This document shows positions 1 through 64,000 of a stretch of DNA of 64,000 bases, one piece after another. The notes beneath the pieces are model-generated. The model was not told where the DNA came from. It saw nothing but the letters and a program-made list of their open reading frames with translations, and did no database searches. Made by a program: the position numbers and the translations under genes. Numbering within the stretch: the first letter of the stretch is position 1; each line of letters starts with the position of its first letter. The stretch comes from a virus. The DNA lies in IMG/VR virus record IMGVR_UViG_3300035565_000042, positions 19,394-83,393 of that record; one strand, given 5' to 3'.

Positions 1-1
1 T

Positions 2-2080
2 GCTGTAAGTACGGTAAGTCTTGATACTGCATTCCTTGATCTCACAGATACCTTTGCAAGTTATTCCGGGAAAGCTGGCTTTGCTGTTGTTGTTAATTCC
101 GGAGCTACAGGACTGGAAGCTACTGCAAAACCATTTCTGCAAGGAGTAAATGCTGATTTTCAACTGCACGAAATAAAGAACATCGTTATTGATCACGTCA
201 CATCAAATCCAGCAACTCCCTCTGAAGGTCAGTTATGGTACAATACTACAACTCATATACTGAGGTATTATGATGGAACTAACAATATCGATATCACGAA
301 TCTTGGCGGTAACTTTCATTCTCTCTCTTCCTCTTCTTATCTTTCCACTCATGAGATCCCGGTCTATGATACAATAGGTGGTGCTTATCATAAGATAACT
401 CTTGGAGATTTACCAACAACTACAGAATTTGCAGAAATAGATGTAGACAGCGGAGATGACATTGTCGCTTCATCTGAAGGGGTTGTAACACTTGCTGGCG
501 ATGGAGTCCTGGCAACATTTGTAGGATCATTAACTCCGGATACTATTACTCTGACATTGTCAACACAGACAATGAATCTTATCTTTGCCGGCCCTCCAAG
601 TGGATCTGCTGCCAAACCTACATTCAGGGCAATGGTAGATGCTGATCTTCCTTCGAGTTATCATAATGCTGTCTGGGATACTCTCGTATCAACTCCATTG
701 ACTTCTCTTGTACCATATACTGGAGCAACTGCTTCTGTAGATCTTGGTGATCAGACATTGTCAACAACCGGCCGGGCAACGGTTGGTGACATAACGATAG
801 TCAATACTCCGGTTGTCTCAACTGATGCCGCCACAGTAGGATATGTAAATCTTATCGTAGCTCTGGGAATATTCTGGGTTGCAGCTGTTGAGGATATTGT
901 TTCATCATTACCAGGAGGAACACCTGCTTCCGGGCTTCGCTACATACTTTCCACTAATAAAAAAATATATACTGCCAATGGTTCTGGAGGTTATGATACA
1001 CCTTCTGCTACAACAACCGGAACAACTTGTTTCGTTAAGTCAAATGCTGCAGCTCCGACAAATGAAATAGGGCCCTACACATACAATGGATCAGACTGGG
1101 TTTATATTGGAGCCGGCCAGATACATAATGATCTTTCGTCGATACAAGGAGGAACAACTGCAGAATACTATCATCTTACTTTAGCACAACATGCTGTTGC
1201 TATCCAGGCAGCCACGGATAGTCTTAATGGTTATCTTTCTTCTGCAGACTGGTCATACTTCGATTCAAAGGCTGACTATCCTCATGCTCATGATGATGGT
1301 ATCTTTGACTGGAGTATGAGCGGAAATGGATCCTACGTGGCCTACGCTGCGAAATCCGCGGGTTGTTTTGATAGTGGTGCTGTTGCTCCATCGCATACCA
1401 ATCGATTGAATTACGATGGCTATCTGTACGCTACAAAGCTTTATTCAGCCAATACTGAAGTAAGTGTTACCGGACATACTCATGCTGAGTCAACGATAAC
1501 CTTTACAGCGATAACTACAAATAACGTATCAATAACAAAACATGGTTACTGTCCTATTCTTCCTAACGATGCAACAAAGTATCTTGATGGTACGGGTGCC
1601 TGGACGGTTCCGGCAGGAAGTGGTGGCGGATCATCATTATGGTCAAGATCTGGTACTGTACTCTCTACATTGAATGCCGGAGATAAGGTTGCCATAGGAA
1701 GTACAACACCTGGTACATATATGCTTCACGTTACCGGTAATGGTTATTTTACTGGAGCTGTACAGGTAAACTGCGATATCCGGAATAAGATAGTTCTTGG
1801 GCCGGTTGAAGATGTCCTTGACAATATAATGAATATTGAGACCATAAGATTCATATACAAGGATGACGAGTTCAAAGAAAAAAGATGTGGTTTCTCAGCT
1901 CAGAATGTAAATAAGTTTTTCCCTTGTGTCGCTTCTTATTATGAAGAAACAGATCAGTATGGTATCGATCCTATTGGTGTAGGAGCTATGAATACAAAAG
2001 CTATACAGGAGCTCAGGGCCAGGTTTGAAAGAAGACTTGAGTTGCTTGAAAATGAGTTTGCAGATATCATAAGAAGATAA
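2..2080 (+). CDS. Tail fibre/spike protein with C-terminal intramolecular chaperone (peptidase S74-like); 5'-truncated by the window
   Basis: Frame +2 is open from base 2, so the ORF is longer than the 557 start in the track. Gly/Thr/Ser-rich fibre segments. C-terminus CDIRNK...GFSAQ...FP...KAIQEL plus coiled coil matches the S74 chaperone pattern. Confidence 0.8.
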   Translation, partial: AVSTVSLDTAFLDLTDTFASYSGKAGFAVVVNSGATGLEATAKPFLQGVNADFQLHEIKNIVIDHVTSNPATPSEGQLWYNTTTHILRYYDGTNNIDITNLGGNFHSLSSSSYLSTHEIPVYDTIGGAYHKITLGDLPTTTEFAEIDVDSGDDIVASSEGVVTLAGDGVLATFVGSLTPDTITLTLSTQTMNLIFAGPPSGSAAKPTFRAMVDADLPSSYHNAVWDTLVSTPLTSLVPYTGATASVDLGDQTLSTTGRATVGDITIVNTPVVSTDAATVGYVNLIVALGIFWVAAVEDIVSSLPGGTPASGLRYILSTNKKIYTANGSGGYDTPSATTTGTTCFVKSNAAAPTNEIGPYTYNGSDWVYIGAGQIHNDLSSIQGGTTAEYYHLTLAQHAVAIQAATDSLNGYLSSADWSYFDSKADYPHAHDDGIFDWSMSGNGSYVAYAAKSAGCFDSGAVAPSHTNRLNYDGYLYATKLYSANTEVSVTGHTHAESTITFTAITTNNVSITKHGYCPILPNDATKYLDGTGAWTVPAGSGGGSSLWSRSGTVLSTLNAGDKVAIGSTTPGTYMLHVTGNGYFTGAVQVNCDIRNKIVLGPVEDVLDNIMNIETIRFIYKDDEFKEKRCGFSAQNVNKFFPCVASYYEETDQYGIDPIGVGAMNTKAIQELRARFERRLELLENEFADIIRR

Positions 2081-2081
2081 T

Positions 2082-4022
2082 ATGTCAAAACTTGCTACAT
2101 CTGATCTTTCTACAGATGATATAAAGATTGCACTTGGATTACAAGGTGTTCAGTCTATCGAAGATTTATGCACAAGTGAGAATGTAAAGCCAGAAGGACT
2201 TGATGCTACATATTGTCCCGGAGCTCAGTCTTATAATAAACTGATAAATCTTCGAACAGAACCATACGATATCAGTAAGTTTCGTGGTTATGATCCGAGT
2301 GATAGAATTACTGTTCTTGACAATAGTAATCTGATCCATAAGTTAAATGCCGGAGAATGGGATTCTTCTCTTATTCTTGGGATCGATCATCGTTGTGTTG
2401 TTCGTGGTTCTGATGGTTATACATGGATCGGAGCCGAGACATCTTTATATCCTGGCAATGAAGGATTATACCGATATACCGGTACTGGGATGGGATGGAA
2501 AGTTCCTGCTTCATATCTTTCCGGATCATTTGTATATTCATTACTTGTAGATAACGATGGCAAACTCTGGATTGGCACAAGCAATGGAATAACAATCTAC
2601 GATCCGATTGCTAATACATGGACAAAGTATACTGCATCTTCACCTTATGCTTCTGGTAAGATGACAAATAGTAACGTAAAGTGCATGCTCCTTGATAGTG
2701 TGGACGGTTCTATATGGCTTGGTACTTTGCGAGAACTCATTAATATCAAAGTCTTAAATAGTAGTCTTGGATGGATCCGATATACATATCCGGTACTATC
2801 TGACTATGCGGTACTATCAATAGCTCAGGATGCAGCCGGTGATCTTTGGATTGGTACTATGTTTGGCGGTGTTACCAAAATGAATCACATAACTCATGCA
2901 ACTACATTTTATAAAGTTGCAGATGGACTTGCAAACAGGCGAGTAAATTCCGTGAAGATTGACAGTAGTGATGTCAAATGGTTTGCAACTGCATCAGGTC
3001 TGTCTGTATATGATGGTACGTGGACAACGCTAACTACAACTGATGGTCTGGCAAATAATAATGTTCTCTGTCTTGTTGTAGATAATGTAGACTGTAAATG
3101 GATTGGCTGTCATGGAGGATTATCAAAAATATTCAGAAAAACAGGAACGATTCAGACGTGGTATTTTAATGGATTACATGATCCTAATGATGAACCATCA
3201 CCTGGTATTGATAGTATAAATGCCATTTTTGCTGAAGTTGCTCCTGTAGTTCCTGATGCTGTTGTTGCTACCGCAGGGGTAGATATTGATGAGTGGTCAT
3301 TTACGGCTCATTGGAATATTTCTGAACTTGCTTTAGGATATTATCTTGATGTTTCAGAGGATCCTGCTTTTGCTACTTTTGTTTCGGGTTTTAATAATCT
3401 TAATGTTGGTAATGTTCTTTTATATGGAGTAACTGGTCTTACTCCAAATATTAACTATTACTACAGATTAAGGGCATACAATAAAAACGGTACAAGCAGT
3501 AACTCAAATATTATAACATATAATATAGTACATCAATATGATGATTGGTTCTTGCCATCTCTTGATGAGTTACAGGCAATGTATGATCAATTGCAACTAC
3601 ATGGAATAGGTAACTTTTCTATTATTAATTCAACCTATTGGTCTTCAAGTGAAGGTTCAGTTCCGGCAACTTCTGCTAAGGCTATTGATTTTTCAAATAG
3701 TTCAACATGGAATAATGTGAAAAGTAATTCTGCCGGCCCATGTACTAGAGCCTGCAGAGCATTTACGTCTACTAATCATTCATACGCATTAAGAGATACC
3801 GGTCCGGCAGGAGGATGGATATTCTGGAAGTCAGGGAATAATTATCTTGAATGTGCTGTATCAGATTTAAGTAATACCCAGTCATGGAGTAATGTTACAA
3901 ATCTTGCTATTGGTACTACTGGAACTGCAATAGGAACCGGTCAGTCAAATACAAATAAAGTAATAGCGCAGGTTGGTCATATAAACAGTGCTGCTAAACT
4001 TTGCAATGATCTTATAGTATAA
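2082..4022 (+). CDS. Putative virion adhesin: beta-propeller (two-component regulator propeller-like repeats) + FN3 + DUF1566/Lcl C-type-lectin-like domain
   Basis: Repeats such as VYSLLVDNDGKLWIGTSNG and VLSIAQDAAGDLWIGT; FN3 motif VTGLTPNINYYYRLRAYN; DDWFLPSLDEL...YWSSSE...RACRAF. Confidence 0.75.
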   Translation: MSKLATSDLSTDDIKIALGLQGVQSIEDLCTSENVKPEGLDATYCPGAQSYNKLINLRTEPYDISKFRGYDPSDRITVLDNSNLIHKLNAGEWDSSLILGIDHRCVVRGSDGYTWIGAETSLYPGNEGLYRYTGTGMGWKVPASYLSGSFVYSLLVDNDGKLWIGTSNGITIYDPIANTWTKYTASSPYASGKMTNSNVKCMLLDSVDGSIWLGTLRELINIKVLNSSLGWIRYTYPVLSDYAVLSIAQDAAGDLWIGTMFGGVTKMNHITHATTFYKVADGLANRRVNSVKIDSSDVKWFATASGLSVYDGTWTTLTTTDGLANNNVLCLVVDNVDCKWIGCHGGLSKIFRKTGTIQTWYFNGLHDPNDEPSPGIDSINAIFAEVAPVVPDAVVATAGVDIDEWSFTAHWNISELALGYYLDVSEDPAFATFVSGFNNLNVGNVLLYGVTGLTPNINYYYRLRAYNKNGTSSNSNIITYNIVHQYDDWFLPSLDELQAMYDQLQLHGIGNFSIINSTYWSSSEGSVPATSAKAIDFSNSSTWNNVKSNSAGPCTRACRAFTSTNHSYALRDTGPAGGWIFWKSGNNYLECAVSDLSNTQSWSNVTNLAIGTTGTAIGTGQSNTNKVIAQVGHINSAAKLCNDLIV

Positions 4023-4046
4023 AAAAAGAGGCCTAAGCCTCTTTTT
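4021..4046. terminator. Bidirectional intrinsic terminator at the convergent junction
   Basis: AAAAAGAGGC-CTAA-GCCTCTTTTT, with A and T tracts on either side, between convergent genes. Confidence 0.8.
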
Positions 4047-4596
4047 CATTACCATCGTCAATCTTCTCTGGATCAAACTTACTTATCCCCGCCAGTTCTG
4101 TGTAATGAATAGTCAGAAATACATTACCGGTAACCCAATCAATAACCTTTGGTAATGACCAGTTCAATGCTTCTTCCGGTAGGAATGGATTTACTTCTTT
4201 CCCTACAGCAAGTTTTGCACGGATAGACTCAGGAATATCAACTGTATCCCATGCGACAACAAAGTATCTTTTTATCTCCTGCATTGAGTCATCCTTCTTT
4301 GGAGCCATGCGTTGCGGAAGAATAAGATTTGCAACCTTTGACTTTATCTGCTTTCCGGGAGCATCAATGACATAGATTCTTCCATTGACCGGTTCGCTTT
4401 CGCACTTTGGTATCTCAATGGATTTATACTCTATTTCTTCTTCGGCTTTTACAAACTTTTGTCGGAAATCTTCTGTAACTAATCCTGGGGATACTACTCC
4501 GGATAATACAGGAGACTCACGGTCGCCTTGTTCATCTGACGGATGACCAATGTTATCAGCCATTTCATTTATTTCTTTCTTTCTTTTCTCTTCCAT
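4033..4596 (-). CDS. GroES/Cpn10-like co-chaperonin with N-terminal extension
   Basis: EPVNGRIYVI...LILPQ...FVVAW...LAVGKEV...FLTIHYTELAGI follows the GroES strand pattern. Start moved to MEEKRKK to avoid overlap with UDG. Confidence 0.5.
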   Translation of the reverse strand: MEEKRKKEINEMADNIGHPSDEQGDRESPVLSGVVSPGLVTEDFRQKFVKAEEEIEYKSIEIPKCESEPVNGRIYVIDAPGKQIKSKVANLILPQRMAPKKDDSMQEIKRYFVVAWDTVDIPESIRAKLAVGKEVNPFLPEEALNWSLPKVIDWVTGNVFLTIHYTELAGISKFDPEKIDDGNEKEA

Positions 4597-4597
4597 T

Positions 4598-5479
4598 TTA
4601 TGATTGTTTTTGTGGTTTAGTTGAAAATGCTGCTTCAATTTCGTGAAGATAGTTAAAATAATTGTCACGATTTACAGGAATATGCAAAATCAGATCTTTG
4701 TCGATGTAGTTGCATATCTTGTCTGCCTCGATAGGATAGTGTTCGCGAACTATTGCCTTGGCTTTAGCCTTATCAAAGCATGAGTCAAGATCAACCTGGT
4801 TATAGATGTTCGACTTATTGATCATTGGAAGTATGTCCCTGACAATACTGAAGTGCCGGCATCCGGTAAACTTATCGGTACCGTTGGAGTCTTTATATAG
4901 TTCAGCAGCTGGGTGTGGCGCTGTAAGGACTACATGCTTGGGATTCTTGATGTATTGCTGGTATTCCTGAGCATCCCGGCCCCAGAGAAGATATATGACC
5001 TGATGTTCTTTTTTGTCAAGAGCCTTGAAAACTTCTTCTATAACCAATTCCCATCCTTTTCCTTTATGAGATCCTGACTTGTTCTCTTCGACGGTAAGAA
5101 CTACGTTTAACAAGAGAATGCCAAGTTTCGTCCAGTTTGTAAGATCAGCTGTAGGAAAGAACTCTTCAATGGTTACGTTGTGGAAATATTGAATGTTTAG
5201 ATCTTGGTATATCTCCTTGAAGATAACCTCAAGAGATTTGGGCCACTCTTTCTTTCGTGAAGAGAATGCCAGACCATCAGCGACTCCTTCCCACGGATAT
5301 GGATCCTGACCGAGTATTACTACTTTAGTTTGCTCGTAAGTACAGAGATCGAATGCCCTGAATACATCTTTGCCTTCCGGATAGATCTTCTTGTTCTGGC
5401 GCTCAGACTTCAGAAATGCCTGTAACTCTCGCATCCTTGGAGTTGAGAGAACCGGTGTTAGTATTTCATTCCAAGTCAT
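4598..5479 (-). CDS. ung: Uracil-DNA glycosylase, family 1
   Basis: KVVILGQDPYP, GLAFS, LLLN.VLTV, SHKGKGWE, LLWG and HP motifs. Confidence 0.95.
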   Translation of the reverse strand: MTWNEILTPVLSTPRMRELQAFLKSERQNKKIYPEGKDVFRAFDLCTYEQTKVVILGQDPYPWEGVADGLAFSSRKKEWPKSLEVIFKEIYQDLNIQYFHNVTIEEFFPTADLTNWTKLGILLLNVVLTVEENKSGSHKGKGWELVIEEVFKALDKKEHQVIYLLWGRDAQEYQQYIKNPKHVVLTAPHPAAELYKDSNGTDKFTGCRHFSIVRDILPMINKSNIYNQVDLDSCFDKAKAKAIVREHYPIEADKICNYIDKDLILHIPVNRDNYFNYLHEIEAAFSTKPQKQS

Positions 5480-5633
5480 GATTCGTCTTTTAGATTATCA
5501 AGGATACTCTTAAGTTGATCCCATGTACGATACAATGGATTAATGAAATAGTCTGTTCTCCATGAATATGCTGACAGATTACCATTGAAACATCTTTTGA
5601 TAAAATATCCTCTATACATTAATGGATGTTTTG

Positions 5634-6110
5634 TCATGTATAATGTTTTAGATCGATTTGAAATTTGTTGTACTTATAGTGTTCGGCCGGCTTAGGATTG
5701 ATGTCACATTCCATAACAAGCCACATGATGACTTCATTTATGTATTTAGCCATCTCTGTCTTACTTCTCACTATTTCATTGAAATCAGGAACTGTTTCAA
5801 CAACTTTAAGACTTCCGTCTTTCATTGTTATGTTTCTCATAGTTCCACGGACTTCCTGAAGAAGAATAGAATGAATTTCTTTTTCTTTCATTCCTCCAAA
5901 GGTATTTGAGTTCATGCATTCCTTCCGGATGATACCACCGAAGTAATATGCCAGTTGGTTCCGGGAAGCTCCGGGAGTATCTTCTTCAATGATAGCATAC
6001 CCCCGTTTGCCTTCCAGATTTCTTTTGCAGAGCTCAAACATATCCGGACTTTCCCAGTTGAACTTCCCATCGGTTACGGTGAAGAAGTGCTTATATGCAA
6101 GCTCTCTCAT
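5634..6110 (-). CDS. NinB/Orf-like recombination mediator (putative)
   Basis: SRNQLAYYFG...EMAKYINEVIMW...INPKP resembles the NinB family. Confidence 0.55.
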   Translation of the reverse strand: MRELAYKHFFTVTDGKFNWESPDMFELCKRNLEGKRGYAIIEEDTPGASRNQLAYYFGGIIRKECMNSNTFGGMKEKEIHSILLQEVRGTMRNITMKDGSLKVVETVPDFNEIVRSKTEMAKYINEVIMWLVMECDINPKPAEHYKYNKFQIDLKHYT

Positions 6111-6112
6111 TT

Positions 6113-6826
6113 CTACCAGTTACCTTCAACGGTCTTTCCTGTTGCTGGCTGATCAGATGATGGTTCTGGTCCTAATGAATCAGGTTCATCAGATCCTTCG
6201 ATCTTATATCCGCCTGCATATTTTCTGAACTCATCAGATGTAGCCGCTTTTTTCTGCAACCATTTTGGCATCTTTTCAAAAAGATCCTTATCGAAGCCAT
6301 TGGTTGCAATCTTGTCCCAATCCCAGTTGTAGTAAGCATTGACGACAGGAAGTGCTTCGACATTCTTTGGTACCGGCATGATACCATTGAATTTAAGGTT
6401 TGTGTTGGCATTGGTTGCTACAGAAACTTCTTTGCCGATGTAGTCCTTCTTGCGTTTATGTATAAATGATATGAAACATGGTTTGCCGATCATTACTGCC
6501 GGGTCGAATGACTCTTCCTCTTTTTCATCAAGAGGCCTGTTTCTCCATGAGGAAACGAGTTTTGACAGATTGGACTTGTCACCTGTTACGGCTGTCAGTT
6601 CCATGCCAATAACGAATGGCTGTTCGCCCTTGTCGGGATTGAATGTTGCAAGTAATCCTGGGAATTCCCACGTGATGTAGATCTTTCTCTGCTTGCCTTT
6701 TGCTTCTCCTTTGAAAAATACCGGAACTGTTCCGATATCGATTACTGAATAACATCTTGCGAATGCGGTTTGAGGTTCGGGCAGCGGTACTGAATTAAAG
6801 TTACCGCCTTTTGTGGCTTGTGTCAT
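6113..6826 (-). CDS. Putative phage ssDNA-binding protein
   Basis: ARCYSVIDIGT...IYITWEF...LIGKPC-like pattern with acidic C-terminal tail; replication context. Confidence 0.55.
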   Translation of the reverse strand: MTQATKGGNFNSVPLPEPQTAFARCYSVIDIGTVPVFFKGEAKGKQRKIYITWEFPGLLATFNPDKGEQPFVIGMELTAVTGDKSNLSKLVSSWRNRPLDEKEEESFDPAVMIGKPCFISFIHKRKKDYIGKEVSVATNANTNLKFNGIMPVPKNVEALPVVNAYYNWDWDKIATNGFDKDLFEKMPKWLQKKAATSDEFRKYAGGYKIEGSDEPDSLGPEPSSDQPATGKTVEGNW

Positions 6827-6899
6827 AATTAATAAAGATTTAGTGTAACAATAAGTGAAGATTAATTTAATGATAATTTTCTTTCCAACGTATGTGTAT

Positions 6900-6930
6900 C
6901 AAATGTAAGTTGTTATAGCGAGATATCAAA
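6900..6930 (-). promoter_or_regulatory. Bacteroidota sigma-A type promoter
   Basis: Minus strand reads TTTG-N19-TACATTTG, the -33/-7 consensus, upstream of the 6826 gene. Confidence 0.65.
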
Positions 6931-7420
6931 GTTTGCGTCCTATTATTTTCATCCATTGTTCATAACTCCAAACTTCCAATCCTTTGCTCTTTCGATACTC
7001 CATGAGTTCCCGCCATCTTATTTTGAATCGTTCCCGATGCCATAGTTTTTTCAGATATGCACGTTTCTTATTGCATCGTCTTATATGTGCGGCCAGTTCT
7101 GCATCCCAGCGTCTTTGTCGTTCCTGCATGGTCATTCCAAGGAACCCGAGTTCGTCTATCTTGACATAAACACCAAGTCGCATCCGGTTTACTATTCTTG
7201 TGAAAAAAAGTCTTATAACCCGTTCTACCAAGTTATAAGACAAATCCATTCCCTGTTCTTTGCCATCTTCAACGATTTGTCTGATGATCAGGTTCCATCC
7301 ATGGGGGCCATCAAAAGGAACTTTACCTGACGACGTACTGGTCGTCGATATAGAATTTAATGCCCGGTAAGGTCTCTCGTCCTGAATGCAAATCCTCTTT
7401 GATTTTCTCTCTGTTTTCAT
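6926..7420 (-). CDS. HU/IHF-like DNA-binding protein (start uncertain)
   Basis: VERVIRLFFTRIVNRMRLGVYVKIDELGFL resembles HU helix 2 and beta-strands; basic C-terminus. The listed start overlaps the upstream gene. Confidence 0.45.
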   Translation of the reverse strand: MKTERKSKRICIQDERPYRALNSISTTSTSSGKVPFDGPHGWNLIIRQIVEDGKEQGMDLSYNLVERVIRLFFTRIVNRMRLGVYVKIDELGFLGMTMQERQRRWDAELAAHIRRCNKKRAYLKKLWHRERFKIRWRELMEYRKSKGLEVWSYEQWMKIIGRKL

Positions 7421-8375
7421 TTATAAAAGAATATATCTTTGATTCATCAACACTAAGAAGATCTCTGGTTACTGATAATTCATCAACAACAGTATACTTC
7501 AGCTGACCTCTTATTCCTTTCCCTGCATCAGCAACTACAGCTTCATTAGCTTTATCTTCTTTCTTTATCGCTCTTCCAATCTTCTTATCTGTTGTTTCAA
7601 AGTTCTCCTTACTCTCAACTTCGGCTGCAGCACGTTTCTCGGATATCTTCTCAAGAGCCTTTGTTCTCTGATATGGTTCCAGGTGTTCAGCTTCGATGAT
7701 CAGAAGGCTTGCCTTGTGTTCAGCCAGGCGTTTGCGTATCTTGCGTACCATTTCGCTGTAAAGCTCGGAAAAATATTTGAATGTCTCTTCTTTGGGAAGA
7801 CTTCCGTCAAGCCATGTGGAAAGATCATCACAGTCAGAAGATTTGATACAGCCGGAACTTTGTTTGTTCTCCCCATTCTTGTTCTGCCAGTTGCCACCAT
7901 ATATCCTGGCATTAAGCTGGACTTCAATCCTGTTGATCTTGGCATTTTCTTCAGTCATCTCTGCCTGTTTGACCTCAAGTTCCTTGTCCTTTGCTTCTTT
8001 CTCAACTCTGGCTGCAGCTTCCTGGACGACCTTATAGTTAGCGATCTCTGAAGTGATACGGACCTTGATCCGTGTAAGCATATCGGTGACAGTCTTGAAA
8101 TAACTGTCAATAGCTTTTGATGTGGCCAGATATGGTTCTTTCAGTATTACGCGAGTATTCTCAACTTCCTTGAGATAACCAACTACGTTTGCCGCATTGT
8201 TTTCGGCTATTGTCAGGATCTCCGGAGTGGTGATCTTCAGTTCAAGACTCATCTTGTCAAGTTCAGGAAGTTTATCCTGGATGATCTTGACCTTAGATGC
8301 CATTGTTTCTACCGGCATCAGTGATTCAGTTTTCTTTACTGCCTTGGTTGTTTCTTTGTCTTTAGTTGCTTTCAT
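7323..8375 (-). CDS. Coiled-coil phage protein
   Basis: 350-aa E/K-rich ORF ending in ...ETLPGIKFY, a C-terminal motif common in phage coiled-coil proteins. Confidence 0.5.
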   Translation of the reverse strand: MKATKDKETTKAVKKTESLMPVETMASKVKIIQDKLPELDKMSLELKITTPEILTIAENNAANVVGYLKEVENTRVILKEPYLATSKAIDSYFKTVTDMLTRIKVRITSEIANYKVVQEAAARVEKEAKDKELEVKQAEMTEENAKINRIEVQLNARIYGGNWQNKNGENKQSSGCIKSSDCDDLSTWLDGSLPKEETFKYFSELYSEMVRKIRKRLAEHKASLLIIEAEHLEPYQRTKALEKISEKRAAAEVESKENFETTDKKIGRAIKKEDKANEAVVADAGKGIRGQLKYTVVDELSVTRDLLSVDESKIYSFINENREKIKEDLHSGRETLPGIKFYIDDQYVVR

Positions 8376-8547
8376 GATTATTACTTATTGTACATTATAG
8401 TTTAATTGTTTCGATTTGTGCAGGTATGTAGACAATAACGGGGTCGGATTATGGAATAATTTATCTTCAATCTCTATCAGTCTTGCCTTTGGATGCACTG
8501 TTGCTCCATAATGACGTAGTTTTCGATGAAGATAATACCTACTTGCA

Positions 8548-9432
8548 TTACTCATCTGTATTTATATTTTGTACAATTTTCTTGAGTGACGATCTGTATT
8601 CCTTCGTTTCTTCTCTTTCTTGAATGAGAAGTTCTGTGAATCTACCCTGGTCAAATATACTATTGATGGCGTCGGTACACATCTGCTGGAGTTGTTCCGG
8701 TTTTATAGCGTCCAGTTCGACCTGTCCAAGTCCTGTCCACTTTGCGGTCCTCACATCAGATTCTTTTGCTGGTGCCGGTGGAAGGTTCCATTCGATAACC
8801 TGATCTTCCATTAAAGCTATTCTTCTTACTTCAACTTCAACACCAAACTTCATGAAGTTCTCATAGATACTTCTCGGAATATCTTCCCCGGAAGGATCGT
8901 AATCACCGAAGTATATTATTATTGGCTTCTTTCCTTCTTCCACTGCATTCTCAAATCTTTTTGATGCTTCATGAAGGAATGTCAATGAAGGATATCCCTT
9001 GCATGCACCAAGTGTCACACCTTGTCTTGTAGTAACTGGATTGAATACTCCTTGGAGTGCTTTCTTTTCGATGAATACTTCGGGATAATATTCCTGATTT
9101 TCCCATCTGTTCTTTGAATAATATTGCATCCAACTTTTGATAGCATCTTCGGCATCAAGGATCGCTTCATTAACATTTGTCTGTTTGAACTTCGTTTCAC
9201 CTATCATGACACGGTCCAGATCAGAGAATTGGTCAAAGTCAATATCATTATTCCATCTGGCATCAATCATTGCTGTAACTACACGTTTGTAGTGATTGAT
9301 ATCATTGGTCATGCCAATACCTACCAGTTGGTAATGTAAGGATCTCAAAGTAAGAACTCCAAATGCATACCTACTACAGATCTCAATAGAATGTTCTATG
9401 ATCCACTGTTTTGTAAAAATATCTTTTTCCAT
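8548..9432 (-). CDS. Topoisomerase VI subunit A/Spo11-like (5Y-CAP + TOPRIM; Mini-A-like) protein
   Basis: TLRSLHYQLV (candidate catalytic Tyr), EVFIEK, KGYPS, YFGDYDPSG, ELDAI. Confidence 0.7.
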   Translation of the reverse strand: MEKDIFTKQWIIEHSIEICSRYAFGVLTLRSLHYQLVGIGMTNDINHYKRVVTAMIDARWNNDIDFDQFSDLDRVMIGETKFKQTNVNEAILDAEDAIKSWMQYYSKNRWENQEYYPEVFIEKKALQGVFNPVTTRQGVTLGACKGYPSLTFLHEASKRFENAVEEGKKPIIIYFGDYDPSGEDIPRSIYENFMKFGVEVEVRRIALMEDQVIEWNLPPAPAKESDVRTAKWTGLGQVELDAIKPEQLQQMCTDAINSIFDQGRFTELLIQEREETKEYRSSLKKIVQNINTDE

Positions 9433-9434
9433 GA

Positions 9435-11351
9435 TTAAAATCCTTCAAAGTTAATTTGTTTCTCTGCCTCGTAATTTGTGAACGGATATACCGTATAAGC
9501 ACTACTGAGATTGCTTATATCCTCTCTCTCAAGAAATCTGTTCGATCTCCTGTCAAATTTAAGCAATACCGGATTGGCCCTGTCGGTAGGAAATCCTGCC
9601 AGCTTATGTTCCTTGTTCTTTTGGATATGGATCTCTGCCAGAGTATTCTGCCATGACGTGCGATCATGCTTGTGAATGCACATCATTGAGTAAGTTGTTG
9701 ATGACCATACCTGGCCGCCAATGAGATCAAACTGACTTGGAGCCGGATAGTTCTTATCCTTATCCCTTGGCGGAGTAGGTGGATGATGACATATCAGGTT
9801 GATCAGATCATTCTTTATTGCGATCCTTACTTCAGCTGCCAACTCTTCCTGAAGATACATATCGATGGATTTGTTCCCAAGGTCATGTTTCAGGTTTTTC
9901 CATGGATCAGTAAGGAATCCATTTATGCCATGTTGCCGAATAAGGTTCTTTTTAACGCGTCTAAGCTCACTTGGTGTGTAGCCTTCCTCATTGTCCACAA
10001 AGAAGAAATGCTTGTCTATATGCCTCTGGATTGCGTCCTGGTAGCGTTTTTTACTCATCCTGTCTCCAAAAGAAATGTCTGCAGTATCTCCTACAAGTAT
10101 TTCAGTCAGGGTATCAATGATATTTTCCGGTGGATAGTTCTCAGGACAATACATTCCCCACTTCCAGTCGTATAGAACAGTTGATATCACTATCAGATTG
10201 AAAAGAAGACTTGACTTACCTTCCCCGGGATAACCATTGCCAAGGACTAACCAGCCAGGCATCCAATTGAAATGCGGATCCAGTGATTTGTATCCTGTTG
10301 AATAACCTTTCTGCCTGCCATTGTCAAAGATTCTTTCCATTTTATCCCAGTACTGGGAAGCTGTTGTCACTCCAGATATCGGATACGGATGTGCATATTC
10401 ATTGGAAAGACTGTTTGCCAGGTATTCCTTTCCCTTAGATACAAGAAGATCATTGGCATCTTTGCATGGAGTACCATCTTGTTTCGTATATTCTGAGAAC
10501 TTAATGTACCGGCATCTGTCCTTGCCAAGTCTCCGGGCCAGCTCCTCACGAAGTTTCAATCCGGGAATATCATCATCGGTAGCAAGATAGATTGTTTCTA
10601 TTTCTTTGAAGTATTCAATGCAGATGTCAAGATAATTGAGGTTGAGGTTCTCCCTGAATCTTCCGGTTCTTTTGAACTCTTCAATCTCCTGCGGTGATAT
10701 TGCTGATCCATTTGGTACGCTTATGACATTCGTGATGCCGGCTTCATGATATGCAAGAACGTCCATCTCTCCTTCAACAATGACAACCGATTTCTGTCCT
10801 TTCATTGCATCAAGATTATAAAATATCTTGGTAGCTCCGGATATCAGTTTGAAATTCTTGTCTTCATCCCTGTACTTTATATCAATGAGTATACCGTCTT
10901 TCTTGTACTTGAAGTTGATGCATTTCCTATTTACATAGGTACCTCGGACACTCTCGTTTCCTTCCTTGACCTTATTCTGAAGTATCGGTTCGGTACTCAT
11001 CGAAATATCAAGATTCAGCAATGTCTGTTTTGAGATTTTCCTTTCTTCCCAAAACCATTTAACCAGACTATCACTTACCGGAAGTGTCTTCTTGGCTTCA
11101 AGGATAGGTTTAATCGTCATCCTGTTATAATAATCCTCATCGACAATATAACCACCTTCATTACAATGGTTACAGCGCCAGGGCCGCGGTATCTTGTTCA
11201 CGTTAATAGCAAGCTTCTTTTCTTTCTGGTGAGCCGGTTCCCGGGTTGGAGAACATATAGGGCATACTATATAAACTTCTCCTGTTGCCGGCATCTTGTC
11301 TTTCGGAATAGTGATATCGAATATGCCTTTGCTTGTTATTATCTTTTCCAT
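9435..11351 (-). CDS. Bifunctional DNA primase-helicase (T7 gp4/Twinkle-like)
   Basis: Zn finger CPIC...CNHC; TOPRIM VEGEMD, ATDDD, KDAND; SF4 Walker A GYPGEGKS, TDPW, CHHP. Confidence 0.92.
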   Translation of the reverse strand: MEKIITSKGIFDITIPKDKMPATGEVYIVCPICSPTREPAHQKEKKLAINVNKIPRPWRCNHCNEGGYIVDEDYYNRMTIKPILEAKKTLPVSDSLVKWFWEERKISKQTLLNLDISMSTEPILQNKVKEGNESVRGTYVNRKCINFKYKKDGILIDIKYRDEDKNFKLISGATKIFYNLDAMKGQKSVVIVEGEMDVLAYHEAGITNVISVPNGSAISPQEIEEFKRTGRFRENLNLNYLDICIEYFKEIETIYLATDDDIPGLKLREELARRLGKDRCRYIKFSEYTKQDGTPCKDANDLLVSKGKEYLANSLSNEYAHPYPISGVTTASQYWDKMERIFDNGRQKGYSTGYKSLDPHFNWMPGWLVLGNGYPGEGKSSLLFNLIVISTVLYDWKWGMYCPENYPPENIIDTLTEILVGDTADISFGDRMSKKRYQDAIQRHIDKHFFFVDNEEGYTPSELRRVKKNLIRQHGINGFLTDPWKNLKHDLGNKSIDMYLQEELAAEVRIAIKNDLINLICHHPPTPPRDKDKNYPAPSQFDLIGGQVWSSTTYSMMCIHKHDRTSWQNTLAEIHIQKNKEHKLAGFPTDRANPVLLKFDRRSNRFLEREDISNLSSAYTVYPFTNYEAEKQINFEGF

Positions 11352-12014
11352 CTATTTGCTTGCCTCCTTTGCATAAGCTTTGTTAACTTCTTCTCTTGTT
11401 ACTGGCTTGACAGCATTTTCTGCCGGCCGATTCATTCCAAGTTTCTCTTTGAGGTCATTACGATATTTCTGCCAGTCCTCAAGATACCGTTCATTTTCAG
11501 GATTAAGAAATACCTGAGCCATCAACTTCTGTCTGGCAAAACCATTCTTATGTTCCAAAATAAGATATTCAAAATAATATCTGCGCTGATCAGATAGGAA
11601 ATCTCTGGAATACTTTCTGCGAACCTTAATATAATATTCAAGAGCTTTCTTTCTTACACCTGGCCATGCAACCTTGCCATCCTCTTTCCAAAAGAATTCA
11701 TCAAACTCTTTTTCGATGTCTGCGAATCCATCCATCCACTTTGAAGTGACAATACATTCATCGCCTTTGATGATAATGAATCCTTTCAGAATAAGTCCTT
11801 TTAGGATCTGTTGCTGGTTATCCGGAGAGAAACCTGTTTGTATATATGTCGATAATGTATCAGCGACTTCACCCTTGTCTTGTTTTCGGGCCATATGATC
11901 AAGGAACGCATATTCACTGCAGTTAAGTCCAAGACTTACTCTTGCAGCATGATTGATCGTAGTACTGCCGACTATAGCCGGAGCCTTCGATTTATAACTA
12001 TCAAGACTTGCCAT
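11352..12014 (-). CDS. Hypothetical protein, possibly replication initiator/loader-associated
   Basis: Abuts the primase gene; winged-helix-like N-terminus and FDEFFW...P...KKKA-like C-terminal motif. Confidence 0.4.
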   Translation of the reverse strand: MASLDSYKSKAPAIVGSTTINHAARVSLGLNCSEYAFLDHMARKQDKGEVADTLSTYIQTGFSPDNQQQILKGLILKGFIIIKGDECIVTSKWMDGFADIEKEFDEFFWKEDGKVAWPGVRKKALEYYIKVRRKYSRDFLSDQRRYYFEYLILEHKNGFARQKLMAQVFLNPENERYLEDWQKYRNDLKEKLGMNRPAENAVKPVTREEVNKAYAKEASK

Positions 12015-12039
12015 AAATAATTGTTTGAAAGTGGAATAA

Positions 12040-12465
12040 CTACTTTTTTTTGTCAGAAGGTTTTATTGATAGATCGCCTTCCGTATCTTTCTCCAGCTTG
12101 ACAATCCGCGGTGTGCCGGGTATTGCTGTTGGCGTAATCCATTTGATGAATGACAAAAACCTTGCGTTCCAGCGGATGATCTCTTCCTTGGACTCAGCAT
12201 CACGCATGACAACAAAGACTCTGTATCCATCCGATGAGGCTTCCAGATATGGTACAAGTTGTTTATCGGGGCTTGCTGACGTGACATATGCCTGACCATT
12301 GGCAATCTTGGTAAACGATGCGATTGTATGACCTTTCGTTATATGCATCATCCAATCTGTCTTCTCAACGGGATCACCAATATCCGGCGGATTTGGTCCT
12401 TTGTTCTTCAATTTCTTCTTTTCAGCTTTACGCTGATCCAATGTTTTCTGACTTGTTATACTCAT
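12040..12465 (-). CDS. Hypothetical protein
   Basis: 141-aa ORF coupled to the helicase gene. Confidence 0.6.
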   Translation of the reverse strand: MSITSQKTLDQRKAEKKKLKNKGPNPPDIGDPVEKTDWMMHITKGHTIASFTKIANGQAYVTSASPDKQLVPYLEASSDGYRVFVVMRDAESKEEIIRWNARFLSFIKWITPTAIPGTPRIVKLEKDTEGDLSIKPSDKKK

Positions 12466-13982
12466 GACTTCAATTTGTTAATTATGTTTTCTCTTGTCTT
12501 ATCATCAATAACGAATTTTTCCTTGATGTCAATAGCCTGTTTTACTCTCTGGTACTGACCTACGGTAGCTCCATGAGTAACATCATATCCTTTGACAGCA
12601 AGATAACGTATCTGCCATTCCTGGCATGGTAGGTTGCTTATTAGTTCTGAGGCCTGCATCTTTGTATACTCGGTATCCTCAACCCATATCTGAGCTCTTT
12701 TAAGCCAGTCGATTTGTTTCTCGGTAGCCGGTTCAAGCATTTTCTCACTACTCCATACTTTGACTTGTGGAAGCTTTAGCAGGTCTATCTTCTTATCTTT
12801 GCCATAACTAAGCTGAACATATCTCTCTCTGCGCTTACGTTCTTCTTCCAGAAGTTTCTCTTTATGTTCTTTTGGAAGGAACAACTTATCAGCAATAGGT
12901 ACATCTTTCTCGAGCTCGTAAGCATTGATCAGTGATAACCGGCCGGTATTGTCTACGAAGTCAAGAACAATACATGCATCGGAACTATATTTCTGAACAA
13001 ATGTCTGAGATTTCAACCTTGTCCCCCTGCCAAGACATTGAATATACAAAGTCTCTGATTGTGTGGGCCGGCACATCATAATACATCCGATATCATTGTA
13101 GTCAAATCCTTCGGTTAGGATCTCGCAGTTTGTGAGAACTGTTATCGATCCATCTTTAAATCCTTTGATCAGTTCTGAACGGTTATCACAACGATCCTTG
13201 TCTGAAGATACTGTCTCACATATGATACCATTCTTCCGGAATTCATCACGAAGATGATAAGCATGATTAATGTCCACACAATAGGCTATGCCTTGCCGGC
13301 CGGGTGTGTATTGCTTGTATTTCTGAACGATGAGATTATTTCTCAGTTCACTGTCGACCACTTCGCTTAATTGCTTCTGATTGAAATCTCCGGCCACTCT
13401 CTTGACCTTACTGATGTCTGCCTGAGTCTTTACCTGATATGCCTCTACAGTGGCTAAAAACCCGTCTTTGATGCCATCAGCGATGTTATACTCAAATACA
13501 AGTTTGTCAAACAGATTTGACAATGATAATCCATCAAGACGTTTTGGTGTAGCTGTCCATCCTGTCATCAGCTTTGGAGTCCAATGCCTGGCTGTCTCAA
13601 GAAAAGTTCGGCTGGCATAATGATGACATTCATCTATGACAATGAGCTGGAATGTATCAGGATTAATTTTATCAAGACGATTAAATAGAGTCTGTACTGA
13701 GGCAACAACTATCTTTTTGTCGATCTCAAAAGATTTCTGTTTGACTATGCCTACATTTAAAGGATAGTATTTCTCAATCTCATCATATGCCTGTTGCATG
13801 AGTTCTTCACGATGAACAATGAAAAGACTTCTTGGGAAGTGTTGCATTAGATCTACAGCAGCGAGTCTTTTGCCCGTCCCTGTTGCGGCAACGATTAGTT
13901 GTTTGGTAACGCCCTTATCATAATTCTCCTTGATTGCTTTTTTGCATTCGACCTGGTATGGCCGCCAGTTAATATCTACCAT
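12462..13982 (-). CDS. Superfamily 2 (DEAD/DEAH, ResIII-like) helicase
   Basis: [34 protein letters not shown]. Confidence 0.93.
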
Positions 13983-14385
13983 TGATATGCTCTTTGATCA
14001 TTTCCATTAGTTCTGCATTCTGATGTTCAGGACTCGTTTCTATATGTCGTTCCTTTATCAGTTCTCTTGCTCTTGTAAGCCAGTTAATGACTATGAAGTC
14101 TTTTGTGTCTATCATGTCATTTACAGTCTTGATAGCATGAAGAACTGTAGCATGATCTCTTCCTCCATGCCGGGCCCCGATTGTAGCCAGACTTTGTTTT
14201 GTTAGTTCCTTGCAAAGAGACATCGATATCTGCCTGGCAACGACATATTCCCTTTTCCTTGCTCCCTTTGTCTTGTCGGGCATAAGCATTTCTTCCTTGC
14301 TTATCTCTGCAGCTGAGGCAGCACAGTCGATAATATCGCTTATAGCGAAGTAATCGGTTTGTGGTAAACTATTATTTCCTTCCAT
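13969..14385 (-). CDS. Stand-alone DnaA C-terminal (domain IV) DNA-binding protein
   Basis: [44 protein letters not shown] is the DnaA domain IV signature; no AAA+ domain. Confidence 0.9.
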
Positions 14386-14427
14386 CTGTTTTTGTGTTGG
14401 TTGTCAATAATAAGATAATTATTTTTA

Positions 14428-15015
14428 TTAAGTAGATAACTTCGGATTTATGAGTAGATCACTCCGGATTGATTCAAGGTATTCTTTTATGAGTACTTTC
14501 TTGAACTTGATTTTTCGTGGTTTGCCGGTGTTATCAGTGAACTGGTATGCTTTAGGAATGAATGTTTCAGCGAATAACTGGACAGGGATTATCTTCTGTA
14601 CATAGATATGATATTTCTGATATACCCACTTCATATTCAACGGGAATGTTATCGCAGACGTATTGTGAGGCCCTATGAAAGTTCCTTTGACATCTATTAC
14701 TGAAAAGTTGGTTTTTCCCTGAGCAACGAAGATGGCATCTTTGACATTGCACTTCTGGTTGAGATTAAGAAATATCTTTCCTATCCATTCCGGGTTCCAG
14801 TGTATCAGGAAGTCAGCCTGGTACTGATGATCATTGATAATTACCGAGTCTTTGGAAACAGTCTTTGTTTTGAGTATCTTGTCGTAGACATGGACTATTC
14901 GATCACTAAGGATGAAAGGCTTTGGATGGTAGTGCCAATCTGTTATCACTCTATTTTCGCGTAACTCTTCCAGATACCACGAGAAGTAGAGTTCTTCTGA
15001 ACTATCATACTGCAT
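14428..15015 (-). CDS. PD-(D/E)XK nuclease, DUF1064-like
   Basis: YDSSEE, YQADF, VIDVKG. Confidence 0.7.
   Translation of the reverse strand: MQYDSSEELYFSWYLEELRENRVITDWHYHPKPFILSDRIVHVYDKILKTKTVSKDSVIINDHQYQADFLIHWNPEWIGKIFLNLNQKCNVKDAIFVAQGKTNFSVIDVKGTFIGPHNTSAITFPLNMKWVYQKYHIYVQKIIPVQLFAETFIPKAYQFTDNTGKPRKIKFKKVLIKEYLESIRSDLLINPKLST
14431..14463 (-). promoter_or_regulatory. Paired 11-bp boxes, locus 1
   Basis: AGTAGATAACT (14431) and AGTAGATCACT (14453), 22 bp apart, about 45 bp upstream of the DnaA-domain gene. Confidence 0.6.
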
Positions 15016-15091
15016 AAATGAAAATGTTAACGTATCTCGCGATAAAGATATAAAAAAAGACCGATACGTTTTCCATATCGACCCTAATTAA

Positions 15092-15574
15092 TTACTTTAT
15101 TTTTAAAACAAGTTCTTTGACTAATTTGTCAAGAAGTTCGGTAATTTCCTTGCTTCCTTTTGTTAGCTGAGCAATGCTGAGTTGATGGCAAAGGTATTCC
15201 TGTACAGAAGTTGTTCTCCATCCTTTCATGTTTTCAAATCCTTCAGGGACGAGAGCATTAATAGAAGGCATTGGAAATTTACTTGACTTGTACCAGGAAA
15301 GGAATGAACACTGAGTAGATTCGATATCCCTCTGAACTCTCGAATAATACTTGTCAGGTTTTTCTACGGTTATCGCTTTATCGACATCTTTTGCAAGTGC
15401 AATAAGACATGAGAAATTCTGACCGAGAGTTGTTCTGGCAAAATCTTTCTCAAAGTTCAAATACTCTTTCGATTTCAGGATCTTGTCTATTCGCTCCTGT
15501 ACGATAGTGTTGATTCGGTTTGCACCTTCTGTTGCAAGGGTCTTCAGTTCTGTTGGCGTTAATTGTCTGTTCAT
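15092..15574 (-). CDS. Hypothetical protein
   Basis: 160-aa ORF with A-rich leader, followed by a hairpin and T tract. Confidence 0.6.
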   Translation of the reverse strand: MNRQLTPTELKTLATEGANRINTIVQERIDKILKSKEYLNFEKDFARTTLGQNFSCLIALAKDVDKAITVEKPDKYYSRVQRDIESTQCSFLSWYKSSKFPMPSINALVPEGFENMKGWRTTSVQEYLCHQLSIAQLTKGSKEITELLDKLVKELVLKIK

Positions 15575-15608
15575 TTTTTAAGTTTTACTTTGGTTATGAA
15601 ATTGGCTT

Positions 15609-16262
15609 TTATAAGATTCCGTTATCTGCAAAAGAATAGTATTCCTTCTCTGAAACAATGATATGATCCAGAAGCTGAACATCAAATATATTTCCGGCTT
15701 CTTTTACTTTTTGTGTTATCCTGGTATCGGATTCACTCGGGTTAAGATTGCCCGATGGATGGTTATGACAGATTATCAGTCCGGATGCTTTGTATTCAAG
15801 GGCAACACGAAGTATTATCCTGATATCAGTTACTGTCCCATTGATTCCTCCTTGGCTCATTTTTTCTCTGTGAAGAATTTTATTGCTCCTATTTAGGTAA
15901 ACAACCCAGAATTCTTCATGATCGAGATCCTGCAGATATGGTGTAAATAGATCGGCCATGTCTTTAGAACATTTGATCTGGAACCTATCAGGAAATGCCT
16001 GAATGGATCTTCTTTTCATAAATTCTCCGGTTGCGATTAACCTTGTTGCCTGGGAATGAGATAAACCATTCTTTACCATGTCTGCATAACTCAACTTTGT
16101 AACCATGTTAAAATTGAATTCGCAATGGCTATAGATTATTCTGGCGCGTTCAATGGAATTCGTACCTGCCATTATGATAGAAAGAGTTTCAACATCAGAT
16201 AGGGTATTCACTCCTTTGTCTATGATCTTGTAGTTAGGATCATCAAGTCTTTTTTGTTTCAT
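15609..16262 (-). CDS. radC: RadC family JAB/MPN domain protein
   Basis: LSDVETLSII, EEFWVVYLNRSNKI, HNHPSG, SESD, LLDHII. Confidence 0.92.
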   Translation of the reverse strand: MKQKRLDDPNYKIIDKGVNTLSDVETLSIIMAGTNSIERARIIYSHCEFNFNMVTKLSYADMVKNGLSHSQATRLIATGEFMKRRSIQAFPDRFQIKCSKDMADLFTPYLQDLDHEEFWVVYLNRSNKILHREKMSQGGINGTVTDIRIILRVALEYKASGLIICHNHPSGNLNPSESDTRITQKVKEAGNIFDVQLLDHIIVSEKEYYSFADNGIL

Positions 16263-16412
16263 ACGTCTTCCTCCGTTAATATTCCATGTTCGATAAGTTT
16301 TGCATTGAATTCCTTTTCAAGTTCCTTACGAAGAGTAAACATTGCATTCAGAGCTATCTGCTCGTAGGTACTGATGTTTGCTGAGGCTTTCTTTTCGGCC
16401 TCATAGATTTCT

Positions 16413-16715
16413 TTATTTGTCCTCGCCATATACTTTCTTAATTATGGAAAGTGAATGTTCAGCAACCATCTCGTTTATATCAATGATGTTCTTTGATGAA
16501 GCGTCAATGCCAAGATATCTCTCGACATACAGTTCGGCAAGATTTAGCGGAGAACCTACTATTTTGTTCTCCATGTATGACCAGACGAAATATCCTCTTG
16601 GATCAACATTAAGAAGATTGATACAGTCATCCACGAAGTTCTGTGGCAGGGCCGTATCAATACTTCTCTTTTCGTCATCAGCCAATACCAGGTCTATGAG
16701 TTGTCCTTTTGTCAT
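16413..16715 (-). CDS. Hypothetical protein
   Basis: 100-aa ORF in a co-directional run. Confidence 0.5.
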   Translation of the reverse strand: MTKGQLIDLVLADDEKRSIDTALPQNFVDDCINLLNVDPRGYFVWSYMENKIVGSPLNLAELYVERYLGIDASSKNIIDINEMVAEHSLSIIKKVYGEDK

Positions 16716-16913
16716 GGTATCTATATTACAAGTTCAAGCGTTTCTTTATCTCCGTATGCTGATAAATGAAGTTGGGCACAGAATTCCAGAAGCTTGTCGT
16801 AAACATATTCATCCTCACAGATTACCTTTCGGCTCCATATAGTCTCAATAAAATCTTTATCAGACTTTATAGAGTCGACCATTTTTCTTGTTACAAGAAG
16901 TTGTTCTGGCATC

Positions 16914-17171
16914 TCAGATCTGCTTTAATTGTCCTAATACAACTCTGTACGGAACTTTAGTATAGAGTCTGTCCGGAGTCTTTACTTCTTCATTGAAGTA
17001 CTTACCGACATGTAAAGTCGGAACGAGCATCTTGTTGAACTTCTCAATAGGAACATTGTCATAAGCATAGACATTTCCATTAAGGAACTCAACATAAAGT
17101 TTCCTTGTGTCCGGATCGTATCCTACGGATCTGATCATCTTGGACGATACTGGGTGCATTGTGATATTCAT
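16914..17171 (-). CDS. KTSC domain protein
   Basis: VSSKMIRSVGYDPDTRKLYVEF.NG.VYAY.NVP...GKYFN. Confidence 0.88.
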   Translation of the reverse strand: MNITMHPVSSKMIRSVGYDPDTRKLYVEFLNGNVYAYDNVPIEKFNKMLVPTLHVGKYFNEEVKTPDRLYTKVPYRVVLGQLKQI

Positions 17172-17347
17172 TGGTCGTTCTTTTGGGATTCATACTTTGC
17201 CTCTCCTTCCTGTTCACGAAGGTCATCCTTCTCATCTTCTGACAAAGGATTTTCTTCTTCGTTCCATGGAGCTCGCGGATCATTGTCTGAACCGATTGGT
17301 AAATAACCGTCACTCATTTTATTTAAAGTTTGTGAATGGAATAATTG

Positions 17348-18661
17348 CTATGCCACTTCTTTCACGCGTTTCCGCGACTTACTGGCTTTCTCGATGGCAG
17401 GTATGCAACTCTGGGCGAGCTTTACAATTTTTCTATGATACTTTGAATCTTTGTTGCAGGCACCTCTTGCCTGAATAAGCTTCATACTTACCAGCGATAC
17501 TTCTATAGTCTCAAGGAATTTGTTGTTTTTTCTGGCTGAGAGAATAAGAGTATCTGGCTTTTTGTGATAATCATTCGAGTACACGCAATGGTGAAGTGCT
17601 TTGCCTTCCATGTAGATTTCCTTTACGTGTCTTGGGACAACAATCTTTATTTCTCCATCTGCAAATGCCAATCCTATGAATTTGCCTTTGAGTTTCTGGT
17701 ACTCAATATTTGCCTTTTCAAGTTCTGCTTCAATCCGGGCCAGTTCTTCCTTGTTACGTATCTTCTGTCTCCTGTCTATAAGTTTCTGATGTTCCTTGTT
17801 AAGATTTGCCGGGCAGATGAACTTTGGATTGTGTGTATCCTTATGGAAATATTCAAGTAGTTCAAGATGATCGAGCCACATACTCGTATCACGGATGATA
17901 TAACCATTGCGGATACATATCTTGATCTGTTGCCAGTATTTCGTCCAAAGCTTATCCTTTGGCTCGAATGCCTTCAGAAGACTTATCTGACCAGTTTTAA
18001 GCAAAGTTTCAGCTATCGGATATGCAAGGATAATATGGAAGAACCAAGACTGGTTAAACTCATGGAAATTGCCTTTAAATCCATTCCTACGGATAATAGG
18101 CAATATCTTCCTTCCAGGGAAAGTAGGAATTTTGTTTATGAAATATGTATCGTTATCATTTCGTCTTACCTCCATTGGTGTATCGTAACACCATGCAGTC
18201 TGTCCTGATCTCCAGCCACCCATTGAATTTTTCTTTATCGCAAGGACAGTAAACCTACCATCAGGTGCTATCCAGTGCTGGTACACCTCGATACATGAGT
18301 AACTGGCTTTATATCCTTTCTTGTAATACTGCATTAAAAAGAACATTCTTACTATCTGAAATCCATGAAAGGTAGTCATGATCTGGAAATATCCCCATTC
18401 CTGTTTGCTCCAAGCCTTACTATCAGTTACCTTCAGTTTGTTCTTACACTTAGGGCAATCACAACCAAGCAATGAACTAATGAGATTGGTTTCAACATTC
18501 CAGGCATGACCACACTCAAAACATACAGTGGTGTGTTTTGTCTTGTATGCCCATCTTGTGAATACTTTCTTCCATGCCCATTCCTTATGCTTGTTTGTGA
18601 TCTTCGGAAGCTTGGCACTCAGTTTTATTACTTCATGATGAAGTTTTGTCTGTGGTTTCAT
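17348..18661 (-). CDS. PcfJ-like protein
   Basis: MKPQTK start, Zn ribbon CFECG...CPKC, WLDHLELL, EGKALHHCV, ETIEVSL...Q.RG.CN. Confidence 0.85.
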   Translation of the reverse strand: MKPQTKLHHEVIKLSAKLPKITNKHKEWAWKKVFTRWAYKTKHTTVCFECGHAWNVETNLISSLLGCDCPKCKNKLKVTDSKAWSKQEWGYFQIMTTFHGFQIVRMFFLMQYYKKGYKASYSCIEVYQHWIAPDGRFTVLAIKKNSMGGWRSGQTAWCYDTPMEVRRNDNDTYFINKIPTFPGRKILPIIRRNGFKGNFHEFNQSWFFHIILAYPIAETLLKTGQISLLKAFEPKDKLWTKYWQQIKICIRNGYIIRDTSMWLDHLELLEYFHKDTHNPKFICPANLNKEHQKLIDRRQKIRNKEELARIEAELEKANIEYQKLKGKFIGLAFADGEIKIVVPRHVKEIYMEGKALHHCVYSNDYHKKPDTLILSARKNNKFLETIEVSLVSMKLIQARGACNKDSKYHRKIVKLAQSCIPAIEKASKSRKRVKEVA

Positions 18662-18899
18662 TTTACTTTTATTAGCTGATATGATCCCCATCCTTTCTCA
18701 AAATGAGTACATTTTTCCTGCTTTGCAAGTTGTTTAGCGCGAGTTATAGCTGCAGTTTTGCTGGAAGCATAGAATGTGATGCATCCTGGATTTGCAAGTA
18801 TTTCGCAACTAAGATCATCTACAGATAAGCATAACTGAGCTATTTTCTGATTATCGGAGTAATCCTTATATACCCCGAAATAATACTTGAGTGTTTTCA

Positions 18900-19337
18900 T
18901 CAAAATAAGGATTGTTCAACCGGTTTTGTTTCAGTAACGATCTTCTTATCATCCTCTTTCTTCTCTACGGTAGTTGAGGTAGGCTTGGCTCTCATCTTCT
19001 TCTTGATCTCATTCTTGAGTTCTTCGATAGCCTTGACTTTCGCTTCAGCTTTCTCTTCTTCGGTGAGATGCACGGTATGGTTTACAACGACCTGGCAATC
19101 CATTTTAGAACCTACATTGATATTGTCCTCATCGAAGTAATGGATTGCCATGTTATAGACTTCATCATCAGTAAAGCCACTGCAACCACTATTCTTGACG
19201 GTATTCAAGATGTATGTAATGCAATCATCCATATTCTTGCCAGGCTTCTGAACTATCTTTGCAAAGAGCGGATCCTTCATGGCACGGCTGACCAGATAAT
19301 CTCTGATTGTCTGCTTAAATGCTGGTGTTGTTTTCAT
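18900..19337 (-). CDS. PcfK-like protein (family includes AcrIIA9)
   Basis: FKQTIRDYL...DPLFA...KNMDDCITYILN...GFTDDEVYNMAIHYFDED...VVVNH...QSLF. Confidence 0.85.
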   Translation of the reverse strand: MKTTPAFKQTIRDYLVSRAMKDPLFAKIVQKPGKNMDDCITYILNTVKNSGCSGFTDDEVYNMAIHYFDEDNINVGSKMDCQVVVNHTVHLTEEEKAEAKVKAIEELKNEIKKKMRAKPTSTTVEKKEDDKKIVTETKPVEQSLF

Positions 19338-19705
19338 TATCTGTTTGGTATTATTTTTCTGAAAATGATTTGATCTGAACAATACTCTTTCTCAAGATTA
19401 TTAAAGTAATACATCGATCCTTTCGGAATAATAAATTCACCAATGACAGATACATCTGAGTATGATCTGTCAGGTTTGTAAGAATAAGAGTGAAATCCTG
19501 CTTCAACTGTTTGTCGATGATCAGGGCTGTAGCCAAGAGAAAGTACTTGTTTATAAACAACATTAGCAATATACAGGAATCGGAATAGTGAAGATACAAA
19601 TTGTGTATCATTGCAATATAACCATCTTCCTGTCGTTTTATAGCAAATGATATCAGCTTTTGCTTTTCTTGGCTTCGACCAATTGTGCAATATTATTAAA
19701 CACAT
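19337..19705 (-). CDS. Hypothetical phage protein
   Basis: MCL...DIICYK...GFHSY...FIIPKGS.YY...YCSDQI pattern seen in Bacteroidota phage proteins. Confidence 0.6.
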   Translation of the reverse strand: MCLIILHNWSKPRKAKADIICYKTTGRWLYCNDTQFVSSLFRFLYIANVVYKQVLSLGYSPDHRQTVEAGFHSYSYKPDRSYSDVSVIGEFIIPKGSMYYFNNLEKEYCSDQIIFRKIIPNR

Positions 19706-19823
19706 CTTTTTCTTCTGGATTTAATTCAAGATAACCGTAAGGAATAACAACAGGAACACCATTATTTTAGTGCTCAGATTATTTAGCTCTTTTAGTTGTT
19801 CTTGTGTCATCTTATTTCTGTTA

Positions 19824-20111
19824 TTAATCTAATATTGAGTTTAAGAAATTTAATGCTTCTTCTCCGAATTTTGTTCTGACGTATTCCTGCATGGCAATAC
19901 CTTCTTGTCCTTTGTATGTACAATTCTCAGGATCGTAATCAGAATCATGTTGAGCAAATTTTTCGTCAAGTTTTATGATGTCTACCTGAGCTTTATTTGG
20001 GCCAGATAGTACTGTTAAGAGCATATCAATAGGCGGATCCATATTGAAATACCTTCGAAACGATCTTTGAAGCTGTGGTATAGTCATCTTATTTCTTTTT
20101 ATAGAATTCAA
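19824..20111 (-). CDS. Hypothetical protein
   Basis: ORF in a co-directional run. Confidence 0.5.
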   Translation of the reverse strand: MNSIKRNKMTIPQLQRSFRRYFNMDPPIDMLLTVLSGPNKAQVDIIKLDEKFAQHDSDYDPENCTYKGQEGIAMQEYVRTKFGEEALNFLNSILD

Positions 20112-20373
20112 TCACTTCTTTTATCTCTTCAATGGAAAACATTGGCATCCTGCCAAGAATATCACCAGTTTTTGGCTTCCATCGGACGAGTTCGACCTCA
20201 CGAGTCTCACTATCCCATGTAAGATATATTCCCTTTGCAAGTTTCATCTCCACAAGAAACCATTCATAACCATGTTGATCAAGAAAGACATTGTCGTATT
20301 GTTGTTTCTGGACAAATCCGAGATCGATCATGTCTTTGTACCTGAATTTTACAGGTCCTGTTGCCATTACCAT
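20089..20373 (-). CDS. Hypothetical protein
   Basis: ORF in a co-directional run. Confidence 0.5.
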   Translation of the reverse strand: MVMATGPVKFRYKDMIDLGFVQKQQYDNVFLDQHGYEWFLVEMKLAKGIYLTWDSETREVELVRWKPKTGDILGRMPMFSIEEIKEVIEFYKKK

Positions 20374-20972
20374 TCTTCCCCTCCAAGTGTTAGTTCTTTC
20401 TTAACTTCAGGTTTTGGATCGGCAAGTTCTTTCTTCTCCTGAGCTATAAGATCAGTAACTTTAGCTTTGCCTTCGTTTATATCCTGAGCTGTGATCTTAT
20501 GTGGTTTTACTTCAGGCGATGCTTCAGGGGCCGTTCCTGACATTATCTGTTCACGGGTAAGGGGAACGTCTGGCTCGACCTTTGCCTCGCTTACAGGCTC
20601 GCTTTTGACTTCTGCGGCCGGTTCTATAACTTCCCCGGTTTCTTCATCAATATCGGGATCCTCTTCATCATTGTCCAGCTCTTCATTTGGTTCTTCAATT
20701 ACCGATTCTGGTTTGGCTGGCTTATGAGTTGCCTTGCCTGGCTTTTTTGTCTCTGTAGTTACTGGCTTAACAGGTTCCGGCTTCTTATCCGGAATGACTA
20801 TTGCTTCGGCCGGCTTGACAACTTCCAATATCTCTTTGTAGGCAAGAGTATCGACGTTGAATGACAAAGCACCTACTTCTTTGCCATCAACCATGATTAC
20901 GAGTGTCAGCACCTTTCCGGGTGCAATGAACTTCTCAAGTTCTTTCCAGTTTATCATTTTTTTAATTTTCAA
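20367..20972 (-). CDS. Hypothetical protein with acidic/Pro-rich disordered region
   Basis: E/P/K-rich 201-aa ORF. Confidence 0.55.
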   Translation of the reverse strand: MKIKKMINWKELEKFIAPGKVLTLVIMVDGKEVGALSFNVDTLAYKEILEVVKPAEAIVIPDKKPEPVKPVTTETKKPGKATHKPAKPESVIEEPNEELDNDEEDPDIDEETGEVIEPAAEVKSEPVSEAKVEPDVPLTREQIMSGTAPEASPEVKPHKITAQDINEGKAKVTDLIAQEKKELADPKPEVKKELTLGGEEW

Positions 20973-21204
20973 GTTTTTCTACTTCTTCAACAAACGCTCT
21001 TATTGTAGTACCAAGATATGTATGTCCAAAAAGAAAGTAATTATAATTAGTTCCTTTTTTCATTGTTACTGGTGGTAATGATTCAACAATAAATTCTGCA
21101 CCAATAGGAACAACAACATAAGATGTCTTACCTTCTCCTTTGATATTTACTTTAAGCTTTACCTTATCGCCAATCTGTATCCGGTTTGAATCTTTCCTTC
21201 CCAT
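20962..21204 (-). CDS. Small hypothetical protein (SH3-like barrel possible)
   Basis: IQIGDKVKL start, 80 aa. Confidence 0.45.
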   Translation of the reverse strand: MGRKDSNRIQIGDKVKLKVNIKGEGKTSYVVVPIGAEFIVESLPPVTMKKGTNYNYFLFGHTYLGTTIRAFVEEVEKLEN

Positions 21205-21215
21205 AACTACGATTG

Positions 21216-22526
21216 TTATATTGAATATGCGTTGATTGTTTTCATGTACGTTACAAACTCATCAAACAAGGCATTCTGAAATGCCCGGGTCATATCACTC
21301 TTCCCGCTCTTGATATGAAGATACTCCTCAATCAATGCACATACAACCTGATGCACGCCTTGATTCAGTACTGTAAGAGATATCAGAATATCCTTGTTCT
21401 CAATGGATGCAAGAACATCTTTCTTCTCGAACTCAACAAATCTAACCTTGTTATAGATTTGGTATTTGCATTCTTTCAGAAATGTCATTGCCTGATCATA
21501 TACTTGCATCTGTGTAGCACTTGGAATAGCTTCAACACAAAATCCACTTTCAGAGACTATCGAGAAGCATGATGCCGGTTTTGCTTTTGAACACCGCGAT
21601 GTTATGGCATTATACAGTCGTTGTGGCAGGAACAATGTTTTTATCCTCTCTTCTTCATTGACGTATCCTCCCATATTTTCTGGTGCAAGGAATTTATCTT
21701 CTATGACATCATTCCAGACCTCTGCAGCCATTTTATCACTCTGGTCATCATATCCCCACTCATTGATATTTCCTTCAAGCAATCCTTCTTTAGTTACATT
21801 ATCAAGTACTTGCCTTACAATAGTTGGATTATCACATTTAAAGATGATCTTCCACATTTCATTGGATACCTGCCAGGCATAACGAATTTGCCTTGACTCG
21901 TTCACATCAATATTGAACAAATTATAATCGAATATCGATCCTTTCTTATTGACCTGGCAAAGAACACCCTTGTGATATACTCTGCCTTCCATCCCATGTT
22001 TGCGAAGTATCTGCCCTTCAGCACAACTGAAGATTACTTCCTTCTTGTAGCTTAGATAATCATTAATGTTGAACATGATATCCTCAATGGCATCATCAGC
22101 TTTCAAGATAATCTGTGTGTTTTCGTTCCCACAAAACAGTTTATCCGGAAGCTCATCTTCGGTAACGATCTTAAAGGTCATCAATCCTTCATCCATGGCA
22201 TTGCAGTATAATTCCCGGATTGCACCCCATAGATCCCATTGAAGTCCGAAATCCGTGGTTATACTGGTCCTGACATCATTGATAGTCATTACTTCAAATT
22301 CTTTGTCACGAAGCATAGCTTTCTCTGTAGACAGTTTTATCTCAGCACCTCCGGTAAGTATCCTTATTCCGATACCGTTGCGTAACAGGTATGCCAAAGC
22401 ATACTTATTGCCACTGCCAAACATTCCTATCTTGGAATGGTCTTCACGCTTGGTAGATGCTCCGAGTAATGTCAATGCTTCTACCTGGAGAACGCCTTTG
22501 TTCTCAATCAATAGATATTTATTCAT
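21216..22526 (-). CDS. GHKL (HATPase_c/MORC-like) ATPase domain protein
   Basis: IENKG, LLGASTK, KIGMFGSGNKYA, AIRELYCNAMDEG; C-terminal LIEEYLH resembles a degenerate zincin motif. Confidence 0.75.
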   Translation of the reverse strand: MNKYLLIENKGVLQVEALTLLGASTKREDHSKIGMFGSGNKYALAYLLRNGIGIRILTGGAEIKLSTEKAMLRDKEFEVMTINDVRTSITTDFGLQWDLWGAIRELYCNAMDEGLMTFKIVTEDELPDKLFCGNENTQIILKADDAIEDIMFNINDYLSYKKEVIFSCAEGQILRKHGMEGRVYHKGVLCQVNKKGSIFDYNLFNIDVNESRQIRYAWQVSNEMWKIIFKCDNPTIVRQVLDNVTKEGLLEGNINEWGYDDQSDKMAAEVWNDVIEDKFLAPENMGGYVNEEERIKTLFLPQRLYNAITSRCSKAKPASCFSIVSESGFCVEAIPSATQMQVYDQAMTFLKECKYQIYNKVRFVEFEKKDVLASIENKDILISLTVLNQGVHQVVCALIEEYLHIKSGKSDMTRAFQNALFDEFVTYMKTINAYSI

Positions 22527-22582
22527 CTTATGAAATTATGTTGGTTAGACGATCAGAAAATACAGAAATAGAATAATTTTAT

Positions 22583-22984
22583 TTATCTATGCCCTTGATT
22601 CTTGCGCTGCAATAGACCACGATTATCTCTCCAGTCTGCCATCTTCTCTCTGTTATGTTGTCTATGACCTTGTACTTTCTTATTTCTCATCTTCACTTTG
22701 AGATATTTGTATGGATCTATGGCTTTCAGACCACCATAGCGACATTTCTCGTAGTGGATACACATATCATGGTTTATTCCCGGCTTTGATATTCTGTACT
22801 TTTCATAGAGTTTTAGTTCATCGAATACTTCCGGAGAGAATGATATTCCTTCGACATGGAAATAAATCCATATCAGGTAGAGCCCTTTTTGCATATCAAT
22901 AATTTGGCCAACACTCATTTCTGAGTATTGACCAAATCCAATGATACTTTTTCTTGTCAGAGTTCTAAGAAGAACGACATCCAT
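22583..22984 (-). CDS. Hypothetical basic protein
   Basis: LTRKSIIGFGQY...YLIWIY resembles a small phage domain. Confidence 0.55.
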   Translation of the reverse strand: MDVVLLRTLTRKSIIGFGQYSEMSVGQIIDMQKGLYLIWIYFHVEGISFSPEVFDELKLYEKYRISKPGINHDMCIHYEKCRYGGLKAIDPYKYLKVKMRNKKVQGHRQHNREKMADWRDNRGLLQRKNQGHR

Positions 22985-22988
22985 ATTT

Positions 22989-23285
22989 CTACATTATAAG
23001 ATGAACTACCCATCCGAACAATAGAAAGATACCACCAATAGTTAATGATTCGATAAATCCATGTACCACTATGTCATAAAGATCATCTTCAACTTTTGAT
23101 GGTTTTCTATAATTTACATAGAGAATGAATAACGATAGACCTATGGCTTCGATTAAAGTTATTGGCCGTATATCGAATATCTGAACGATGAACCAAGCCC
23201 ATAACTTAACAATGACAAATCCCTGAACAATTGTTGAAAGGACTGTCAGAATTATTCCTGCAACTATCTTGCCGAATGTTTCCAT
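22989..23285 (-). CDS. Small membrane protein
   Basis: Three hydrophobic segments; LWAWFIV motif. Confidence 0.65.
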   Translation of the reverse strand: METFGKIVAGIILTVLSTIVQGFVIVKLWAWFIVQIFDIRPITLIEAIGLSLFILYVNYRKPSKVEDDLYDIVVHGFIESLTIGGIFLLFGWVVHLIM

Positions 23286-24220
23286 TAGTTCTTGTTTAAC
23301 TCAAAGCTTTCAAGAAGATATTCAGCAAAAAGTGCGCTGGATGACTGTATACCAGCAATGTCCATAATTTCCGGTTTCATTACTGATGTTCCGTAATTGT
23401 AGAGATCCCAGACTGTATTGAGATCAACAGGACGATTGAACTCATGAGCTCCTACGTCTTTCTTCTTCATGAGCATTTTTTGCACGAAGTTACTCATGCC
23501 TGCAGTATCGAATGGTGCCGGCTGTTTTGATATGTATGCCTGGTCTATTGCTTTCCTGTATAGATCACCAATGGTGAATTCCAATGCTCCGGCACTTATT
23601 GGTGCATTCTGCATCCTTGCCATGATATCCATCTCGACCTTCATTTTCTGATCAAGAGATGCAGTCCATTCTTTCAGCTGATATTCGATAGACTCCCAGC
23701 TTTGTCCTTCACGGCCGTTCTGCTTGAACGTATGCAGAAGAGATCCTCCCATGATAGCGAAGTTACTGCATGTCCTTACGTTAAGGCCAAATGCTGTTTC
23801 AATACCTTCTTCACTGAACCTCATTCCAATCCTTGCACATACCAGGTCATTACCAAGGTTAGGAATCTGGATAGTTGCCAGGACTTTATCGAACATCCAT
23901 TTTCTGATCGGGCAATTGCTACGATCATAACCCAGCTTCTTCTCATCATCTGTGAGCATAGGGAATGAATTCCTTTTCTGCACATACAGAGACTCAAGGT
24001 TATAATTTACTTCCTGAGCTTCAAGCAAGCCAAGGATGAATGCAACTACAGTCCATGATTGAACAGGACGGGTAGCAAGAACTCTTCCATGTTTTCCTTC
24101 AACCCTGATGGATTGCTCAAGCATGGTGAGTGGAATTGTCTTTGTCGATTCATCTTCGACAAATCCAAAGATTTCTGGAGCCTGCAGGACTTCCTCTTTC
24201 GATGTGATGATGTCTTCCAT
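23285..24220 (-). CDS. DUF932-like phage protein
   Basis: AFGLNVRTCSN and TVWDLYNYGT motifs. Confidence 0.55.
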   Translation of the reverse strand: MEDIITSKEEVLQAPEIFGFVEDESTKTIPLTMLEQSIRVEGKHGRVLATRPVQSWTVVAFILGLLEAQEVNYNLESLYVQKRNSFPMLTDDEKKLGYDRSNCPIRKWMFDKVLATIQIPNLGNDLVCARIGMRFSEEGIETAFGLNVRTCSNFAIMGGSLLHTFKQNGREGQSWESIEYQLKEWTASLDQKMKVEMDIMARMQNAPISAGALEFTIGDLYRKAIDQAYISKQPAPFDTAGMSNFVQKMLMKKKDVGAHEFNRPVDLNTVWDLYNYGTSVMKPEIMDIAGIQSSSALFAEYLLESFELNKN

Positions 24221-24286
24221 TTTTAGATAATTATTAATTAATAATATATAACTGAAAGTAAAATAAGTCTTTTGCTAAGATATAAT

Positions 24287-24316
24287 AAAAAAGCCCCCGG
24301 GACATTCCCAGGGGCC
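24287..24316 (-). terminator. Intrinsic terminator
   Basis: Minus strand GCCCCUGGGA-AUG-UCCCGGGGGC-UUUUUU; the G-U pair forms only on the minus strand. Confidence 0.8.
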
Positions 24317-24769
24317 ATAACAACAACTCTTTTATTCCGGATTTCCTTCAATAGAAGGCCTTCGATCGCTATGAGTCGATCTACTGGTGAGTTGCCAAAG
24401 CATCCGGCCATGTTATTCCTCCTCGCTTTTGTTCATTTCACGAATAGTATTCCGTATGACTCTTCTGCGATTTTCTTTCCAGAGTCTTCGATATTTGTAC
24501 CATTGGCAGAACCAGCCTATTGAGGCCAGTATTGCCCATATTAACAGTATTGTTTTCATATCTCAGGATGTTGTTTAGCAAAATCTAATTCCATAACTAT
24601 TGGATTATTTTTTAAGTCTTAAATTACATCTCAGTATCCACAATTCCAAATTGCACCACCTGATAAACTTCCTGAAAATAGACTCCTCGTTTATCTCCTT
24701 AATCAATTCCTCAATAACTTTACTGTGATACTCATTTGCTTTCATTGCCTTCTCTTTATTGATGAGGGG

Positions 24770-25000
24770 CTAAACAAGTGTTATCTTAAATTTTTTCAAC
24801 ACCTTCCTTCTGATGTTTCTTTCAGACATTCCCAGTTTCCGATGGCGGTCAATAAAAATATCAATTTCGGTTCGCTTGTCAATAGGTATTGGGCGTTCAC
24901 TTTTCATGACTTCGGCTTTGGTCGGCTTTTGATTTAAGGACAAATCTGCCCACTTTGCGGGTTTCCCGTCCATTAAATTATCAAATTCTCTTTCTTGCAT
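24770..25000 (-). CDS. Hypothetical protein
   Basis: 76-aa ORF with A-rich leader. Confidence 0.5.
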   Translation of the reverse strand: MQEREFDNLMDGKPAKWADLSLNQKPTKAEVMKSERPIPIDKRTEIDIFIDRHRKLGMSERNIRRKVLKKFKITLV

Positions 25001-25039
25001 TTCTCGTTTCTTTTAGTTTAACTATTCAATACTCTGTAA

Positions 25040-25303
25040 TTATTCTCCATCGGGCTTGGTAACTTCTCTTTCTTTCATCAGTTTGTTGATGACAAAAAGA
25101 ACTTCAGTCAGGCAGGAATTATTCCAGACAGTATCAAATTCGAGGGAAGGAAAGAAGCAGTATTGCCTCCATGCTCCATACCATTCGATTGTTGCAATTA
25201 CGTACCCTGACGACTTATTAACCACTTCGACAAGTTTTGTCTTTCTACCGGGGATGTCCTGAGAATTGAAGTATAAATACTTTGTTACGTGAATCGTTTC
25301 CAT
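25040..25303 (-). CDS. Hypothetical phage protein
   Basis: IEWYGAWRQYCFFP...NNSCL motif; likely start at METIHV. Confidence 0.6.
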   Translation of the reverse strand: METIHVTKYLYFNSQDIPGRKTKLVEVVNKSSGYVIATIEWYGAWRQYCFFPSLEFDTVWNNSCLTEVLFVINKLMKEREVTKPDGE

Positions 25304-25328
25304 CTCTCTATAATTTAGTTTAACACTA

Positions 25329-25346
25329 TTGTTCACTCGGAAATCA
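25329..25346 (+). repeat. 18-bp direct repeat, copy 1
   Basis: TTGTTCACTCGGAAATCA, identical to 25822-25839. Confidence 0.85.
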
Positions 25347-25829
25347 CTCGGCTTCACCTTTATATTTTTTGTAACTGAAAATCTGTGGCTTAATGCCTTC
25401 TCGCCTTAATATAGAATACATGAGGCGTTGCTCCTCGTAGGCACTATGCTCTTGCTGTTTTGCTGGTATAATCTCTTTGATAACTCCCGATGCGCTTATG
25501 TAAAGCAACCCCCAATCTTTAGGTAGTTCAGATTCTTTTATCATGCCTTCGGGACATAAATAACTCCGATATTTACCCAATCCAAATTCAGGGCGCCTTC
25601 TCCAGTATTTCTTTTTATCTGAAAGAAAGTCTGCTCTCGAAATCTTTACCTCGATTAATTGAGTTGACCCCCAGCTAAAGCCAAAAGCATCGGGACTTTC
25701 ACCAACCCTTTCCAACTCACAAACCACATACGGACAAGTGTGGAATGGTTGAATGCCTTGTTTCCGCAAGTAGGATGCAGCCTTAAAACAAAGTTCCCTA
25801 TGTGTAAATGATTTATTCATTTTGTTCAC
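25344..25829 (-). CDS. PD-(D/E)XK nuclease-like (MmcB-like) protein
   Basis: GESPDAFGF...LIEVKISRADFLSDKKK...ELPKDWGLL. Confidence 0.7.
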   Translation of the reverse strand: MNKMNKSFTHRELCFKAASYLRKQGIQPFHTCPYVVCELERVGESPDAFGFSWGSTQLIEVKISRADFLSDKKKYWRRRPEFGLGKYRSYLCPEGMIKESELPKDWGLLYISASGVIKEIIPAKQQEHSAYEEQRLMYSILRREGIKPQIFSYKKYKGEAE

Positions 25830-25839
25830 TCGGAAATCA
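25822..25839 (+). repeat. 18-bp direct repeat, copy 2
   Basis: TTGTTCACTCGGAAATCA. Confidence 0.85.
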
Positions 25840-26509
25840 AACCGTCTCTCATTGCCTTTGCACCGAGCATCTTAAAGTAATTAGCGTATTTTGTTTCAAA
25901 CATCATCGGAGGGCATTCGTTCGGATAAAACTTCTCAATCTGCTCGTCACCCACCTTCTCATCACTAATCTTATGGCTCTGGAGGGAGGAAAGACGATCA
26001 CGATACCATTCAAAACAATGATTGAAACCGAGAGTATAAATATGCTTCTCTTCGTTTGTATAACCATCCCAAATGTTATTGGCACACTCATCCCTTGCTT
26101 CGACATCCTCTATTATCGCCTTGTCCGGTGTCTCAACCTTATCTGTCATTGTGAAATCTCTCCAACTGGTAGGATGCTTTGGTTCTTCATCGTCCGCCTG
26201 ATCTATTAATGGAACAAGTTTATATCTGAACGTTTCCCCTTTTGGCGGTGTTATCACTATATCAAAATCACCCGTTGGATCTTGCTCTTCATTCATTCTG
26301 TCAATCATCTGATCGGAATGACTCTCTTGCTTAATCCCGTCAATAAAGTCAGCAATACAATCTTTTGCCTTTGCAAGCAAAATAACTGCCTCGGTCAACC
26401 TTTCGTCTGCGCCCGCCTTCTCAACTTCCTGTATGGCGTTATGGATAGCGAGTTCTGCCGGAGTATTTAAGTCCAATCTGTTTCTCCTTGGAATTTCATT
26501 GTTTTTCAT
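25826..26509 (-). CDS. Hypothetical mosaic phage protein
   Basis: RRNRLDLNTPAELAI...VEKAGAD.RLT.AV N-terminal domain. Confidence 0.55.
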   Translation of the reverse strand: MKNNEIPRRNRLDLNTPAELAIHNAIQEVEKAGADERLTEAVILLAKAKDCIADFIDGIKQESHSDQMIDRMNEEQDPTGDFDIVITPPKGETFRYKLVPLIDQADDEEPKHPTSWRDFTMTDKVETPDKAIIEDVEARDECANNIWDGYTNEEKHIYTLGFNHCFEWYRDRLSSLQSHKISDEKVGDEQIEKFYPNECPPMMFETKYANYFKMLGAKAMRDGLISE

Positions 26510-26957
26510 ATTCTTCTTTTGTTATTTCAATATATTTGGTTTTGCACATTTTATGATCGTTTGGCGAAACATGACCCTCAGCGATAGGAAGCCAATAAGG
26601 GAATCCGTTAAACTCAAACTTTGTCCCACAATCAACACATTTGAAATATCTTAATGGTTTTGTCTCTGGCTTATCAGGTGCGGATAACTCTGCAATAGCA
26701 TCTAACCTTTCTCTTAAATGGTCAATAAAATTATGACTCAAATCGGTAGTCTCAAGACTTCGAGGAGTGCTACAAAATGTTAACCATTCAATTAATTCAT
26801 CACATAATTTCCGTCTCTCTTTCGAGGGGATAGACTGAGAGGCAAATTCTTCCATTGCCTCAATCGCCTCTTGTTGTGTGAATTTCAATGTATGACCAAA
26901 ATTAGAGTCACTTTTTTGATAAATTTTATCAAGTATTTCTTCTTCTGTCTTTTCCAT
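26496..26957 (-). CDS. Hypothetical protein with C-terminal Cys motif
   Basis: AIEAMEEFA motif; CVDCG. Confidence 0.5.
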   Translation of the reverse strand: MEKTEEEILDKIYQKSDSNFGHTLKFTQQEAIEAMEEFASQSIPSKERRKLCDELIEWLTFCSTPRSLETTDLSHNFIDHLRERLDAIAELSAPDKPETKPLRYFKCVDCGTKFEFNGFPYWLPIAEGHVSPNDHKMCKTKYIEITKEEYEKQ

Positions 26958-26961
26958 GATA

Positions 26962-27933
26962 TTAGTTTATTTTAATTCCTGTGATCTCCTCAAATACATT
27001 AGCATCAAAGTTTGGAAGTGCCTTGAGCAGTTTTATATCTTCTTTAGATGCGTCTTTATAGGCTATTGCCCATGCTTCTTTATAACTGACAGTTTTTAAA
27101 TAACCATCAGTCACAAAAGCATCTTTGTTTGACTTCTTCTCATCATCTGTCATATTGCTCCACGAAACCCATGTATCAATATTGATATTATAAATGAAAT
27201 TAGGCTTTGGTGCATTATCCCAAACTTCTCTTTCGCATTCCTTATTGAATACTAAAATAGTATTAGGGGTAATTGAATTAAAGTTCCCTGAGTTTCCGTC
27301 CCCTGAGTTTCCGTTCCCTGAGTTTCCGTTCCCTGAGTTTCTGTACCCTGAGTTTCCGTACCCTGAGTTTCCGTCCCCTGAGTTTCCGTCCCCTGAGTTT
27401 CCGTCCCCTGAGTTTCTGTACCCTGAGTTTCTGTACCCTGAGTTTCTGTTCCCTGAGTTTCCGTTCCCTGAGTTTCTGTACCCTGAGTTTCTGTCCCCTG
27501 AGTTTCCGTACCCTGAGTTTCCGTCCCCTGAGTTTCCGTCCCCTGAGTTTCCGTCCCCTGAGTTTCTGTACCCTGAGTTTCTGTTCCCTGAGTTTCCGTC
27601 CCCTGAGTTTCTGTACCCTGAGTTTCCTATGCCAGAATTAGCAAGAGTTAACATCTCTTCCCACGTCACTTCCCTCACAATGGTTATCTTCTGAGCGCAT
27701 TGCTTATCGCTGTCAAGACCTAATATAATACCCGACAGTATAACTTCAGCAACTTTGTTTTTGGGGTCAAAAGAATAATATGTAAAGCAATCGGATACCT
27801 TCTGACAGGCATGAAATCCACGCTCACACATAGACGGCTCTTCTTTGATTGAATAAGTCTTTCCGGTTTCATATTGAAATCCCCTGTACTTCCAATCAGG
27901 GTCAAATACTTTGTACGCTTTTACTGTTTTCAT
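26962..27933 (-). CDS. Pentapeptide (NSGxx) repeat protein
   Basis: N-terminal YKVF...RGFQYE.GK...CERGFHAC; 23 NSGxx units; C-terminal LPNFDANVFEEITGI. Confidence 0.85.
   Translation of the reverse strand: MKTVKAYKVFDPDWKYRGFQYETGKTYSIKEEPSMCERGFHACQKVSDCFTYYSFDPKNKVAEVILSGIILGLDSDKQCAQKITIVREVTWEEMLTLANSGIGNSGYRNSGDGNSGNRNSGYRNSGDGNSGDGNSGDGNSGYGNSGDRNSGYRNSGNGNSGNRNSGYRNSGYRNSGDGNSGDGNSGDGNSGYGNSGYRNSGNGNSGNGNSGDGNSGNFNSITPNTILVFNKECEREVWDNAPKPNFIYNINIDTWVSWSNMTDDEKKSNKDAFVTDGYLKTVSYKEAWAIAYKDASKEDIKLLKALPNFDANVFEEITGIKIN
27286..27627. repeat. Tandem array of 23 x 15-bp units
   Basis: CCCTGAGTTTC(C/T)GT(C/T/A), repeated without indels. Confidence 0.97.
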
Positions 27934-27953
27934 ATAGTTAGTTTTTAGTTTGT

Positions 27954-28238
27954 TTATTTGACCTCGGTGATTTCGCTGTTAACAATCAAATTCCTTGTAA
28001 CTTTTGTAGGCTTTAATGCACCCGCCATTTGACTCATTATTTCGAGTTGAATATGTTCCAGCCATCCTAACAACTCCTGAGCTGTAAACCCGTCATTAGT
28101 GCGTTCAACGTGTAGTCCTTCTTCAAAGTCACTGACCTTAATGGTGTAGACTTTTACTGATCTTGGTTTTTTAGTTTCTTTTTCCATATCTTCAATTTGT
28201 GCAATGTATCTTATATCCCATAAAAGGCATGAAGCCAA
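27954..28238 (-). CDS. Hypothetical protein
   Basis: RTNDGF...ELLG.LE motif; true start probably MEKETK. Confidence 0.5.
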   Translation of the reverse strand: MASCLLWDIRYIAQIEDMEKETKKPRSVKVYTIKVSDFEEGLHVERTNDGFTAQELLGWLEHIQLEIMSQMAGALKPTKVTRNLIVNSEITEVK

Positions 28239-28241
28239 CAG

Positions 28242-28661
28242 TCATTTGAATGTTACCATTCCACTTTCATTATGGACAAACCCTCTATACATGAAATCAG
28301 CATCGCTGATATACGGAGAGATCTTTTCCATATCCACATCATTAAACACTATGTTTCTTAGATGAAGTTCATAGCCAACATATCTTAGAGCTACAGCTGC
28401 AACAACAGCTTCATCGATTGCTCTTCTCATTAAAGCTTTCGAAGTAAACATTCCATCACATTTATTGTAAGTCTCAATGATGTCATGTAAGATCTTGCAT
28501 ATATTCAATAAATGCGAGTCTTGAAGAAGATAGATAAACTCTTCAGTTCCGTCCCTGGATGTCCAGGTCTTTATATCATGATCCTGCAATGGTATTCTGC
28601 AATATACCGGAGTTGTCACGCGCTTGGAGCGATACTGTGCTAATCTGCTGTTTGGTTCCAT
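28242..28661 (-). CDS. Hypothetical protein
   Basis: WTSRDG...DSHLLN motif. Confidence 0.55.
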   Translation of the reverse strand: MEPNSRLAQYRSKRVTTPVYCRIPLQDHDIKTWTSRDGTEEFIYLLQDSHLLNICKILHDIIETYNKCDGMFTSKALMRRAIDEAVVAAVALRYVGYELHLRNIVFNDVDMEKISPYISDADFMYRGFVHNESGMVTFK

Positions 28662-28680
28662 TTCTTGTTATTTAGTATAA

Positions 28681-29169
28681 TCAAGAAAATGATAACTCTT
28701 TTGGATATATGAGCCAGGCAAAGATAATCCGTTTCTTCAAATAGTTCGGATAGTTACAATTGGCATATGCTTCACGGAAAAATGGATTTTCCTGCATGAA
28801 CCACGCAACAAGGAATGGCAGTAAGAACTTGTTAAGAATGCTTACTTTCTTTTTAAAGCTTCGGAATCCGCTTATGAGTATGATAAGTGGATATACCAAG
28901 AGCAATAACAATGAAAACCATCCTACAAGGTAGGAAAGGCCTATCATAGCTATTATCTCTGCCTGTAATATCTCTTCCTGTTGCTTGAGCATAATAGCGT
29001 CCATATTGCCCTGCAAATCGCTTGTAGTGAGTTTTGTCATATGCTTTGATCCGTAGAATATGAATGGATAGATCACCACCGATGTAAAATCTTCATATAT
29101 CTTTCGCCTGAGCAACCATGGCCAGGCAACCTTGAACCCTTTGAGGATATTAAAATGGTACGACTTCAT
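28681..29169 (-). CDS. Membrane-associated hypothetical protein
   Basis: Hydrophobic segment; NPFFREAY...YLKKR..FAW. Confidence 0.55.
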   Translation of the reverse strand: MKSYHFNILKGFKVAWPWLLRRKIYEDFTSVVIYPFIFYGSKHMTKLTTSDLQGNMDAIMLKQQEEILQAEIIAMIGLSYLVGWFSLLLLLVYPLIILISGFRSFKKKVSILNKFLLPFLVAWFMQENPFFREAYANCNYPNYLKKRIIFAWLIYPKELSFS

Positions 29170-29686
29170 TTTTTCTGTGTTTAGTTTTTATTTCTTCCCA
29201 GAATGTGTCCAGAATCATTTCATGGAACATTTTCTTTGGTTTGTATATTACAACAACTCTCTTATCTGCCGGCAACTCTGCAAGAGAGTCTTTAAGTGAT
29301 GTTCTTACAGGGCGTGTCTTAACCAATGCATGATGCAGACATATCAATATTCGATCAAATATCTTCGATTCAAGGAAATGATCATGCTCAATATTTGACA
29401 TTCCTTTTACAACTGATAATGGATCGGGCCGGCCACTTATATCTTTGACAAGGAATTGCTCGTATTCAGCGAATAATTGTTTAATGTCTGCTCTGATATC
29501 GCTTTCACGCATAGTATCAGGGAATACAATGGAATAGCCAAAATATTCCCTGACTATCTGGTAACGATCTTTAAGCGGAAGGCTTTCATAGTGATCAACA
29601 GTCAAGGCTCCTTCTTCCATGATATACGAAACAAACTTGCGCGTGGTATTCGGAGCCAATGACTGCAAGGACTCTATCATTCTCAT
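29150..29686 (-). CDS. Hypothetical protein
   Basis: 178-aa ORF. Confidence 0.55.
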   Translation of the reverse strand: MRMIESLQSLAPNTTRKFVSYIMEEGALTVDHYESLPLKDRYQIVREYFGYSIVFPDTMRESDIRADIKQLFAEYEQFLVKDISGRPDPLSVVKGMSNIEHDHFLESKIFDRILICLHHALVKTRPVRTSLKDSLAELPADKRVVVIYKPKKMFHEMILDTFWEEIKTKHRKNEVVPF

Positions 29687-29719
29687 GTTTACATGAATCT
29701 TATAAAAATGGAATAATTT

Positions 29720-30583
29720 TTACTCCTTGTATATCTTCAGAAGCGTGGTAATGGCATCGAGTTCAGTATTTGCATCATCAATCCTGGTCTCGAGTTCACG
29801 TATCTCTGCCTGAAGCAATTTCTTCCTGAGGGTAAGATCAATGATCTTATGCTGTTCGGCAGGCTTTTCGATCTTCTCGACATTATCTTTAAAGCTGAAC
29901 TTCCTGTCCTTTATTCTTTTGATGTCCGGAGAGTCTATTGTCTCTGTTGAATTCAGATCTTCCATTTCTGCAAGAGTCTTGAGAGGACTCTGCGTTATAT
30001 TCTCCGGGGAATGTTCATTCATGCCATTAGCCTCTGGATCTTTTATTTCAGCAGGTTGTGATGCGTTCTGAATTTCTTCATGAAAACCACCTTTCTTTTC
30101 TATCATTTTCAGAAGAGAGTCTTCATATATCATTCCGGCCAGTTCAGAAGTATCACTTTCATTGGCAAATTCTCTCCAATCGAATGTGTCAGTCTTGATC
30201 ATGAATGATACTGCCATGTCCTTCACTACAGTGTCGGAAAGCAAACTATAGCTCTTTGTTTTCACAAAAGAGATGTATGCCTGGTTTACTTTTATCTTGT
30301 CTGCCATCTCTCTTTGTTTGCATTTCAGGTCATCGACAATCGCAATGATCATCTCAGCCATCATGTCAACAAGTTGTTTCTTTGTCTCAGCATTCTCAAA
30401 AACGAATCTTTCAGTTGTCATAATATTGTGTTTAATTGGTTCCTGTTTTTCAGTCATATCAGTTGCCGGCACCAGTTCATCACTCACACGCCTAACAATG
30501 GGCGCATGGGATGTGTCTGGTGCATATTTACCAAGAAAAGTATTGTAATCCATTACACATGGATCGGTTTCGTCTGGCATCAT
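29720..30583 (-). CDS. Protein with putative XRE-type HTH and C-terminal coiled coil
   Basis: LKCKQREMADKIKVNQAYISFVK fits the HTH_3 pattern. Confidence 0.5.
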   Translation of the reverse strand: MMPDETDPCVMDYNTFLGKYAPDTSHAPIVRRVSDELVPATDMTEKQEPIKHNIMTTERFVFENAETKKQLVDMMAEMIIAIVDDLKCKQREMADKIKVNQAYISFVKTKSYSLLSDTVVKDMAVSFMIKTDTFDWREFANESDTSELAGMIYEDSLLKMIEKKGGFHEEIQNASQPAEIKDPEANGMNEHSPENITQSPLKTLAEMEDLNSTETIDSPDIKRIKDRKFSFKDNVEKIEKPAEQHKIIDLTLRKKLLQAEIRELETRIDDANTELDAITTLLKIYKE

Positions 30584-30593
30584 AGCAATATTG

Positions 30594-30794
30594 TTAGTTG
30601 TTTTCTGTAAGCAGAAGATCTGCAGCCTTCAGAAATGTTTCATCTGAATATTCTTTATCACCAGTACGGTCAAGAAGCTCAAATACCTGATTATTTTTCT
30701 TCAGTGCATCTTCAAAGATATGATCAGATAATGATTCTCTGTCTTTAAAGTTTTCTAATAGCCATTTGTGGTAAGCGGTCAGATTTGTTTTCAT
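30594..30794 (-). CDS. Hypothetical protein
   Basis: 66-aa ORF. Confidence 0.45.
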   Translation of the reverse strand: MKTNLTAYHKWLLENFKDRESLSDHIFEDALKKNNQVFELLDRTGDKEYSDETFLKAADLLLTENN

Positions 30795-31200
30795 AAAGAT
30801 ATGTTTTTACTTTTTTCCAATAATCCTTTGTCTTTGGGCCAGAACCATTCCATTTCCTGGCTATTGTCTCCATATCATTCGGCCCTATCTCATTAGCGTA
30901 ATATAGAAACACTTTCTCCGCTTTATGATAATCTCTCATCTCCCAGAGAGTATATCGTATGCCTGTTCGTTTGTAGTAGTCGTTGAGGCGAACCTGTCTT
31001 ATTTGAAAATAACCGAATGCATATTCATTCCAGTTTATCTTCAGAGTATCAAGATTCGTTTCAACTTTACCAATCGCATATATGATTTTCTTATATGGAT
31101 CTATTGCCTTTGCTTTCTCAATATATAGCGTGGTATATCCTGGTGCAAACAGGATCTTGGCTAACATTAGAAAAGCAATGATTAATAGTGCTTGTTTCAT
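30745..31200 (-). CDS. Lysozyme-fold (transglycosylase/i-type lysozyme-like) protein with N-terminal signal/anchor
   Basis: Hydrophobic N-terminus; AIGKVET, AFGYFQI, IARKWNG.GP, YWKKV. Confidence 0.7.
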   Translation of the reverse strand: MKQALLIIAFLMLAKILFAPGYTTLYIEKAKAIDPYKKIIYAIGKVETNLDTLKINWNEYAFGYFQIRQVRLNDYYKRTGIRYTLWEMRDYHKAEKVFLYYANEIGPNDMETIARKWNGSGPKTKDYWKKVKTYLYENKSDRLPQMAIRKL

Positions 31201-31278
31201 TCTTTCTCTTTTTGGTTTATACTCAAAATTTCAAAGATGAAATGACTGTAGATATGATAATTTTCGTGAATTGATTTC

Positions 31279-31294
31279 CTATCATTTGACAGGG
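31279..31294. promoter_or_regulatory. Quasi-palindromic operator-like site CTATCA-TT-TGACAG(GG)
   Basis: Identical 16-mer at 33772-33787 and a 1-mismatch copy at 33815-33830. Lies about 45 bp downstream of a minus-strand TATCTTTG (-7 box) at 31340-31347. Confidence 0.5.
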
Positions 31295-31348
31295 CATATA
31301 TGTGAATATGTTTCACACAAAGAACTGTATACGGAACAACAAAGATAC

Positions 31349-31388
31349 AAAAAAAATGATCCCCCGGTACTAATGACCAGGGAATCAC
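31349..31388 (-). terminator. Intrinsic terminator after SSB-like copy A
   Basis: GUGAUUCCCUGGU-loop-ACCGGGGGAUCAU-U tract on the minus strand. Confidence 0.8.
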
Positions 31389-31415
31389 TCTTTCATCATT
31401 TCACTTGTTTGGTGA

Positions 31416-31988
31416 TTAGCCGTCGATATCTGATGTCTCAACAACTGCAACTGCAGCTTTCTTGAACTGGGATATCCTCAGCTGATCCTTGCCTTCATAG
31501 GGCTCATTGGTGACGTTCACAATGAATTCCTTCTTCTCGGCAATGATTGCATCCAGATCTTCGATACCGGAACCTTCTGCCATTCCCAGTGCAGCAAACA
31601 GCTGGTCCATGATGCCTTCGCATACGGCTGTGTTTGCAGGATCAGGAATTCTGTTCAGTTCCTTGGATTTCGGGTTGACAGCGCAGGCATAGCCTGATAC
31701 GTCTGTGAACTTTCCGCTTTCGATCTCTGCAGCTGAGAGCTTGCTGAATGGTACATAACCTTCCAGGTTGAGCCTGTGGGTTAATCCACCTTTACCTTCA
31801 GTGCTGACAACTGTTATTGCAAGCTGTTCGCAAGGGTTGGTGTAGTCCGGAAGAGTCTCTTTGAGGGTTCCGTCATAGTTGTGAAACGAATCAGTCGGCC
31901 TGAATGATACGAGCCTGACTTTGTTGGCACCGGTAGGCAGTTTTGCGAATACCGGGGTCTTGCTCTTGTAAGAAGCGATTTTTGTCAT
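31416..31988 (-). CDS. Putative OB-fold ssDNA-binding protein (DUF669-like), copy A
   Basis: LPTGANKVRLVS...FIVNVTNEPYEGKDQLRISQF with acidic tail; paralog of 34009-34581. Confidence 0.5.
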   Translation of the reverse strand: MTKIASYKSKTPVFAKLPTGANKVRLVSFRPTDSFHNYDGTLKETLPDYTNPCEQLAITVVSTEGKGGLTHRLNLEGYVPFSKLSAAEIESGKFTDVSGYACAVNPKSKELNRIPDPANTAVCEGIMDQLFAALGMAEGSGIEDLDAIIAEKKEFIVNVTNEPYEGKDQLRISQFKKAAVAVVETSDIDG

Positions 31989-32054
31989 TTTCTTTCTTTT
32001 TGGTTAGACAATTTGAAAATACTCATGATAAAATAATTTACTGGCACATATATC

Positions 32055-32112
32055 AAAAAAGACGCGGGGGGATCATTGAGAAGGTTAACTCAATAATCGA
32101 CAACCCGCGTCT
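32055..32112 (-). terminator. Long hairpin + U tract upstream of copy A
   Basis: AGACGCGGG...CCCGCGTCT outer stem, inner ATTGAG/CTCAAT stem, followed by T6 on the minus strand. Confidence 0.7.
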
Positions 32113-32401
32113 AAAATAAGTCATTGTCTCTGGTCCTCAGGAACGTCTTTCTGGCATTGTTCAGATACCACATCGGACGTGACCTGTCTCACCATTGTGC
32201 ATAACACTTCCTCTGCATTGAATTTATGTACCGTTAACGTTAACGGAACTGCCGTTAAATCTTTATCGGTTGACCGTGTCTTGGTCTATTCCGGTATTTC
32301 ACCGGTGTGAAAGTCTAAACAGGCAATTAAACCTGAAATTATGCGACAATAACTCATCGGTTAATTAACCAATAATCGGGAATAAAATAATTTCTTTGCT
32401 A

Positions 32402-32563
32402 TTACTTTCCTCTCTTTTTATGAGGAAACCTGGCACGCATGTTATTTTCTCTTTTACTCTCCTGAGCTGTCATATACTCATGAAGGTCTTTAGCGCCAGA
32501 TGGCGTGAATATATGTCTGCTTTTCAGAAAAGCAAACGTATCCTTGTTACTGAGCTTTGCCAT
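32402..32563 (-). CDS. Small hypothetical protein (53 aa, below ORF-track cutoff)
   Basis: MAKLSNKDTFAFLKSRHIFTPSG...KKRGK*, directly after the 32568 gene. Confidence 0.45.
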   Translation of the reverse strand: MAKLSNKDTFAFLKSRHIFTPSGAKDLHEYMTAQESKRENNMRARFPHKKRGK

Positions 32564-32567
32564 GATA

Positions 32568-32909
32568 TTATTTGTCTTTTATTAAAAGTTTACAAACTGG
32601 TGAATTCACATACCCTGTCCTCACATACCTGACAGGATCCGATATTATCCCTGCCTCAACAAGTACTGCCAGCATCCCTTCATTCTCACTGTAGTCCTTG
32701 ATGATTACTTCATCATCTGTCATCATCTCTGCCGGCAGGTTTATAGTTGCCACAGCTATATCCTCCATTCCCGGATATGCTATATAGTCATCCTCCCGTA
32801 TGGTATTGGCATTTACCAGGACTATTGCCTTCCTTCCATTGCCATACTCCCTGAGCTGTACATTACACAGCCACTGCCTGAACTGTACCTTCTTCCCTGT
32901 TTCCACCAT
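32568..32909 (-). CDS. DUF4313-like protein
   Basis: ATINLP...IIKDYSENEGML..L..AGII...GYV..PVC. Confidence 0.6.
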   Translation of the reverse strand: MVETGKKVQFRQWLCNVQLREYGNGRKAIVLVNANTIREDDYIAYPGMEDIAVATINLPAEMMTDDEVIIKDYSENEGMLAVLVEAGIISDPVRYVRTGYVNSPVCKLLIKDK

Positions 32910-33120
32910 GACTCAGACCCTCGCATGTTTGTTACTGTTCCTTACATACTTCACTACTGTTATAACAAAGTATGCCACTATCAGTACTGCAGAAGTGATC
33001 TCAATCACTCCCCCTGCATTGCAAGCTATTGTTTCCATCTTTTTCTTCTCTTTGGTTAGACTTTATTATTACTCTATTCATCAATTAACAAAGATAAAAT
33101 AATTACTCTGATATCCTCCC

Positions 33121-33280
33121 AGTTATCTACTCATAGAGTTATCTACTCCATCCACCTGAGTCATCTACTCGATAAAAAAGGGTTCTCTCTGCACTCTTTC
33201 CTTATATTGTATATAATATATATAATCTTTAAAGAATAATATATATAATATTATAAAAAGAAAAGAAAGATAAAGAATAT
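33121..33280. other. Putative replication origin: three 11-bp boxes + AT-rich tract
   Basis: AGTTATCTACT at 33121 and 33137, AGTCATCTACT at 33159, then about 75 bp almost purely A/T with TAATATATATAAT twice. Confidence 0.5.
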
Positions 33281-33539
33281 ACCTAACCTTCCTTCAATCT
33301 TTATATCCCCTTTCAGTAATATTCCATCAATATCCAATCAGTATGTCCCTCAATGACTCCCTTATTACCTCATATACTATCCATTGTTATCCTTTACTAT
33401 CAGTAGTCATCCATAGTCACCCATACCAATCAATCCCCAATACCCCCTCTATCGAACTACTGTCATGGCCACGGGCTTGTTAACATTGAATGTTTATAAC
33501 AATGGAATAGTAATATGTGATGAATGATTATCTTTGTAG

Positions 33540-33640
33540 TCACTCAGATTCATTCTACGAATCATTTCTAACGTATCTGTCCCTGGTAGGAAGTGGCATG
33601 CAAGGCAAGGCTTATGGAATACCAGGGACTCTTCATTTCA
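33540..33640 (+). ncRNA. Candidate small structured RNA
   Basis: Follows a TATCTTTG -7 box (33529-33536); GATTC/GAATC hairpin and a 10-bp GTCCCTGGTA/TACCAGGGAC stem; no ORF. Confidence 0.35.
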
Positions 33641-33838
33641 TCCCACAGCTATTCTCAGAGGGTTTCAGGGCATTTTGATATGAGAGTGGTATGTAGAGAT
33701 GTCTGTATGGTTATCGTGTCTTAAACACCCTCCGTTAACGTACACGATTTAACGGAACATTAACGGTAAAACTATCATTTGACAGGGTAAATACCATTTG
33801 ACGGGCAGGCAACGCTATCATATGACAGGGTGAATATT

Positions 33839-33934
33839 AAAAAAAGAGAGATCATCCAGGGATACGGAATACTTCTTACCGTACCAGCTATCTTTCGCAC
33901 CCATTCTCATAGGTAGATAGACTAATGATCTCTC
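33839..33934 (-). ncRNA. Candidate branched structured RNA ending in a U tract
   Basis: GAGAGATCAT/ATGATCTCTC closing stem enclosing two hairpins, one capped by a GAGA tetraloop. Confidence 0.4.
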
Positions 33935-33954
33935 AAAAATATAATAACTGTATT

Positions 33955-33988
33955 AAAAAAAGAAAGAGGCTTTATTACCTCTCTCTTA
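33955..33988 (-). terminator. Intrinsic terminator after SSB-like copy B
   Basis: Minus strand AGAGAGAGGU-AAUAAA-GCCUCUUUCU-U tract. Confidence 0.75.
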
Positions 33989-34008
33989 AACTGATTACCC
34001 TTCGGCGA

Positions 34009-34581
34009 TTAGCTATCGATGTCTGAAGTCTCGGCTTTCTTGACTGCGACCTTGCCAAACCTCGAGATACGAAGCTGATCACGTCCCTCGAATGGTTCAT
34101 TGGTCACATTGACCGTGAAAGCTTTCTTTTCAGCGATGGCATTGTCGAGTGCCTCGATGCCACTGCCCTCAGGCATTCCGAGTGCTGAAAAGAACTGGTC
34201 GAGAATACCCTCGCAAACCTCGGTGTTCTTGTTATCGATGAGCCTGACCAGCTTGTTGGTTTTGCTGTTGAGCATGCAGGCATAGCCATTGACGTCGATG
34301 TACTCACCGGACTCAATCTGCTTTGCAGACAGTTTTGAGAACGGAACATAACCCTCGAGATTCAGCCTGTGTGTCAGACCGCCGTTGCCGGCAACACTGA
34401 CGACTGTGATAGCGAGTTGTTCGCATGGGTTCTCAAACTCCGGAAGGTTTTCTTTCACCGTGCCGTCGTAGTTGTGAAAGCTGTCTGTGTCCTTGTAGGA
34501 AACAAGACGAACTTCATTCTGACCGAGTGGAAGTTTCATGAAGACCGGAGTCTTCGACTTGTAAGAACTGATTTTTGACAT
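34009..34581 (-). CDS. Putative OB-fold ssDNA-binding protein (DUF669-like), copy B
   Basis: 190 aa, gap-free alignment to copy A, about 72% identical by hand count. Confidence 0.5.
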   Translation of the reverse strand: MSKISSYKSKTPVFMKLPLGQNEVRLVSYKDTDSFHNYDGTVKENLPEFENPCEQLAITVVSVAGNGGLTHRLNLEGYVPFSKLSAKQIESGEYIDVNGYACMLNSKTNKLVRLIDNKNTEVCEGILDQFFSALGMPEGSGIEALDNAIAEKKAFTVNVTNEPFEGRDQLRISRFGKVAVKKAETSDIDS

Positions 34582-34662
34582 TGTGTCAGCCCTCCTAAGG
34601 CTGTGTTTTTGGTTAGTACTAAAGAAAAAATGTCAAGTACAAAATAACTTCTGTACAATATC

Positions 34663-34705
34663 AAAAAATAAGTTGAGAAGGGTTCGATACCCTTTCTCAA
34701 CTTAT
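34663..34705 (-). terminator. Long hairpin + U tract upstream of copy B
   Basis: ATAAGTTGAGAAGGG-TTCGATA-CCCTTTCTCAACTTAT preceded by an A tract on +. Confidence 0.7.
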
Positions 34706-34713
34706 AATTCATC

Positions 34714-34926
34714 TCATGATGTCTTATCATTCATCATCGATACCAGGCATAGTCTTCCCTTTGCATACTGGCTGTCATTCCTGTGCTCTCTTAGCCACCA
34801 TTGGCAAAGACGTTTGGGCTTATCATACATCTCAACTACATTCTCGCTGTATGTACCATAAACCCAAACTACCTTGTAGTTGCTGTTAACAACTACTTGG
34901 CTCTTGATCTTCCCAGTGGAAACCAT
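34714..34926 (-). CDS. Small hypothetical protein
   Basis: 70-aa ORF ending at the hairpin; start uncertain. Confidence 0.4.
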   Translation of the reverse strand: MVSTGKIKSQVVVNSNYKVVWVYGTYSENVVEMYDKPKRLCQWWLREHRNDSQYAKGRLCLVSMMNDKTS

Positions 34927-35084
34927 AATGAGTGAAGATCAGAGATGTGCTTGTCTATTCTCTCTTCTACCATCTTCTTGTCTTCGTAGTTGCGAAGAAT
35001 CTTAACGGTAGCAACGATGTCCTTGCGTTGCGCTCTGCGCTTGGCAATAGGACTGTGAACTGCATAAATGTGTGTCATAATCAT
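34893..35084 (-). CDS. Small hypothetical protein; first gene of the minus arm
   Basis: Preceded by a TAACCAA leader. Confidence 0.4.
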   Translation of the reverse strand: MIMTHIYAVHSPIAKRRAQRKDIVATVKILRNYEDKKMVEERIDKHISDLHSLWFPLGRSRAK

Positions 35085-35265
35085 GATTATTATTGGTTAA
35101 CAGAGATATAATAACTTTCATCCTGTAAGCATTCTTTTTTGGGGCCCCCTTTTGGCAATCAAACACGCCCCCCTGGTCGGTTTCTGTCATAACCACATCA
35201 AAAATGCCAATATTAGGTCAGGGATGCGTTTTTACACAAAAAAAATAATAGGGATGTTAATAAGT

Positions 35266-35298
35266 AGTTATCTACTTGTGATTGCGGAGTGGATAACT
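35266..35298. promoter_or_regulatory. Paired 11-bp boxes, locus 3 (inverted)
   Basis: AGTTATCTACT (35266) and AGTGGATAACT (35288), 22 bp apart, in the divergent intergenic region. Confidence 0.6.
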
Positions 35299-35330
35299 TG
35301 TAATATATTCGCGAGAAGAAAAGGAAGACA

Positions 35331-35717
35331 ATGGAAGAGAAGGAAAGGAAGTTTGTATATCCAGCAGTAAGGATCAATCAGGTATGGTTGGACAGGGACC
35401 ACATGATACTAAGAATGGAGACATGGTTAAGGAAGAAAGAGAGAGGGTTCTTGGGTATTTGGAAAGGGAAGTGGTATCTTCAGAGGTTTTGGAGTGAGTA
35501 TATCATAACTGATGGTACAGATGGGATAATAGCAAGTATGAGTCAGTTTCATGCTACGGTATATAAGTCTGTCATATGTGGGAGAGTTGACAGGAAGATA
35601 GTATTCCCGGGGATTGATGGTCCGGCAAGGAGATTGTTTGAAGATGATCCGGAGCAGATAGATGAGAGGGAAAGGATTGGTGATGGTTTAAGCGGGAGGA
35701 AACATGGCAACAAATAA
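35331..35717 (+). CDS. Hypothetical protein; first gene of the plus arm
   Basis: 128-aa ORF, purine-rich coding strand. Confidence 0.55.
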   Translation: MEEKERKFVYPAVRINQVWLDRDHMILRMETWLRKKERGFLGIWKGKWYLQRFWSEYIITDGTDGIIASMSQFHATVYKSVICGRVDRKIVFPGIDGPARRLFEDDPEQIDERERIGDGLSGRKHGNK

Positions 35718-35958
35718 GTATCATTTGACGGTATATATTAGGCCTGACATACAGAAGAAGTTGAGGTACCTGTGGTTACTGAGCAGGAAGGATGGTCTGG
35801 GGAATGGTGTTGTAGGTAGGAAGAAACTCAAGTTTGGTGAGTTTATTGAGACGGTGATGGAGGAATACCTGGCGAAGAGAAAGGGGATACTGGACAAGTT
35901 GCTTAGTGTGGAGCATGAGGTACTGAGTAGGGAAGAGGAAACTACAAAAGTAGAATAA
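35704..35958 (+). CDS. Putative ribbon-helix-helix DNA-binding protein
   Basis: HLTVYIRPDIQKKLRYL...FGEFIETVMEEYL has the RHH strand-helix-helix pattern. Confidence 0.5.
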   Translation: MATNKYHLTVYIRPDIQKKLRYLWLLSRKDGLGNGVVGRKKLKFGEFIETVMEEYLAKRKGILDKLLSVEHEVLSREEETTKVE

Positions 35959-35999
35959 AAATTATTTTACTTTCGTGGATATTAAAACTGAAAAAAGAT

Positions 36000-36365
36000 T
36001 TGTTTATGGGAATAGATAATCAACAGATGGGAAGTAAGAAGGCAGAGTTATATTATGTAAAGACCAGGGGGATCAGGTATACCGAGCAGGAAGCATCAGA
36101 TCATGGCATCAAGAGAGTGTACAACTACACCAGCGAACTTGAGTTCATGAATGATGAAGACATAGATGGCTGGGTAAAGGGATTGTATGATCCGCGGCAT
36201 AGTGAAGCTGTACTGGTAGAGAGCGCCATAAAGACGATCAATGGAGTTCCCTTGTACATTATGACCTGTATAGTATTCATGTCCATTGAGGGATGTAATC
36301 TGTATTATCTGAGATACCAGAGTGATTTCAAGGAGAACAAGGGATTTGCACATTTACTGAACTAA
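36000..36365 (+). CDS. Hypothetical protein
   Basis: 121-aa ORF. Confidence 0.5.
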   Translation: MFMGIDNQQMGSKKAELYYVKTRGIRYTEQEASDHGIKRVYNYTSELEFMNDEDIDGWVKGLYDPRHSEAVLVESAIKTINGVPLYIMTCIVFMSIEGCNLYYLRYQSDFKENKGFAHLLN

Positions 36366-36394
36366 TTTTTTATATAAACTTAACAATTGTAGTT

Positions 36395-36688
36395 ATGAGT
36401 GAAGAGAAGGAAATTGCACCAAGTAAACCGATATTATTGGAACTGGACTCTATTCGTAAGGATCTGTACGAACTTTCAGATTGCAGATCATCTTTGGAAC
36501 AGATACTTGATCGTTTGCAATCGAATGATAATTTAAACAATCAGTTAAAAGAGGTACCTGACACTGCTAAAGAGAAGGACTGGGATCAGATGTCTATAAA
36601 CGAGAAAGTAACATCTCTCAGAAAAATTTCATCCATACTCTCTCATAAGTTTGGTGAGCTTCACCAGCGGATAGATAGCGCGATTTGA
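36395..36688 (+). CDS. Hypothetical coiled-coil protein
   Basis: 97-aa ORF. Confidence 0.55.
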   Translation: MSEEKEIAPSKPILLELDSIRKDLYELSDCRSSLEQILDRLQSNDNLNNQLKEVPDTAKEKDWDQMSINEKVTSLRKISSILSHKFGELHQRIDSAI

Positions 36689-36734
36689 TCAGTAGCAAGA
36701 AAATTATTATTCTTTCGGGATATATCGAATTTGA

Positions 36735-36847
36735 TAAAGCATACTGTTTTTGGTTAGACAGCAGTCAGGGGCCCGGCACTAAGGTAGCGAAGTGAGACAT
36801 TGGTTGACGACAACATATTAAAGTCCGGGCCACTGACATATTTTTTG
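36735..36847 (+). ncRNA. Candidate antisense sRNA
   Basis: Intergenic; CUGUUU-UUGGUU-AGACAG hairpin, then a branched GUCAGGGGCCCGG/CCGGGCCACUGAC stem and U tract. Confidence 0.45.
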
Positions 36848-36912
36848 ATTACAAGAAAAAAAGTTTAACTTTGATCCTCGATTGATCGATCGTTAAACTA
36901 AACTTAAGCGTC

Positions 36913-37089
36913 ATGACAAAGAAAAAAGATCCAGGCGAACTAAAGAGGAAACCGAAAGGTTCAGTAGTTCCGGTGCCAAAGAAAGAAACCAGTGCTTCTA
37001 AAACAAAGAAAGTTTCAGTATCAGCACCTAATCCTGATGGTATCCTTACGCCAAAGAACAAGGCTCATGTACATACCTTGAGTGAGTAG
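36913..37089 (+). CDS. Small Lys/Pro-rich basic protein (58 aa, missed by ORF track)
   Basis: MTKKKDPGELKRKPKGSVVPVPKKETSASKTKKV...; TAACTTTG -7 box at 36866 and terminator at 37103. Confidence 0.6.
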   Translation: MTKKKDPGELKRKPKGSVVPVPKKETSASKTKKVSVSAPNPDGILTPKNKAHVHTLSE

Positions 37090-37102
37090 CAATGCGTTGA
37101 AC

Positions 37103-37140
37103 AGCCCGGAAAGAGTATATTCTGCCGGGCTTATTTTTTT
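37103..37140 (+). terminator. Intrinsic terminator
   Basis: AGCCCGG...CCGGGCT followed by T tract. Confidence 0.8.
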
Positions 37141-37168
37141 ATTTTTTGAACCATTAATTGTTATTGTT

Positions 37169-38194
37169 ATGCATATCAGTAAATTTAAACTCATCCGCGG
37201 TGGATTGGATGGAGTAGTAATCTCCGCAATCGAACCGATACCTTGCAAGGGTAACATGCTTATTCTTGATGAGGTACAAAGAACACGCAAGGTGACCCTG
37301 TCATCAGAACTTCGCGAGAAAATCCAGAACCTGAAGTACTTTTATCTCAACCTGACGAGCCACTGGATCCCGCCTTACAACAAGTATTTTGATCTGAACA
37401 AGTATGTGCCAAACATCGTCGACACTACTGCAGAGATGCCTCAGGGCCAGACATTGCTTCATGACATCTGGAACCATACCGAGATAACCGGAGTATCAGT
37501 TACCGATCATGGTTTCGTTATAACCGGTGCAATAGAGACTGTTGAACTCAAGAAGATCGGTATCGTGACTCCGTATATCACGGAAGAAGATGATGTATCA
37601 TTCTTCATCACGGCCATGGATAAGATCAATGAGATCATGAAAGACCTGGTATTCAATCTTGAGAACAATATGCTTCCGGCACATGAAAGCAAGGAGACTC
37701 TCATGGCCCTGAATATTCCTACTGAGGAAAAGATGACCGAAGATGAAGTTCTTGAGAAAGTCATCAACCGGCTTATGGATCGTGGGGCTGTCATTCTCAT
37801 GGATGATAGTGGTTCTCCACAGAAAGAGATACAGGAAAAATCTGAAGGAAAGAGTGAGAAAAAGACCAAGGTTCATACCAACACTAAAAGTATCGACTCT
37901 CATAATATGCCTGACGCTGTCGAAACAACTGAGAAGACAACGGAAGAAGCTAACGAAGAAAAGAATGGAACACCAACTCCTGAAGTTATCAGGAAACCAT
38001 CCAGTTCAACGCTTGCATCAGAGAAAGGATTTCCAGATCTGTCAGGAGACCGACCCTCACCAAATGAAGGCAGCCAGGAGTTTATTCCTGATGGTGGTTC
38101 TCTTGAGCATCTTGAGTTCTCAGACAACATGGGAATATCTCAGGAAGTAGGGCCGGATGATTATCCGAGTTCTCCGGAAGATCTTGATGAATAA
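37169..38194 (+). CDS. Hypothetical protein with acidic disordered C-terminus
   Basis: Start moved to MHISKFKL, after the terminator. Confidence 0.65.
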   Translation: MHISKFKLIRGGLDGVVISAIEPIPCKGNMLILDEVQRTRKVTLSSELREKIQNLKYFYLNLTSHWIPPYNKYFDLNKYVPNIVDTTAEMPQGQTLLHDIWNHTEITGVSVTDHGFVITGAIETVELKKIGIVTPYITEEDDVSFFITAMDKINEIMKDLVFNLENNMLPAHESKETLMALNIPTEEKMTEDEVLEKVINRLMDRGAVILMDDSGSPQKEIQEKSEGKSEKKTKVHTNTKSIDSHNMPDAVETTEKTTEEANEEKNGTPTPEVIRKPSSSTLASEKGFPDLSGDRPSPNEGSQEFIPDGGSLEHLEFSDNMGISQEVGPDDYPSSPEDLDE

Positions 38195-38201
38195 TTAAAC
38201 C

Positions 38202-39086
38202 ATGGATAACGATATTTTCATCCAGTCTGAAGTTGACTTCGATCCAAAGAAACATACATATACATCAGTACAGGAAGGATTCGAATATACCAGTGTCACG
38301 CGTCTTTTAAGCAGTATACAGGTTCCGTTTGATCGGGAAGCAACTGCAAGACGCATGGCAACTGGTATTGCTGCAGAAGAAGGAGGTAGTGCAGAGGATG
38401 CTTATAATGATATCATCAAGGGATGGAATGATTCTCTGAAAGGATCTATTGATAAAGGAGATTATCTGCATGATGGACTCGAGAAGTTTGTGAAGACTGG
38501 AATGGTTGCTGAAGAGGAACTGAAGAAACCGGTAACATTTCTTTCGCCAATATTGAAAGAGTATTACAGGTTCTATCCGGAAGTCACGCTTCATTCTAAT
38601 GATCACAAAGTAGCCGGCAGGACTGATCTGATCTTGCAAAGGCAGAAGACAAAGAATTCAGTGTTTGACTTCATTGATTACAAAACAAATATGTCAAAAG
38701 GAATTGTCTATGACTCGATCAAAAGAAACACAACTCCAATTAAGCATTATAACCGGTTCCTGCTTCCACCATTCGATTATCTTGAGGACTGCAACTATGT
38801 AATCGATTCACTTCAACTGAGTATCTACGCATTCATGGCAATGACCAGGTTAAACCTAAGAGTTGGCAAACTCAGGATCATTTTCTTTGATAACAATTTT
38901 GATGGTCATATCATTCCGGTGCCATTTATGTACCAGGAAGCAAAGATGCTTTGTGAACTCAATGTATCGAGAAAGCAACTTCCGGAATTTAATTTGATGC
39001 CCAAACTTATTCCGGACAATGTAATCCATGATATTCCGAAACCATATGAACCATTTGATCCAGCAAATGTAAGGGAGAATTGGTAA
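38202..39086 (+). CDS. PD-(D/E)XK exonuclease (RecB/Cas4-like fold)
   Basis: FDPKKHTY, SVT, G..LH, PE, AGRTDL, IDYKT, LQLSIYA. Confidence 0.85.
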   Translation: MDNDIFIQSEVDFDPKKHTYTSVQEGFEYTSVTRLLSSIQVPFDREATARRMATGIAAEEGGSAEDAYNDIIKGWNDSLKGSIDKGDYLHDGLEKFVKTGMVAEEELKKPVTFLSPILKEYYRFYPEVTLHSNDHKVAGRTDLILQRQKTKNSVFDFIDYKTNMSKGIVYDSIKRNTTPIKHYNRFLLPPFDYLEDCNYVIDSLQLSIYAFMAMTRLNLRVGKLRIIFFDNNFDGHIIPVPFMYQEAKMLCELNVSRKQLPEFNLMPKLIPDNVIHDIPKPYEPFDPANVRENW

Positions 39087-39616
39087 TGAGTGTATTTAAA
39101 ATAAATAAGGAATATACGGCAGTCCTCAACCCAGAGGCTGCCAAACTTGTTCCTGAGCTATCAGGACTCAGTCCGGATGAACTTCTGTATGTCATCCTTG
39201 TTGCAGACTATGCTGATGGTCCATACCGTAAGAGACCACCAGAGGAAAGACGTACACTTGCCCTAAAGCATGTTTTTGGAGCCAAGCAAGTCAATCTGGA
39301 TAATCAAAGGATCTATGATGCTCTTGATGCTTACAAGAGTCTTGTATTTGATATCCGGAGAGAAACACTTGATATTCTCAAACAAAAAGCACAACTATAT
39401 CATAAGGAACTTCTGAATCCAAATATTGAATTCAAAAGGATGAAGGAACTTGACCAGGCAATTCAGTACATTGAGGATCGCATTGAGAAGATTGAGACAA
39501 GTCTTTCAACTGATGATATCACTGAGATGGAACTCAAAGGGCAAAAGAAACTTTCATTCCTTGAAATCTGGCAGAGAAGACAGAAAGAGTATAAGAAATT
39601 CAAAGAGACAACATGA
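39080..39616 (+). CDS. Protein upstream of TerL (possible terminase small subunit)
   Basis: Helical protein coupled to TerL; call is positional. Confidence 0.45.
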   Translation: MVMSVFKINKEYTAVLNPEAAKLVPELSGLSPDELLYVILVADYADGPYRKRPPEERRTLALKHVFGAKQVNLDNQRIYDALDAYKSLVFDIRRETLDILKQKAQLYHKELLNPNIEFKRMKELDQAIQYIEDRIEKIETSLSTDDITEMELKGQKKLSFLEIWQRRQKEYKKFKETT

Positions 39617-41760
39617 TAGGAAATGTTTATGTTCCAGAGATTAAGAAGCATGGGTTCTGTCCGAATCCTGTTGCTGGCAACATACCTATTTATGCTGACT
39701 CGATAACGAATCCGAAATGCATAGGCACACTTGCTTATGAAGAGTTTTGGAACGAACAGATAAACCGTTGCATTAATGGTTATGATACCGCAGGAGTTCA
39801 TATCTCTGGGCGGTATTATTTTTTTCTGAACTTTAAGATACTTCCAGGACTTAAAGGGCCCCAATACCCTTTCTTCGTAGATATGCAGAAAGAATACTTT
39901 GATCTGATCGAATGGGTTAAAAAAAACAGAAAACCGGGCATAGTAGGCCTGAAAGCTCGTAGGAAAGGACTATCTGAGATTGAGGAAACCATCCTTGCTC
40001 ATGGTATCCGGTTTATAGAGGACTATAGAGCTGCGGTAACTGCTGGCATGGAAACCTATGTGACAGGTATCAAAAATAAGTTTGAATATACCCAGAAAAC
40101 GATTATTCAAGATCTCAGACTTTCGGTTCTTGAAAATAACGATAAGACATACAAGATTGGTTATGCAGTTCGTAACCCAATCGGAGGATTTGTCGAGGAA
40201 GGTTATGGAGGATTCCTATCATTTGAAACTATGTTCGACAATCCTACTAAACTTGAAGGTGAATATTTCCACGATGTCCTTTGTGAAGAGAGTGGCCGGT
40301 ACAAGTATCTTGGAAAGGTAATAACAAGTATTCAACCGGCTCTGGAGTTTGGTAGCCAGATGCTCGGAACATTCTATATCTATGGAACCGGAGGCAATAT
40401 CCTGTCAACATCAAAGGACTTCAAAGAAATCTGGGATCATGCAGAGGCAATGGGATTCGTTAAGTTCTGGGTTCCGGGAAGCAGAATGTATTATCCATTC
40501 TTTGGCAATAATAAGGAAGAATTTTTTATAGATCCTGACAACGGAAGTAAAGTTGACTCAATGCCAAACCTTCGAAAGTTCTCAAAAGAACAGAGAATAG
40601 GAATGGAAGACACAAAGGCAGCTGAAGAATATATCATTCGTAAGCGCGTAGAATATGCCAAACTTCCAAACAAGAAAAAACTTAAGGAACATAACCAGGC
40701 ATATCCTTTGACTATTGAAGAAGCTTTTACCTCAGGTGGATCTAATAACTTCAATGATGAAAAGATATATAACCAACTATTCGATATAGAGGGAGACCCT
40801 AATGCATTCACTCCAGTAGTTCTTGAATGGGTAACTGATTCAACTGGGCAGAGACTCGAAGGTGAAGAAATGGTTGTAAAACACCGTCCAGCAACGGCAA
40901 ATGATCCTGACTGGAAAATTGTATGGGTTTACCAGTTTCCAAAGAAAGAGATGCTTGATCTTGATATTGGAGGTATTGATGGTTATAACCAGGACCAGAC
41001 GCAGACATCTTCTTCACAGGGAGCCATGACTGTTGTCAGGCAGGGAAATAAAGTAAACATGGTTGGCGATGGTATTCATAAAGCTATTTATCCAGTTTGT
41101 CTTTATTACAAACGGCCCCCGCGAAAGGAAGAGTTCTATGATGTCTGTTTGAAGATCTCAGTATGGTACCGGCTTATTCGAAATACAATGGCCAATGCTG
41201 AACAGGATTTCGTCATAGACTACTTCATGAAGAATGGTGGAGCTCGTTATCTTTCTCCGCGTCCAAAAGCTTTTGACTCTCCAAAATCACAGCAAGTTCA
41301 TAAACTTGGTGCAAAGATGACCGGATATTCGAAAGAAATTATCCTTGGTATTGTTCAGACATATGTTGAAAACTATATCGAACTTAACCGGTTTCCGGCA
41401 ATGCTCAGAGATCTTCTTGCTTATGATGAGGAATATATCGGTACAGACTGGGACTCTGTAGATGCACTTGCATATGCTCTCATGCGTATAGAAGATATGA
41501 AGACAAGGCCGCGCAAGGCAGATGATGATGATAATTCTGATATCGAACCAGAATGGGGCAAAGACGAAGCCGGGAATCTTGTTATCAAGAATAAGGAAGT
41601 ACTCATGGAAAAACCAAAAGAGAGAAAGAGTGACAAGGATGAAGAGACAAAAAACCTTGAGTATACAGGAAGATGGAAAGCGCAAGAATATAAAGAGAGA
41701 AAGAGACAAGATGACAATGAGAGAAAACCTTTCGATTACGACGAGCATGAAGACAAATAA
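39613..41760 (+). CDS. terL: Terminase large subunit (crAss-like)
   Basis: ISGRYYFFLNF, Walker A KARRKGLS, Walker B LCEESG, YGTGG, YP.T.EEAF, nuclease GGIDGY. Confidence 0.93.
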   Translation: MIGNVYVPEIKKHGFCPNPVAGNIPIYADSITNPKCIGTLAYEEFWNEQINRCINGYDTAGVHISGRYYFFLNFKILPGLKGPQYPFFVDMQKEYFDLIEWVKKNRKPGIVGLKARRKGLSEIEETILAHGIRFIEDYRAAVTAGMETYVTGIKNKFEYTQKTIIQDLRLSVLENNDKTYKIGYAVRNPIGGFVEEGYGGFLSFETMFDNPTKLEGEYFHDVLCEESGRYKYLGKVITSIQPALEFGSQMLGTFYIYGTGGNILSTSKDFKEIWDHAEAMGFVKFWVPGSRMYYPFFGNNKEEFFIDPDNGSKVDSMPNLRKFSKEQRIGMEDTKAAEEYIIRKRVEYAKLPNKKKLKEHNQAYPLTIEEAFTSGGSNNFNDEKIYNQLFDIEGDPNAFTPVVLEWVTDSTGQRLEGEEMVVKHRPATANDPDWKIVWVYQFPKKEMLDLDIGGIDGYNQDQTQTSSSQGAMTVVRQGNKVNMVGDGIHKAIYPVCLYYKRPPRKEEFYDVCLKISVWYRLIRNTMANAEQDFVIDYFMKNGGARYLSPRPKAFDSPKSQQVHKLGAKMTGYSKEIILGIVQTYVENYIELNRFPAMLRDLLAYDEEYIGTDWDSVDALAYALMRIEDMKTRPRKADDDDNSDIEPEWGKDEAGNLVIKNKEVLMEKPKERKSDKDEETKNLEYTGRWKAQEYKERKRQDDNERKPFDYDEHEDK

Positions 41761-41827
41761 AATATTTATTAACAATTGATAGTTATATGTCAGAATTTAT
41801 TATTATCTTTGATCAAATTTTGCATAG

Positions 41828-44026
41828 ATGTTATTCCCGGATGTAACAAACATAGACTTCTCAGTCGATGGGAGTAAGAACAAGCACCTTCATCAAATGC
41901 TTGACTATGCTGTCATGAGATGGTATGCCCGAGATGTCCGGTTACAGAAGATCGCTAAACTTTATGATGCTCACAATGGACTCATTGACTCCAGAGAAAC
42001 TGAAGCGATAACAAAACCATTCGGGAAAGAATCAAAAACCAAATATGTCAAGTACCGGTTGGGAAGGACAAAGCTCAAGCAACTCCATGGAGAATTTCTT
42101 GAGATCTCCTTAACTCCCACTGTTTCAACAGTTAACCGCGATGCTATCAACAAAAAAATGGCCAAGTACAAAGAGATACTTGGCCTTTCTCTTAGCAAAC
42201 CATTCATCGAAAGAGTTCGTCAGTTGGGATATAACGTATTCCCTGGAATGAAGTTACCGGACTATGATGACAAGAGTACCTGGAATATAAATAACTTCAA
42301 ACTTGCCAATGAACTCATCATGCAAAAAATTCTTGATGATAAGATGGCAAACGAGAGACTGAAGACAATCTTCTATCAGAATTTCATTGATCTTACAATA
42401 ACAGCTGAAATATTCGGAAAAGTTGAACGCAATGTCAATGGAGTCGATACATACCGGTTCATTCCGATGAAATATGCCATGTATGAAGAAAGTATCAATG
42501 ATCCATTCCTTACACAGTCTCCATATCTTGGTGAAGTAAAACCAATGTTCTATCATGAGATAGCAACAAATAAGGAATTCAATCTTACTCCGGCCCAACT
42601 TGAAGAACTTCGTCAGTCGTCACTTGCATATCATACAGACAATATCGGCCAGCGAGATATACAGACTCAGAAAGGAACTTATCTTATAAATACTTACAAT
42701 ATTCAGTGGAAAGGACTTGAGAAGGTAAGAGTTAAGATATCTCCGGTTGATGGATCAGATGAACCATTCAGATTGATCATAAGTGACGAATATTATAACG
42801 AACACCAGAAACAGATTGAGAAGGATGTTCGCAATGGAAAGTACACTATCGAAACTTATGAACGCGAAATACTCTGGGAAGCTACTCGCATAGGGCCGAC
42901 TCTTTATACCCCTGCACGCAAGACAAAGAATCTTATTCAGCGCCTTAATGACAATAACAAATACAATGTCGATTATGACTTTTGTGGTATGTTATTCTGC
43001 ACGATTGATGGCACCAGAGTATCTCTTCAGGAAGTGATATATGAACTTGAAAAGATCTATGATGATCTTCGGTTCTATATCAACCGGGAGATGAAGAAAC
43101 TGAAAGGCAATCTTGCTTACTTTGATGAAGCTTTCCGGCCCAAAGGAATGCGTTTCATTGATGTCATGAATTCTATTACCGAGGATGGTGTTATTCGGTT
43201 TAACTCGTCAGCTGAAGGAAATACATCAGGAACTGCATCCGATAGTGACAAGGTAGGTATCGGAGCAATCAATCTTGGTCAGAATCAAAATTTGATGGTT
43301 CTTCTTAACCAGGCAATGGATGTCGAGAGAGTCATGGATCGCATTACAGGAATGAATGATAATCGCCAGGGACTATCAAGACCTACAACAACTGCAACAG
43401 CAAACGTCAACAGTATTGACGCCTCAAGATCGATGACATACGATCTTTTTTACTTTATGCAGGAATATGTAGAAAGAACACTTACCAAACTTGTTGAGAA
43501 GACAAAAATCAATAAGACTTATTATGGAGAGGATAACCGTCAGTTCATTATGGATGATGGCGAGCTCCTGTACATGATGTCAACAAAAGACCTGACATTT
43601 GATAACTATGGAGTAACGATAACAGATGGACGCAAAGAGAAAGATATTCTTGCCAAGATCGAAACGTTATTCCCTCAGGAGATCAATGCCAGAAATATCC
43701 GGACAACCGATATTGCCAAGTTCTGGATGGAGAGTTCCTATTCTGCAGCTATTCGTGTTCTTGATAATGCTCATGATGAAATGGCCAAGATCCGTGAGAA
43801 AGAGATCAATCTCAAACAGCAAAGCGCAATGGCTAATATCCAGTCTCAGGAACAACAGCAACAGCAAATGCTCGCTTCTGAACAGGAACATGATAAGGAT
43901 ATGGCATTACTCCGTGGTGAGATTGACAAGGAAGAGATACAGCTTGAAGAAGGATTAAAATCGAACAGGGATACAGCTAATATAGCCGGTAAGTCGGCAC
44001 TACAGGCAACAAAACCTGTTAAGTAG
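41828..44026 (+). CDS. Portal protein
   Basis: 732 aa directly after TerL; ITGMNDNRQG...TATA and Q-rich C-terminal coil typical of P22/crAss-like portals. Confidence 0.85.
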   Translation: MLFPDVTNIDFSVDGSKNKHLHQMLDYAVMRWYARDVRLQKIAKLYDAHNGLIDSRETEAITKPFGKESKTKYVKYRLGRTKLKQLHGEFLEISLTPTVSTVNRDAINKKMAKYKEILGLSLSKPFIERVRQLGYNVFPGMKLPDYDDKSTWNINNFKLANELIMQKILDDKMANERLKTIFYQNFIDLTITAEIFGKVERNVNGVDTYRFIPMKYAMYEESINDPFLTQSPYLGEVKPMFYHEIATNKEFNLTPAQLEELRQSSLAYHTDNIGQRDIQTQKGTYLINTYNIQWKGLEKVRVKISPVDGSDEPFRLIISDEYYNEHQKQIEKDVRNGKYTIETYEREILWEATRIGPTLYTPARKTKNLIQRLNDNNKYNVDYDFCGMLFCTIDGTRVSLQEVIYELEKIYDDLRFYINREMKKLKGNLAYFDEAFRPKGMRFIDVMNSITEDGVIRFNSSAEGNTSGTASDSDKVGIGAINLGQNQNLMVLLNQAMDVERVMDRITGMNDNRQGLSRPTTTATANVNSIDASRSMTYDLFYFMQEYVERTLTKLVEKTKINKTYYGEDNRQFIMDDGELLYMMSTKDLTFDNYGVTITDGRKEKDILAKIETLFPQEINARNIRTTDIAKFWMESSYSAAIRVLDNAHDEMAKIREKEINLKQQSAMANIQSQEQQQQQMLASEQEHDKDMALLRGEIDKEEIQLEEGLKSNRDTANIAGKSALQATKPVK

Positions 44027-44058
44027 TTTTATTTATTTTTTTTAAACTAATAGTTGTT

Positions 44059-45234
44059 ATGGCAGAGAAAGACGATAAAATGTCTATGACCGATGAAGAT
44101 GATTTCGACATAGGCGCCCTGAAGACGGGTAAGAAAGAAGAAGAACTTGAAAAGAGTGATGAAAAAGAAAAAGTCGACGAAGAGAAGAAAGATGAAGGGA
44201 AGGAAAAGGTAGACGAAGGAAAAGAAAAAGTCGATGAAGGAAAGAAATCATCAGACAAGGAAGACAAAGACGATAAAAGCAAAGAGAAGAAAGACGAAAA
44301 AAAGAATGAAGAACCTGAGGATCTCTTTGTAGACAAGGATGACAAGAAAGAAGGAAAACGCAAGACTTTAAAGGAAATAGGAAAGAAACTTGACGTTGAC
44401 CTTGAAAAAGACGATGATGATGAAGAATTCGAAAGGAAGATCGCAGAGAAACTCGCAAAGAGCCGCCAGGATGTTAATCTTGATGGTTATTCTGATGATG
44501 CGAAGGCCCTCATCAAACACCTAAATGAGAATGGTGGTGATGTCGAATCATTTTTCACAAACAAGAATATAATTGGATTACAAAGCGTTCTTTCACTTGA
44601 TGCAGAAACAAAAGTAAGTCAGGTTCGTTACAATGAATTGATCGAAGCAGGCAAGACTCCACAGGAAGCCCAGGAAACACTTGACACTGAGATGAAGGCA
44701 ATGTCAACAAGAGAGATCAAAGACATGGCAGATGATATTGATCTTCAGGCAAAGAAACTCATTCAGACGGAAGTCAAGAAAATGGTAGGTGACAAGGAAC
44801 TGAAAGTTGCCGCAACAAGACAGCAACAGGAGGCTGCAACATTACAGGAACGAACTAACTTAAGGAATTTTATCAACAAACAAGATACATTTCTTGGAAT
44901 AAAACTTTCTGAAGAAGCCAAAAAATCGATACTACGTGACATTGACACTGGTAACTTTGACAAGGTTTTGAAAGAGAGTCCGGAGATGCAAAAGTTTTCA
45001 GCTTATATGTTATCGAAACACGGTGGTAAAATTTTGAAAAAAATCGAGGCGTCAGTCGATGAAGCCAACAGAGCCGGCTACAATAAAGCACAGAAGAAAG
45101 CCACGGATGCATTGCATAAAGTGGACGACGGAGGTGGTAGCAGTTCTAAAGGTGGATCTGGTCACGAAAGCGATTCAAAGAAATCCGGTGACAAAGGATC
45201 CAGACCAGGCTGGAAGAATGACGAGATTGAGTAG
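44059..45234 (+). CDS. Putative scaffold/capsid-assembly protein
   Basis: Highly charged (EKVDEGK repeats), located between portal and MCP. Confidence 0.55.
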   Translation: MAEKDDKMSMTDEDDFDIGALKTGKKEEELEKSDEKEKVDEEKKDEGKEKVDEGKEKVDEGKKSSDKEDKDDKSKEKKDEKKNEEPEDLFVDKDDKKEGKRKTLKEIGKKLDVDLEKDDDDEEFERKIAEKLAKSRQDVNLDGYSDDAKALIKHLNENGGDVESFFTNKNIIGLQSVLSLDAETKVSQVRYNELIEAGKTPQEAQETLDTEMKAMSTREIKDMADDIDLQAKKLIQTEVKKMVGDKELKVAATRQQQEAATLQERTNLRNFINKQDTFLGIKLSEEAKKSILRDIDTGNFDKVLKESPEMQKFSAYMLSKHGGKILKKIEASVDEANRAGYNKAQKKATDALHKVDDGGGSSSKGGSGHESDSKKSGDKGSRPGWKNDEIE

Positions 45235-45291
45235 AAATGAGTAAAGAATGGATCTTTTGAAATTAAGTAATTAACTAAAAAGATTCAAAAG

Positions 45292-46800
45292 ATGAAAATT
45301 AAGATTTATCATGGTAGCGTCAGCGAAGGAGATGCACAGGAGTATCATCTTGTACAGAACCACCTTCTGGATCCTACAGCCAATATCGACAGGGTAATCA
45401 TGTACGCTGAACAGCGTCATCTTATGACCCTTCTCACTTCAGGTGCAAGAGACTCACGTTATACCGCACCTGGATGGACGCCTAAAAATGGTGATGCCAT
45501 TACCACCCATATCCAGCCGATTCCTCAGGCAGAAATGGTTTCTTCAAATGCATGGTCATACAAGATCATGGGAAGGATCCAGAAGTCTGTTGAAGTGCTT
45601 GGAAGCGCAATCGTTGGAACGCAACTGAACTCATCGAGTATCAAGGGTTGCGTTTTCAGTCTGTATCTCAAGGACAACTATCTTACCCCGGGAATGAACG
45701 CTGTTTTCTATAATGGAGAACATGCAAGGGTTATGAAACGCCCGATCGGATACTCAGACCGGTATCTGTATACTTTCGAAACTTATCCTGGCAAAGACTT
45801 TTCATGGAACACATGGATCGGCACTCAGGTAGGTCGCAAGTCAATCTTCGGTGGTTATACCACATTCGGAGAAAGGTCAAGGAGAGGTTATGGAATGTTC
45901 CACTATCCGGATCGTTTCATCCAGCATACAACCAAACAGAGGAAATCTATTTCTCTGTCTGGTGATGTCAACGCCAATGAAGTTATCTGGTATGAACTCG
46001 ACAACAAGAAGGGATTTGTCTATGAGGCAGAGGCCCAGATGAGAGCTCAGTTCCTGCTTGAAGATGAATACCGTCTATGGTGGGGAGAATCAACCATGAG
46101 AGACCAGTATGGCAACTTACTCACTCGCGCCTGCATGCAGGACGAAGAAGGTAACGACATCGTAGCAGGTGATGGTTTCATTCCTCAGATCAAGGGTGCT
46201 AATGACATGGACTCATCCAATGCAGATGGTACATTCACCTATGATGACCTTCGCGATATGGTCAAACAGCTGAAGAAAAAGAAAAACAGAATCTCTGGGA
46301 ACACATATATCTGTGTTACTGGTGCTGATGGTATGGCAAACGCACATGATGTTTGTTCAGGCCGTTATGCAGCAGGAACCCCGATAGTCCAGGTTGTTCA
46401 GCAGAATGATCAGGCCGGTGGTGCAGAACCTGTAACCGGTTACAACTTCAAGAGGTTGAACATAGCTGGTGAGCAGATCATCTTCTGTGAGAACCCGATG
46501 ATGGATGACGAGCAGAAATTCCCGAGAAGGCTTTCAAATGGTGCTCTTGCATCAAGTAACACTGTTTACTTCCTCGACATGGATACCGATGATCGTGGAA
46601 GGATGAACGTCGAGATCAGGGCAAGAGGACGCGCTGGTGTCAACCGTAATATCGTTTACCTCTGGGAAAATGGTATGACTGGTGAAGGCACTGCACAGAA
46701 TCCTGTTGATGCCAAGGCATTCCATATGCTGAAGGAAACACTTCTGGCTGTTTACAACACCAGATCCTGCGGTATACTGAAACCGGCAGCAACTGCCTAA
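45292..46800 (+). CDS. Major capsid protein (crAss-like HK97 fold)
   Basis: 502 aa, position after portal/scaffold, WSYKIMG, E...WWG, GDGFIPQI, TG..GM; followed by a terminator. Confidence 0.85.
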   Translation: MKIKIYHGSVSEGDAQEYHLVQNHLLDPTANIDRVIMYAEQRHLMTLLTSGARDSRYTAPGWTPKNGDAITTHIQPIPQAEMVSSNAWSYKIMGRIQKSVEVLGSAIVGTQLNSSSIKGCVFSLYLKDNYLTPGMNAVFYNGEHARVMKRPIGYSDRYLYTFETYPGKDFSWNTWIGTQVGRKSIFGGYTTFGERSRRGYGMFHYPDRFIQHTTKQRKSISLSGDVNANEVIWYELDNKKGFVYEAEAQMRAQFLLEDEYRLWWGESTMRDQYGNLLTRACMQDEEGNDIVAGDGFIPQIKGANDMDSSNADGTFTYDDLRDMVKQLKKKKNRISGNTYICVTGADGMANAHDVCSGRYAAGTPIVQVVQQNDQAGGAEPVTGYNFKRLNIAGEQIIFCENPMMDDEQKFPRRLSNGALASSNTVYFLDMDTDDRGRMNVEIRARGRAGVNRNIVYLWENGMTGEGTAQNPVDAKAFHMLKETLLAVYNTRSCGILKPAATA

Positions 46801-46813
46801 GCATACTTGGTTT

Positions 46814-46850
46814 TGGGGGAACCTAAACAAAATCCCCCATTTTTTCTTTT
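46814..46850 (+). terminator. Intrinsic terminator after MCP
   Basis: TGGGGGA...TCCCCCA + long T tract. Confidence 0.75.
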
Positions 46851-46883
46851 TTTATTATTTATCGTATTTTATAATTTATTATC

Positions 46884-47822
46884 ATGGAAACACCAAAGCT
46901 TTTAGTTACCGTCAAAGAACGGAAAGAAATACAGGAATCGCTATCGAAGGAATTCGGTACTAAGGTTAAATATCGCGTTATTGATCTTGAGAAAGCAGTT
47001 CAGAAGATCCGCGAAGAAAGAGCCAAGTTCTCTCTTTCTCCATTCATAGAGATCAAACCGATATCTCCTGACATGCATAAAATTCCGTCAAGGACGAGTA
47101 CATTCCAGAAAGACCCAATAACCGGAGTTCTCTATGGCATTGCCATCGACCAGGATGAGTTTGGCAATATCCGCTGGCAGAAAATACAGATAAGTGATAA
47201 TATGTCACTTAATCTTGATAATGACAATGATGCCAAAGTATGGGCAGTATTGCGTTTCAATCCGGATATCAAGGGTAGTCCATTCCAGGTTCAGAATCCT
47301 TACTTTGAGATTTACGATCCTGTTCAGACAGCTCGTAATGAAATGGGTGAAGTAACCCAGATGAAGAAGGCCTTTGAACGCATTGACCTTATTGCTGATA
47401 AACCTATCGACATGGTTATGTTTGCCAGGTTCCTCGGAGAAGAAGTTCGCGAGAACGCATCATTCGATATTGTGTATAACACATTACTTCGTGTTGCACG
47501 TAATCACCCGGGAGACTTCAATAAGAAATGGGACAGCAAGACACGTAGTTTTGGAGAAAGATTTGCCACAGCTGCAGCACTTGGGATAATCACTCAGGAT
47601 GTTGATCGCGGATATATGTTCAACAATATTCCTCTTGGATTATCTGAAGAAGAAGCAATCAGGTTCTTAAGCAAGGATGTGAATGTGATGAGTTCCATAA
47701 ACAGCCAGATCCTTGAAAAAGATGATGTGGTCAATATGATGAAGAAAGAAATCGCAGTCACAAAAGAAAAAGAACTTGAAGGTGCTGAGACAAAGAAAAC
47801 AAAGGTAAGTGAGTTTGAATGA
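46884..47822 (+). CDS. Conserved crAss-like structural-module protein
   Basis: Position after MCP; LNLDN..D..VW..L and C-terminal GII...Y....LG...EEAI.FL pattern. Confidence 0.6.
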   Translation: METPKLLVTVKERKEIQESLSKEFGTKVKYRVIDLEKAVQKIREERAKFSLSPFIEIKPISPDMHKIPSRTSTFQKDPITGVLYGIAIDQDEFGNIRWQKIQISDNMSLNLDNDNDAKVWAVLRFNPDIKGSPFQVQNPYFEIYDPVQTARNEMGEVTQMKKAFERIDLIADKPIDMVMFARFLGEEVRENASFDIVYNTLLRVARNHPGDFNKKWDSKTRSFGERFATAAALGIITQDVDRGYMFNNIPLGLSEEEAIRFLSKDVNVMSSINSQILEKDDVVNMMKKEIAVTKEKELEGAETKKTKVSEFE

Positions 47823-48670
47823 ATATAGTTCAAATACATGAAAGGATCCGGTTTTGGCTGGATATTGTAGGATCTTCAAGGTTTGAAGCTTCGGACATCG
47901 ATGTTGCTATGAACACTTCTCAGCACGACATGGTTGAGGAAAGGTATGAAGCAAGCAAGAAGATGGGTACCGGAGACTCGTTTCAGAAGACACAAAAACT
48001 TCGTGACGAATTAAAAACCCTGGTAGTCTATAATGACACAGATACGGATCTTGTACTTTCAAGTTCTTCGCATATTCCGGCCGGCGATACAACAAGACAT
48101 GCGCTTATTACTGCAGCATCATTCCCGGAGGACTATAAGTATTTACTTTGTGTAGCCTTCCGTGATGACTCAACTGCAAAAGCCAAGTATAATTGCTGGC
48201 CACTGACATACAACCGTCAGAATCTATTAAATCGCAATCCATTCCGCAGGGTTCGTTATGCTCCATTCTCAAAGCAATATTTTATTGAGAGTAATGAAGG
48301 GATCATGATTTATCATGCGCTTCCAAGTTCACTTGATATTAGCAGGATTGAGATCTTCTATTTGAAGGAACCTATCTTCTGGCATTATGGGATCGAAAAA
48401 ACCCTTGCTGATACCCTTGTGGTTGCGTCTGTGGTCATTGTAGTATCAGAGACTGCAGTTTATAATGGAACGACTTATCTTCGCGGAGATGAGATTACAA
48501 TCGTTGCAGGGCATACCAATATCACTTCTGGTACCGTTCTTGACAATTATACTACAAGTGATATCACTTCAGTACTTCATGAAGATATTGCCAGGAACTC
48601 TGCAATCGATCTTTTGATCTCTATAAGAGATTTTGATAAGGTAAAGATGTTAAAAGAAATGTTTGATTGA
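47819..48670 (+). CDS. Putative head-tail connector (ring) protein
   Basis: MN..QIH...LD....RFE..DID..MN, FPEDY.Y, Y.KEP, LHEDI. Confidence 0.6.
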   Translation: MNIVQIHERIRFWLDIVGSSRFEASDIDVAMNTSQHDMVEERYEASKKMGTGDSFQKTQKLRDELKTLVVYNDTDTDLVLSSSSHIPAGDTTRHALITAASFPEDYKYLLCVAFRDDSTAKAKYNCWPLTYNRQNLLNRNPFRRVRYAPFSKQYFIESNEGIMIYHALPSSLDISRIEIFYLKEPIFWHYGIEKTLADTLVVASVVIVVSETAVYNGTTYLRGDEITIVAGHTNITSGTVLDNYTTSDITSVLHEDIARNSAIDLLISIRDFDKVKMLKEMFD

Positions 48671-48743
48671 TCGTTAGTGTAGGTGCTTGCACCGAATATC
48701 GATACAAAAAAAGTGTTTAGTATTAACCAAAAAAAGAAAGAAA

Positions 48744-49895
48744 ATGCACAAACTCGCACAAGTAGGGATTATCACGACAACTGAGAATACCTACGCACAG
48801 GTTATCGACGACACCACACTGAGCCAGTACTCCATTGTACAGACATCAGCAGGTGCTGTCAGGATCCTTGGCCCTATTCCTTATGGAAAGACCAAGAGAC
48901 TCATCACACAGACTCCGCAGGTTGAAGTACAGAATACCGTACTCATCGGAGGTGCAACAGTTGAAGTTATCGTAGCAGCTACCAGGTACCGTGTTGAAAT
49001 ATGGAACCCTGAAGCCGATTACGAAAGATTTACACAGGGCCCTCTCATCTATGCAACCGTATCAGCAACAACTCTGAGTGGTAATGCATATACCGACAGG
49101 ACAAACGTCTATTCAGCTCTGGTAACCAAGATCAATGCTTATGCAGGTAACAACTGTACCGCTTATGGTCTTGTTAAGGCTACCTATTCAGGTGGGACAT
49201 CATCTGGAGATGCAGATACCAATTTTGTAGTTGGTGAAACAGTCACACAGGAAACATCTACCTATACAGCAAAAGTTGCTGCATGTACGATTGACACTGG
49301 TACTTTTGCCGGAGATAATGCTGCCGGAACAATCTGGCTATATGCTCTTAGCAATGAGACACTCTGGCTTACAACTCAGAAAACTCTTACAGCTGCTGGC
49401 CACGTTGCTGCAGTATCTGGTATTTCTGCTGCGACTACAAACTGCGTTGTTACAGTAACCAATGCTACCGTATACTTCAACCAGGGTATCGTTCTTGTTG
49501 ACGATGCTGGTTACTTCACATCATCGAAGACAAGAGGTGGTATCAACCGCGTTGGTCTTACAGCTGGCTTCGCAACAGCAACCGCAACAGTTATCATCAC
49601 TGGTTACTACTCCGTTGGAGTTGGTACCGACATGCTTGCTCAGCGTCCAGTATTCGATATTGGCAACCAGGCACTCATTGCCGGAAATATCGAGTTCCAG
49701 GCATCTGATGGCACACTTCCTGTTGCCGGGATATACTACAAAAAGTATATTCTTGAGGTTGAGGATGGTGACGAAAATGCAGTCGACCAGTTAAGGATTG
49801 CAGCCAGAAAGCATTATGTTCTCTGGTTCCCGACTACTACAGCTGATTACGTAAGTGATCTGGATTCAGAACTTGCAACTGTAGTTGCCAAGTAA
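48744..49895 (+). CDS. Structural protein (auxiliary capsid/fibre-like)
   Basis: Thr/Ala/Gly-rich, own leader and downstream hairpin; start moved to MHKLAQV. Confidence 0.55.
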   Translation: MHKLAQVGIITTTENTYAQVIDDTTLSQYSIVQTSAGAVRILGPIPYGKTKRLITQTPQVEVQNTVLIGGATVEVIVAATRYRVEIWNPEADYERFTQGPLIYATVSATTLSGNAYTDRTNVYSALVTKINAYAGNNCTAYGLVKATYSGGTSSGDADTNFVVGETVTQETSTYTAKVAACTIDTGTFAGDNAAGTIWLYALSNETLWLTTQKTLTAAGHVAAVSGISAATTNCVVTVTNATVYFNQGIVLVDDAGYFTSSKTRGGINRVGLTAGFATATATVIITGYYSVGVGTDMLAQRPVFDIGNQALIAGNIEFQASDGTLPVAGIYYKKYILEVEDGDENAVDQLRIAARKHYVLWFPTTTADYVSDLDSELATVVAK

Positions 49896-49902
49896 ATAAC
49901 CT

Positions 49903-49943
49903 GAAAGTACGAGGGGATGATTGTCATCCCCTTTAGTACTTTC
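49903..49943. terminator. Strong intergenic hairpin
   Basis: GAAAGTAC-GAGGGGATGA-TTG-TCATCCCCTTTA-GTACTTTC. Confidence 0.6.
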
Positions 49944-49958
49944 ATAATCTCTACAACA

Positions 49959-50282
49959 ATGCAAAATGAAAATATTGTAGGTGTAGCAGTAAACCGTATG
50001 GGTCAACCATTACCTATACTCACACCAGACACGACACCGACATCAGTAGATATTGATGGAACTTCTGCACATGCTGAATCAGGAAAACTTGCTGAAGGCA
50101 TATATCGTCTTGCAGTTGTATCGTCTTCTGCAGGAGTAAGAATAGCAATTGGTGCGGCACCGGTTGCTTCAACAAGTTATGGTGTTTATCTTGCCGACCA
50201 GCAATTTGAATATTATTTTATTCCAGCAGACAGTAAAGTTTCTGTCCTTGGTGGAATACTCAATATAATAAGGTTCTCTTAA
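49959..50282 (+). CDS. Small beta-rich structural protein
   Basis: 107 aa from MQNENIVG, coupled to the next gene. Confidence 0.55.
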   Translation: MQNENIVGVAVNRMGQPLPILTPDTTPTSVDIDGTSAHAESGKLAEGIYRLAVVSSSAGVRIAIGAAPVASTSYGVYLADQQFEYYFIPADSKVSVLGGILNIIRFS

Positions 50283-52045
50283 TGAAAATGCTTCGGACAA
50301 ATATTAACCGTCCAAGGATCAATAAACTTCCAGGATCAACTTCTTCATTGAATTGGAACTCGTACTGGAATACAATTATTCCGATGCCACTACTTGCATA
50401 CAGTACAAGTGAGACAACGATGGCTCTTTCTGTTACCGATATGTTTTCTGGCAAAGGTAAACTTGCTTGGTACAGAAGCGCGGACGGCTCGACTTACGCC
50501 AAGATTGCAACAACAGGAACTGGTGTTTTGAGCTATAACGATACCGGACTGACGGCAGGGACTCTTTATTATTACAAATGTAGAGCAGAACAGGGCAGTC
50601 ATTATTCTGCATGGTCGAATGTTGCTTCTACTCCGACATGGTGTTCTAATTACACGACTCTCTATGCGGCAATTACCGGAACTAAACCATCGGCAATGGT
50701 TGCTTCCGCTCAATCAAAATTTCTTTGGAGATTATTAGGTAACAATAGTCTTTCTTTAAATGTGTTGCAGAAAATTGTTTATTTGTTACCTACAGAAGCC
50801 GGTATGCCTTCTTCGGCTGATGCTTTGATAAGATGGGATAATCCTTCAAAGAAAGCTACATTAAGTGCAGTAGCTCCAACATATACTGTAAATCGAGGTT
50901 TCAAGGGAAATGGGGTTTCAGCATATATATTAACCGGATTCAATAGTTCTATTGACGGTGCAGGTATTTATCTACAGGATTCATGTTCCTCTGTTCATCA
51001 CTTCACCTATGGATCAACAATTTCTACGGATACAGGAGGAAGTGGCTGGCAATCTTCAGCATCTGGCAATCCAGGTATGGCTATTTATCCTATCTATACC
51101 AATAATGTATATATCAGATGCCAGGGGTCTTACGTAAATTGGGCAAATACTCACATTGATCAGTTATTCTCTTGTGTAAGAAATAATGCAACACAATGTC
51201 AGATTTATTTTGCAAAAGAAGCACAGGGACTTAAATCCGCAAATTCCATTGCATTACAGAATCTTGAAGCGTATGCATTGTCAATAAATATTGCTGGTAC
51301 TGCTGGTTCTTTTATGACTGATTATTGTGGACTTATTTGTTATGCATCTGGTTTTACAGCTAATGATGTAACAGTATTTGCTGATGCTTATGATGAAATG
51401 CTACTTGCAATTAATTATGGAACAATATTACTTGAAGAACTTGGCGATGGCGTAAGTATTGATGTAGCAAAATGGACTGTTACAAATACTAATCCATTAT
51501 CAGTTGAATTTGAAATTGATAAAGGTTTGGTAATGCACAACATGCTTCCTGGTGGTGCAGATCCTATATATGATAATATACGAAGTGTTTTAAAATTTAA
51601 TTGGGGTATCTATAAGTTTGATTGGATGGACATGATGCGTGTAACTATTGGTTATTCTTACCATCAAGTTACCTGGTATTACCTCTATAACTATTACATG
51701 AAATTGCAGATACTTTGGAATGCAGGAACTTCAGTTTGGGAATTACATTTTATGATATATTATCCAGGTTTAGTACTTGATATAGTATTGGGTAGCGGTA
51801 CTGTTGGTACACCTTTCGATTTTGCATCATTAAAAATAGTGGATACACCTCTTCACTATTTAAAAGCCTATGTATGGAATTTTGTTACTGAATTATGGGA
51901 AGAAAAGGGTAGCGCATTTTATCATCCTCATAAACCTTACGATATTGGAATGGCATCGAGGGGTTCAGAACTTGCATTAGGTACAAAAACAGTAATGGAT
52001 GATATATATGTTACAGCGTTTGATTTTGATACTTTAAATCCGTAA
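50282..52045 (+). CDS. Putative receptor-binding/fibre protein (FN3 + lectin-like domains)
   Basis: YNDTGLTAGTLYYYKCRA (FN3); GFKGNGVSAYILTGFN, ConA-like; aromatic-rich C-terminus. Confidence 0.65.
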   Translation: MKMLRTNINRPRINKLPGSTSSLNWNSYWNTIIPMPLLAYSTSETTMALSVTDMFSGKGKLAWYRSADGSTYAKIATTGTGVLSYNDTGLTAGTLYYYKCRAEQGSHYSAWSNVASTPTWCSNYTTLYAAITGTKPSAMVASAQSKFLWRLLGNNSLSLNVLQKIVYLLPTEAGMPSSADALIRWDNPSKKATLSAVAPTYTVNRGFKGNGVSAYILTGFNSSIDGAGIYLQDSCSSVHHFTYGSTISTDTGGSGWQSSASGNPGMAIYPIYTNNVYIRCQGSYVNWANTHIDQLFSCVRNNATQCQIYFAKEAQGLKSANSIALQNLEAYALSINIAGTAGSFMTDYCGLICYASGFTANDVTVFADAYDEMLLAINYGTILLEELGDGVSIDVAKWTVTNTNPLSVEFEIDKGLVMHNMLPGGADPIYDNIRSVLKFNWGIYKFDWMDMMRVTIGYSYHQVTWYYLYNYYMKLQILWNAGTSVWELHFMIYYPGLVLDIVLGSGTVGTPFDFASLKIVDTPLHYLKAYVWNFVTELWEEKGSAFYHPHKPYDIGMASRGSELALGTKTVMDDIYVTAFDFDTLNP

Positions 52046-52049
52046 TAAA

Positions 52050-53087
52050 ATGGCTGGAATAAAAATAGATATAAAAACACGTGGTGCAATACCAGACGGA
52101 GTAACTGATTGTTCTTCTATAATTAATGCTATCCTTATAGAAGGTAATTATCCCTATGCATTGAATGGCAGGTATATCATTCATGAGAGTATGAAATTCC
52201 CAAGTAATAGTATTTTGTATGGTAAAAATGCAAAGATTAAACTTGGCGATAATTGTTTTGATAATTTAATGAGAAATGCTGATTTCACGAATGGTAATTA
52301 CAATATAAAAATAATAGGAGAAGGGAATTTCATTCTTGATCACAATGCAGTAGGTAACATTGATGATCTTTATACGAGGTATGGTAAGAACGGAGTTAAT
52401 TCTTATAAATATCAGACATACGCATGGTCAAATGTTGATGATATTGAAATGGTTAATATAAATCTTTGTGATTGTCAACATTGGCAATTATATATGCAAA
52501 GAGTTACTAATTCAGAATTTCATCATTATTATCAAAATTTTTATAGATTAACACCTAATCAGGATGGGATAGATTTTGGTCATGGATGTAATAATATTCA
52601 TATCCATCATTGGAGGGGTCATTCGTCTGATGATTTTGTTTGTTATGGGATAGCAGCACATGCTGATGGCGGAGTTCGGGACAGCCATTGGCTTGAAGGA
52701 GACATCCACGATATTGAAATGGATCATATTGTTATTTATTCAGCAGTTAACGGGAGTTCTTGTGCTTTAGTCGTGGGAGAAGGGAGAAAACTATATAATA
52801 TAAACCATCATGATAATAGACTAATAAGTGCAGGGACAATTTTATATAGTAGTTATGGAGACGTATGGTTTAATGTACCGCCAGCTATTGATGATGTTCA
52901 TGATTTAACATTTACTGACATTACTGTTGATTATAATTCACGAGCTGCCCTATTTATGTTTGGAGATAATTGCAAGAATGTACTTGGTGTAGGAATAATA
53001 AACAATACTGCAAAAAACATGTTTGAAAGTGATGCTGCATCTCAGCATAATGTAGTTATTAACGGTGTTGATTATTCTACTCCATGA
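52050..53087 (+). CDS. Parallel beta-helix polysaccharide depolymerase (GH28/pectin lyase-like)
   Basis: GAIPDGVTDCS N-terminus; NQDGIDF and SSDDFV resemble the GH28 NTDG/DD motifs. Confidence 0.75.
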   Translation: MAGIKIDIKTRGAIPDGVTDCSSIINAILIEGNYPYALNGRYIIHESMKFPSNSILYGKNAKIKLGDNCFDNLMRNADFTNGNYNIKIIGEGNFILDHNAVGNIDDLYTRYGKNGVNSYKYQTYAWSNVDDIEMVNINLCDCQHWQLYMQRVTNSEFHHYYQNFYRLTPNQDGIDFGHGCNNIHIHHWRGHSSDDFVCYGIAAHADGGVRDSHWLEGDIHDIEMDHIVIYSAVNGSSCALVVGEGRKLYNINHHDNRLISAGTILYSSYGDVWFNVPPAIDDVHDLTFTDITVDYNSRAALFMFGDNCKNVLGVGIINNTAKNMFESDAASQHNVVINGVDYSTP

Positions 53088-53230
53088 TAAAATCAATCTC
53101 ATCGGGTTATGTAACTTTTGAATGGGAAGATGGGGAAACGCATTGTCTGACTATTGGTGAGTATAATTGGTTTGCAGAGAAGCATGGATTGGAGAAAGTA
53201 AAATAATTGTAGTTGGTAACGCGCTGATTT

Positions 53231-54142
53231 ATGAAATTATTCAAAACATATCGAACCTTTGAAGAGATCCTGCCGGAACACCTGACAGAGAGAAAGATTG
53301 CGCTTACTCACCGATCCTTTGCCGGAGAGGTAAGCAAGTTCAGAAGGTTTGATTCCTGGCTTAATTCTCATGATCTGCACGATAAATCACTCCGGAAGAT
53401 ATCAAACCGTGATATCGCAAGATTTTTTGTGGAGATTGCCGGCGAACTCGATAAGCCCACTTGCCAGAAATATTTCATATCAATCCGGGGACTATGGCAG
53501 TTTGCGTTTAAGGTAGGAGAGATAGGCAAGACTCTTCCCTTTGACTTGGTTGTTTTTCCTACAAAAAAAGATGACTATTCACCAGCCCTAATACCACGGG
53601 AAGACTTCTGCGAGCTTATGGAAGATATAAAGAAGAACGACAGACAGCTTTACCTGGCTTCAATGATTGTTTACTATGCCTTTATCAGGCCAGGAAGAGA
53701 GCTGAGGCTACTCAAAACCGACGATTTCAATTTTGAACTTGGTTATATAAGGGTAATTGCCCAGAATGCCAAAACCAGGAAACAGAGATTTGTAACAATT
53801 CCTCCAGAGCTCATGGAGGTTTGTATTGCTTATGGGATAGATGACGCGGATCCCGGTCTGTTTGTGTTCGGATCCAAGGGAAAGATAAGCAAAAGGCATA
53901 TCGGAATTAATAGCCTGGCGGCGAGGTTTAACGTATTCAGAACCAAACATGGTCTCTCAAGAAAGGTAAAATTTTACTCTTTTAAGCATACTGGAATGAC
54001 GGACATGCTGAATGCCGGTGTTCCACTTTTGGCAGTCCAGGGACAGGCAGGGCATGATCGGTTAACATCGACACAACATTACGCAAAAAAGTATGCCGGG
54101 ATCATTAATCCAAGCATCAAAACCTATTTAAGAACAGCATAA
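53231..54142 (+). CDS. Tyrosine recombinase (no N-terminal arm-binding domain)
   Basis: FIRPGREL (R), AKT (K), FYSFKHTG, QAGH, TQHY (Y); 303 aa with an in-frame stop just upstream. Confidence 0.92.
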   Translation: MKLFKTYRTFEEILPEHLTERKIALTHRSFAGEVSKFRRFDSWLNSHDLHDKSLRKISNRDIARFFVEIAGELDKPTCQKYFISIRGLWQFAFKVGEIGKTLPFDLVVFPTKKDDYSPALIPREDFCELMEDIKKNDRQLYLASMIVYYAFIRPGRELRLLKTDDFNFELGYIRVIAQNAKTRKQRFVTIPPELMEVCIAYGIDDADPGLFVFGSKGKISKRHIGINSLAARFNVFRTKHGLSRKVKFYSFKHTGMTDMLNAGVPLLAVQGQAGHDRLTSTQHYAKKYAGIINPSIKTYLRTA

Positions 54143-54156
54143 GATTAATCTTTAAC

Positions 54157-54648
54157 ATGAAAGATATGACAGATAAGGAAATATTTGACAGTATCAATAC
54201 AATAGTTGGTGGTCATGTGTCAGCACTAACAATGCTCATCTCTACGGAAACTCAGGATATCCGGCATTCAGTCGATCAGTTAACAGAGAGAGTTAAACGA
54301 CAGAACGGATCTGTGAGAGATTTAAATGAATGGAAGGCATCTGTCATTGGAGAAGACAAAGGAGCTGACAAATTGAACAAAGAAAGAAGAGCCAATTTTC
54401 AAAAGGTACTTCAATTAATTGCTACTGTAGTAATGGCTATAGGCTTATGCATTACAACATATTTCAGTATCTTTGGTAGTAAGCAAAGTAAAAAGAATGC
54501 TGAAGAGATTGGAATAGCAAACAAGAAGATTGATGATTTTGGTACTCCAGTAATTGTTGACAAGACAGGTAAACTAATGGATACAAGATCAGTTGAATTG
54601 AAGATGTGGCCAAAAGATTTTCTTAATGATACAGTAAAAACTAAATAG
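54157..54648 (+). CDS. Membrane protein of the lysis module
   Basis: KRQNGSV..L coiled coil plus one TM segment, directly before the endolysin. Confidence 0.5.
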   Translation: MKDMTDKEIFDSINTIVGGHVSALTMLISTETQDIRHSVDQLTERVKRQNGSVRDLNEWKASVIGEDKGADKLNKERRANFQKVLQLIATVVMAIGLCITTYFSIFGSKQSKKNAEEIGIANKKIDDFGTPVIVDKTGKLMDTRSVELKMWPKDFLNDTVKTK

Positions 54649-54649
54649 T

Positions 54650-55096
54650 ATGCCAGTATTCAGTCAGACATCAAAAGATAAACTTTCCCTGGCACACAGG
54701 GATTTGCAGACTTTATTCAATGAAGTGATAAAATGGTATGATTGTACTATTGCTGATTCTTATCGTACCAAGGCAGCACAGCATCAATTCTTACTTGAAG
54801 GGAAATCGAAGGTAGACTATCCTACGGTTCATAATACCAAGCCAAGTAATGCAGTTGATGTTTATCCTTATGAAGTAGATCATATTGACTGGGGACAATT
54901 GCAGAGTGCTTATTTTGCAGGGTGGATAATGGGAATTGCAGTAAGATTGTTTGAAGAAGGGAAGATTACTCATAGGATAAGATGTGGGATTGACTGGGAT
55001 AAGGATAATGATATTGACGATAATGCATTTTGGGATGCAGGTCATTTTGAGATAATACCCAATCCTGGAGAGACATTTCAATATTTCGAAACTTAA
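54650..55096 (+). CDS. Endolysin, M15 family L-Ala-D-Glu peptidase-like
   Basis: FSQTS..KL...H.DLQ, YRT...Q, HN..PS.AVD, DWD, WDAGHFE. Confidence 0.88.
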   Translation: MPVFSQTSKDKLSLAHRDLQTLFNEVIKWYDCTIADSYRTKAAQHQFLLEGKSKVDYPTVHNTKPSNAVDVYPYEVDHIDWGQLQSAYFAGWIMGIAVRLFEEGKITHRIRCGIDWDKDNDIDDNAFWDAGHFEIIPNPGETFQYFET

Positions 55097-55107
55097 TTCT
55101 ATTCGAT

Positions 55108-55356
55108 ATGCAAATTCTTAATACAAAGTACTCAGTAAATACATCGAATTGGACGAAGAGGACTCCGCCATATCTGAAGTTCTTTTGCGATTTTCTTCTA
55201 TTCTTAAGTCTGGTTGTAGGAGTACTTCCAGAGATACCTACTCCGATAGGTAAATGGATCCTATTTGGAGGAGTAGTTGCAAAACTACTCTCGAACTTCA
55301 TCTCTGATCATTTGCCTGCAACTGCACAACCAACCAATCCGGAGGTAACACCATGA
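55108..55356 (+). CDS. Putative holin
   Basis: 82 aa, TP motif followed by two hydrophobic segments. Confidence 0.55.
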   Translation: MQILNTKYSVNTSNWTKRTPPYLKFFCDFLLFLSLVVGVLPEIPTPIGKWILFGGVVAKLLSNFISDHLPATAQPTNPEVTP

Positions 55357-56090
55357 AGAAAATAATGAAATGGATCCAGGCAAATTCGAAGTTAGTGATT
55401 CGGATACTTATTGGCATAGCAATATTTCTCGTTATCCTTTGCTTAGTTTCTAATTGTGTTCAGTCAGACCGATACCAGAAGATCAAGAAAGATCATAAGG
55501 AATTAAAGAAAGAAAAAGAGCTGGCTGAACATAAAATCGATTCTTTGCAGAAAGTATTTGCAGATAGTCAACAGCAAATAAACATTCTTATCTTGAAGAG
55601 TGATAGTATCAAAAAGGCCTCTAAGGAGGTCATAGAGGCAATGAAGATTAAAGAAGGGCAATACCTTCAAACGATAGCAGATCTCAAGACAGTGCCCCCT
55701 GATACGGTCTACAAGAGGATATTTGCTTATAACCCCAATATCAATAATGATTTGTTACGATATCCATTTGGATCAACCCAGATAAAAAACATCTATTCAG
55801 ATCATCTGTCACTAAATTATAATATAGGACTTGCCAATGATTTTCATACTCGTCTTGATCTTTGCAGTAAGGATAACCAGGTTAAAGATGGAGTGATTGT
55901 GCAAAAAGATAAACAGATCGGAAGTCTTAATGATCAACTCAAAATAAATGTTGGTCTGATTACAACACTTACAAGTGACAATAAGGTACTCGAAAAATCA
56001 TATAAAGGTGAACGAAGATGGAAGATTGTCTGGCGCACCGCATCTATTGTAGAGGGAGGATTCATAGTCTATCAGTCATTGAAAAAATAA
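55353..56090 (+). CDS. Putative spanin-like protein
   Basis: N-terminal TM, long coiled coil, C-terminal hydrophobic segment; lysis context. Confidence 0.55.
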   Translation: MKKIMKWIQANSKLVIRILIGIAIFLVILCLVSNCVQSDRYQKIKKDHKELKKEKELAEHKIDSLQKVFADSQQQINILILKSDSIKKASKEVIEAMKIKEGQYLQTIADLKTVPPDTVYKRIFAYNPNINNDLLRYPFGSTQIKNIYSDHLSLNYNIGLANDFHTRLDLCSKDNQVKDGVIVQKDKQIGSLNDQLKINVGLITTLTSDNKVLEKSYKGERRWKIVWRTASIVEGGFIVYQSLKK

Positions 56091-56106
56091 CTTAAAAAAT
56101 CATACA

Positions 56107-57495
56107 ATGAAAAATCCGGTACTTGGTTCAAACTTAATACAGTCATTTCTTGATTTCGAAACTATAGCAGGTAAGTTTCGATGGGGTATTGAAGGCCCAG
56201 ATCAAAGAATGTTCTGTGAGACTTCATCCGGGAAAGTTTATCTTACCGATACAAGTGGATATCAGTGTGCAGATGTGATAAATGAAATTTCGTCTGGCAG
56301 TGGAGTTACCATTGATGGTGTTCTCCTCAAAGATACTTCGGTAAACTTTTCAGGGAAAACACCAGCATATTCTGCATATACTATTGCAGGAACTGGAGGA
56401 CGTAATGCTCCATTCATTAACATGGGTTCATGGGATGCACCAATGAACATTGTTCTTAAATCTGACCATTATGTTCCTATTCAGGTAAACCTAAAGAACA
56501 CTGGAAACGTTGCATTCGATGTTGCAGCAGCCAGATTCAGGGTAGACACTGGCGGTGCTACGGCAAATGTTGCTCATAATGTACTTGAACTACGTGCTAC
56601 TGTAGGGCATAATGTTAACTCTGTTGCCGTAGTTCAGGCAAGTGCAAGTTTCAGTACTATGTCTGTGACTTCCGGAGAAGTTGTAATTGGATACTTCTCT
56701 TTTGATGGAGCCGGCAATGTAACTCTTCCGGGAAGCAACTGTGCTTCAGCGATAGTAGGATCAGTAACCAATACCGGGACTCCTGTAGGAACTGTTAACG
56801 TTGCATATTTCAGATCTGCAGCCAGTACAAGTGTAACGAACATGATAAAGGTTGACAACCTTGGTAATGCTACTATTGGTGCCACTTTTACCGGATCATA
56901 TTCATGCGTTCTTCAGCTTGGTACTTCCGGAACAAAACTTGCACTTACAAGTGCTACAGACAGAGTAATGTCCGCATATACGACAAGTGCTGTTGCTACT
57001 GCCGCAACATTATCATCTGCAACAATTGCTCAGACAATGACTGCAGCATCAGCAGTAAACTCCGTAGAAGCATTGCAGGTAAGTCTTACCTCAAATGTAC
57101 AGACAGGAAACTGGGCAAATGCCATATCTGCAAAGATTGACTATTCCACGGTAGGTTATGTAACAGGGTTGGCTGGAGTAATTTGTTCTGAACTTGATAT
57201 GCCTGGTGGTGCAGTTGCCGGTGGCAATGGTACATATGCATGTTATGAAGCTGAACTTAACCTTCCTACAAGTTATTCAGGTGGTGGTGTCCCAACAATG
57301 TTCTTCTCTCTTAACGTATGGGGAGCTCAGAAGGCACAGTTCGATACTGCTGGATATTTCTTTGATCTAAATGGTGTTTCTGTTGCATCAGGCAAGATAT
57401 TCCAGGCAAATACAGCCGGAGCTGCAACTCATGCCCTGAGATGCAGAATCAATGGTACAAACTACTATCTGATGCTGACAAACGTAGGCGCTTAA
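56107..57495 (+). CDS. Tail/head fibre-like protein
   Basis: INEISSGSGVTIDGVLLKD motif; Ala/Ser/Thr-rich; C-terminal LRCRINGTNYYL. Confidence 0.65.
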   Translation: MKNPVLGSNLIQSFLDFETIAGKFRWGIEGPDQRMFCETSSGKVYLTDTSGYQCADVINEISSGSGVTIDGVLLKDTSVNFSGKTPAYSAYTIAGTGGRNAPFINMGSWDAPMNIVLKSDHYVPIQVNLKNTGNVAFDVAAARFRVDTGGATANVAHNVLELRATVGHNVNSVAVVQASASFSTMSVTSGEVVIGYFSFDGAGNVTLPGSNCASAIVGSVTNTGTPVGTVNVAYFRSAASTSVTNMIKVDNLGNATIGATFTGSYSCVLQLGTSGTKLALTSATDRVMSAYTTSAVATAATLSSATIAQTMTAASAVNSVEALQVSLTSNVQTGNWANAISAKIDYSTVGYVTGLAGVICSELDMPGGAVAGGNGTYACYEAELNLPTSYSGGGVPTMFFSLNVWGAQKAQFDTAGYFFDLNGVSVASGKIFQANTAGAATHALRCRINGTNYYLMLTNVGA

Positions 57496-57526
57496 TTTTC
57501 TTTTTTATTAACTTATATTTTTTATC

Positions 57527-57856
57527 ATGGAACTTAGTATTTTACAAAGGATAATACTGCAATCAGTATTACCGCCAGAAGGTGACTATGTCACAATTAA
57601 GATTATCCGGGATCTCAAAGCCGAACTTGGGTTCAGTGAAGAAGAGATCAAGAAGTTTAACATCACCCAGGAAGGAACAAAAATATTCTGGGATATGAAG
57701 TCGGCAGAAGGGAAAGAAGGATTGAAAAAGATTAACATTGGCCCAAAAGCTCTCGATATCATTGTTAAGTCTTTAAAAGACCTGAATGCCCAGAAGAAGA
57801 TAAACGAACAGAATGCAGACCTCTACGAATTATTCGTAGTAAAGAAAGGGAAATAA
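57527..57856 (+). CDS. Small protein, possible fibre chaperone
   Basis: LPPEGDY...L.FSEEE motif following a fibre gene. Confidence 0.5.
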   Translation: MELSILQRIILQSVLPPEGDYVTIKIIRDLKAELGFSEEEIKKFNITQEGTKIFWDMKSAEGKEGLKKINIGPKALDIIVKSLKDLNAQKKINEQNADLYELFVVKKGK

Positions 57857-57859
57857 ATC

Positions 57860-58564
57860 ATGACTGGAGAAGAATTGGTGTACGATATTTTGGAGATCAA
57901 GAATCTTGTTGAGGATGACAGTGATACAGATGAACTCTGGTTACTGAATAAAATCAACATGTACCGGTCTTTATTCATTCGCCAGGAGTATGAACTTACA
58001 CGGGCAATCAATCCGGCATGGCTCCAGCGTATGCACAAAACAACTGTCACGAAGGTCAATTCTTCTGACGATCCTGATATTGATTTTACGAGTATCGATA
58101 ATCTCGGGAAGGTAATAATACCAGTTCTTGTTGCTCTTCCCGAGGATATTGGACTTAATCGTGTTACCGGATCAGCTGGCATATCACAATTCCAACCTAT
58201 CGACTTCAATACTCTCATACTAAAGATTGAATGTAATGAAGAAAGAATGGGTGATTATGGATATTGTGCCAGAGTAGGGAATGCTTTATATCTCTTTCCA
58301 TTTGTCATGGAGATGCAGGCATTACTTATTCCGGAGGATCCATTTGCTATTCAGGTAAACGATGGTGGCACATTACGTGACCGGACAATTACTGATGATT
58401 ATCCAGTGAGTATGGATATGGCACAGAAAATTGTCATGGAGATCCTAACCAAAGACATGAAGATAAACGAACAAAGCATAGCTGACATAGTGAATGATTC
58501 ACAGTCAGAACTTAAAATATTGCAGAGTGGAAACAGCGGTCAACAGCAAACAGCTCAAGTATGA
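57860..58564 (+). CDS. crAss-like tail ring protein
   Basis: MT..ELVYDIL...DDS, YR...IRQ, EDP, DYPVS.DM. Confidence 0.65.
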   Translation: MTGEELVYDILEIKNLVEDDSDTDELWLLNKINMYRSLFIRQEYELTRAINPAWLQRMHKTTVTKVNSSDDPDIDFTSIDNLGKVIIPVLVALPEDIGLNRVTGSAGISQFQPIDFNTLILKIECNEERMGDYGYCARVGNALYLFPFVMEMQALLIPEDPFAIQVNDGGTLRDRTITDDYPVSMDMAQKIVMEILTKDMKINEQSIADIVNDSQSELKILQSGNSGQQQTAQV

Positions 58565-58565
58565 G

Positions 58566-58925
58566 ATGGTGGGTCTTATGCGTAATAGTACGATTAGTCC
58601 TGTTAAAATCAGTTACCGTACAATAAACTTTATATTGTCACGGTTCTTTCATTATTCAATCCAGGCACTCATTAATGGTTATCCAATCGTAGTCTGCAGA
58701 TACTTCAGATTCAAACTTGTTTACGCATTATATTCATTCCTACCTCATCAGGTTCGCGAACATATGAAATACTCTCAGAAAGCATTTGGTTATGCATTCT
58801 ACGTAGTCTGTCAGTCACGACATGCTGATAAGTTTGGCTATACCTTTCGCACGTCAAGAAAACTTCTCGATACTATTCATGAACATACCGAAACGGATGT
58901 TGTCTATAAACTAATGAAGAAATGA
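58566..58925 (+). CDS. IHF/HU-like small protein in the tail module
   Basis: ISYRTINFILSRFFHYSIQALING pattern; position typical of crAss-like IHF-like genes. Confidence 0.4.
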   Translation: MVGLMRNSTISPVKISYRTINFILSRFFHYSIQALINGYPIVVCRYFRFKLVYALYSFLPHQVREHMKYSQKAFGYAFYVVCQSRHADKFGYTFRTSRKLLDTIHEHTETDVVYKLMKK

Positions 58926-59608
58926 AGAAATACTCAATAAGACAGGCAGTACTCAATGCAATAGACGAGACTGATGATAGTATCGGCCGGCATATGAATA
59001 CTCTTCTTAAGTGGGCTAAATACTGTGAGACTTGTATAGGAACCCTGAATGGTTATCCTGTCCGCGCTGAGCTCTTTACTGTTCATGCAGCGAAGATAAC
59101 ACTTCCGGACAGTTGCTATAAAGTCTTATGTCTTATCCCGGGAGACTACACCAGCGAAGTAAATCTTCGTTTCAAAGATCTCAATAACATTGTCATCAAT
59201 GTTGATAACAGGGATGGTGAGTTTGCATCAACACCGTCACTTGAATTTGTCTGGAGTGATACATCCTGGCCGCGGGTTCCATCAATGCTCTGGGAAGAAG
59301 TAGGAAATGAACTTTCTATAGTCGATCAGTATAATGATGAAACAGTAACACTTGTTTATCAGTATATACAGGTTGATTCACGTGGATACTGGCTCGTAAA
59401 TGAAAGTCATCTTGAAGCAATAAAGAAATACCTGATATACCAGGTCGCAAGGAAGTTTCTCAACAACAGTTTCAAAAGCAGTAAACTAACTCGCGCGATA
59501 GATTTTCAGGTTGTTCAGGAATACAAAAAAGATTACAGTATTGCCATACGCAATGCCAGGGCCCTTGATAACGAAGAGAATCCGGTCGACTCGCTTAACA
59601 AGAAGTAG
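58922..59608 (+). CDS. Tail tubular/ring protein (P22 gp4-like)
   Basis: ITLP.S, V.LVY....DS.GY.LV, EAI..Y; directly before the stabilisation protein. Confidence 0.65.
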   Translation: MKKYSIRQAVLNAIDETDDSIGRHMNTLLKWAKYCETCIGTLNGYPVRAELFTVHAAKITLPDSCYKVLCLIPGDYTSEVNLRFKDLNNIVINVDNRDGEFASTPSLEFVWSDTSWPRVPSMLWEEVGNELSIVDQYNDETVTLVYQYIQVDSRGYWLVNESHLEAIKKYLIYQVARKFLNNSFKSSKLTRAIDFQVVQEYKKDYSIAIRNARALDNEENPVDSLNKK

Positions 59609-59636
59609 ATAACTCAGCATACGCAAGTAGATAACT
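59604..59636 (-). promoter_or_regulatory. Paired 11-bp boxes, locus 4
   Basis: AGTAGATAACT at 59604 and 59626, 22 bp apart, filling the gap before the 59638 ATG. Confidence 0.6.
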
Positions 59637-59637
59637 T

Positions 59638-62600
59638 ATGGAAATCATTACCAAGATAAAAGACGGGATACATCAGGACAATAACGTGTATGATCAGCCG
59701 GAGAATACTATGCGTGACAATCTCAATGGTGTGATCACTGATATTGGTAATGGGAACTATAAGTGGAGCAACATAAAGGGAAATCTTCTTTCATTCGTTA
59801 CAACTCTTGCAGATAAATATTTCACTCATTGTCTTATCCGGGACAGGTTGATAATCCTTACTCTTGACGTAACCAGTCAGATAGTGAAATTATGGGAAGT
59901 AACTTTTTCAGGAACAATCGGAACTGCCGTAATAATCTGGACCGGATCGAATACTGAGTTAAATCTTTCATTCAGTTATCCAGTACGTGCTATATGGGGA
60001 TTCTATGAGAATGAACAGATTCAGCGGTTTTACATGGTCGATAACAACAACCCTCCACGATGCTTTAATATTGGAGCAGTTGGAGCAACTGTTGTCATTG
60101 ATGAAAAGTTTACCAGGTTTACTCCCGTTATCGATCACGTATATGGGAAATTCAATCTTATTGGACAAACCAGTAATGGTTCAGTAAAGGCAGGATCATT
60201 ATTCTTTGCATGGAGATATTACACTGATGATGGTTATTATACAGACTGGTCTGATCTTTCAAATCCAGTTATTGTCACCGATGGTGTTCCTGGGCCGAAT
60301 TATGACGATTACCAGAAATGTGAAGGAGAACGTTCAGACCTTGATTCAGGGAAGAGCATACAATATCAGATCTCAGATATCGATATTGACTATGATAATA
60401 TTCAAGTATGTGCATTCTATTCAAATGACAAGGATATTGCAATGCCAGGGGTTATCATTTATGATGGCGCTATTGATCCTTCTGGTATAATGCCTCTTAC
60501 ATATTTTGGTAATGAAATATTCGGAACAGTAACTATTGATGATCTGATTGAGGTCACTACTACCATAGAGAAATGTAAGGATATGTTCTATGCCAAGAAG
60601 AAGAATGTCATTGCATGTATTACTGAAAGGCAGGAACTTGATCTTGATGCATATATGCCAGCTGATATCTCTACTGAAGATTACCGGATCGTAATGGACA
60701 GAACTGGTTATAATGGTAAGATGTTAAGTTCTGCTGACAGTAAGGCATTAGTCGGTATGCATTCTGCCTCATTCCTGGCATCAAATCCGGGGTCTACGAC
60801 ACTATTAAGAGGTCAATGGTATAAAGCCATCACTCAGGTTGTTTATACCGGAGATGCAACGCCACACACTATTCCGGCTGGGAATATCTTTTATATCCTT
60901 CCTACACTTACAACCATAACCTATACTTCAGGTACCTACAAACCTTGTATTGTTATCAAGAAATATCTGAAGGCCGGGCATACATCAAATGAAGATGTCA
61001 ATGTAGCATTTGCTTTTGATGTCATTACACTTGAAGATGAATTCCTTGATTACAAATCTCCAAAAGTATCTCACTATCTGAGGGGTTATCCTCATGGAGA
61101 AACAGTTCGTCTTGGAGTTCTTTTCTTTGATAAGACCGGTAGGCCATTCTTTATAAGACATCTCCGCAAGTCAAGTGACACATATGGAGTTGGTGACATA
61201 ACATTGAAAGTTCGTAGTGTTACCAATCTTCTTGTTGAAGAAATAGGAGCGCATACAAGTGGAATAAGTGGAGGCGGAACTGATCCGTGGTATGATCAAA
61301 TCAATGGACTTGTAAAGAGTCTTATTATTGACAATCTTGACCTGACTGATATTGTCGATCAGATCGGAGGATTTGCAATAGTTCGTACACCAATCATTCA
61401 TCAGTATCTTGCCATGGGAATACTCCACTGGACATATCTTTCAGGAAACGATGTGTATAGTGTTCCAGTATTCTCTGGGGTAACAGCTGAAACTGATAAC
61501 TATAATGGTTGTTATGATTTCTATTGCCCTGATGATATATTCAATGCAAAAGGGTTTGCACTTATTGAGAATGATGAGATTGAGAATCTTTACTATCTGA
61601 AACCATATTGCATTGATGAAAAATACACGATAGGATCTGGTGGTTCAAATAACTGGAATGGAGTCGGCCGGCAGGAATCGGCAAACAATGATTTCTACCA
61701 TAAATTCTTTGGTTATAGTGACTCTTCCAATACTACAAATGGAGCTCCGGGAGTTTCGCATAAGCTTAAAGCAATTACAAAGTATGTAATCGGTAGTGAT
61801 GCCATGCCAATAAATCCTATTGATGGTACTAAACTTTACCAGGCATATTGCAAGACTTATTATGACGGATACAACAATCATAAAGGAATTAATGGAGATC
61901 ATTCTGTACTGATGCTTGATATCGATGAAGTAGCTGATGGAATAAAAGGGAGAGCTGGTCAACCGCAAACACAACCAGTTTCACTTCTTTGTGCGGTCAA
62001 ACATCCTAATTCTGATCCATATGGTGGCTACAGTGACTCATCTATTGCCAATTCGCTTTATTTAACAATTGGACATTATCAGGAAATAAATGATGCGGTT
62101 CTGAATGATATTAAGACAACTCCAGGTGGTGTAACAAAATACATCTTCAATCATATTCAGGTATTTGGTGGCGACACTTATCTTGGCTTGTTTGACTTCA
62201 AAAGGATCTTCATCAATGAGAATGATAGTGGAGTTGAGCCATATGGTCAGACATGTATATTTCCAGTTGAGTCAAGAATGAATCTTGCAATGCGTGAAGG
62301 AGTTCATATAGCAAAGGACCGGTCATATGATGCTACTTATAATACCTCTGGAATAAGAATGTTGAATTCAGCGCCTAAGTTTGAAGAGTTCAACTACAAT
62401 GATGGTTATTCTACAAGTGATATTCAGGATTATTACGTCCCGGTTCCTTTCAATTATAAACCAACATCTTCGTATGATTGCCGAATCCGGTATTCTCTTG
62501 AAAAGAATTATGGAGAGACAAGAGATAACTTTCGGATATTCCGTGCTGTCGATTATATTGATTTGAATCCAAATCGTGGAGCAATAACAAATATCCGACA

Positions 62601-63531
62601 TCGCGGGGATCATGTGATATACTGGCAACCGGACGAAGTAGGATATATACCGATCAATGAACGTGCTCTTACACAGTCAGCAATGGGCCAGGCCGTTCAA
62701 CTTGGAGTCAGTGGTATCTTTGAACGGTATGATCAGCTCATCGACAAGATAGGTAATAGCAACCAGTTTGGGCTTATCGAGTCACCTCTTGGGTTCCATT
62801 GGTACGATGCCAGAAGAAAGTTATTCATGAACATCAGTAATAATCTTCAGGTCACTCCGGACTCACTACTCAAGGGACTTGATCATTTTCTTCAGAACAG
62901 TATTCCGAATGACATGTATCTTTACGATAATCCATTTACTGGATTTGGCATATATGGTGGTTATGATCCTATGAGCAAGATCATATTCTGTACATTCAAA
63001 GTCCCAGATGCCATAACTACTGTGAAGAATTATACTATTGGGATCCACTCGATACTCAATAAATTCATTGGTTTCTTTAACCTGACTCCTGGTTATTACA
63101 TTACCTACAAAGGAAATCTTCTTGAGATTGATGATATATTATCTTCTTTCTACATTCATGGTCTTGGAGACTACATGAATTTCTTTGGAGTACAATATCC
63201 CGGATATGTAACTATAGTTCTTAAGGAAGAAAGTAATATCGCAAAGATTTTTGATATCTTTGAACTCATTGGATATACAAATTTCTTTACATCGATATTG
63301 TATGAGAACTCAGGGCAGACTATAGAGGAAATTACGGCAGATTATACTTCCGGAAGTTGTGTTATTCAGAACAGGAACTATATATATCGTAAGCGCAGAT
63401 GGCTTGGCAATTTTCCAAAAGTAAACAGGGAAAGACTTGCAGATGGTTATCTGAAAGTTACTTTTAAGATCGACAAACCTTTTCTTGTCGAATTGAATGA
63501 GATGAAATCAATTGCACGAAAATTCTACTAA
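59638..63531 (+). CDS. Tail stabilisation/muzzle protein (P22 gp10-like)
   Basis: 1297 aa; G...D......PEN..RD.LN, N.KGN, DN.NPPR, GETVRLGVLF, FGGDTY, G..WYD, GGYD. Confidence 0.8.
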   Translation: MEIITKIKDGIHQDNNVYDQPENTMRDNLNGVITDIGNGNYKWSNIKGNLLSFVTTLADKYFTHCLIRDRLIILTLDVTSQIVKLWEVTFSGTIGTAVIIWTGSNTELNLSFSYPVRAIWGFYENEQIQRFYMVDNNNPPRCFNIGAVGATVVIDEKFTRFTPVIDHVYGKFNLIGQTSNGSVKAGSLFFAWRYYTDDGYYTDWSDLSNPVIVTDGVPGPNYDDYQKCEGERSDLDSGKSIQYQISDIDIDYDNIQVCAFYSNDKDIAMPGVIIYDGAIDPSGIMPLTYFGNEIFGTVTIDDLIEVTTTIEKCKDMFYAKKKNVIACITERQELDLDAYMPADISTEDYRIVMDRTGYNGKMLSSADSKALVGMHSASFLASNPGSTTLLRGQWYKAITQVVYTGDATPHTIPAGNIFYILPTLTTITYTSGTYKPCIVIKKYLKAGHTSNEDVNVAFAFDVITLEDEFLDYKSPKVSHYLRGYPHGETVRLGVLFFDKTGRPFFIRHLRKSSDTYGVGDITLKVRSVTNLLVEEIGAHTSGISGGGTDPWYDQINGLVKSLIIDNLDLTDIVDQIGGFAIVRTPIIHQYLAMGILHWTYLSGNDVYSVPVFSGVTAETDNYNGCYDFYCPDDIFNAKGFALIENDEIENLYYLKPYCIDEKYTIGSGGSNNWNGVGRQESANNDFYHKFFGYSDSSNTTNGAPGVSHKLKAITKYVIGSDAMPINPIDGTKLYQAYCKTYYDGYNNHKGINGDHSVLMLDIDEVADGIKGRAGQPQTQPVSLLCAVKHPNSDPYGGYSDSSIANSLYLTIGHYQEINDAVLNDIKTTPGGVTKYIFNHIQVFGGDTYLGLFDFKRIFINENDSGVEPYGQTCIFPVESRMNLAMREGVHIAKDRSYDATYNTSGIRMLNSAPKFEEFNYNDGYSTSDIQDYYVPVPFNYKPTSSYDCRIRYSLEKNYGETRDNFRIFRAVDYIDLNPNRGAITNIRHRGDHVIYWQPDEVGYIPINERALTQSAMGQAVQLGVSGIFERYDQLIDKIGNSNQFGLIESPLGFHWYDARRKLFMNISNNLQVTPDSLLKGLDHFLQNSIPNDMYLYDNPFTGFGIYGGYDPMSKIIFCTFKVPDAITTVKNYTIGIHSILNKFIGFFNLTPGYYITYKGNLLEIDDILSSFYIHGLGDYMNFFGVQYPGYVTIVLKEESNIAKIFDIFELIGYTNFFTSILYENSGQTIEEITADYTSGSCVIQNRNYIYRKRRWLGNFPKVNRERLADGYLKVTFKIDKPFLVELNEMKSIARKFY

Positions 63532-63532
63532 G

Positions 63533-64000
63533 ATGACAGACTCGGTAAAGAAACTCAGATGTAACGGTGGTAAGATGAAATCCGGAGGCAAGAAGAAATT
63601 TGCTGATGGTACTGCCGTACAAAAAGAAATGGCAACTAAGAATGGTCTGTCTACCAATAAAGGATATGCCATTGATGCTGCAATAAATGAAGTTGGTGAC
63701 TTAGGATCAGACATTCTTAAGTCAGGTATCAATACTGACATTGATTCACGTGACAATCCGGAGAGTCAACTAAAAAAGAATTCATCATTATCTACATCTG
63801 CCAATATGCTTAAAGGAACTGCCAAGGGAGCCGGTATAGGAATGATGGTTGCTGGGCCGGTTGGAGCTGCAATTGGTGGTGCTGCCGAACTGGCTGTAGA
63901 GGGAGTCAAAGCATTACTTAATCATGGCGCAAATAAAAGAGCCCGTGCTGAAGCTGTAGGTAAATGGATGAACACATGGAATTCAACTGATGAGTCTGCA
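63533..64000 (+). CDS. Probable cargo/ejection protein, 3'-truncated
   Basis: MTDSVKKLRCNGGKMKSGGKKKFADG...; glycine zipper GAGIGMMVAGPVGAAIGG; open to the window end. Confidence 0.6.
   Translation, partial: MTDSVKKLRCNGGKMKSGGKKKFADGTAVQKEMATKNGLSTNKGYAIDAAINEVGDLGSDILKSGINTDIDSRDNPESQLKKNSSLSTSANMLKGTAKGAGIGMMVAGPVGAAIGGAAELAVEGVKALLNHGANKRARAEAVGKWMNTWNSTDESA

Follow-up and report, generated by a model that had tools for sequence, protein, structure and literature searches.

Paired 11-bp boxes at four control points of a crAss-like phage that encodes a stand-alone DnaA domain IV protein

The 64,000-nt window analyzed here belongs to an 83.4-kb phage genome (83,393 bp) with direct terminal repeats. 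The 11-mer AGTNATCYACT, which we call the box, is found nine times in the window, and all nine copies are confined to four loci, each holding one 22-bp pair. The boxes and the features around them are the following.

12462..13982, minus strand: SF2 helicase gene (ResIII, Helicase_C), adjoining the DnaA domain IV gene in 4/4 genomes
13969..14385, minus strand: gene of the stand-alone DnaA domain IV protein P0001, 138 aa (PF08299, structure matches)
14403..14426, minus strand: imperfect clade promoter-like motif AAAAATAATTATCTTATTATTGAC, recognized by eye against the ATTATTYYAY set
14431..14441, minus strand: box AGTTATCTACT, within the final codons of ORF 14428-15015
14453..14463, minus strand: box AGTGATCTACT, 22 bp from the 14431 box
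33094..33103, minus strand: promoter-like motif ATTATTTTAT, pointing to a 113-aa gene (32568-32909)
33121..33131, plus strand: box AGTTATCTACT, third copy, 16 bp before the next box
33137..33147, plus strand: box AGTTATCTACT, motif match
33159..33169, plus strand: box AGTCATCTACT, 22 bp after 33137
33201..33290, no strand: AT-rich tract (86.7% A+T), a candidate unwinding element starting 31 nt past the third box
35266..35276, plus strand: box AGTTATCTACT, within the 246 nt that separate the two divergent gene arms
35288..35298, minus strand: box AGTTATCCACT, inverted partner at 22 bp centre to centre, 32 nt before the ATG at 35331
35331..35717, plus strand: gene of P0017, 128 aa, no family found, missing from three relatives
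35704..35958, plus strand: gene of P0018, 84 aa, possible ribbon-helix-helix (RHH) protein and rival binder; orphan, missing from three relatives
59604..59614, minus strand: box AGTTATCTACT, containing the stop codon TAG of a ring-like protein gene (58922-59608)
59626..59636, minus strand: box AGTTATCTACT, ending 1 nt before the muzzle protein ATG at 59638

The nine matches compare with 0.38 expected from dinucleotide-preserving shuffles of the window (SD 0.63, shuffle maximum 3), and none of the 100 shuffles reached nine. An earlier note on this DNA had reported motif pairs at four loci with starts 22 bp apart and six identical copies, and had called for a comparison with shuffled sequence. 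All pairs were recovered where it had placed them, and six of the nine boxes have the exact sequence AGTTATCTACT. Allowing one mismatch to this sequence returned the same nine sites and added none (1.52 expected). With two mismatches, 27 sites were found against 22.2 expected, a number reached by 23 of 100 shuffles; a halo of weak sites around the box set is therefore absent. The complete genome contains the same nine copies and no others, and the backwards control gave none. The box set is thus non-random and is located at control points, as the note had proposed, although its label "genome-wide" is too strong for boxes at four loci only. It constitutes a real operator-like or iteron-like system with a putative binder.

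At the first locus, 45 nt separate the 14431 box from the ATG of the DnaA domain IV gene, or 46 nt when counted from the final box base to the A, and the imperfect promoter-like motif lies between the pair and this ATG. The gene overlaps the helicase gene start by 14 nt and is flanked by the helicase gene and a 195-aa gene in 4/4 complete clade genomes. The 11-nt spacers of the 14431 and 14453 units are alike at 8 of 11 positions, which defines a 22-bp tandem unit. At the second locus, a perfect promoter-like motif lies 17 nt from the triple cluster. Both the 14431/14453 pair and the triple cluster stand just upstream of such a motif, box orientation relative to it differing between the two. 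The motif precedes about 11 genes in this phage, and a similar word is over-represented in one relative (G001); none was found at the 59604 locus. Two boxes overlap coding sequence. The earlier note had placed the last pair directly before the ATG of a tail stabiliser gene: the position is right, but the product of gene 59638-63531 is a Crassvirus muzzle protein (PF25731, E = 1.5e-80).

The triple cluster adjoins an AT-rich tract, as had been reported from the letters, and this tract includes the 80 nt with the highest A+T content in the window. The cumulative GC skew reaches its minimum at 32.6-34.6 kb of the window, a signal confounded by the coincident switch of coding strand. Neither a family A nor a family B DNA polymerase was found in this phage (G000) or in three complete relatives (G001-G003); according to a published passage, such a polymerase is also missing from the epsilon group and from certain environmental crAss-like phages. 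The triple cluster may mark the phage replication origin, a function that the earlier note had also proposed and for which the argument is one of anatomy only.

The 22-bp start-to-start spacing is exact in the four pairs, three direct and one inverted (35266/35288). Assuming four clustered pairs with a spacing free to vary over 12-60 bp, the agreement of all four has a chance probability of about 8.5e-6. The outer triplets AGT and ACT are complementary in 9/9 boxes, the variable positions (4 and 8) mirror each other within the 11-mer, and the 22-bp centre spacing is the same for direct and inverted pairs. Conversely, the central ATC is invariant and asymmetric, and positions 4/8 and 5/7 are complementary in 0/9 boxes. 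The dyad-symmetric ends and the orientation-independent spacing are more easily reconciled with one symmetric dimer per box than with a monomeric DnaA domain IV head.

The box resembles the DnaA box beyond chance. Its core has one mismatch to TTATCCACA at one site, two at six sites, and three at two sites, whereas a 9-mer within two mismatches of TTATCCACA is present in just about 1.2% of all 11-mers of the window. The distance of one or two mismatches given in the earlier note therefore holds for seven of the nine sites. However, the DnaA-box consensus TTWTNCACA fits 0/9 boxes, and constraint is distributed the other way round: the phage word varies at positions 2 and 6, fixed in the consensus, and is invariant at the degenerate positions 3 and 5.

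P0001 is a stand-alone DnaA domain IV, as the note had recognized. It matches the PF08299 profile with 69 bits (cut-off 31.5) and the structure 1J1V with an E value of 1.1e-9. The best PDB matches of its AlphaFold2 model (pLDDT 88) are DnaA DNA-binding domains, with a TM score of 0.87 by target and an rmsd of 2.0 Å against 1J1V. Six base-contact residues of Escherichia coli DnaA are named in two papers: R399, P423, D433, H434, T435, and H439. P0001 keeps four of them (R399, D433, H434, and H439), and P423 and T435 are replaced by alanine. The chromosomal DnaA of Bacteroidales (P0021) has the same two alanines and is identical to P0001 at all six aligned positions; the DHAT signature is found in 25 of 27 readable Bacteroidales dnaA loci. 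P0001 is also most similar to Bacteroidales DnaA (52% identity). The contact residues thus look like those of the host lineage, not those of a phage-specific variant, which weakens the case for the "shifted specificity" formerly suggested for this protein. As P0001 contains neither AAA+ domain nor domain I, it cannot form an initiator filament.

These data partly support the previous interpretation, in which a phage mini-DnaA or the host DnaA binds the pairs. A small phage regulator probably docks on the boxes, and P0001 is the most likely binder. The nine 11-mers would be high-affinity sites for one sequence-specific phage-encoded protein. As 22 bp corresponds to two helical turns, the two sites of a pair would lie on the same DNA face and be bound together. 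P0001 would bind beside promoters, including that of its own gene, resulting in autoregulation. By activation or repression, it would set when the replication operon, the leading operon of the structural arm, and the 113-aa gene located at the large non-coding region are transcribed, and when read-through reaches the muzzle gene. We propose this whole explanation, with P0001 acting like GafY of Caulobacter crescentus (see below), tentatively. Given its contact residues, P0001 could also share or compete for the triple-cluster sites with host DnaA. If P0001 is the binder, we lean toward a purely transcriptional role; one that includes the origin is conceivable but somewhat less probable.

Three observations favor the link with DnaA domain IV: the promoter-like motifs downstream of boxes, the GafY precedent, and arrays before other viral DnaA domain IV genes. 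In an unbiased, non-redundant set of 50 viral DnaA domain IV loci, three carry at least four exact copies of an 8-mer within 300 nt upstream, compared with 0.41% of 5,341 control windows. The repeated words are AAATGTAC, (T/C)AACTACA, and yTACTACA, with 5-10 repeats each, and all three share the nTAC core of ATCTACT. In the upstream windows of viral DnaA domain IV genes, CTAC ranks first among the 4-mers and ACTAC among the 5-mers once pure A/T words are set aside. Conservation of the 11-mer itself was not seen: across 80 other viral DnaA domain IV loci (1.18 Mb), three single matches were found, which is the chance level. No boxes were seen upstream of the nearest DnaA domain IV homologues (51-59% identity), and the paired pattern is absent elsewhere in IMG/VR. 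The three relatives retain the DnaA domain IV gene in synteny with the same neighbours. They have 0-1 matches to AGTNATCYACT, against 0-2 in controls, and no comparable paired motif was seen in them. Conservation of the boxes with the gene, which the earlier note had set as a test of its own proposal, was thus not observed, although this is a weak test, as these relatives are not close; our search found no close relative of this phage.

A serious rival, which we consider rather unlikely, is that the boxes serve the genome-specific operon 35331-35958 as operators, P0018, which the earlier note had named as an alternative binder, binding the 11-mers as dimers, alone or with P0017. RHH operators (Arc, Mnt, CopG, omega) are short pseudo-symmetric sites on which dimers cooperate along one DNA face, and RHH repressors autoregulate their own operon. 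A similar arrangement is proposed for P0018: cooperation of two dimers would span 22 bp; autoregulation would operate through the inverted pair, which lies 32-65 nt ahead of the operon that encodes P0018; and the other three loci would serve to switch the muzzle gene, the 113-aa gene, and the DnaA domain IV/helicase operon. The complementary AGT/ACT ends, the mirrored variable positions, and the spacing independent of box orientation all agree with this, as does the phyletic pattern, since both the motif and the P0017 and P0018 genes are present in this phage and missing from the three relatives. P0018 has an N-terminal strand-like segment followed by helices, and its Atlas model is nearest to CopG/RHH clusters (TM 0.55-0.62). 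However, unlike for Arc, Mnt, CopG, and omega, the RHH fold of P0018 is only a possible one, a lead from modelling. P0018 has no Pfam match, its AlphaFold2 model is poor (pLDDT 57), and it has a single relative (35% identity) among 1.84 billion representatives. The asymmetric centre of the box also speaks against this reading, which accounts neither for the DnaA-box resemblance nor for the nTAC arrays before DnaA domain IV genes of other phages. The 22-bp centre spacing seems wider than in the classic RHH cases.

It is less probable still that another phage protein binds the boxes, such as the 638-aa Toprim primase(-helicase), the 287-aa HTH-like protein encoded at 29720-30583, or an unrecognised factor, the DnaA-box resemblance then being a coincidence. 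Many proteins of this phage are without an assigned family, and the HTH-like gene is also specific to it. However, neither the Toprim nor the HTH-like gene has a positional link to any box, and the HTH match is marginal (phrog_2339, E = 4.9e-4).

Binding by host DnaA appears improbable to a slightly greater degree. The triple cluster and AT-rich tract would then form an oriC-like origin recruiting the host initiator and replisome, and the phage fragment would merely modulate or compete. The lack of an identifiable family A or B polymerase, the proximity of P0001 to Bacteroidales DnaA, the three boxes beside the most AT-rich stretch, and the GC-skew minimum are in line with this. Against it, besides the confounded skew and the misfit to TTWTNCACA, three loci out of four do not resemble an origin. 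In addition, the box is not seen near Bacteroidales dnaA genes, where the word T[TGC]ATC[CT]ACT occurs four times, in 4 of 28 loci; a different word, TTATTAACA, is enriched there (9 vs. 1.24 expected).

Finally, it is most doubtful that the boxes are not protein operators but variant promoter elements related to the clade ARTTATTYYAY motif or remnants of a repeat element: AGTTATCTACTT does resemble promoter-like instances such as AGTTATTCCACTT, and AGTAGATCACT recurs at a 22-bp period in dispersed arrays at 16 loci in a Bacteroides MAG and one metagenome, but box orientation is independent of gene direction (antisense at 59604, opposite to the neighbours at 33121), two boxes are inside coding sequence, and the Bacteroides arrays share no DNA similarity with the phage beyond the word.

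Stand-alone DnaA domain IV regulators are a kind already known from gene transfer agents. According to passages in PMC9632790 and PMC11150451, GafY (= HdaB, CCNA_01111) of C. crescentus is a small stand-alone DnaA domain IV homologue that binds and activates the promoters of its own operon and of the phage-like gene transfer agent cluster, as well as about 18 further promoters. Its system also involves GafZ and IHF, and GafA of Rhodobacter capsulatus is grouped alongside. As with GafY, the phage boxes precede the DnaA domain IV gene itself and the head of the structural arm and adjoin promoter-like motifs. However, GafY belongs to an alphaproteobacterial gene transfer agent and not to a lytic-type crAss-like phage, and the likeness is based on the shared Pfam family, binding by P0001 being predicted. 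The paired 22-bp architecture of the phage is unmentioned for GafY in these passages.

Compared with DnaA at oriC (domain IV-DNA structures 1J1V and 3PVP), P0001 has the same fold with 4/6 base contacts, the box core TTATCTACT agrees with the E. coli DnaA box at 7/9 positions, and a box cluster adjoins an AT-rich tract. Unlike in DnaA boxes, every phage site keeps the flanking AG and a final T, and unlike at oriC, most phage sites mark promoters or junctions between genes. Examples of iteron-type origins with their initiators are plasmid Rep iterons, phage lambda O, and satellite P4 alpha with ori/crr. Four loci with two or three copies each, including a late-gene junction and an inverted pair, differ from such origins. 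Like them, the phage has helically phased direct repeats near replication genes and an AT-rich stretch, and the 5-10-repeat arrays upstream of DnaA domain IV genes in three other phages are also iteron-like.

The 11-mer AGTNATCYACT occurs nine times in the window, at exactly the positions claimed by the earlier note, against 0.38 occurrences expected, and none of 100 shuffles reached nine. The first 19.4 kb of the genome contain no copy of this box. A search allowing one mismatch to AGTTATCTACT revealed no further site, and with two mismatches the 27 matches, for 22.2 expected, are at chance level. The nine strong sites therefore form a crisp set, with no halo of weak ones. The pairing with a 22-bp period was likewise confirmed: in four pairs, of which three are direct and one is inverted, the two starts are separated by 22 bp, and the ninth copy lies 16 bp ahead of the 33137 box. 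If the spacing is considered free across 12-60 bp, four equal spacings have a probability of ~8.5e-6. At the 14431/14453 locus, the spacers are identical at 8 of 11 positions, so that this locus is a true 22-bp tandem unit. Positions 4 and 8 are the only variable ones among the sites with up to one mismatch, and position 12 is a pyrimidine in all nine. Every site has complementary outer triplets, AGT and ACT, and none has complementary inner pairs 4/8 and 5/7. This makes the word a partial pseudo-dyad around an asymmetric ATC that never varies.

The genome carrying these boxes is a complete virus record of 83,393 bp (39.6% G+C; bases 19394-83393 make up the window) with direct terminal repeats of 123 bp. 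Based on its capsid and muzzle matches, we assign the virus to the crAss-like phages.

Genes and box loci of the phage, in window coordinates
4033-35084, - strand: genes of the replication/early arm, including one for a PcfJ-like protein
9435-11351, - arm: Toprim protein
12462-13982, - arm: SF2 helicase
13969-14385, - strand: stand-alone DnaA domain IV (DnaA-IV) protein P0001
14431/14453: box pair in the last codons of a conserved 195-aa ORF, followed by an imperfect promoter-like motif (14403-14426) and then by the ATG of the DnaA-IV gene
33121-33169: triple box cluster, 17 nt from a perfect promoter-like motif ATTATTTTAT (33094-33103, - strand, toward a 113-aa gene)
33201-33290: AT-rich tract (86.7% A+T), beginning 31 nt past the triple cluster on the side opposite to the promoter-like motif and including the most AT-rich 80 nt of the window
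35266/35288: box pair in the 246-nt gap between the two arms; the ATG of a two-gene operon (35331-35958) lies 32 nt past the downstream box (35288-35298)
35331 onward, + strand: genes of the structural arm
45292-46800: ORF of the Crassvirus major capsid protein (PF23898, E 4.6e-15)
59604/59626: box pair filling the 29-nt junction between the genes of a ring-like protein and the muzzle protein; the stop codon falls inside the first box, and 1 nt separates the second box from the ATG
59638-63531: ORF of the Crassvirus muzzle protein (PF25731, E 1.5e-80)

Neither a family A (PF00476) nor a family B (PF00136) DNA polymerase was detected in this phage (G000) and three complete related genomes (G001-G003), in agreement with the statement in PMC7886860 that the epsilon group and some environmental crAss-like phages lack such a polymerase. 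These four phages must therefore use the host replisome. The window contains no match to tRNA or Rfam families.

The identification of P0001 as a stand-alone DnaA domain IV is well founded. The protein matches PF08299 (Bac_DnaA_C) with 69 bits for a cut-off of 31.5 (E 3.6e-19; residues 16-88, profile positions 2-69 of 69), and among PDB DnaA domain IV chains it retrieves 1J1V (E 1.1e-9). An AF2 model built with 16 homologues (pLDDT 88.2) has two additional C-terminal helices, at residues 97-117 and 119-136. Its top Foldseek matches are 3PVP, 1J1V (TM by target 0.87, rmsd 2.0 A), and 8BTG, the first two being DNA-bound DnaA domains. AAA+ domain III and domain I are missing, as the 138 aa contain PF08299 only. 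P0001 thus belongs to the DnaA domain IV family but, having no AAA+ module, is not a DnaA initiator.

According to PMC2533591 and PMC7561715, the base-specific residues of Escherichia coli DnaA comprise R399, P423, D433, H434, T435, and H439. In the alignment to PDB DnaA chains, P0001 keeps R43, D77, H78, and H83 and carries A67 and A79 in place of P423 and T435. The longer relatives of P0001 are Bacteroidales DnaA, which are separate bacterial proteins of 471-487 aa. The best named one, the chromosomal DnaA P0021, reads SLATIG...RDHATVLH at the same places and thus also has both alanines. We examined 31 Bacteroidales dnaA loci (L159-L189), of which three had no ORF by our filter and one no readable motif. 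Among the 27 left, the signature is DHAT in 25, with alanine at the position of E. coli T435, DHTT in one, and DHST in one. DHAT is also found in 16/16 aligned members of the stand-alone family. The "shifted specificity" that had been proposed for the phage protein is therefore not phage-specific, as the two alanines at P423 and T435 are shared with Bacteroidales DnaA.

The likeness of the boxes to the DnaA box TTATCCACA, put at one or two mismatches by the earlier note, holds for seven sites (one with a single mismatch, six with two); the two others have three. The main variant shares seven of nine positions with TTATCCACA, a score that ~1.2% of all 11-mers in the window reach or exceed. Pure chance is therefore an improbable source of this resemblance, although the earlier note may have drawn on more than one known motif for its comparison. 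None of the nine boxes fits TTWTNCACA, the consensus quoted in PMC7561715, which may differ from the Bacteroidales box. The free positions of the phage word fall on box positions 2 and 6, which are fixed in TTWTNCACA, and box position 9 is T and not A. Judged by this published consensus, the sites are not DnaA boxes. For comparison with Bacteroidales, TTATCCACA is absent from 28 dnaA loci taken with 1.5 kb of flanking DNA on each side, and with up to one mismatch it is not enriched in the four phage genomes. The 600 nt upstream of Bacteroidales dnaA contain nine copies of TTATTAACA, in seven loci, for 1.24 expected (maximum of five in 50 shuffles). TGATAATC or GATTATCA is present in nine loci, GATTATCA being enriched upstream of dnaA. 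As a weak lead, the Bacteroidales DnaA box may thus differ from the textbook one.

Two of the four box loci adjoin promoter-like motifs, which we regard as predicted promoters, and a third precedes an operon. The motif, [AG]TTATT[CT][CT][AG][CT], has 23 matches, of which ~11 are located 17-185 nt upstream of a start codon on the same strand. Copies are found, for example, at 8451, 12031, 17336, 22568, 29708, 32028, 32382, 33094, and 34639 on the - strand and at 35961 and 50212 on the + strand; the one at 32382 is 394 nt upstream of a start codon. In G001, a word resembling it, AAATTATTCTT, ranks with the most over-represented ones. The motif does not resemble the Bacteroidetes TAnnTTTG element. 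Scans for sigma-70 promoters and terminators near the boxes gave nothing above shuffles.

The triple cluster combines a group of putative initiator sites with an AT-rich candidate unwinding element, as in oriC-like or iteron origins, and on this arrangement it looks like an origin. The minimum of the cumulative GC skew falls in two 1-kb bins (32.6-34.6 kb), but the coding strand changes at this place as well, so that the two are confounded. Among the closest known systems is GafY of Caulobacter, a stand-alone DnaA-IV homologue described as a transcription activator that binds its own promoter, the promoter of the phage-like gene transfer agent (GTA) cluster, and ~18 others (PMC9632790, PMC11150451). 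In the phage, boxes flank two predicted promoters, the promoter-like motifs at 14403-14426 and at 33094-33103, and another pair precedes the first operon of its structural arm. Since GafY is a transcription activator, a transcriptional role of the box system appears the more economical reading, with a candidate origin role limited to the triple cluster. The system would work most like GafY with its promoter sites or, if P0018, the second protein of the 35331-35958 operon, is the binder, like an ordinary phage repressor-operator set.

A capsid-based search identified 23 related loci (71-87% identity), including the complete genomes G001-G003. Each of these three genomes has a DnaA-IV homologue (E 3.9e-22 to 5.5e-9), located between the homologues of the helicase and 195-aa genes. 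As this synteny is kept, the DnaA-IV gene is a stable part of the replication module of the clade. The boxes did not follow the gene: the motif has 1, 1, and 0 matches in G001, G002, and G003 for 1, 2, and 0 in a backwards control, and none of these genomes has a multi-locus 22-bp repeat. The earlier note had itself named lack of conservation in relatives as evidence against the proposed regulon, and at this distance (closest relatives at 87% capsid and 59% DnaA-IV identity) our comparison counts against it. No relative above these two values was found, so fast-evolving operator words are untraceable here. The best non-self homologue of P0001 has 59% identity; tblastn of P0001 against GenBank phages gave 17 records, all below 60% identity and none spanning 80% of the query. 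Searches for related loci with P0001 alone and with P0018 returned no relative, nor did blastn of window positions 32000-36500 match any GenBank phage.

Another word, TTATCAAC, is ~2.4-fold enriched in the relatives, with 15, 13, and 13 copies in G001, G002, and G003 for ~5.4-6.1 expected by a first-order model (two of the 15 are terminal-redundancy duplicates), and is not enriched in G000 (4 for 5.2 expected). It might be the relatives' version of the box, but its copies are dispersed and mostly intragenic, and first-order shuffles ignore codon usage. The most AT-rich windows of G001-G003 contain no box cluster; that of G001 holds its only unique perfect TTATCCACA, followed by a promoter-like word. 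In G002, an inverted pair of TTATCAACAA lies directly upstream of the 195-aa, DnaA-IV, and helicase genes. The DnaA-IV homologues of G002 (63241-63894, 217 aa) and G003 (36543-37130, 195 aa) are longer and carry a C-terminal, zinc-ribbon-like CxxC...CxxC segment that is missing from G000 and G001. The G001 record (94,144 bp) repeats itself at an offset of 89,191 (e.g., positions 3000 and 92191), a terminal redundancy of ~4.9 kb. Its unique genome is therefore ~89.2 kb, and its counts include duplicates.

P0018 (84 aa) is encoded in the two-gene operon downstream of P0017, a protein of 128 aa for which no family was found. As a putative ribbon-helix-helix (RHH) protein, it could bind the boxes as a dimer, one dimer per box. 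This reading, to which we attach a rather low probability, is a serious rival to binding by P0001. The pseudo-dyad ends of the word, its mirror-placed free positions, and the indifference of the 22-bp spacing to orientation would suit such a dimer. The genes also share the phyletic pattern of the boxes, as P0017, P0018, and the motif are all missing from G001-G003. The neighbours of the Atlas model of P0018 include RHH_1, RHH_3, RHH_5, and CopG clusters (TM 0.47-0.62). However, P0018 has no Pfam match and is a near-orphan, with no homologue in a word-indexed search and one at 35% identity in an exhaustive search, and its AF2 model is poor (pLDDT 57, no usable strand). Computation gives no choice between P0001 and P0018 as the predicted binder.

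The proposed link between the boxes and DnaA-IV was also examined in a broader set of viral loci. A family-alignment search of IMG/VR returned 181 stretches encoding a DnaA-IV relative, of which 80 loci were kept for analysis; their ORFs are 50-249 aa long and hence stand-alone. The word of G000 occurs three times in these 80 loci (1.18 Mb), as expected by chance, and the paired pattern in no IMG/VR stretch. Clustering at 70% identity gave 54 clusters, 50 of them with at least 330 nt upstream. At least four exact copies of one 8-mer within 300 nt upstream were found in 3/50 loci; among 5,341 control windows taken from these loci, the share was 0.41%.

Repeated words upstream of viral DnaA-IV genes
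L208: 10 copies of AAATGTAC(A/G)
L194: 8 copies of (T/C)AACTACA
L199: at least 5 copies of yTACTACA
L195: inverted pair of TAACTACG

An nTAC core is common to these four words and to ATCTACT. Among words not made of A/T only, CTAC (89 for 63.9 expected) and ACTAC (40 for 19.3) rank first in the upstream windows. This enrichment is carried by L208, L194, and L199, with 5/50 loci in their own top 5% for 2.5 expected. These results give modest but independent support for the view that some phage DnaA-IV genes adjoin repeat arrays of a related word.

The paired pattern also occurs in 107 stretches of genome contigs, 89 of which were read, and in 51 of metagenome contigs, none similar to the phage by blastn or tblastn. 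These look-alikes, namely a Collinsella repeat, 11-bp satellites, and Bacteroides intergenic arrays, were rejected as relatives of the phage system, as they have no DNA similarity to the phage. The Bacteroides element, found in a Bacteroides metagenome-assembled genome (MAG; G006, L100 and L111) and in metagenome contigs (L271-L317), is dispersed and intergenic and consists of four to six tandem 22-bp units, each carrying at this period AGTAGATCACT, the variant of the word that forms the 14453 box. Its neighbours are unrelated housekeeping genes, such as aspS, lepA, and nusA-infB (16 loci read). The motif has 28 matches in G006, for 7 in the control, and no Bac_DnaA_C protein other than DnaA itself is encoded there. 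In Collinsella and other Coriobacteriaceae (L052 and ~80 genome-contig loci), two copies of AGTAGATTACT lie 22 bp apart within a CAGTAGTGCC-type repeat, at a conserved locus present once per genome. Satellites with an 11-bp unit, AGTAGATAACT, in 5 to 28 copies (L274, L282, L283, L285, L289, L305, L316, L060), come from environmental contigs and one Woesearchaeota MAG, beside unrelated ORFs and with no DnaA-IV-like ORF alongside.

A broader reading, which we consider doubtful, is that this clade of crAss-like phages, in which neither a family A nor a family B DNA polymerase was detected, captured the DNA-binding head of the DnaA of its Bacteroidales host as a combined origin-recognition and gene-timing protein. 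This protein would recognise nTAC-type boxes of its own, set in pairs at a distance of two helical turns. It could also occupy host DnaA sites or compete for them, tying both the replication and the late-gene expression of the phage to the host initiator. If this were true, the viral stand-alone DnaA-IV genes (181 IMG/VR stretches), some with arrays, would represent a widespread, unstudied class of phage regulators, and the dispersed Bacteroides arrays, which share the word and its 22-bp period, would represent sites of this recognition type in the host.

Our literature searches on DnaA and replication origins of crAss-like phages found no paper on a DnaA-domain gene, such boxes, or a nine-site set of this kind in these phages; in the passages of PMC7963479 considered, dnaA serves solely as a marker gene. 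Stand-alone DnaA-IV genes are common in phages, with 181 IMG/VR stretches. The distinctive feature of this crAss-like phage is a sharply delimited group of nine sites, paired at exactly two turns, at four of its control points. We regard the system as a good, cheap experimental target rather than as a surprise. The crAss-like group ranks with the most abundant phages of Bacteroidota, and the timing of its replication and late transcription is almost unstudied; nine sharply defined sites with two or three candidate binders could yield the first regulator-operator pair of the group. If P0001 is the binder, GafY-type regulators, so far from alphaproteobacterial gene transfer agents, would reach true phages of another phylum, and the system would bear on the use of the host initiator by phages lacking a recognisable family A or B DNA polymerase. 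If the orphan P0018 is the binder, this would be an ordinary phage repressor-operator system.

Further repeats were observed in the window. Within the ORF 26962-27933 (- strand), positions 27287-27631 contain 23 tandem 15-bp units, each made of GAAACTCAGGG and four variable bases. They encode a repeat of five residues within a 323-aa protein, which is missing from G001-G003. The large non-coding region carries, at 33720-33840, three copies of CTATCATTTGACAGGGT, 19 and 24 bp apart, and three of TTAACGG. Two 190-aa paralogues (31416-31988 and 34009-34581) both match one single gene in each of G001-G003; of the four genomes, G000 alone therefore has this duplication, which flanks the large non-coding region.

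Follow-up and report, generated by a model that had tools for sequence, protein, structure and literature searches.

What is encoded in the gap between two rightward genes of an uncultured phage, and does it act on messages read from the opposite strand of the same genome? The question is raised by positions 36735-36847 of the stretch of DNA analysed here (hereafter the window: 64,000 nucleotides, bases 19394-83393 of the 83,393-bp virus record IMGVR_UViG_3300035565_000042, for which 123-bp direct terminal repeats are on record), where a preliminary description had proposed a trans-acting small RNA whose hairpin loop is antisense to a leader motif of several phage mRNAs. The source phage belongs to an uncultured crAss-like lineage, and its large terminase is 23-24% identical to crAss-like phage terminases. 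The region has no DNA match among 50,697 GenBank phage records, and two of its proteins that are central here, of 190 and 341 aa, have no protein match in the same 50,697 records. Genes run leftward from 4033 to 35190 and rightward from 35331 onward, and to the left of the window (window coordinates -15538..-1076) lies a single + strand ORF of ~14.4 kb (~4,800 aa). Start codons are mostly without a Shine-Dalgarno sequence and are preceded by A-rich leaders, which fits a Bacteroidota host, and the host is probably a member of this phylum. In Bacteroides, according to the part of PMC7366714 that deals with initiation and promoters, mRNAs lack Shine-Dalgarno sequences, adenines at -11 to -15 favour translation, and the -7 promoter word is TAnnTTTG.

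Two + strand ORFs, 36395..36688 and 36913..37089, leave between them a gap of 224 nt that contains the element and in which the following features can be recognised:

36702-36708 and, 12 nt later, 36721-36728, + strand: an AATTATT box and the -7-like word TATATCGA, together a candidate promoter.
36707..36742, - strand: a mini-ORF of 11 codons that follows the motif on that strand and translates as MLYQIRYIPKE*.
36744-36749/36756-36761, + strand: hairpin 1, a 6-bp stem CUGUUU/AGACAG with one G.U pair and the loop UUGGUU.
36747-36760, + strand: the seed, as DNA TTTTTGGTTAGACA, also written UUUUUGGUUAGACA, the reverse complement of the leader motif UGUCUAACCAAAAA.
36764-36837, + strand: the terminator stem, two-tier and branched, GUCAG/CUGAC and GGCCCGG/CCGGGCC, enclosing ~48 nt.
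36841-36846, + strand: a run of 6 T at the end of the terminator.

Folding reproduced the 5' hairpin with its UUGGUU loop, the branched GC-rich stem and the T run, and the seed has the sequence, strand and position that the preliminary description gave it. The loop of hairpin 1 has an unpaired probability of 0.99, and the G.U pair of its stem becomes a C.A mismatch if the minus strand is read. The element as a whole folds with a minimum free energy of -34.6 kcal/mol (z -3.28), a value equalled by 2 of 200 shuffles. Its G+C-rich stem-loop followed by a U run has the form of an intrinsic (Rho-independent) terminator with an unusually large interior, and it is missing from a simple terminator scan because that scan takes loops of 3-8 nt only. 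The tail TTTTTGAT is also found at other terminators of the phage and is thus no specific shared feature. That the element is non-coding and ends in a + strand terminator, as first described, is borne out: the sole + strand ORF of at least 30 aa in the gap is a TTG-started frame of 36 aa (36685..36795), and no tRNA or tmRNA was found at the element. Nothing in the window reached an Rfam gathering score, and at E up to 10 both this element and its counterpart in a relative (see below) gave chance-level matches to unrelated families only. Membership of the C4 antisense RNA family (P1/P7) was considered and rejected, the covariance model being unmatched at gathering score in the window. The word UUGGUUAGA (window 36750-36759) is like a D-loop word found in many bacterial tRNAs; ARAGORN finds no tRNA at these positions and the likeness is probably a coincidence. 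Elsewhere in the genome, no second anti-leader hairpin stood out.

The seed lies 59 nt past the upstream stop codon and directly ahead of the + strand terminator, and since this terminator is the first after the upstream gene, a + strand RNA that bears the seed is expected whatever the promoter, at least as a 3' UTR. The element may also have a promoter of its own. Here AAAATTATTATTCTTTCGGGATAT begins 14 bases after the stop codon of 36395..36688, and a comparison by eye with the box at 35956, before gene 36006, finds 16 of the first 20 positions identical, plus GGATAT after a 1-nt gap; the window box scores just 9.9 bits (about rank 27) with a position weight matrix made from 10 other boxes. 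If the box is used, the spacing in gene leaders (box, 10-12 nt, -7-like word, 4 nt) would place the start of transcription near 36733-36740, just before hairpin 1. A scan of 35000-38000 found no sigma-70-type site in the gap 36689-36912 on either strand, a consensus that may not apply to the host. Boxes of the type AA[AG]TTATT[TC][TC]A recur 20-70 nt ahead of start codons (e.g. 35960 on the + strand; 32038, 29718, 22578, 17346 and 12041 on the - strand), and the matrix trained on ten boxes finds more of them, at 8465, 14424, 24272, 31251 and 50207, each 39-90 nt ahead of another start codon, so that the box behaves like a promoter element. In three genes (17346, 12041 and 29718) only 20-25 nt separate it from the ATG, and the leaders would then be very short or absent; an antisense copy is seen at 53208 (- strand), between two + strand structural genes.

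Five sites complementary to the seed, of 14, 13, 11, 10 and 10 nt, had been claimed, and all of them are where the preliminary description put them:

31997-32010, - strand: target 1, in the leader of 190-aa paralogue A (31416..31988) at -22 to -9, 14 of 14 positions complementary.
34604-34616, - strand: target 2, in the leader of 190-aa paralogue B (34009..34581) at -35 to -23, 13 nt, pairing with element positions 36745-36757.
33051-33061, - strand: target 3, in the leader ahead of a small-gene group (32913..33038, 32568..32909 and 32402..32563), 11 nt, duplex energy -18.8.
22541-22550, - strand: a weak match of 10 nt in the leader of a 436-aa gene, energy -15.8, at background level.
48724-48733, + strand: a weak match of 10 nt, UAACCAAAAA, in the leader of a + strand 383-aa gene.

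Matches of 14, 13 and 11 nt are thus found at -9 to -35 of three leaders that lie 2.1-4.8 kb from the element. The leaders above background are the two 190-aa paralogue leaders and the 33051 leader only, and to this extent the claim of several targets stands; the 10-nt matches fall at or below the energy background, and the 48724 leader is absent from the 12 best duplex energies, the twelfth of which is -13.8. In gene orientation the sense motif reads GTCTAACCAA(AAA) and occurs in the leaders of both 190-aa paralogues, of the small-gene group from 33038 and of the 436-aa gene. An AA[AG]TTATT box precedes it in all four minus-strand leaders, and a T-rich TATTTTC-like word precedes it in three of the four, the exception being the 33038 leader.

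The motif is far more frequent than expected when exact matches are counted. Four copies of the core 10-mer TTGGTTAGAC are found in the 83-kb genome, where 0.153 would be expected; they are all on the + strand, and 0 of 300 shuffles reach four. The window 14-mer occurs twice against 0.002 expected. GTCTAAC is found four times in the whole genome, against 7.0 expected, and all four copies are in non-coding leaders or in the element. A mismatch-tolerant pattern is not enriched (8 occurrences against 10.5 expected with at most 3 mismatches, and 4 against 3.9 with at most 1). The energies of the seed-target duplexes, calculated from a 26-nt seed window since whole-RNA duplexfold gave implausibly long structures and was discarded, are ordinary: the best hybridisation energy, -20.0, is reached by 34 of 200 shuffled seeds, and the third best, -18.2, by 9 of 200. 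By cofolding, ddG is -12.3 for target 1 and -13.5 for target 2, and the cognate values of -12.3, -13.5 and -15.3 compare with -7.7 and -11.6 for cross pairs. Were transcription of a leader to start inside GTCTAAC, part of the target would lie outside the mRNA.

The two 190-aa paralogues are 72% identical to each other and had been called SSB-like. This label holds weakly: phrog_378 matches 2 of 10 homologues of the protein (best E 0.0046), and its structural match in the Atlas (TM 0.51/0.56) is to a cluster with DUF669 in 62% of its members, but nothing was found in Pfam or PDB, by sequence or by profile. The label GHKL for the 436-aa gene found no support in the searches, and no function was found for the 383-aa, 41-aa, 113-aa and 53-aa genes. 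In the same region, the minus-strand stretch 32055-32392 has the top-scoring box of the genome, with no gene for 408 nt and with serial hairpins, and contains UUGGUUAAUUAACC, which shares UUGGUUA with the seed, and a terminator just before the promoter of paralogue A; it may be a second non-coding RNA. A further leader word, GAGTATAAACCAAAAA, is conserved between the leader of 30745..31200 (- strand) in the window and that of 452..967 (+ strand) in the relative L008 described next, where an exact TAnnTTTG word (TATCTTTG) precedes it; the two genes are presumably orthologous.

A counterpart of the element is found in one relative, L008 (genome G001, IMGVR_UViG_3300044476_000126), whose 190-aa protein is 64% identical to that of the window. 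It lies at 7767-7913 with the same layout, one gene further upstream of the 341-aa gene: an AATTATT box is followed by TTTGTTAGACAATA, by a stem of two tiers (UCGAAAGC/GCUUUCGA and CCGGGAU/AUCCCGG) round ~60 nt, and by a T run. Of the first 24 nt of the L008 segment, 17 agree with the hairpin-1 region of the window. Little of the remaining gap can be aligned, and the proteins encoded on either side either share 44-64% identity or are unalignable. The L008 seed, 20 nt past the upstream stop codon, is complementary at 14 of 14 positions to the leader of that genome's own 190-aa gene, yet the 14-mers of the two genomes differ (TGTCTAACCAAAAA in the window genome vs TATTGTCTAACAAA in G001), and each genome has its own 14-mer twice (0.002 expected) and the 14-mer of the other zero times. 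One pair within the shared core is compensatory: G of the seed faces C of the leader in the window, and U faces A in L008. Beyond the core, the two phages extend the duplex on opposite sides. GTCTAAC occurs twice in G001, against 7.0 expected, only in the leader and the element; it is under-represented in both this genome and the window genome (G000), as if avoided outside leaders and element. Complementarity of seed and target, whose loss in related genomes the preliminary description would have taken as refutation, is thus kept, with changed letters, in one of the three other complete genomes, the element being absent from the other two; the sole relative that has the element shows one compensatory pair and different duplex ends, in a sample of two genomes that is too small for R-scape-type statistics.

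To give a background for these matches, every 60-nt leader was compared with every gap of at least 40 nt on both strands, and G000 and G001 each yielded 3 matches of at least 14 nt in 4,888 comparisons. Of the matches other than that of seed and leader, both in G001 are due to shared AATTATT boxes; in G000 a box read from the opposite strand accounts for one, and the second is an unexplained 15-mer at 25304-25343, in the leader of gene 25344..25820. This background puts the chance for the single pre-specified G001 pair below ~1e-3. Because the core is shared by descent, what counts as independent information is that it has been retained, together with the single compensatory pair and the flanks that are new. 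Of all gene starts that were scored, the 190-aa leader ranks best as a target of the G001 seed (-18.0), and the next two leaders, one of which belongs to a 32%-identical paralogue, carry ATTGTTTAAC and pair through G.U; the exact 12-mer has a single sense target in G001, plus two G.U-tolerant leaders. The 5' hairpins of the window and L008 use non-homologous pairs, so that hairpin 1 is no covarying helix, and MAFFT did not align the stems of the two elements coherently. G.U pairs that work only on the + strand RNA are present in both hairpins and in the lower stem of L008. The L008 box ends 7 nt before the seed; if it stands near -33, as in gene leaders, transcription would start after the seed, and the L008 seed may be part of the 3' UTR of the upstream gene instead of a transcript of its own.

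Beyond these two genomes, the leader motif is more widespread than the element. G002 and G003, at 47% and 43% identity for the 190-aa protein, possess the motif in the leader, or a variant of it, and no antisense copy, which indicates that something other than this RNA keeps the motif conserved; in G002 the second copy forms the sense leader of a gene whose product starts with a signal peptide, as read from its first residues. A survey of 190-aa leaders, with homologues at eight other loci (41-67% identity), finds the box kept in L014, L019, L020, L021-23, L017 and L018 and not in L024-26, and GTCTAAC kept in L014, L020, L021-23 and L017, with TATAACC in L019 and GTCTAC in L018. The motif stands 22-25 nt after the box in the closer genomes and 44-52 nt after it in G002 and G003, with a hairpin between the two in G002; this variable distance and the hairpin argue that the motif is transcribed leader and not core promoter.

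The element was seen neither in L002 nor in the short upstream stretches of L006 and L007, and a pattern scan of viral contigs for the element gave 0 matches. A looser element pattern gave 24 matches, of which only the L008 contig is related, and scans of genome contigs with both protein alignments gave nothing. Three viral-contig matches to a leader 18-mer were discarded, none having tblastx similarity to this genome, and a metagenome scan gave 9 loci, 8 of them short and informative for leaders only. The record of G001 is 94,144 bp long and has the 190-aa locus at both ends (2294 and 91485, an offset of 89,191 bp), so that the unit genome would be ~89 kb and the record terminally redundant; an exact-overlap test of its ends found no perfect terminal repeat.

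For the 341-aa protein, encoded on the other side of the element, 45 relatives are known from databases; apart from the window's own protein none exceeds 51% identity, and several of them are on 82-88-kb contigs. The ~170 nt that are extra in the window are absent just before the 341-aa gene in L002, L006, L007, L008, L009 and L010. All six of these relatives have a conserved module that occupies 36862-37140 in the window, before the 341-aa gene: a promoter-like palindrome of the type GTTTAAC...GTTAAAC, a small ORF rich in Lys (~50-75 aa, beginning MTKKK in several), and a terminator of CCCGGG type with its T run, ~30 nt ahead of the following start codon. From its order of parts, the module looks like an attenuation or antitermination checkpoint ahead of the late block.

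We propose, with an even chance of being right, that the element yields a + strand antisense RNA, whether a separate transcript or the 3' UTR of the gene before it, by which the leaders of the SSB-like paralogues are masked. The segment 36700-36847 would be transcribed into a + strand RNA of ~110-150 nt, either from its own AATTATT-type promoter or as the 3' end of the mRNA of the upstream gene, and this RNA would stop at the long CCGGG terminator. The loop UUGGUU and its flanking bases would then serve as a 14-nt seed that pairs with the A-rich 5' leaders (-9 to -35) of both 190-aa paralogues and of one further minus-strand transcription unit, and pairing would hide the region where ribosomes load, with lower translation or altered mRNA stability as the result. 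We infer transcription, the ends of the RNA, pairing in vivo and the direction of the effect from the sequence. The shut-off of early genes, or the titration of a leader-binding factor, that the preliminary description envisaged would be a further, conjectural step. An antisense RNA would explain why the element is oriented in the same way towards its terminator in the two genomes, why the 14-mers match perfectly within each genome yet differ between them, why the variation seen is of a kind that G.U pairing tolerates, and why the stems have G.U pairs that are possible on the + strand only.

The same motif could instead be a site on DNA. A phage factor, be it a regulator or the 190-aa protein itself, may recognise GTCTAAC-type sites just downstream of several promoters, so that the element would be an extra inverse site by a terminator and its complementarity a by-product. 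We consider this rather unlikely, although it accounts for the place of the sense motif, which is fixed across the 190-aa leaders of 8 loci (where the genomes are closer, 22-25 nt past the AA[AG]TTATT box), for the retention of the motif in G002 without an antisense element, for the lineage-specific flanks shared by the motif family (CAA in the window, TATTGTY in G001) and for the avoidance of GTCTAAC elsewhere in both genomes. The motif is not palindromic, however, and the copy in the element is without the promoter context of the sense copies. Identity at 14 of 14 positions at two sites per genome, with a matched change, would require a new protein specificity and a change of both sites, whereas the C/T variation in G001 leaders opposite the seed G fits RNA pairing. 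A site left behind by recombination with, or duplication of, a leader cassette is an unlikely explanation for the 14-mer, in which case the element would be the ordinary terminator and 3' UTR that end the operon 35331-36688, with no regulatory role. CCCGGG-type terminators with 12-17-nt loops are indeed the rule in the clade, in the distant relatives, which do not have the extra ~170 nt, the stop codon is followed directly by the next promoter-like region, and the duplex energies are unexceptional. Against this, a neutral copy should have decayed at such divergence, yet the 14-mer is perfect in each of the two genomes, against leaders that differ between them.

The preliminary description itself had offered another reading, in which the motif is simply one more leader, ahead of an 11-codon minus-strand ORF. 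The motif would then head a leftward transcript, which would encode the peptide MLYQIRYIPKE or act as antisense RNA to the + strand gene upstream. The ORF does translate as claimed, the motif is in the orientation of all minus-strand leaders, the ATG comes 4 nt past the A run, and the true leaders of G002 have a hairpin directly before GTCTAAC that resembles the order of hairpin then motif seen here. But neither genome has an AATTATT box or a T-rich -7-like word upstream on the minus strand, where a G+C-rich stem is found instead, and in L008 there is no start codon within ~40 nt of the motif, so that the mini-ORF is unconserved. These two findings speak against a minus-strand leader with a small ORF; the flanking genes are on the + strand in both genomes and the G.U pairs of the stems favour the + strand, and we hold any minus-strand function of this kind to be very unlikely.

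If the antisense RNA is accepted, it may be compared with known systems. Examples of phage-encoded RNAs directed in trans against mRNAs of the phage itself come from a few temperate coliphages, and a literature search found no paper linking crAss-like phages with sRNAs. Cis-antisense RNAs of the OOP/sar type are encoded opposite their target, with full-length complementarity; this class was rejected, since the targets at 31997, 33051 and 34604 are not opposite the element and the complementarity is just 11-14 nt. Enterobacteria have base-pairing sRNAs derived from 3' UTRs, of the CpxQ and SroC type, and the element is like them in that its seed follows the stop codon of a protein-coding gene closely (by 59 nt in the window and 20 nt in L008) and comes shortly before that gene's terminator. 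Phage SSB leaders can serve as translational operators, as in the autoregulation of T4 gene 32 and in control by RegA. The likeness is that the gene that would be regulated is a probable SSB, with control at the 5' leader; there, however, proteins act, whereas here the candidate is a leader-complementary RNA encoded elsewhere in the genome. Closest in function is the c4 RNA of P1/P7, which, as set out in the portion of PMC5320573 devoted to it (citing Citron & Schuster 1990), acts in trans on a leader of the phage's own mRNA, where its exposed loops occlude ribosome binding; related phages differ in RNA and target at a few matched positions, and these differences determine specificity. The candidate shares with c4, as that portion of PMC5320573 presents it, a phage-encoded RNA acting in trans, a loop directed against the phage's own leader, and matched changes between relatives, but by the Rfam searches the element has no similarity to c4 in sequence or structure. 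Moreover, c4 is described there as cut by RNase P from the operon transcript of its own target and as serving lysogenic immunity, whereas the targets of the element are 2-5 kb off and on the other strand. The sRNA GibS of Bacteroides thetaiotaomicron pairs with initiation regions through an extended seed, in the account of it within PMC7366714, and judged by that account the likeness lies in the Bacteroidota setting without Shine-Dalgarno sequences, the extended A/U-rich seed, and the intergenic unit with an intrinsic terminator. GibS differs in being encoded by the host, and the two are not homologous; its seed is an unstructured 5' end according to the same account in PMC7366714, whereas that of the element is partly in a hairpin. 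The putative RNA is hence best filed as a base-pairing regulatory RNA encoded by a phage, a known kind, but one unrelated to the known members.

The antisense reading may be extended, tentatively, to a small RNA regulon, which we consider possible but doubtful: transcripts of the replication region would share a 5' tag (GUCUAAC with lineage-specific flanks), and one phage RNA, its seed evolving in step, would switch the translation of all of them at once, for instance at the change to rightward (late) transcription. If true, this would amount to RNA-based temporal control in a lytic crAss-like group without a described riboregulator. Should the antisense RNA not be real, the conserved GTCTAAC leader tag would still be an unexplained control element of the SSB-like genes. 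If it is real, the window phage and G001 would provide natural orthogonal sets of seed and target for compensatory tests, the leaders would give a view of how initiation is controlled without Shine-Dalgarno sequences, and the element would make post-transcriptional timing open to test in an uncultured lineage of crAss-like phages.
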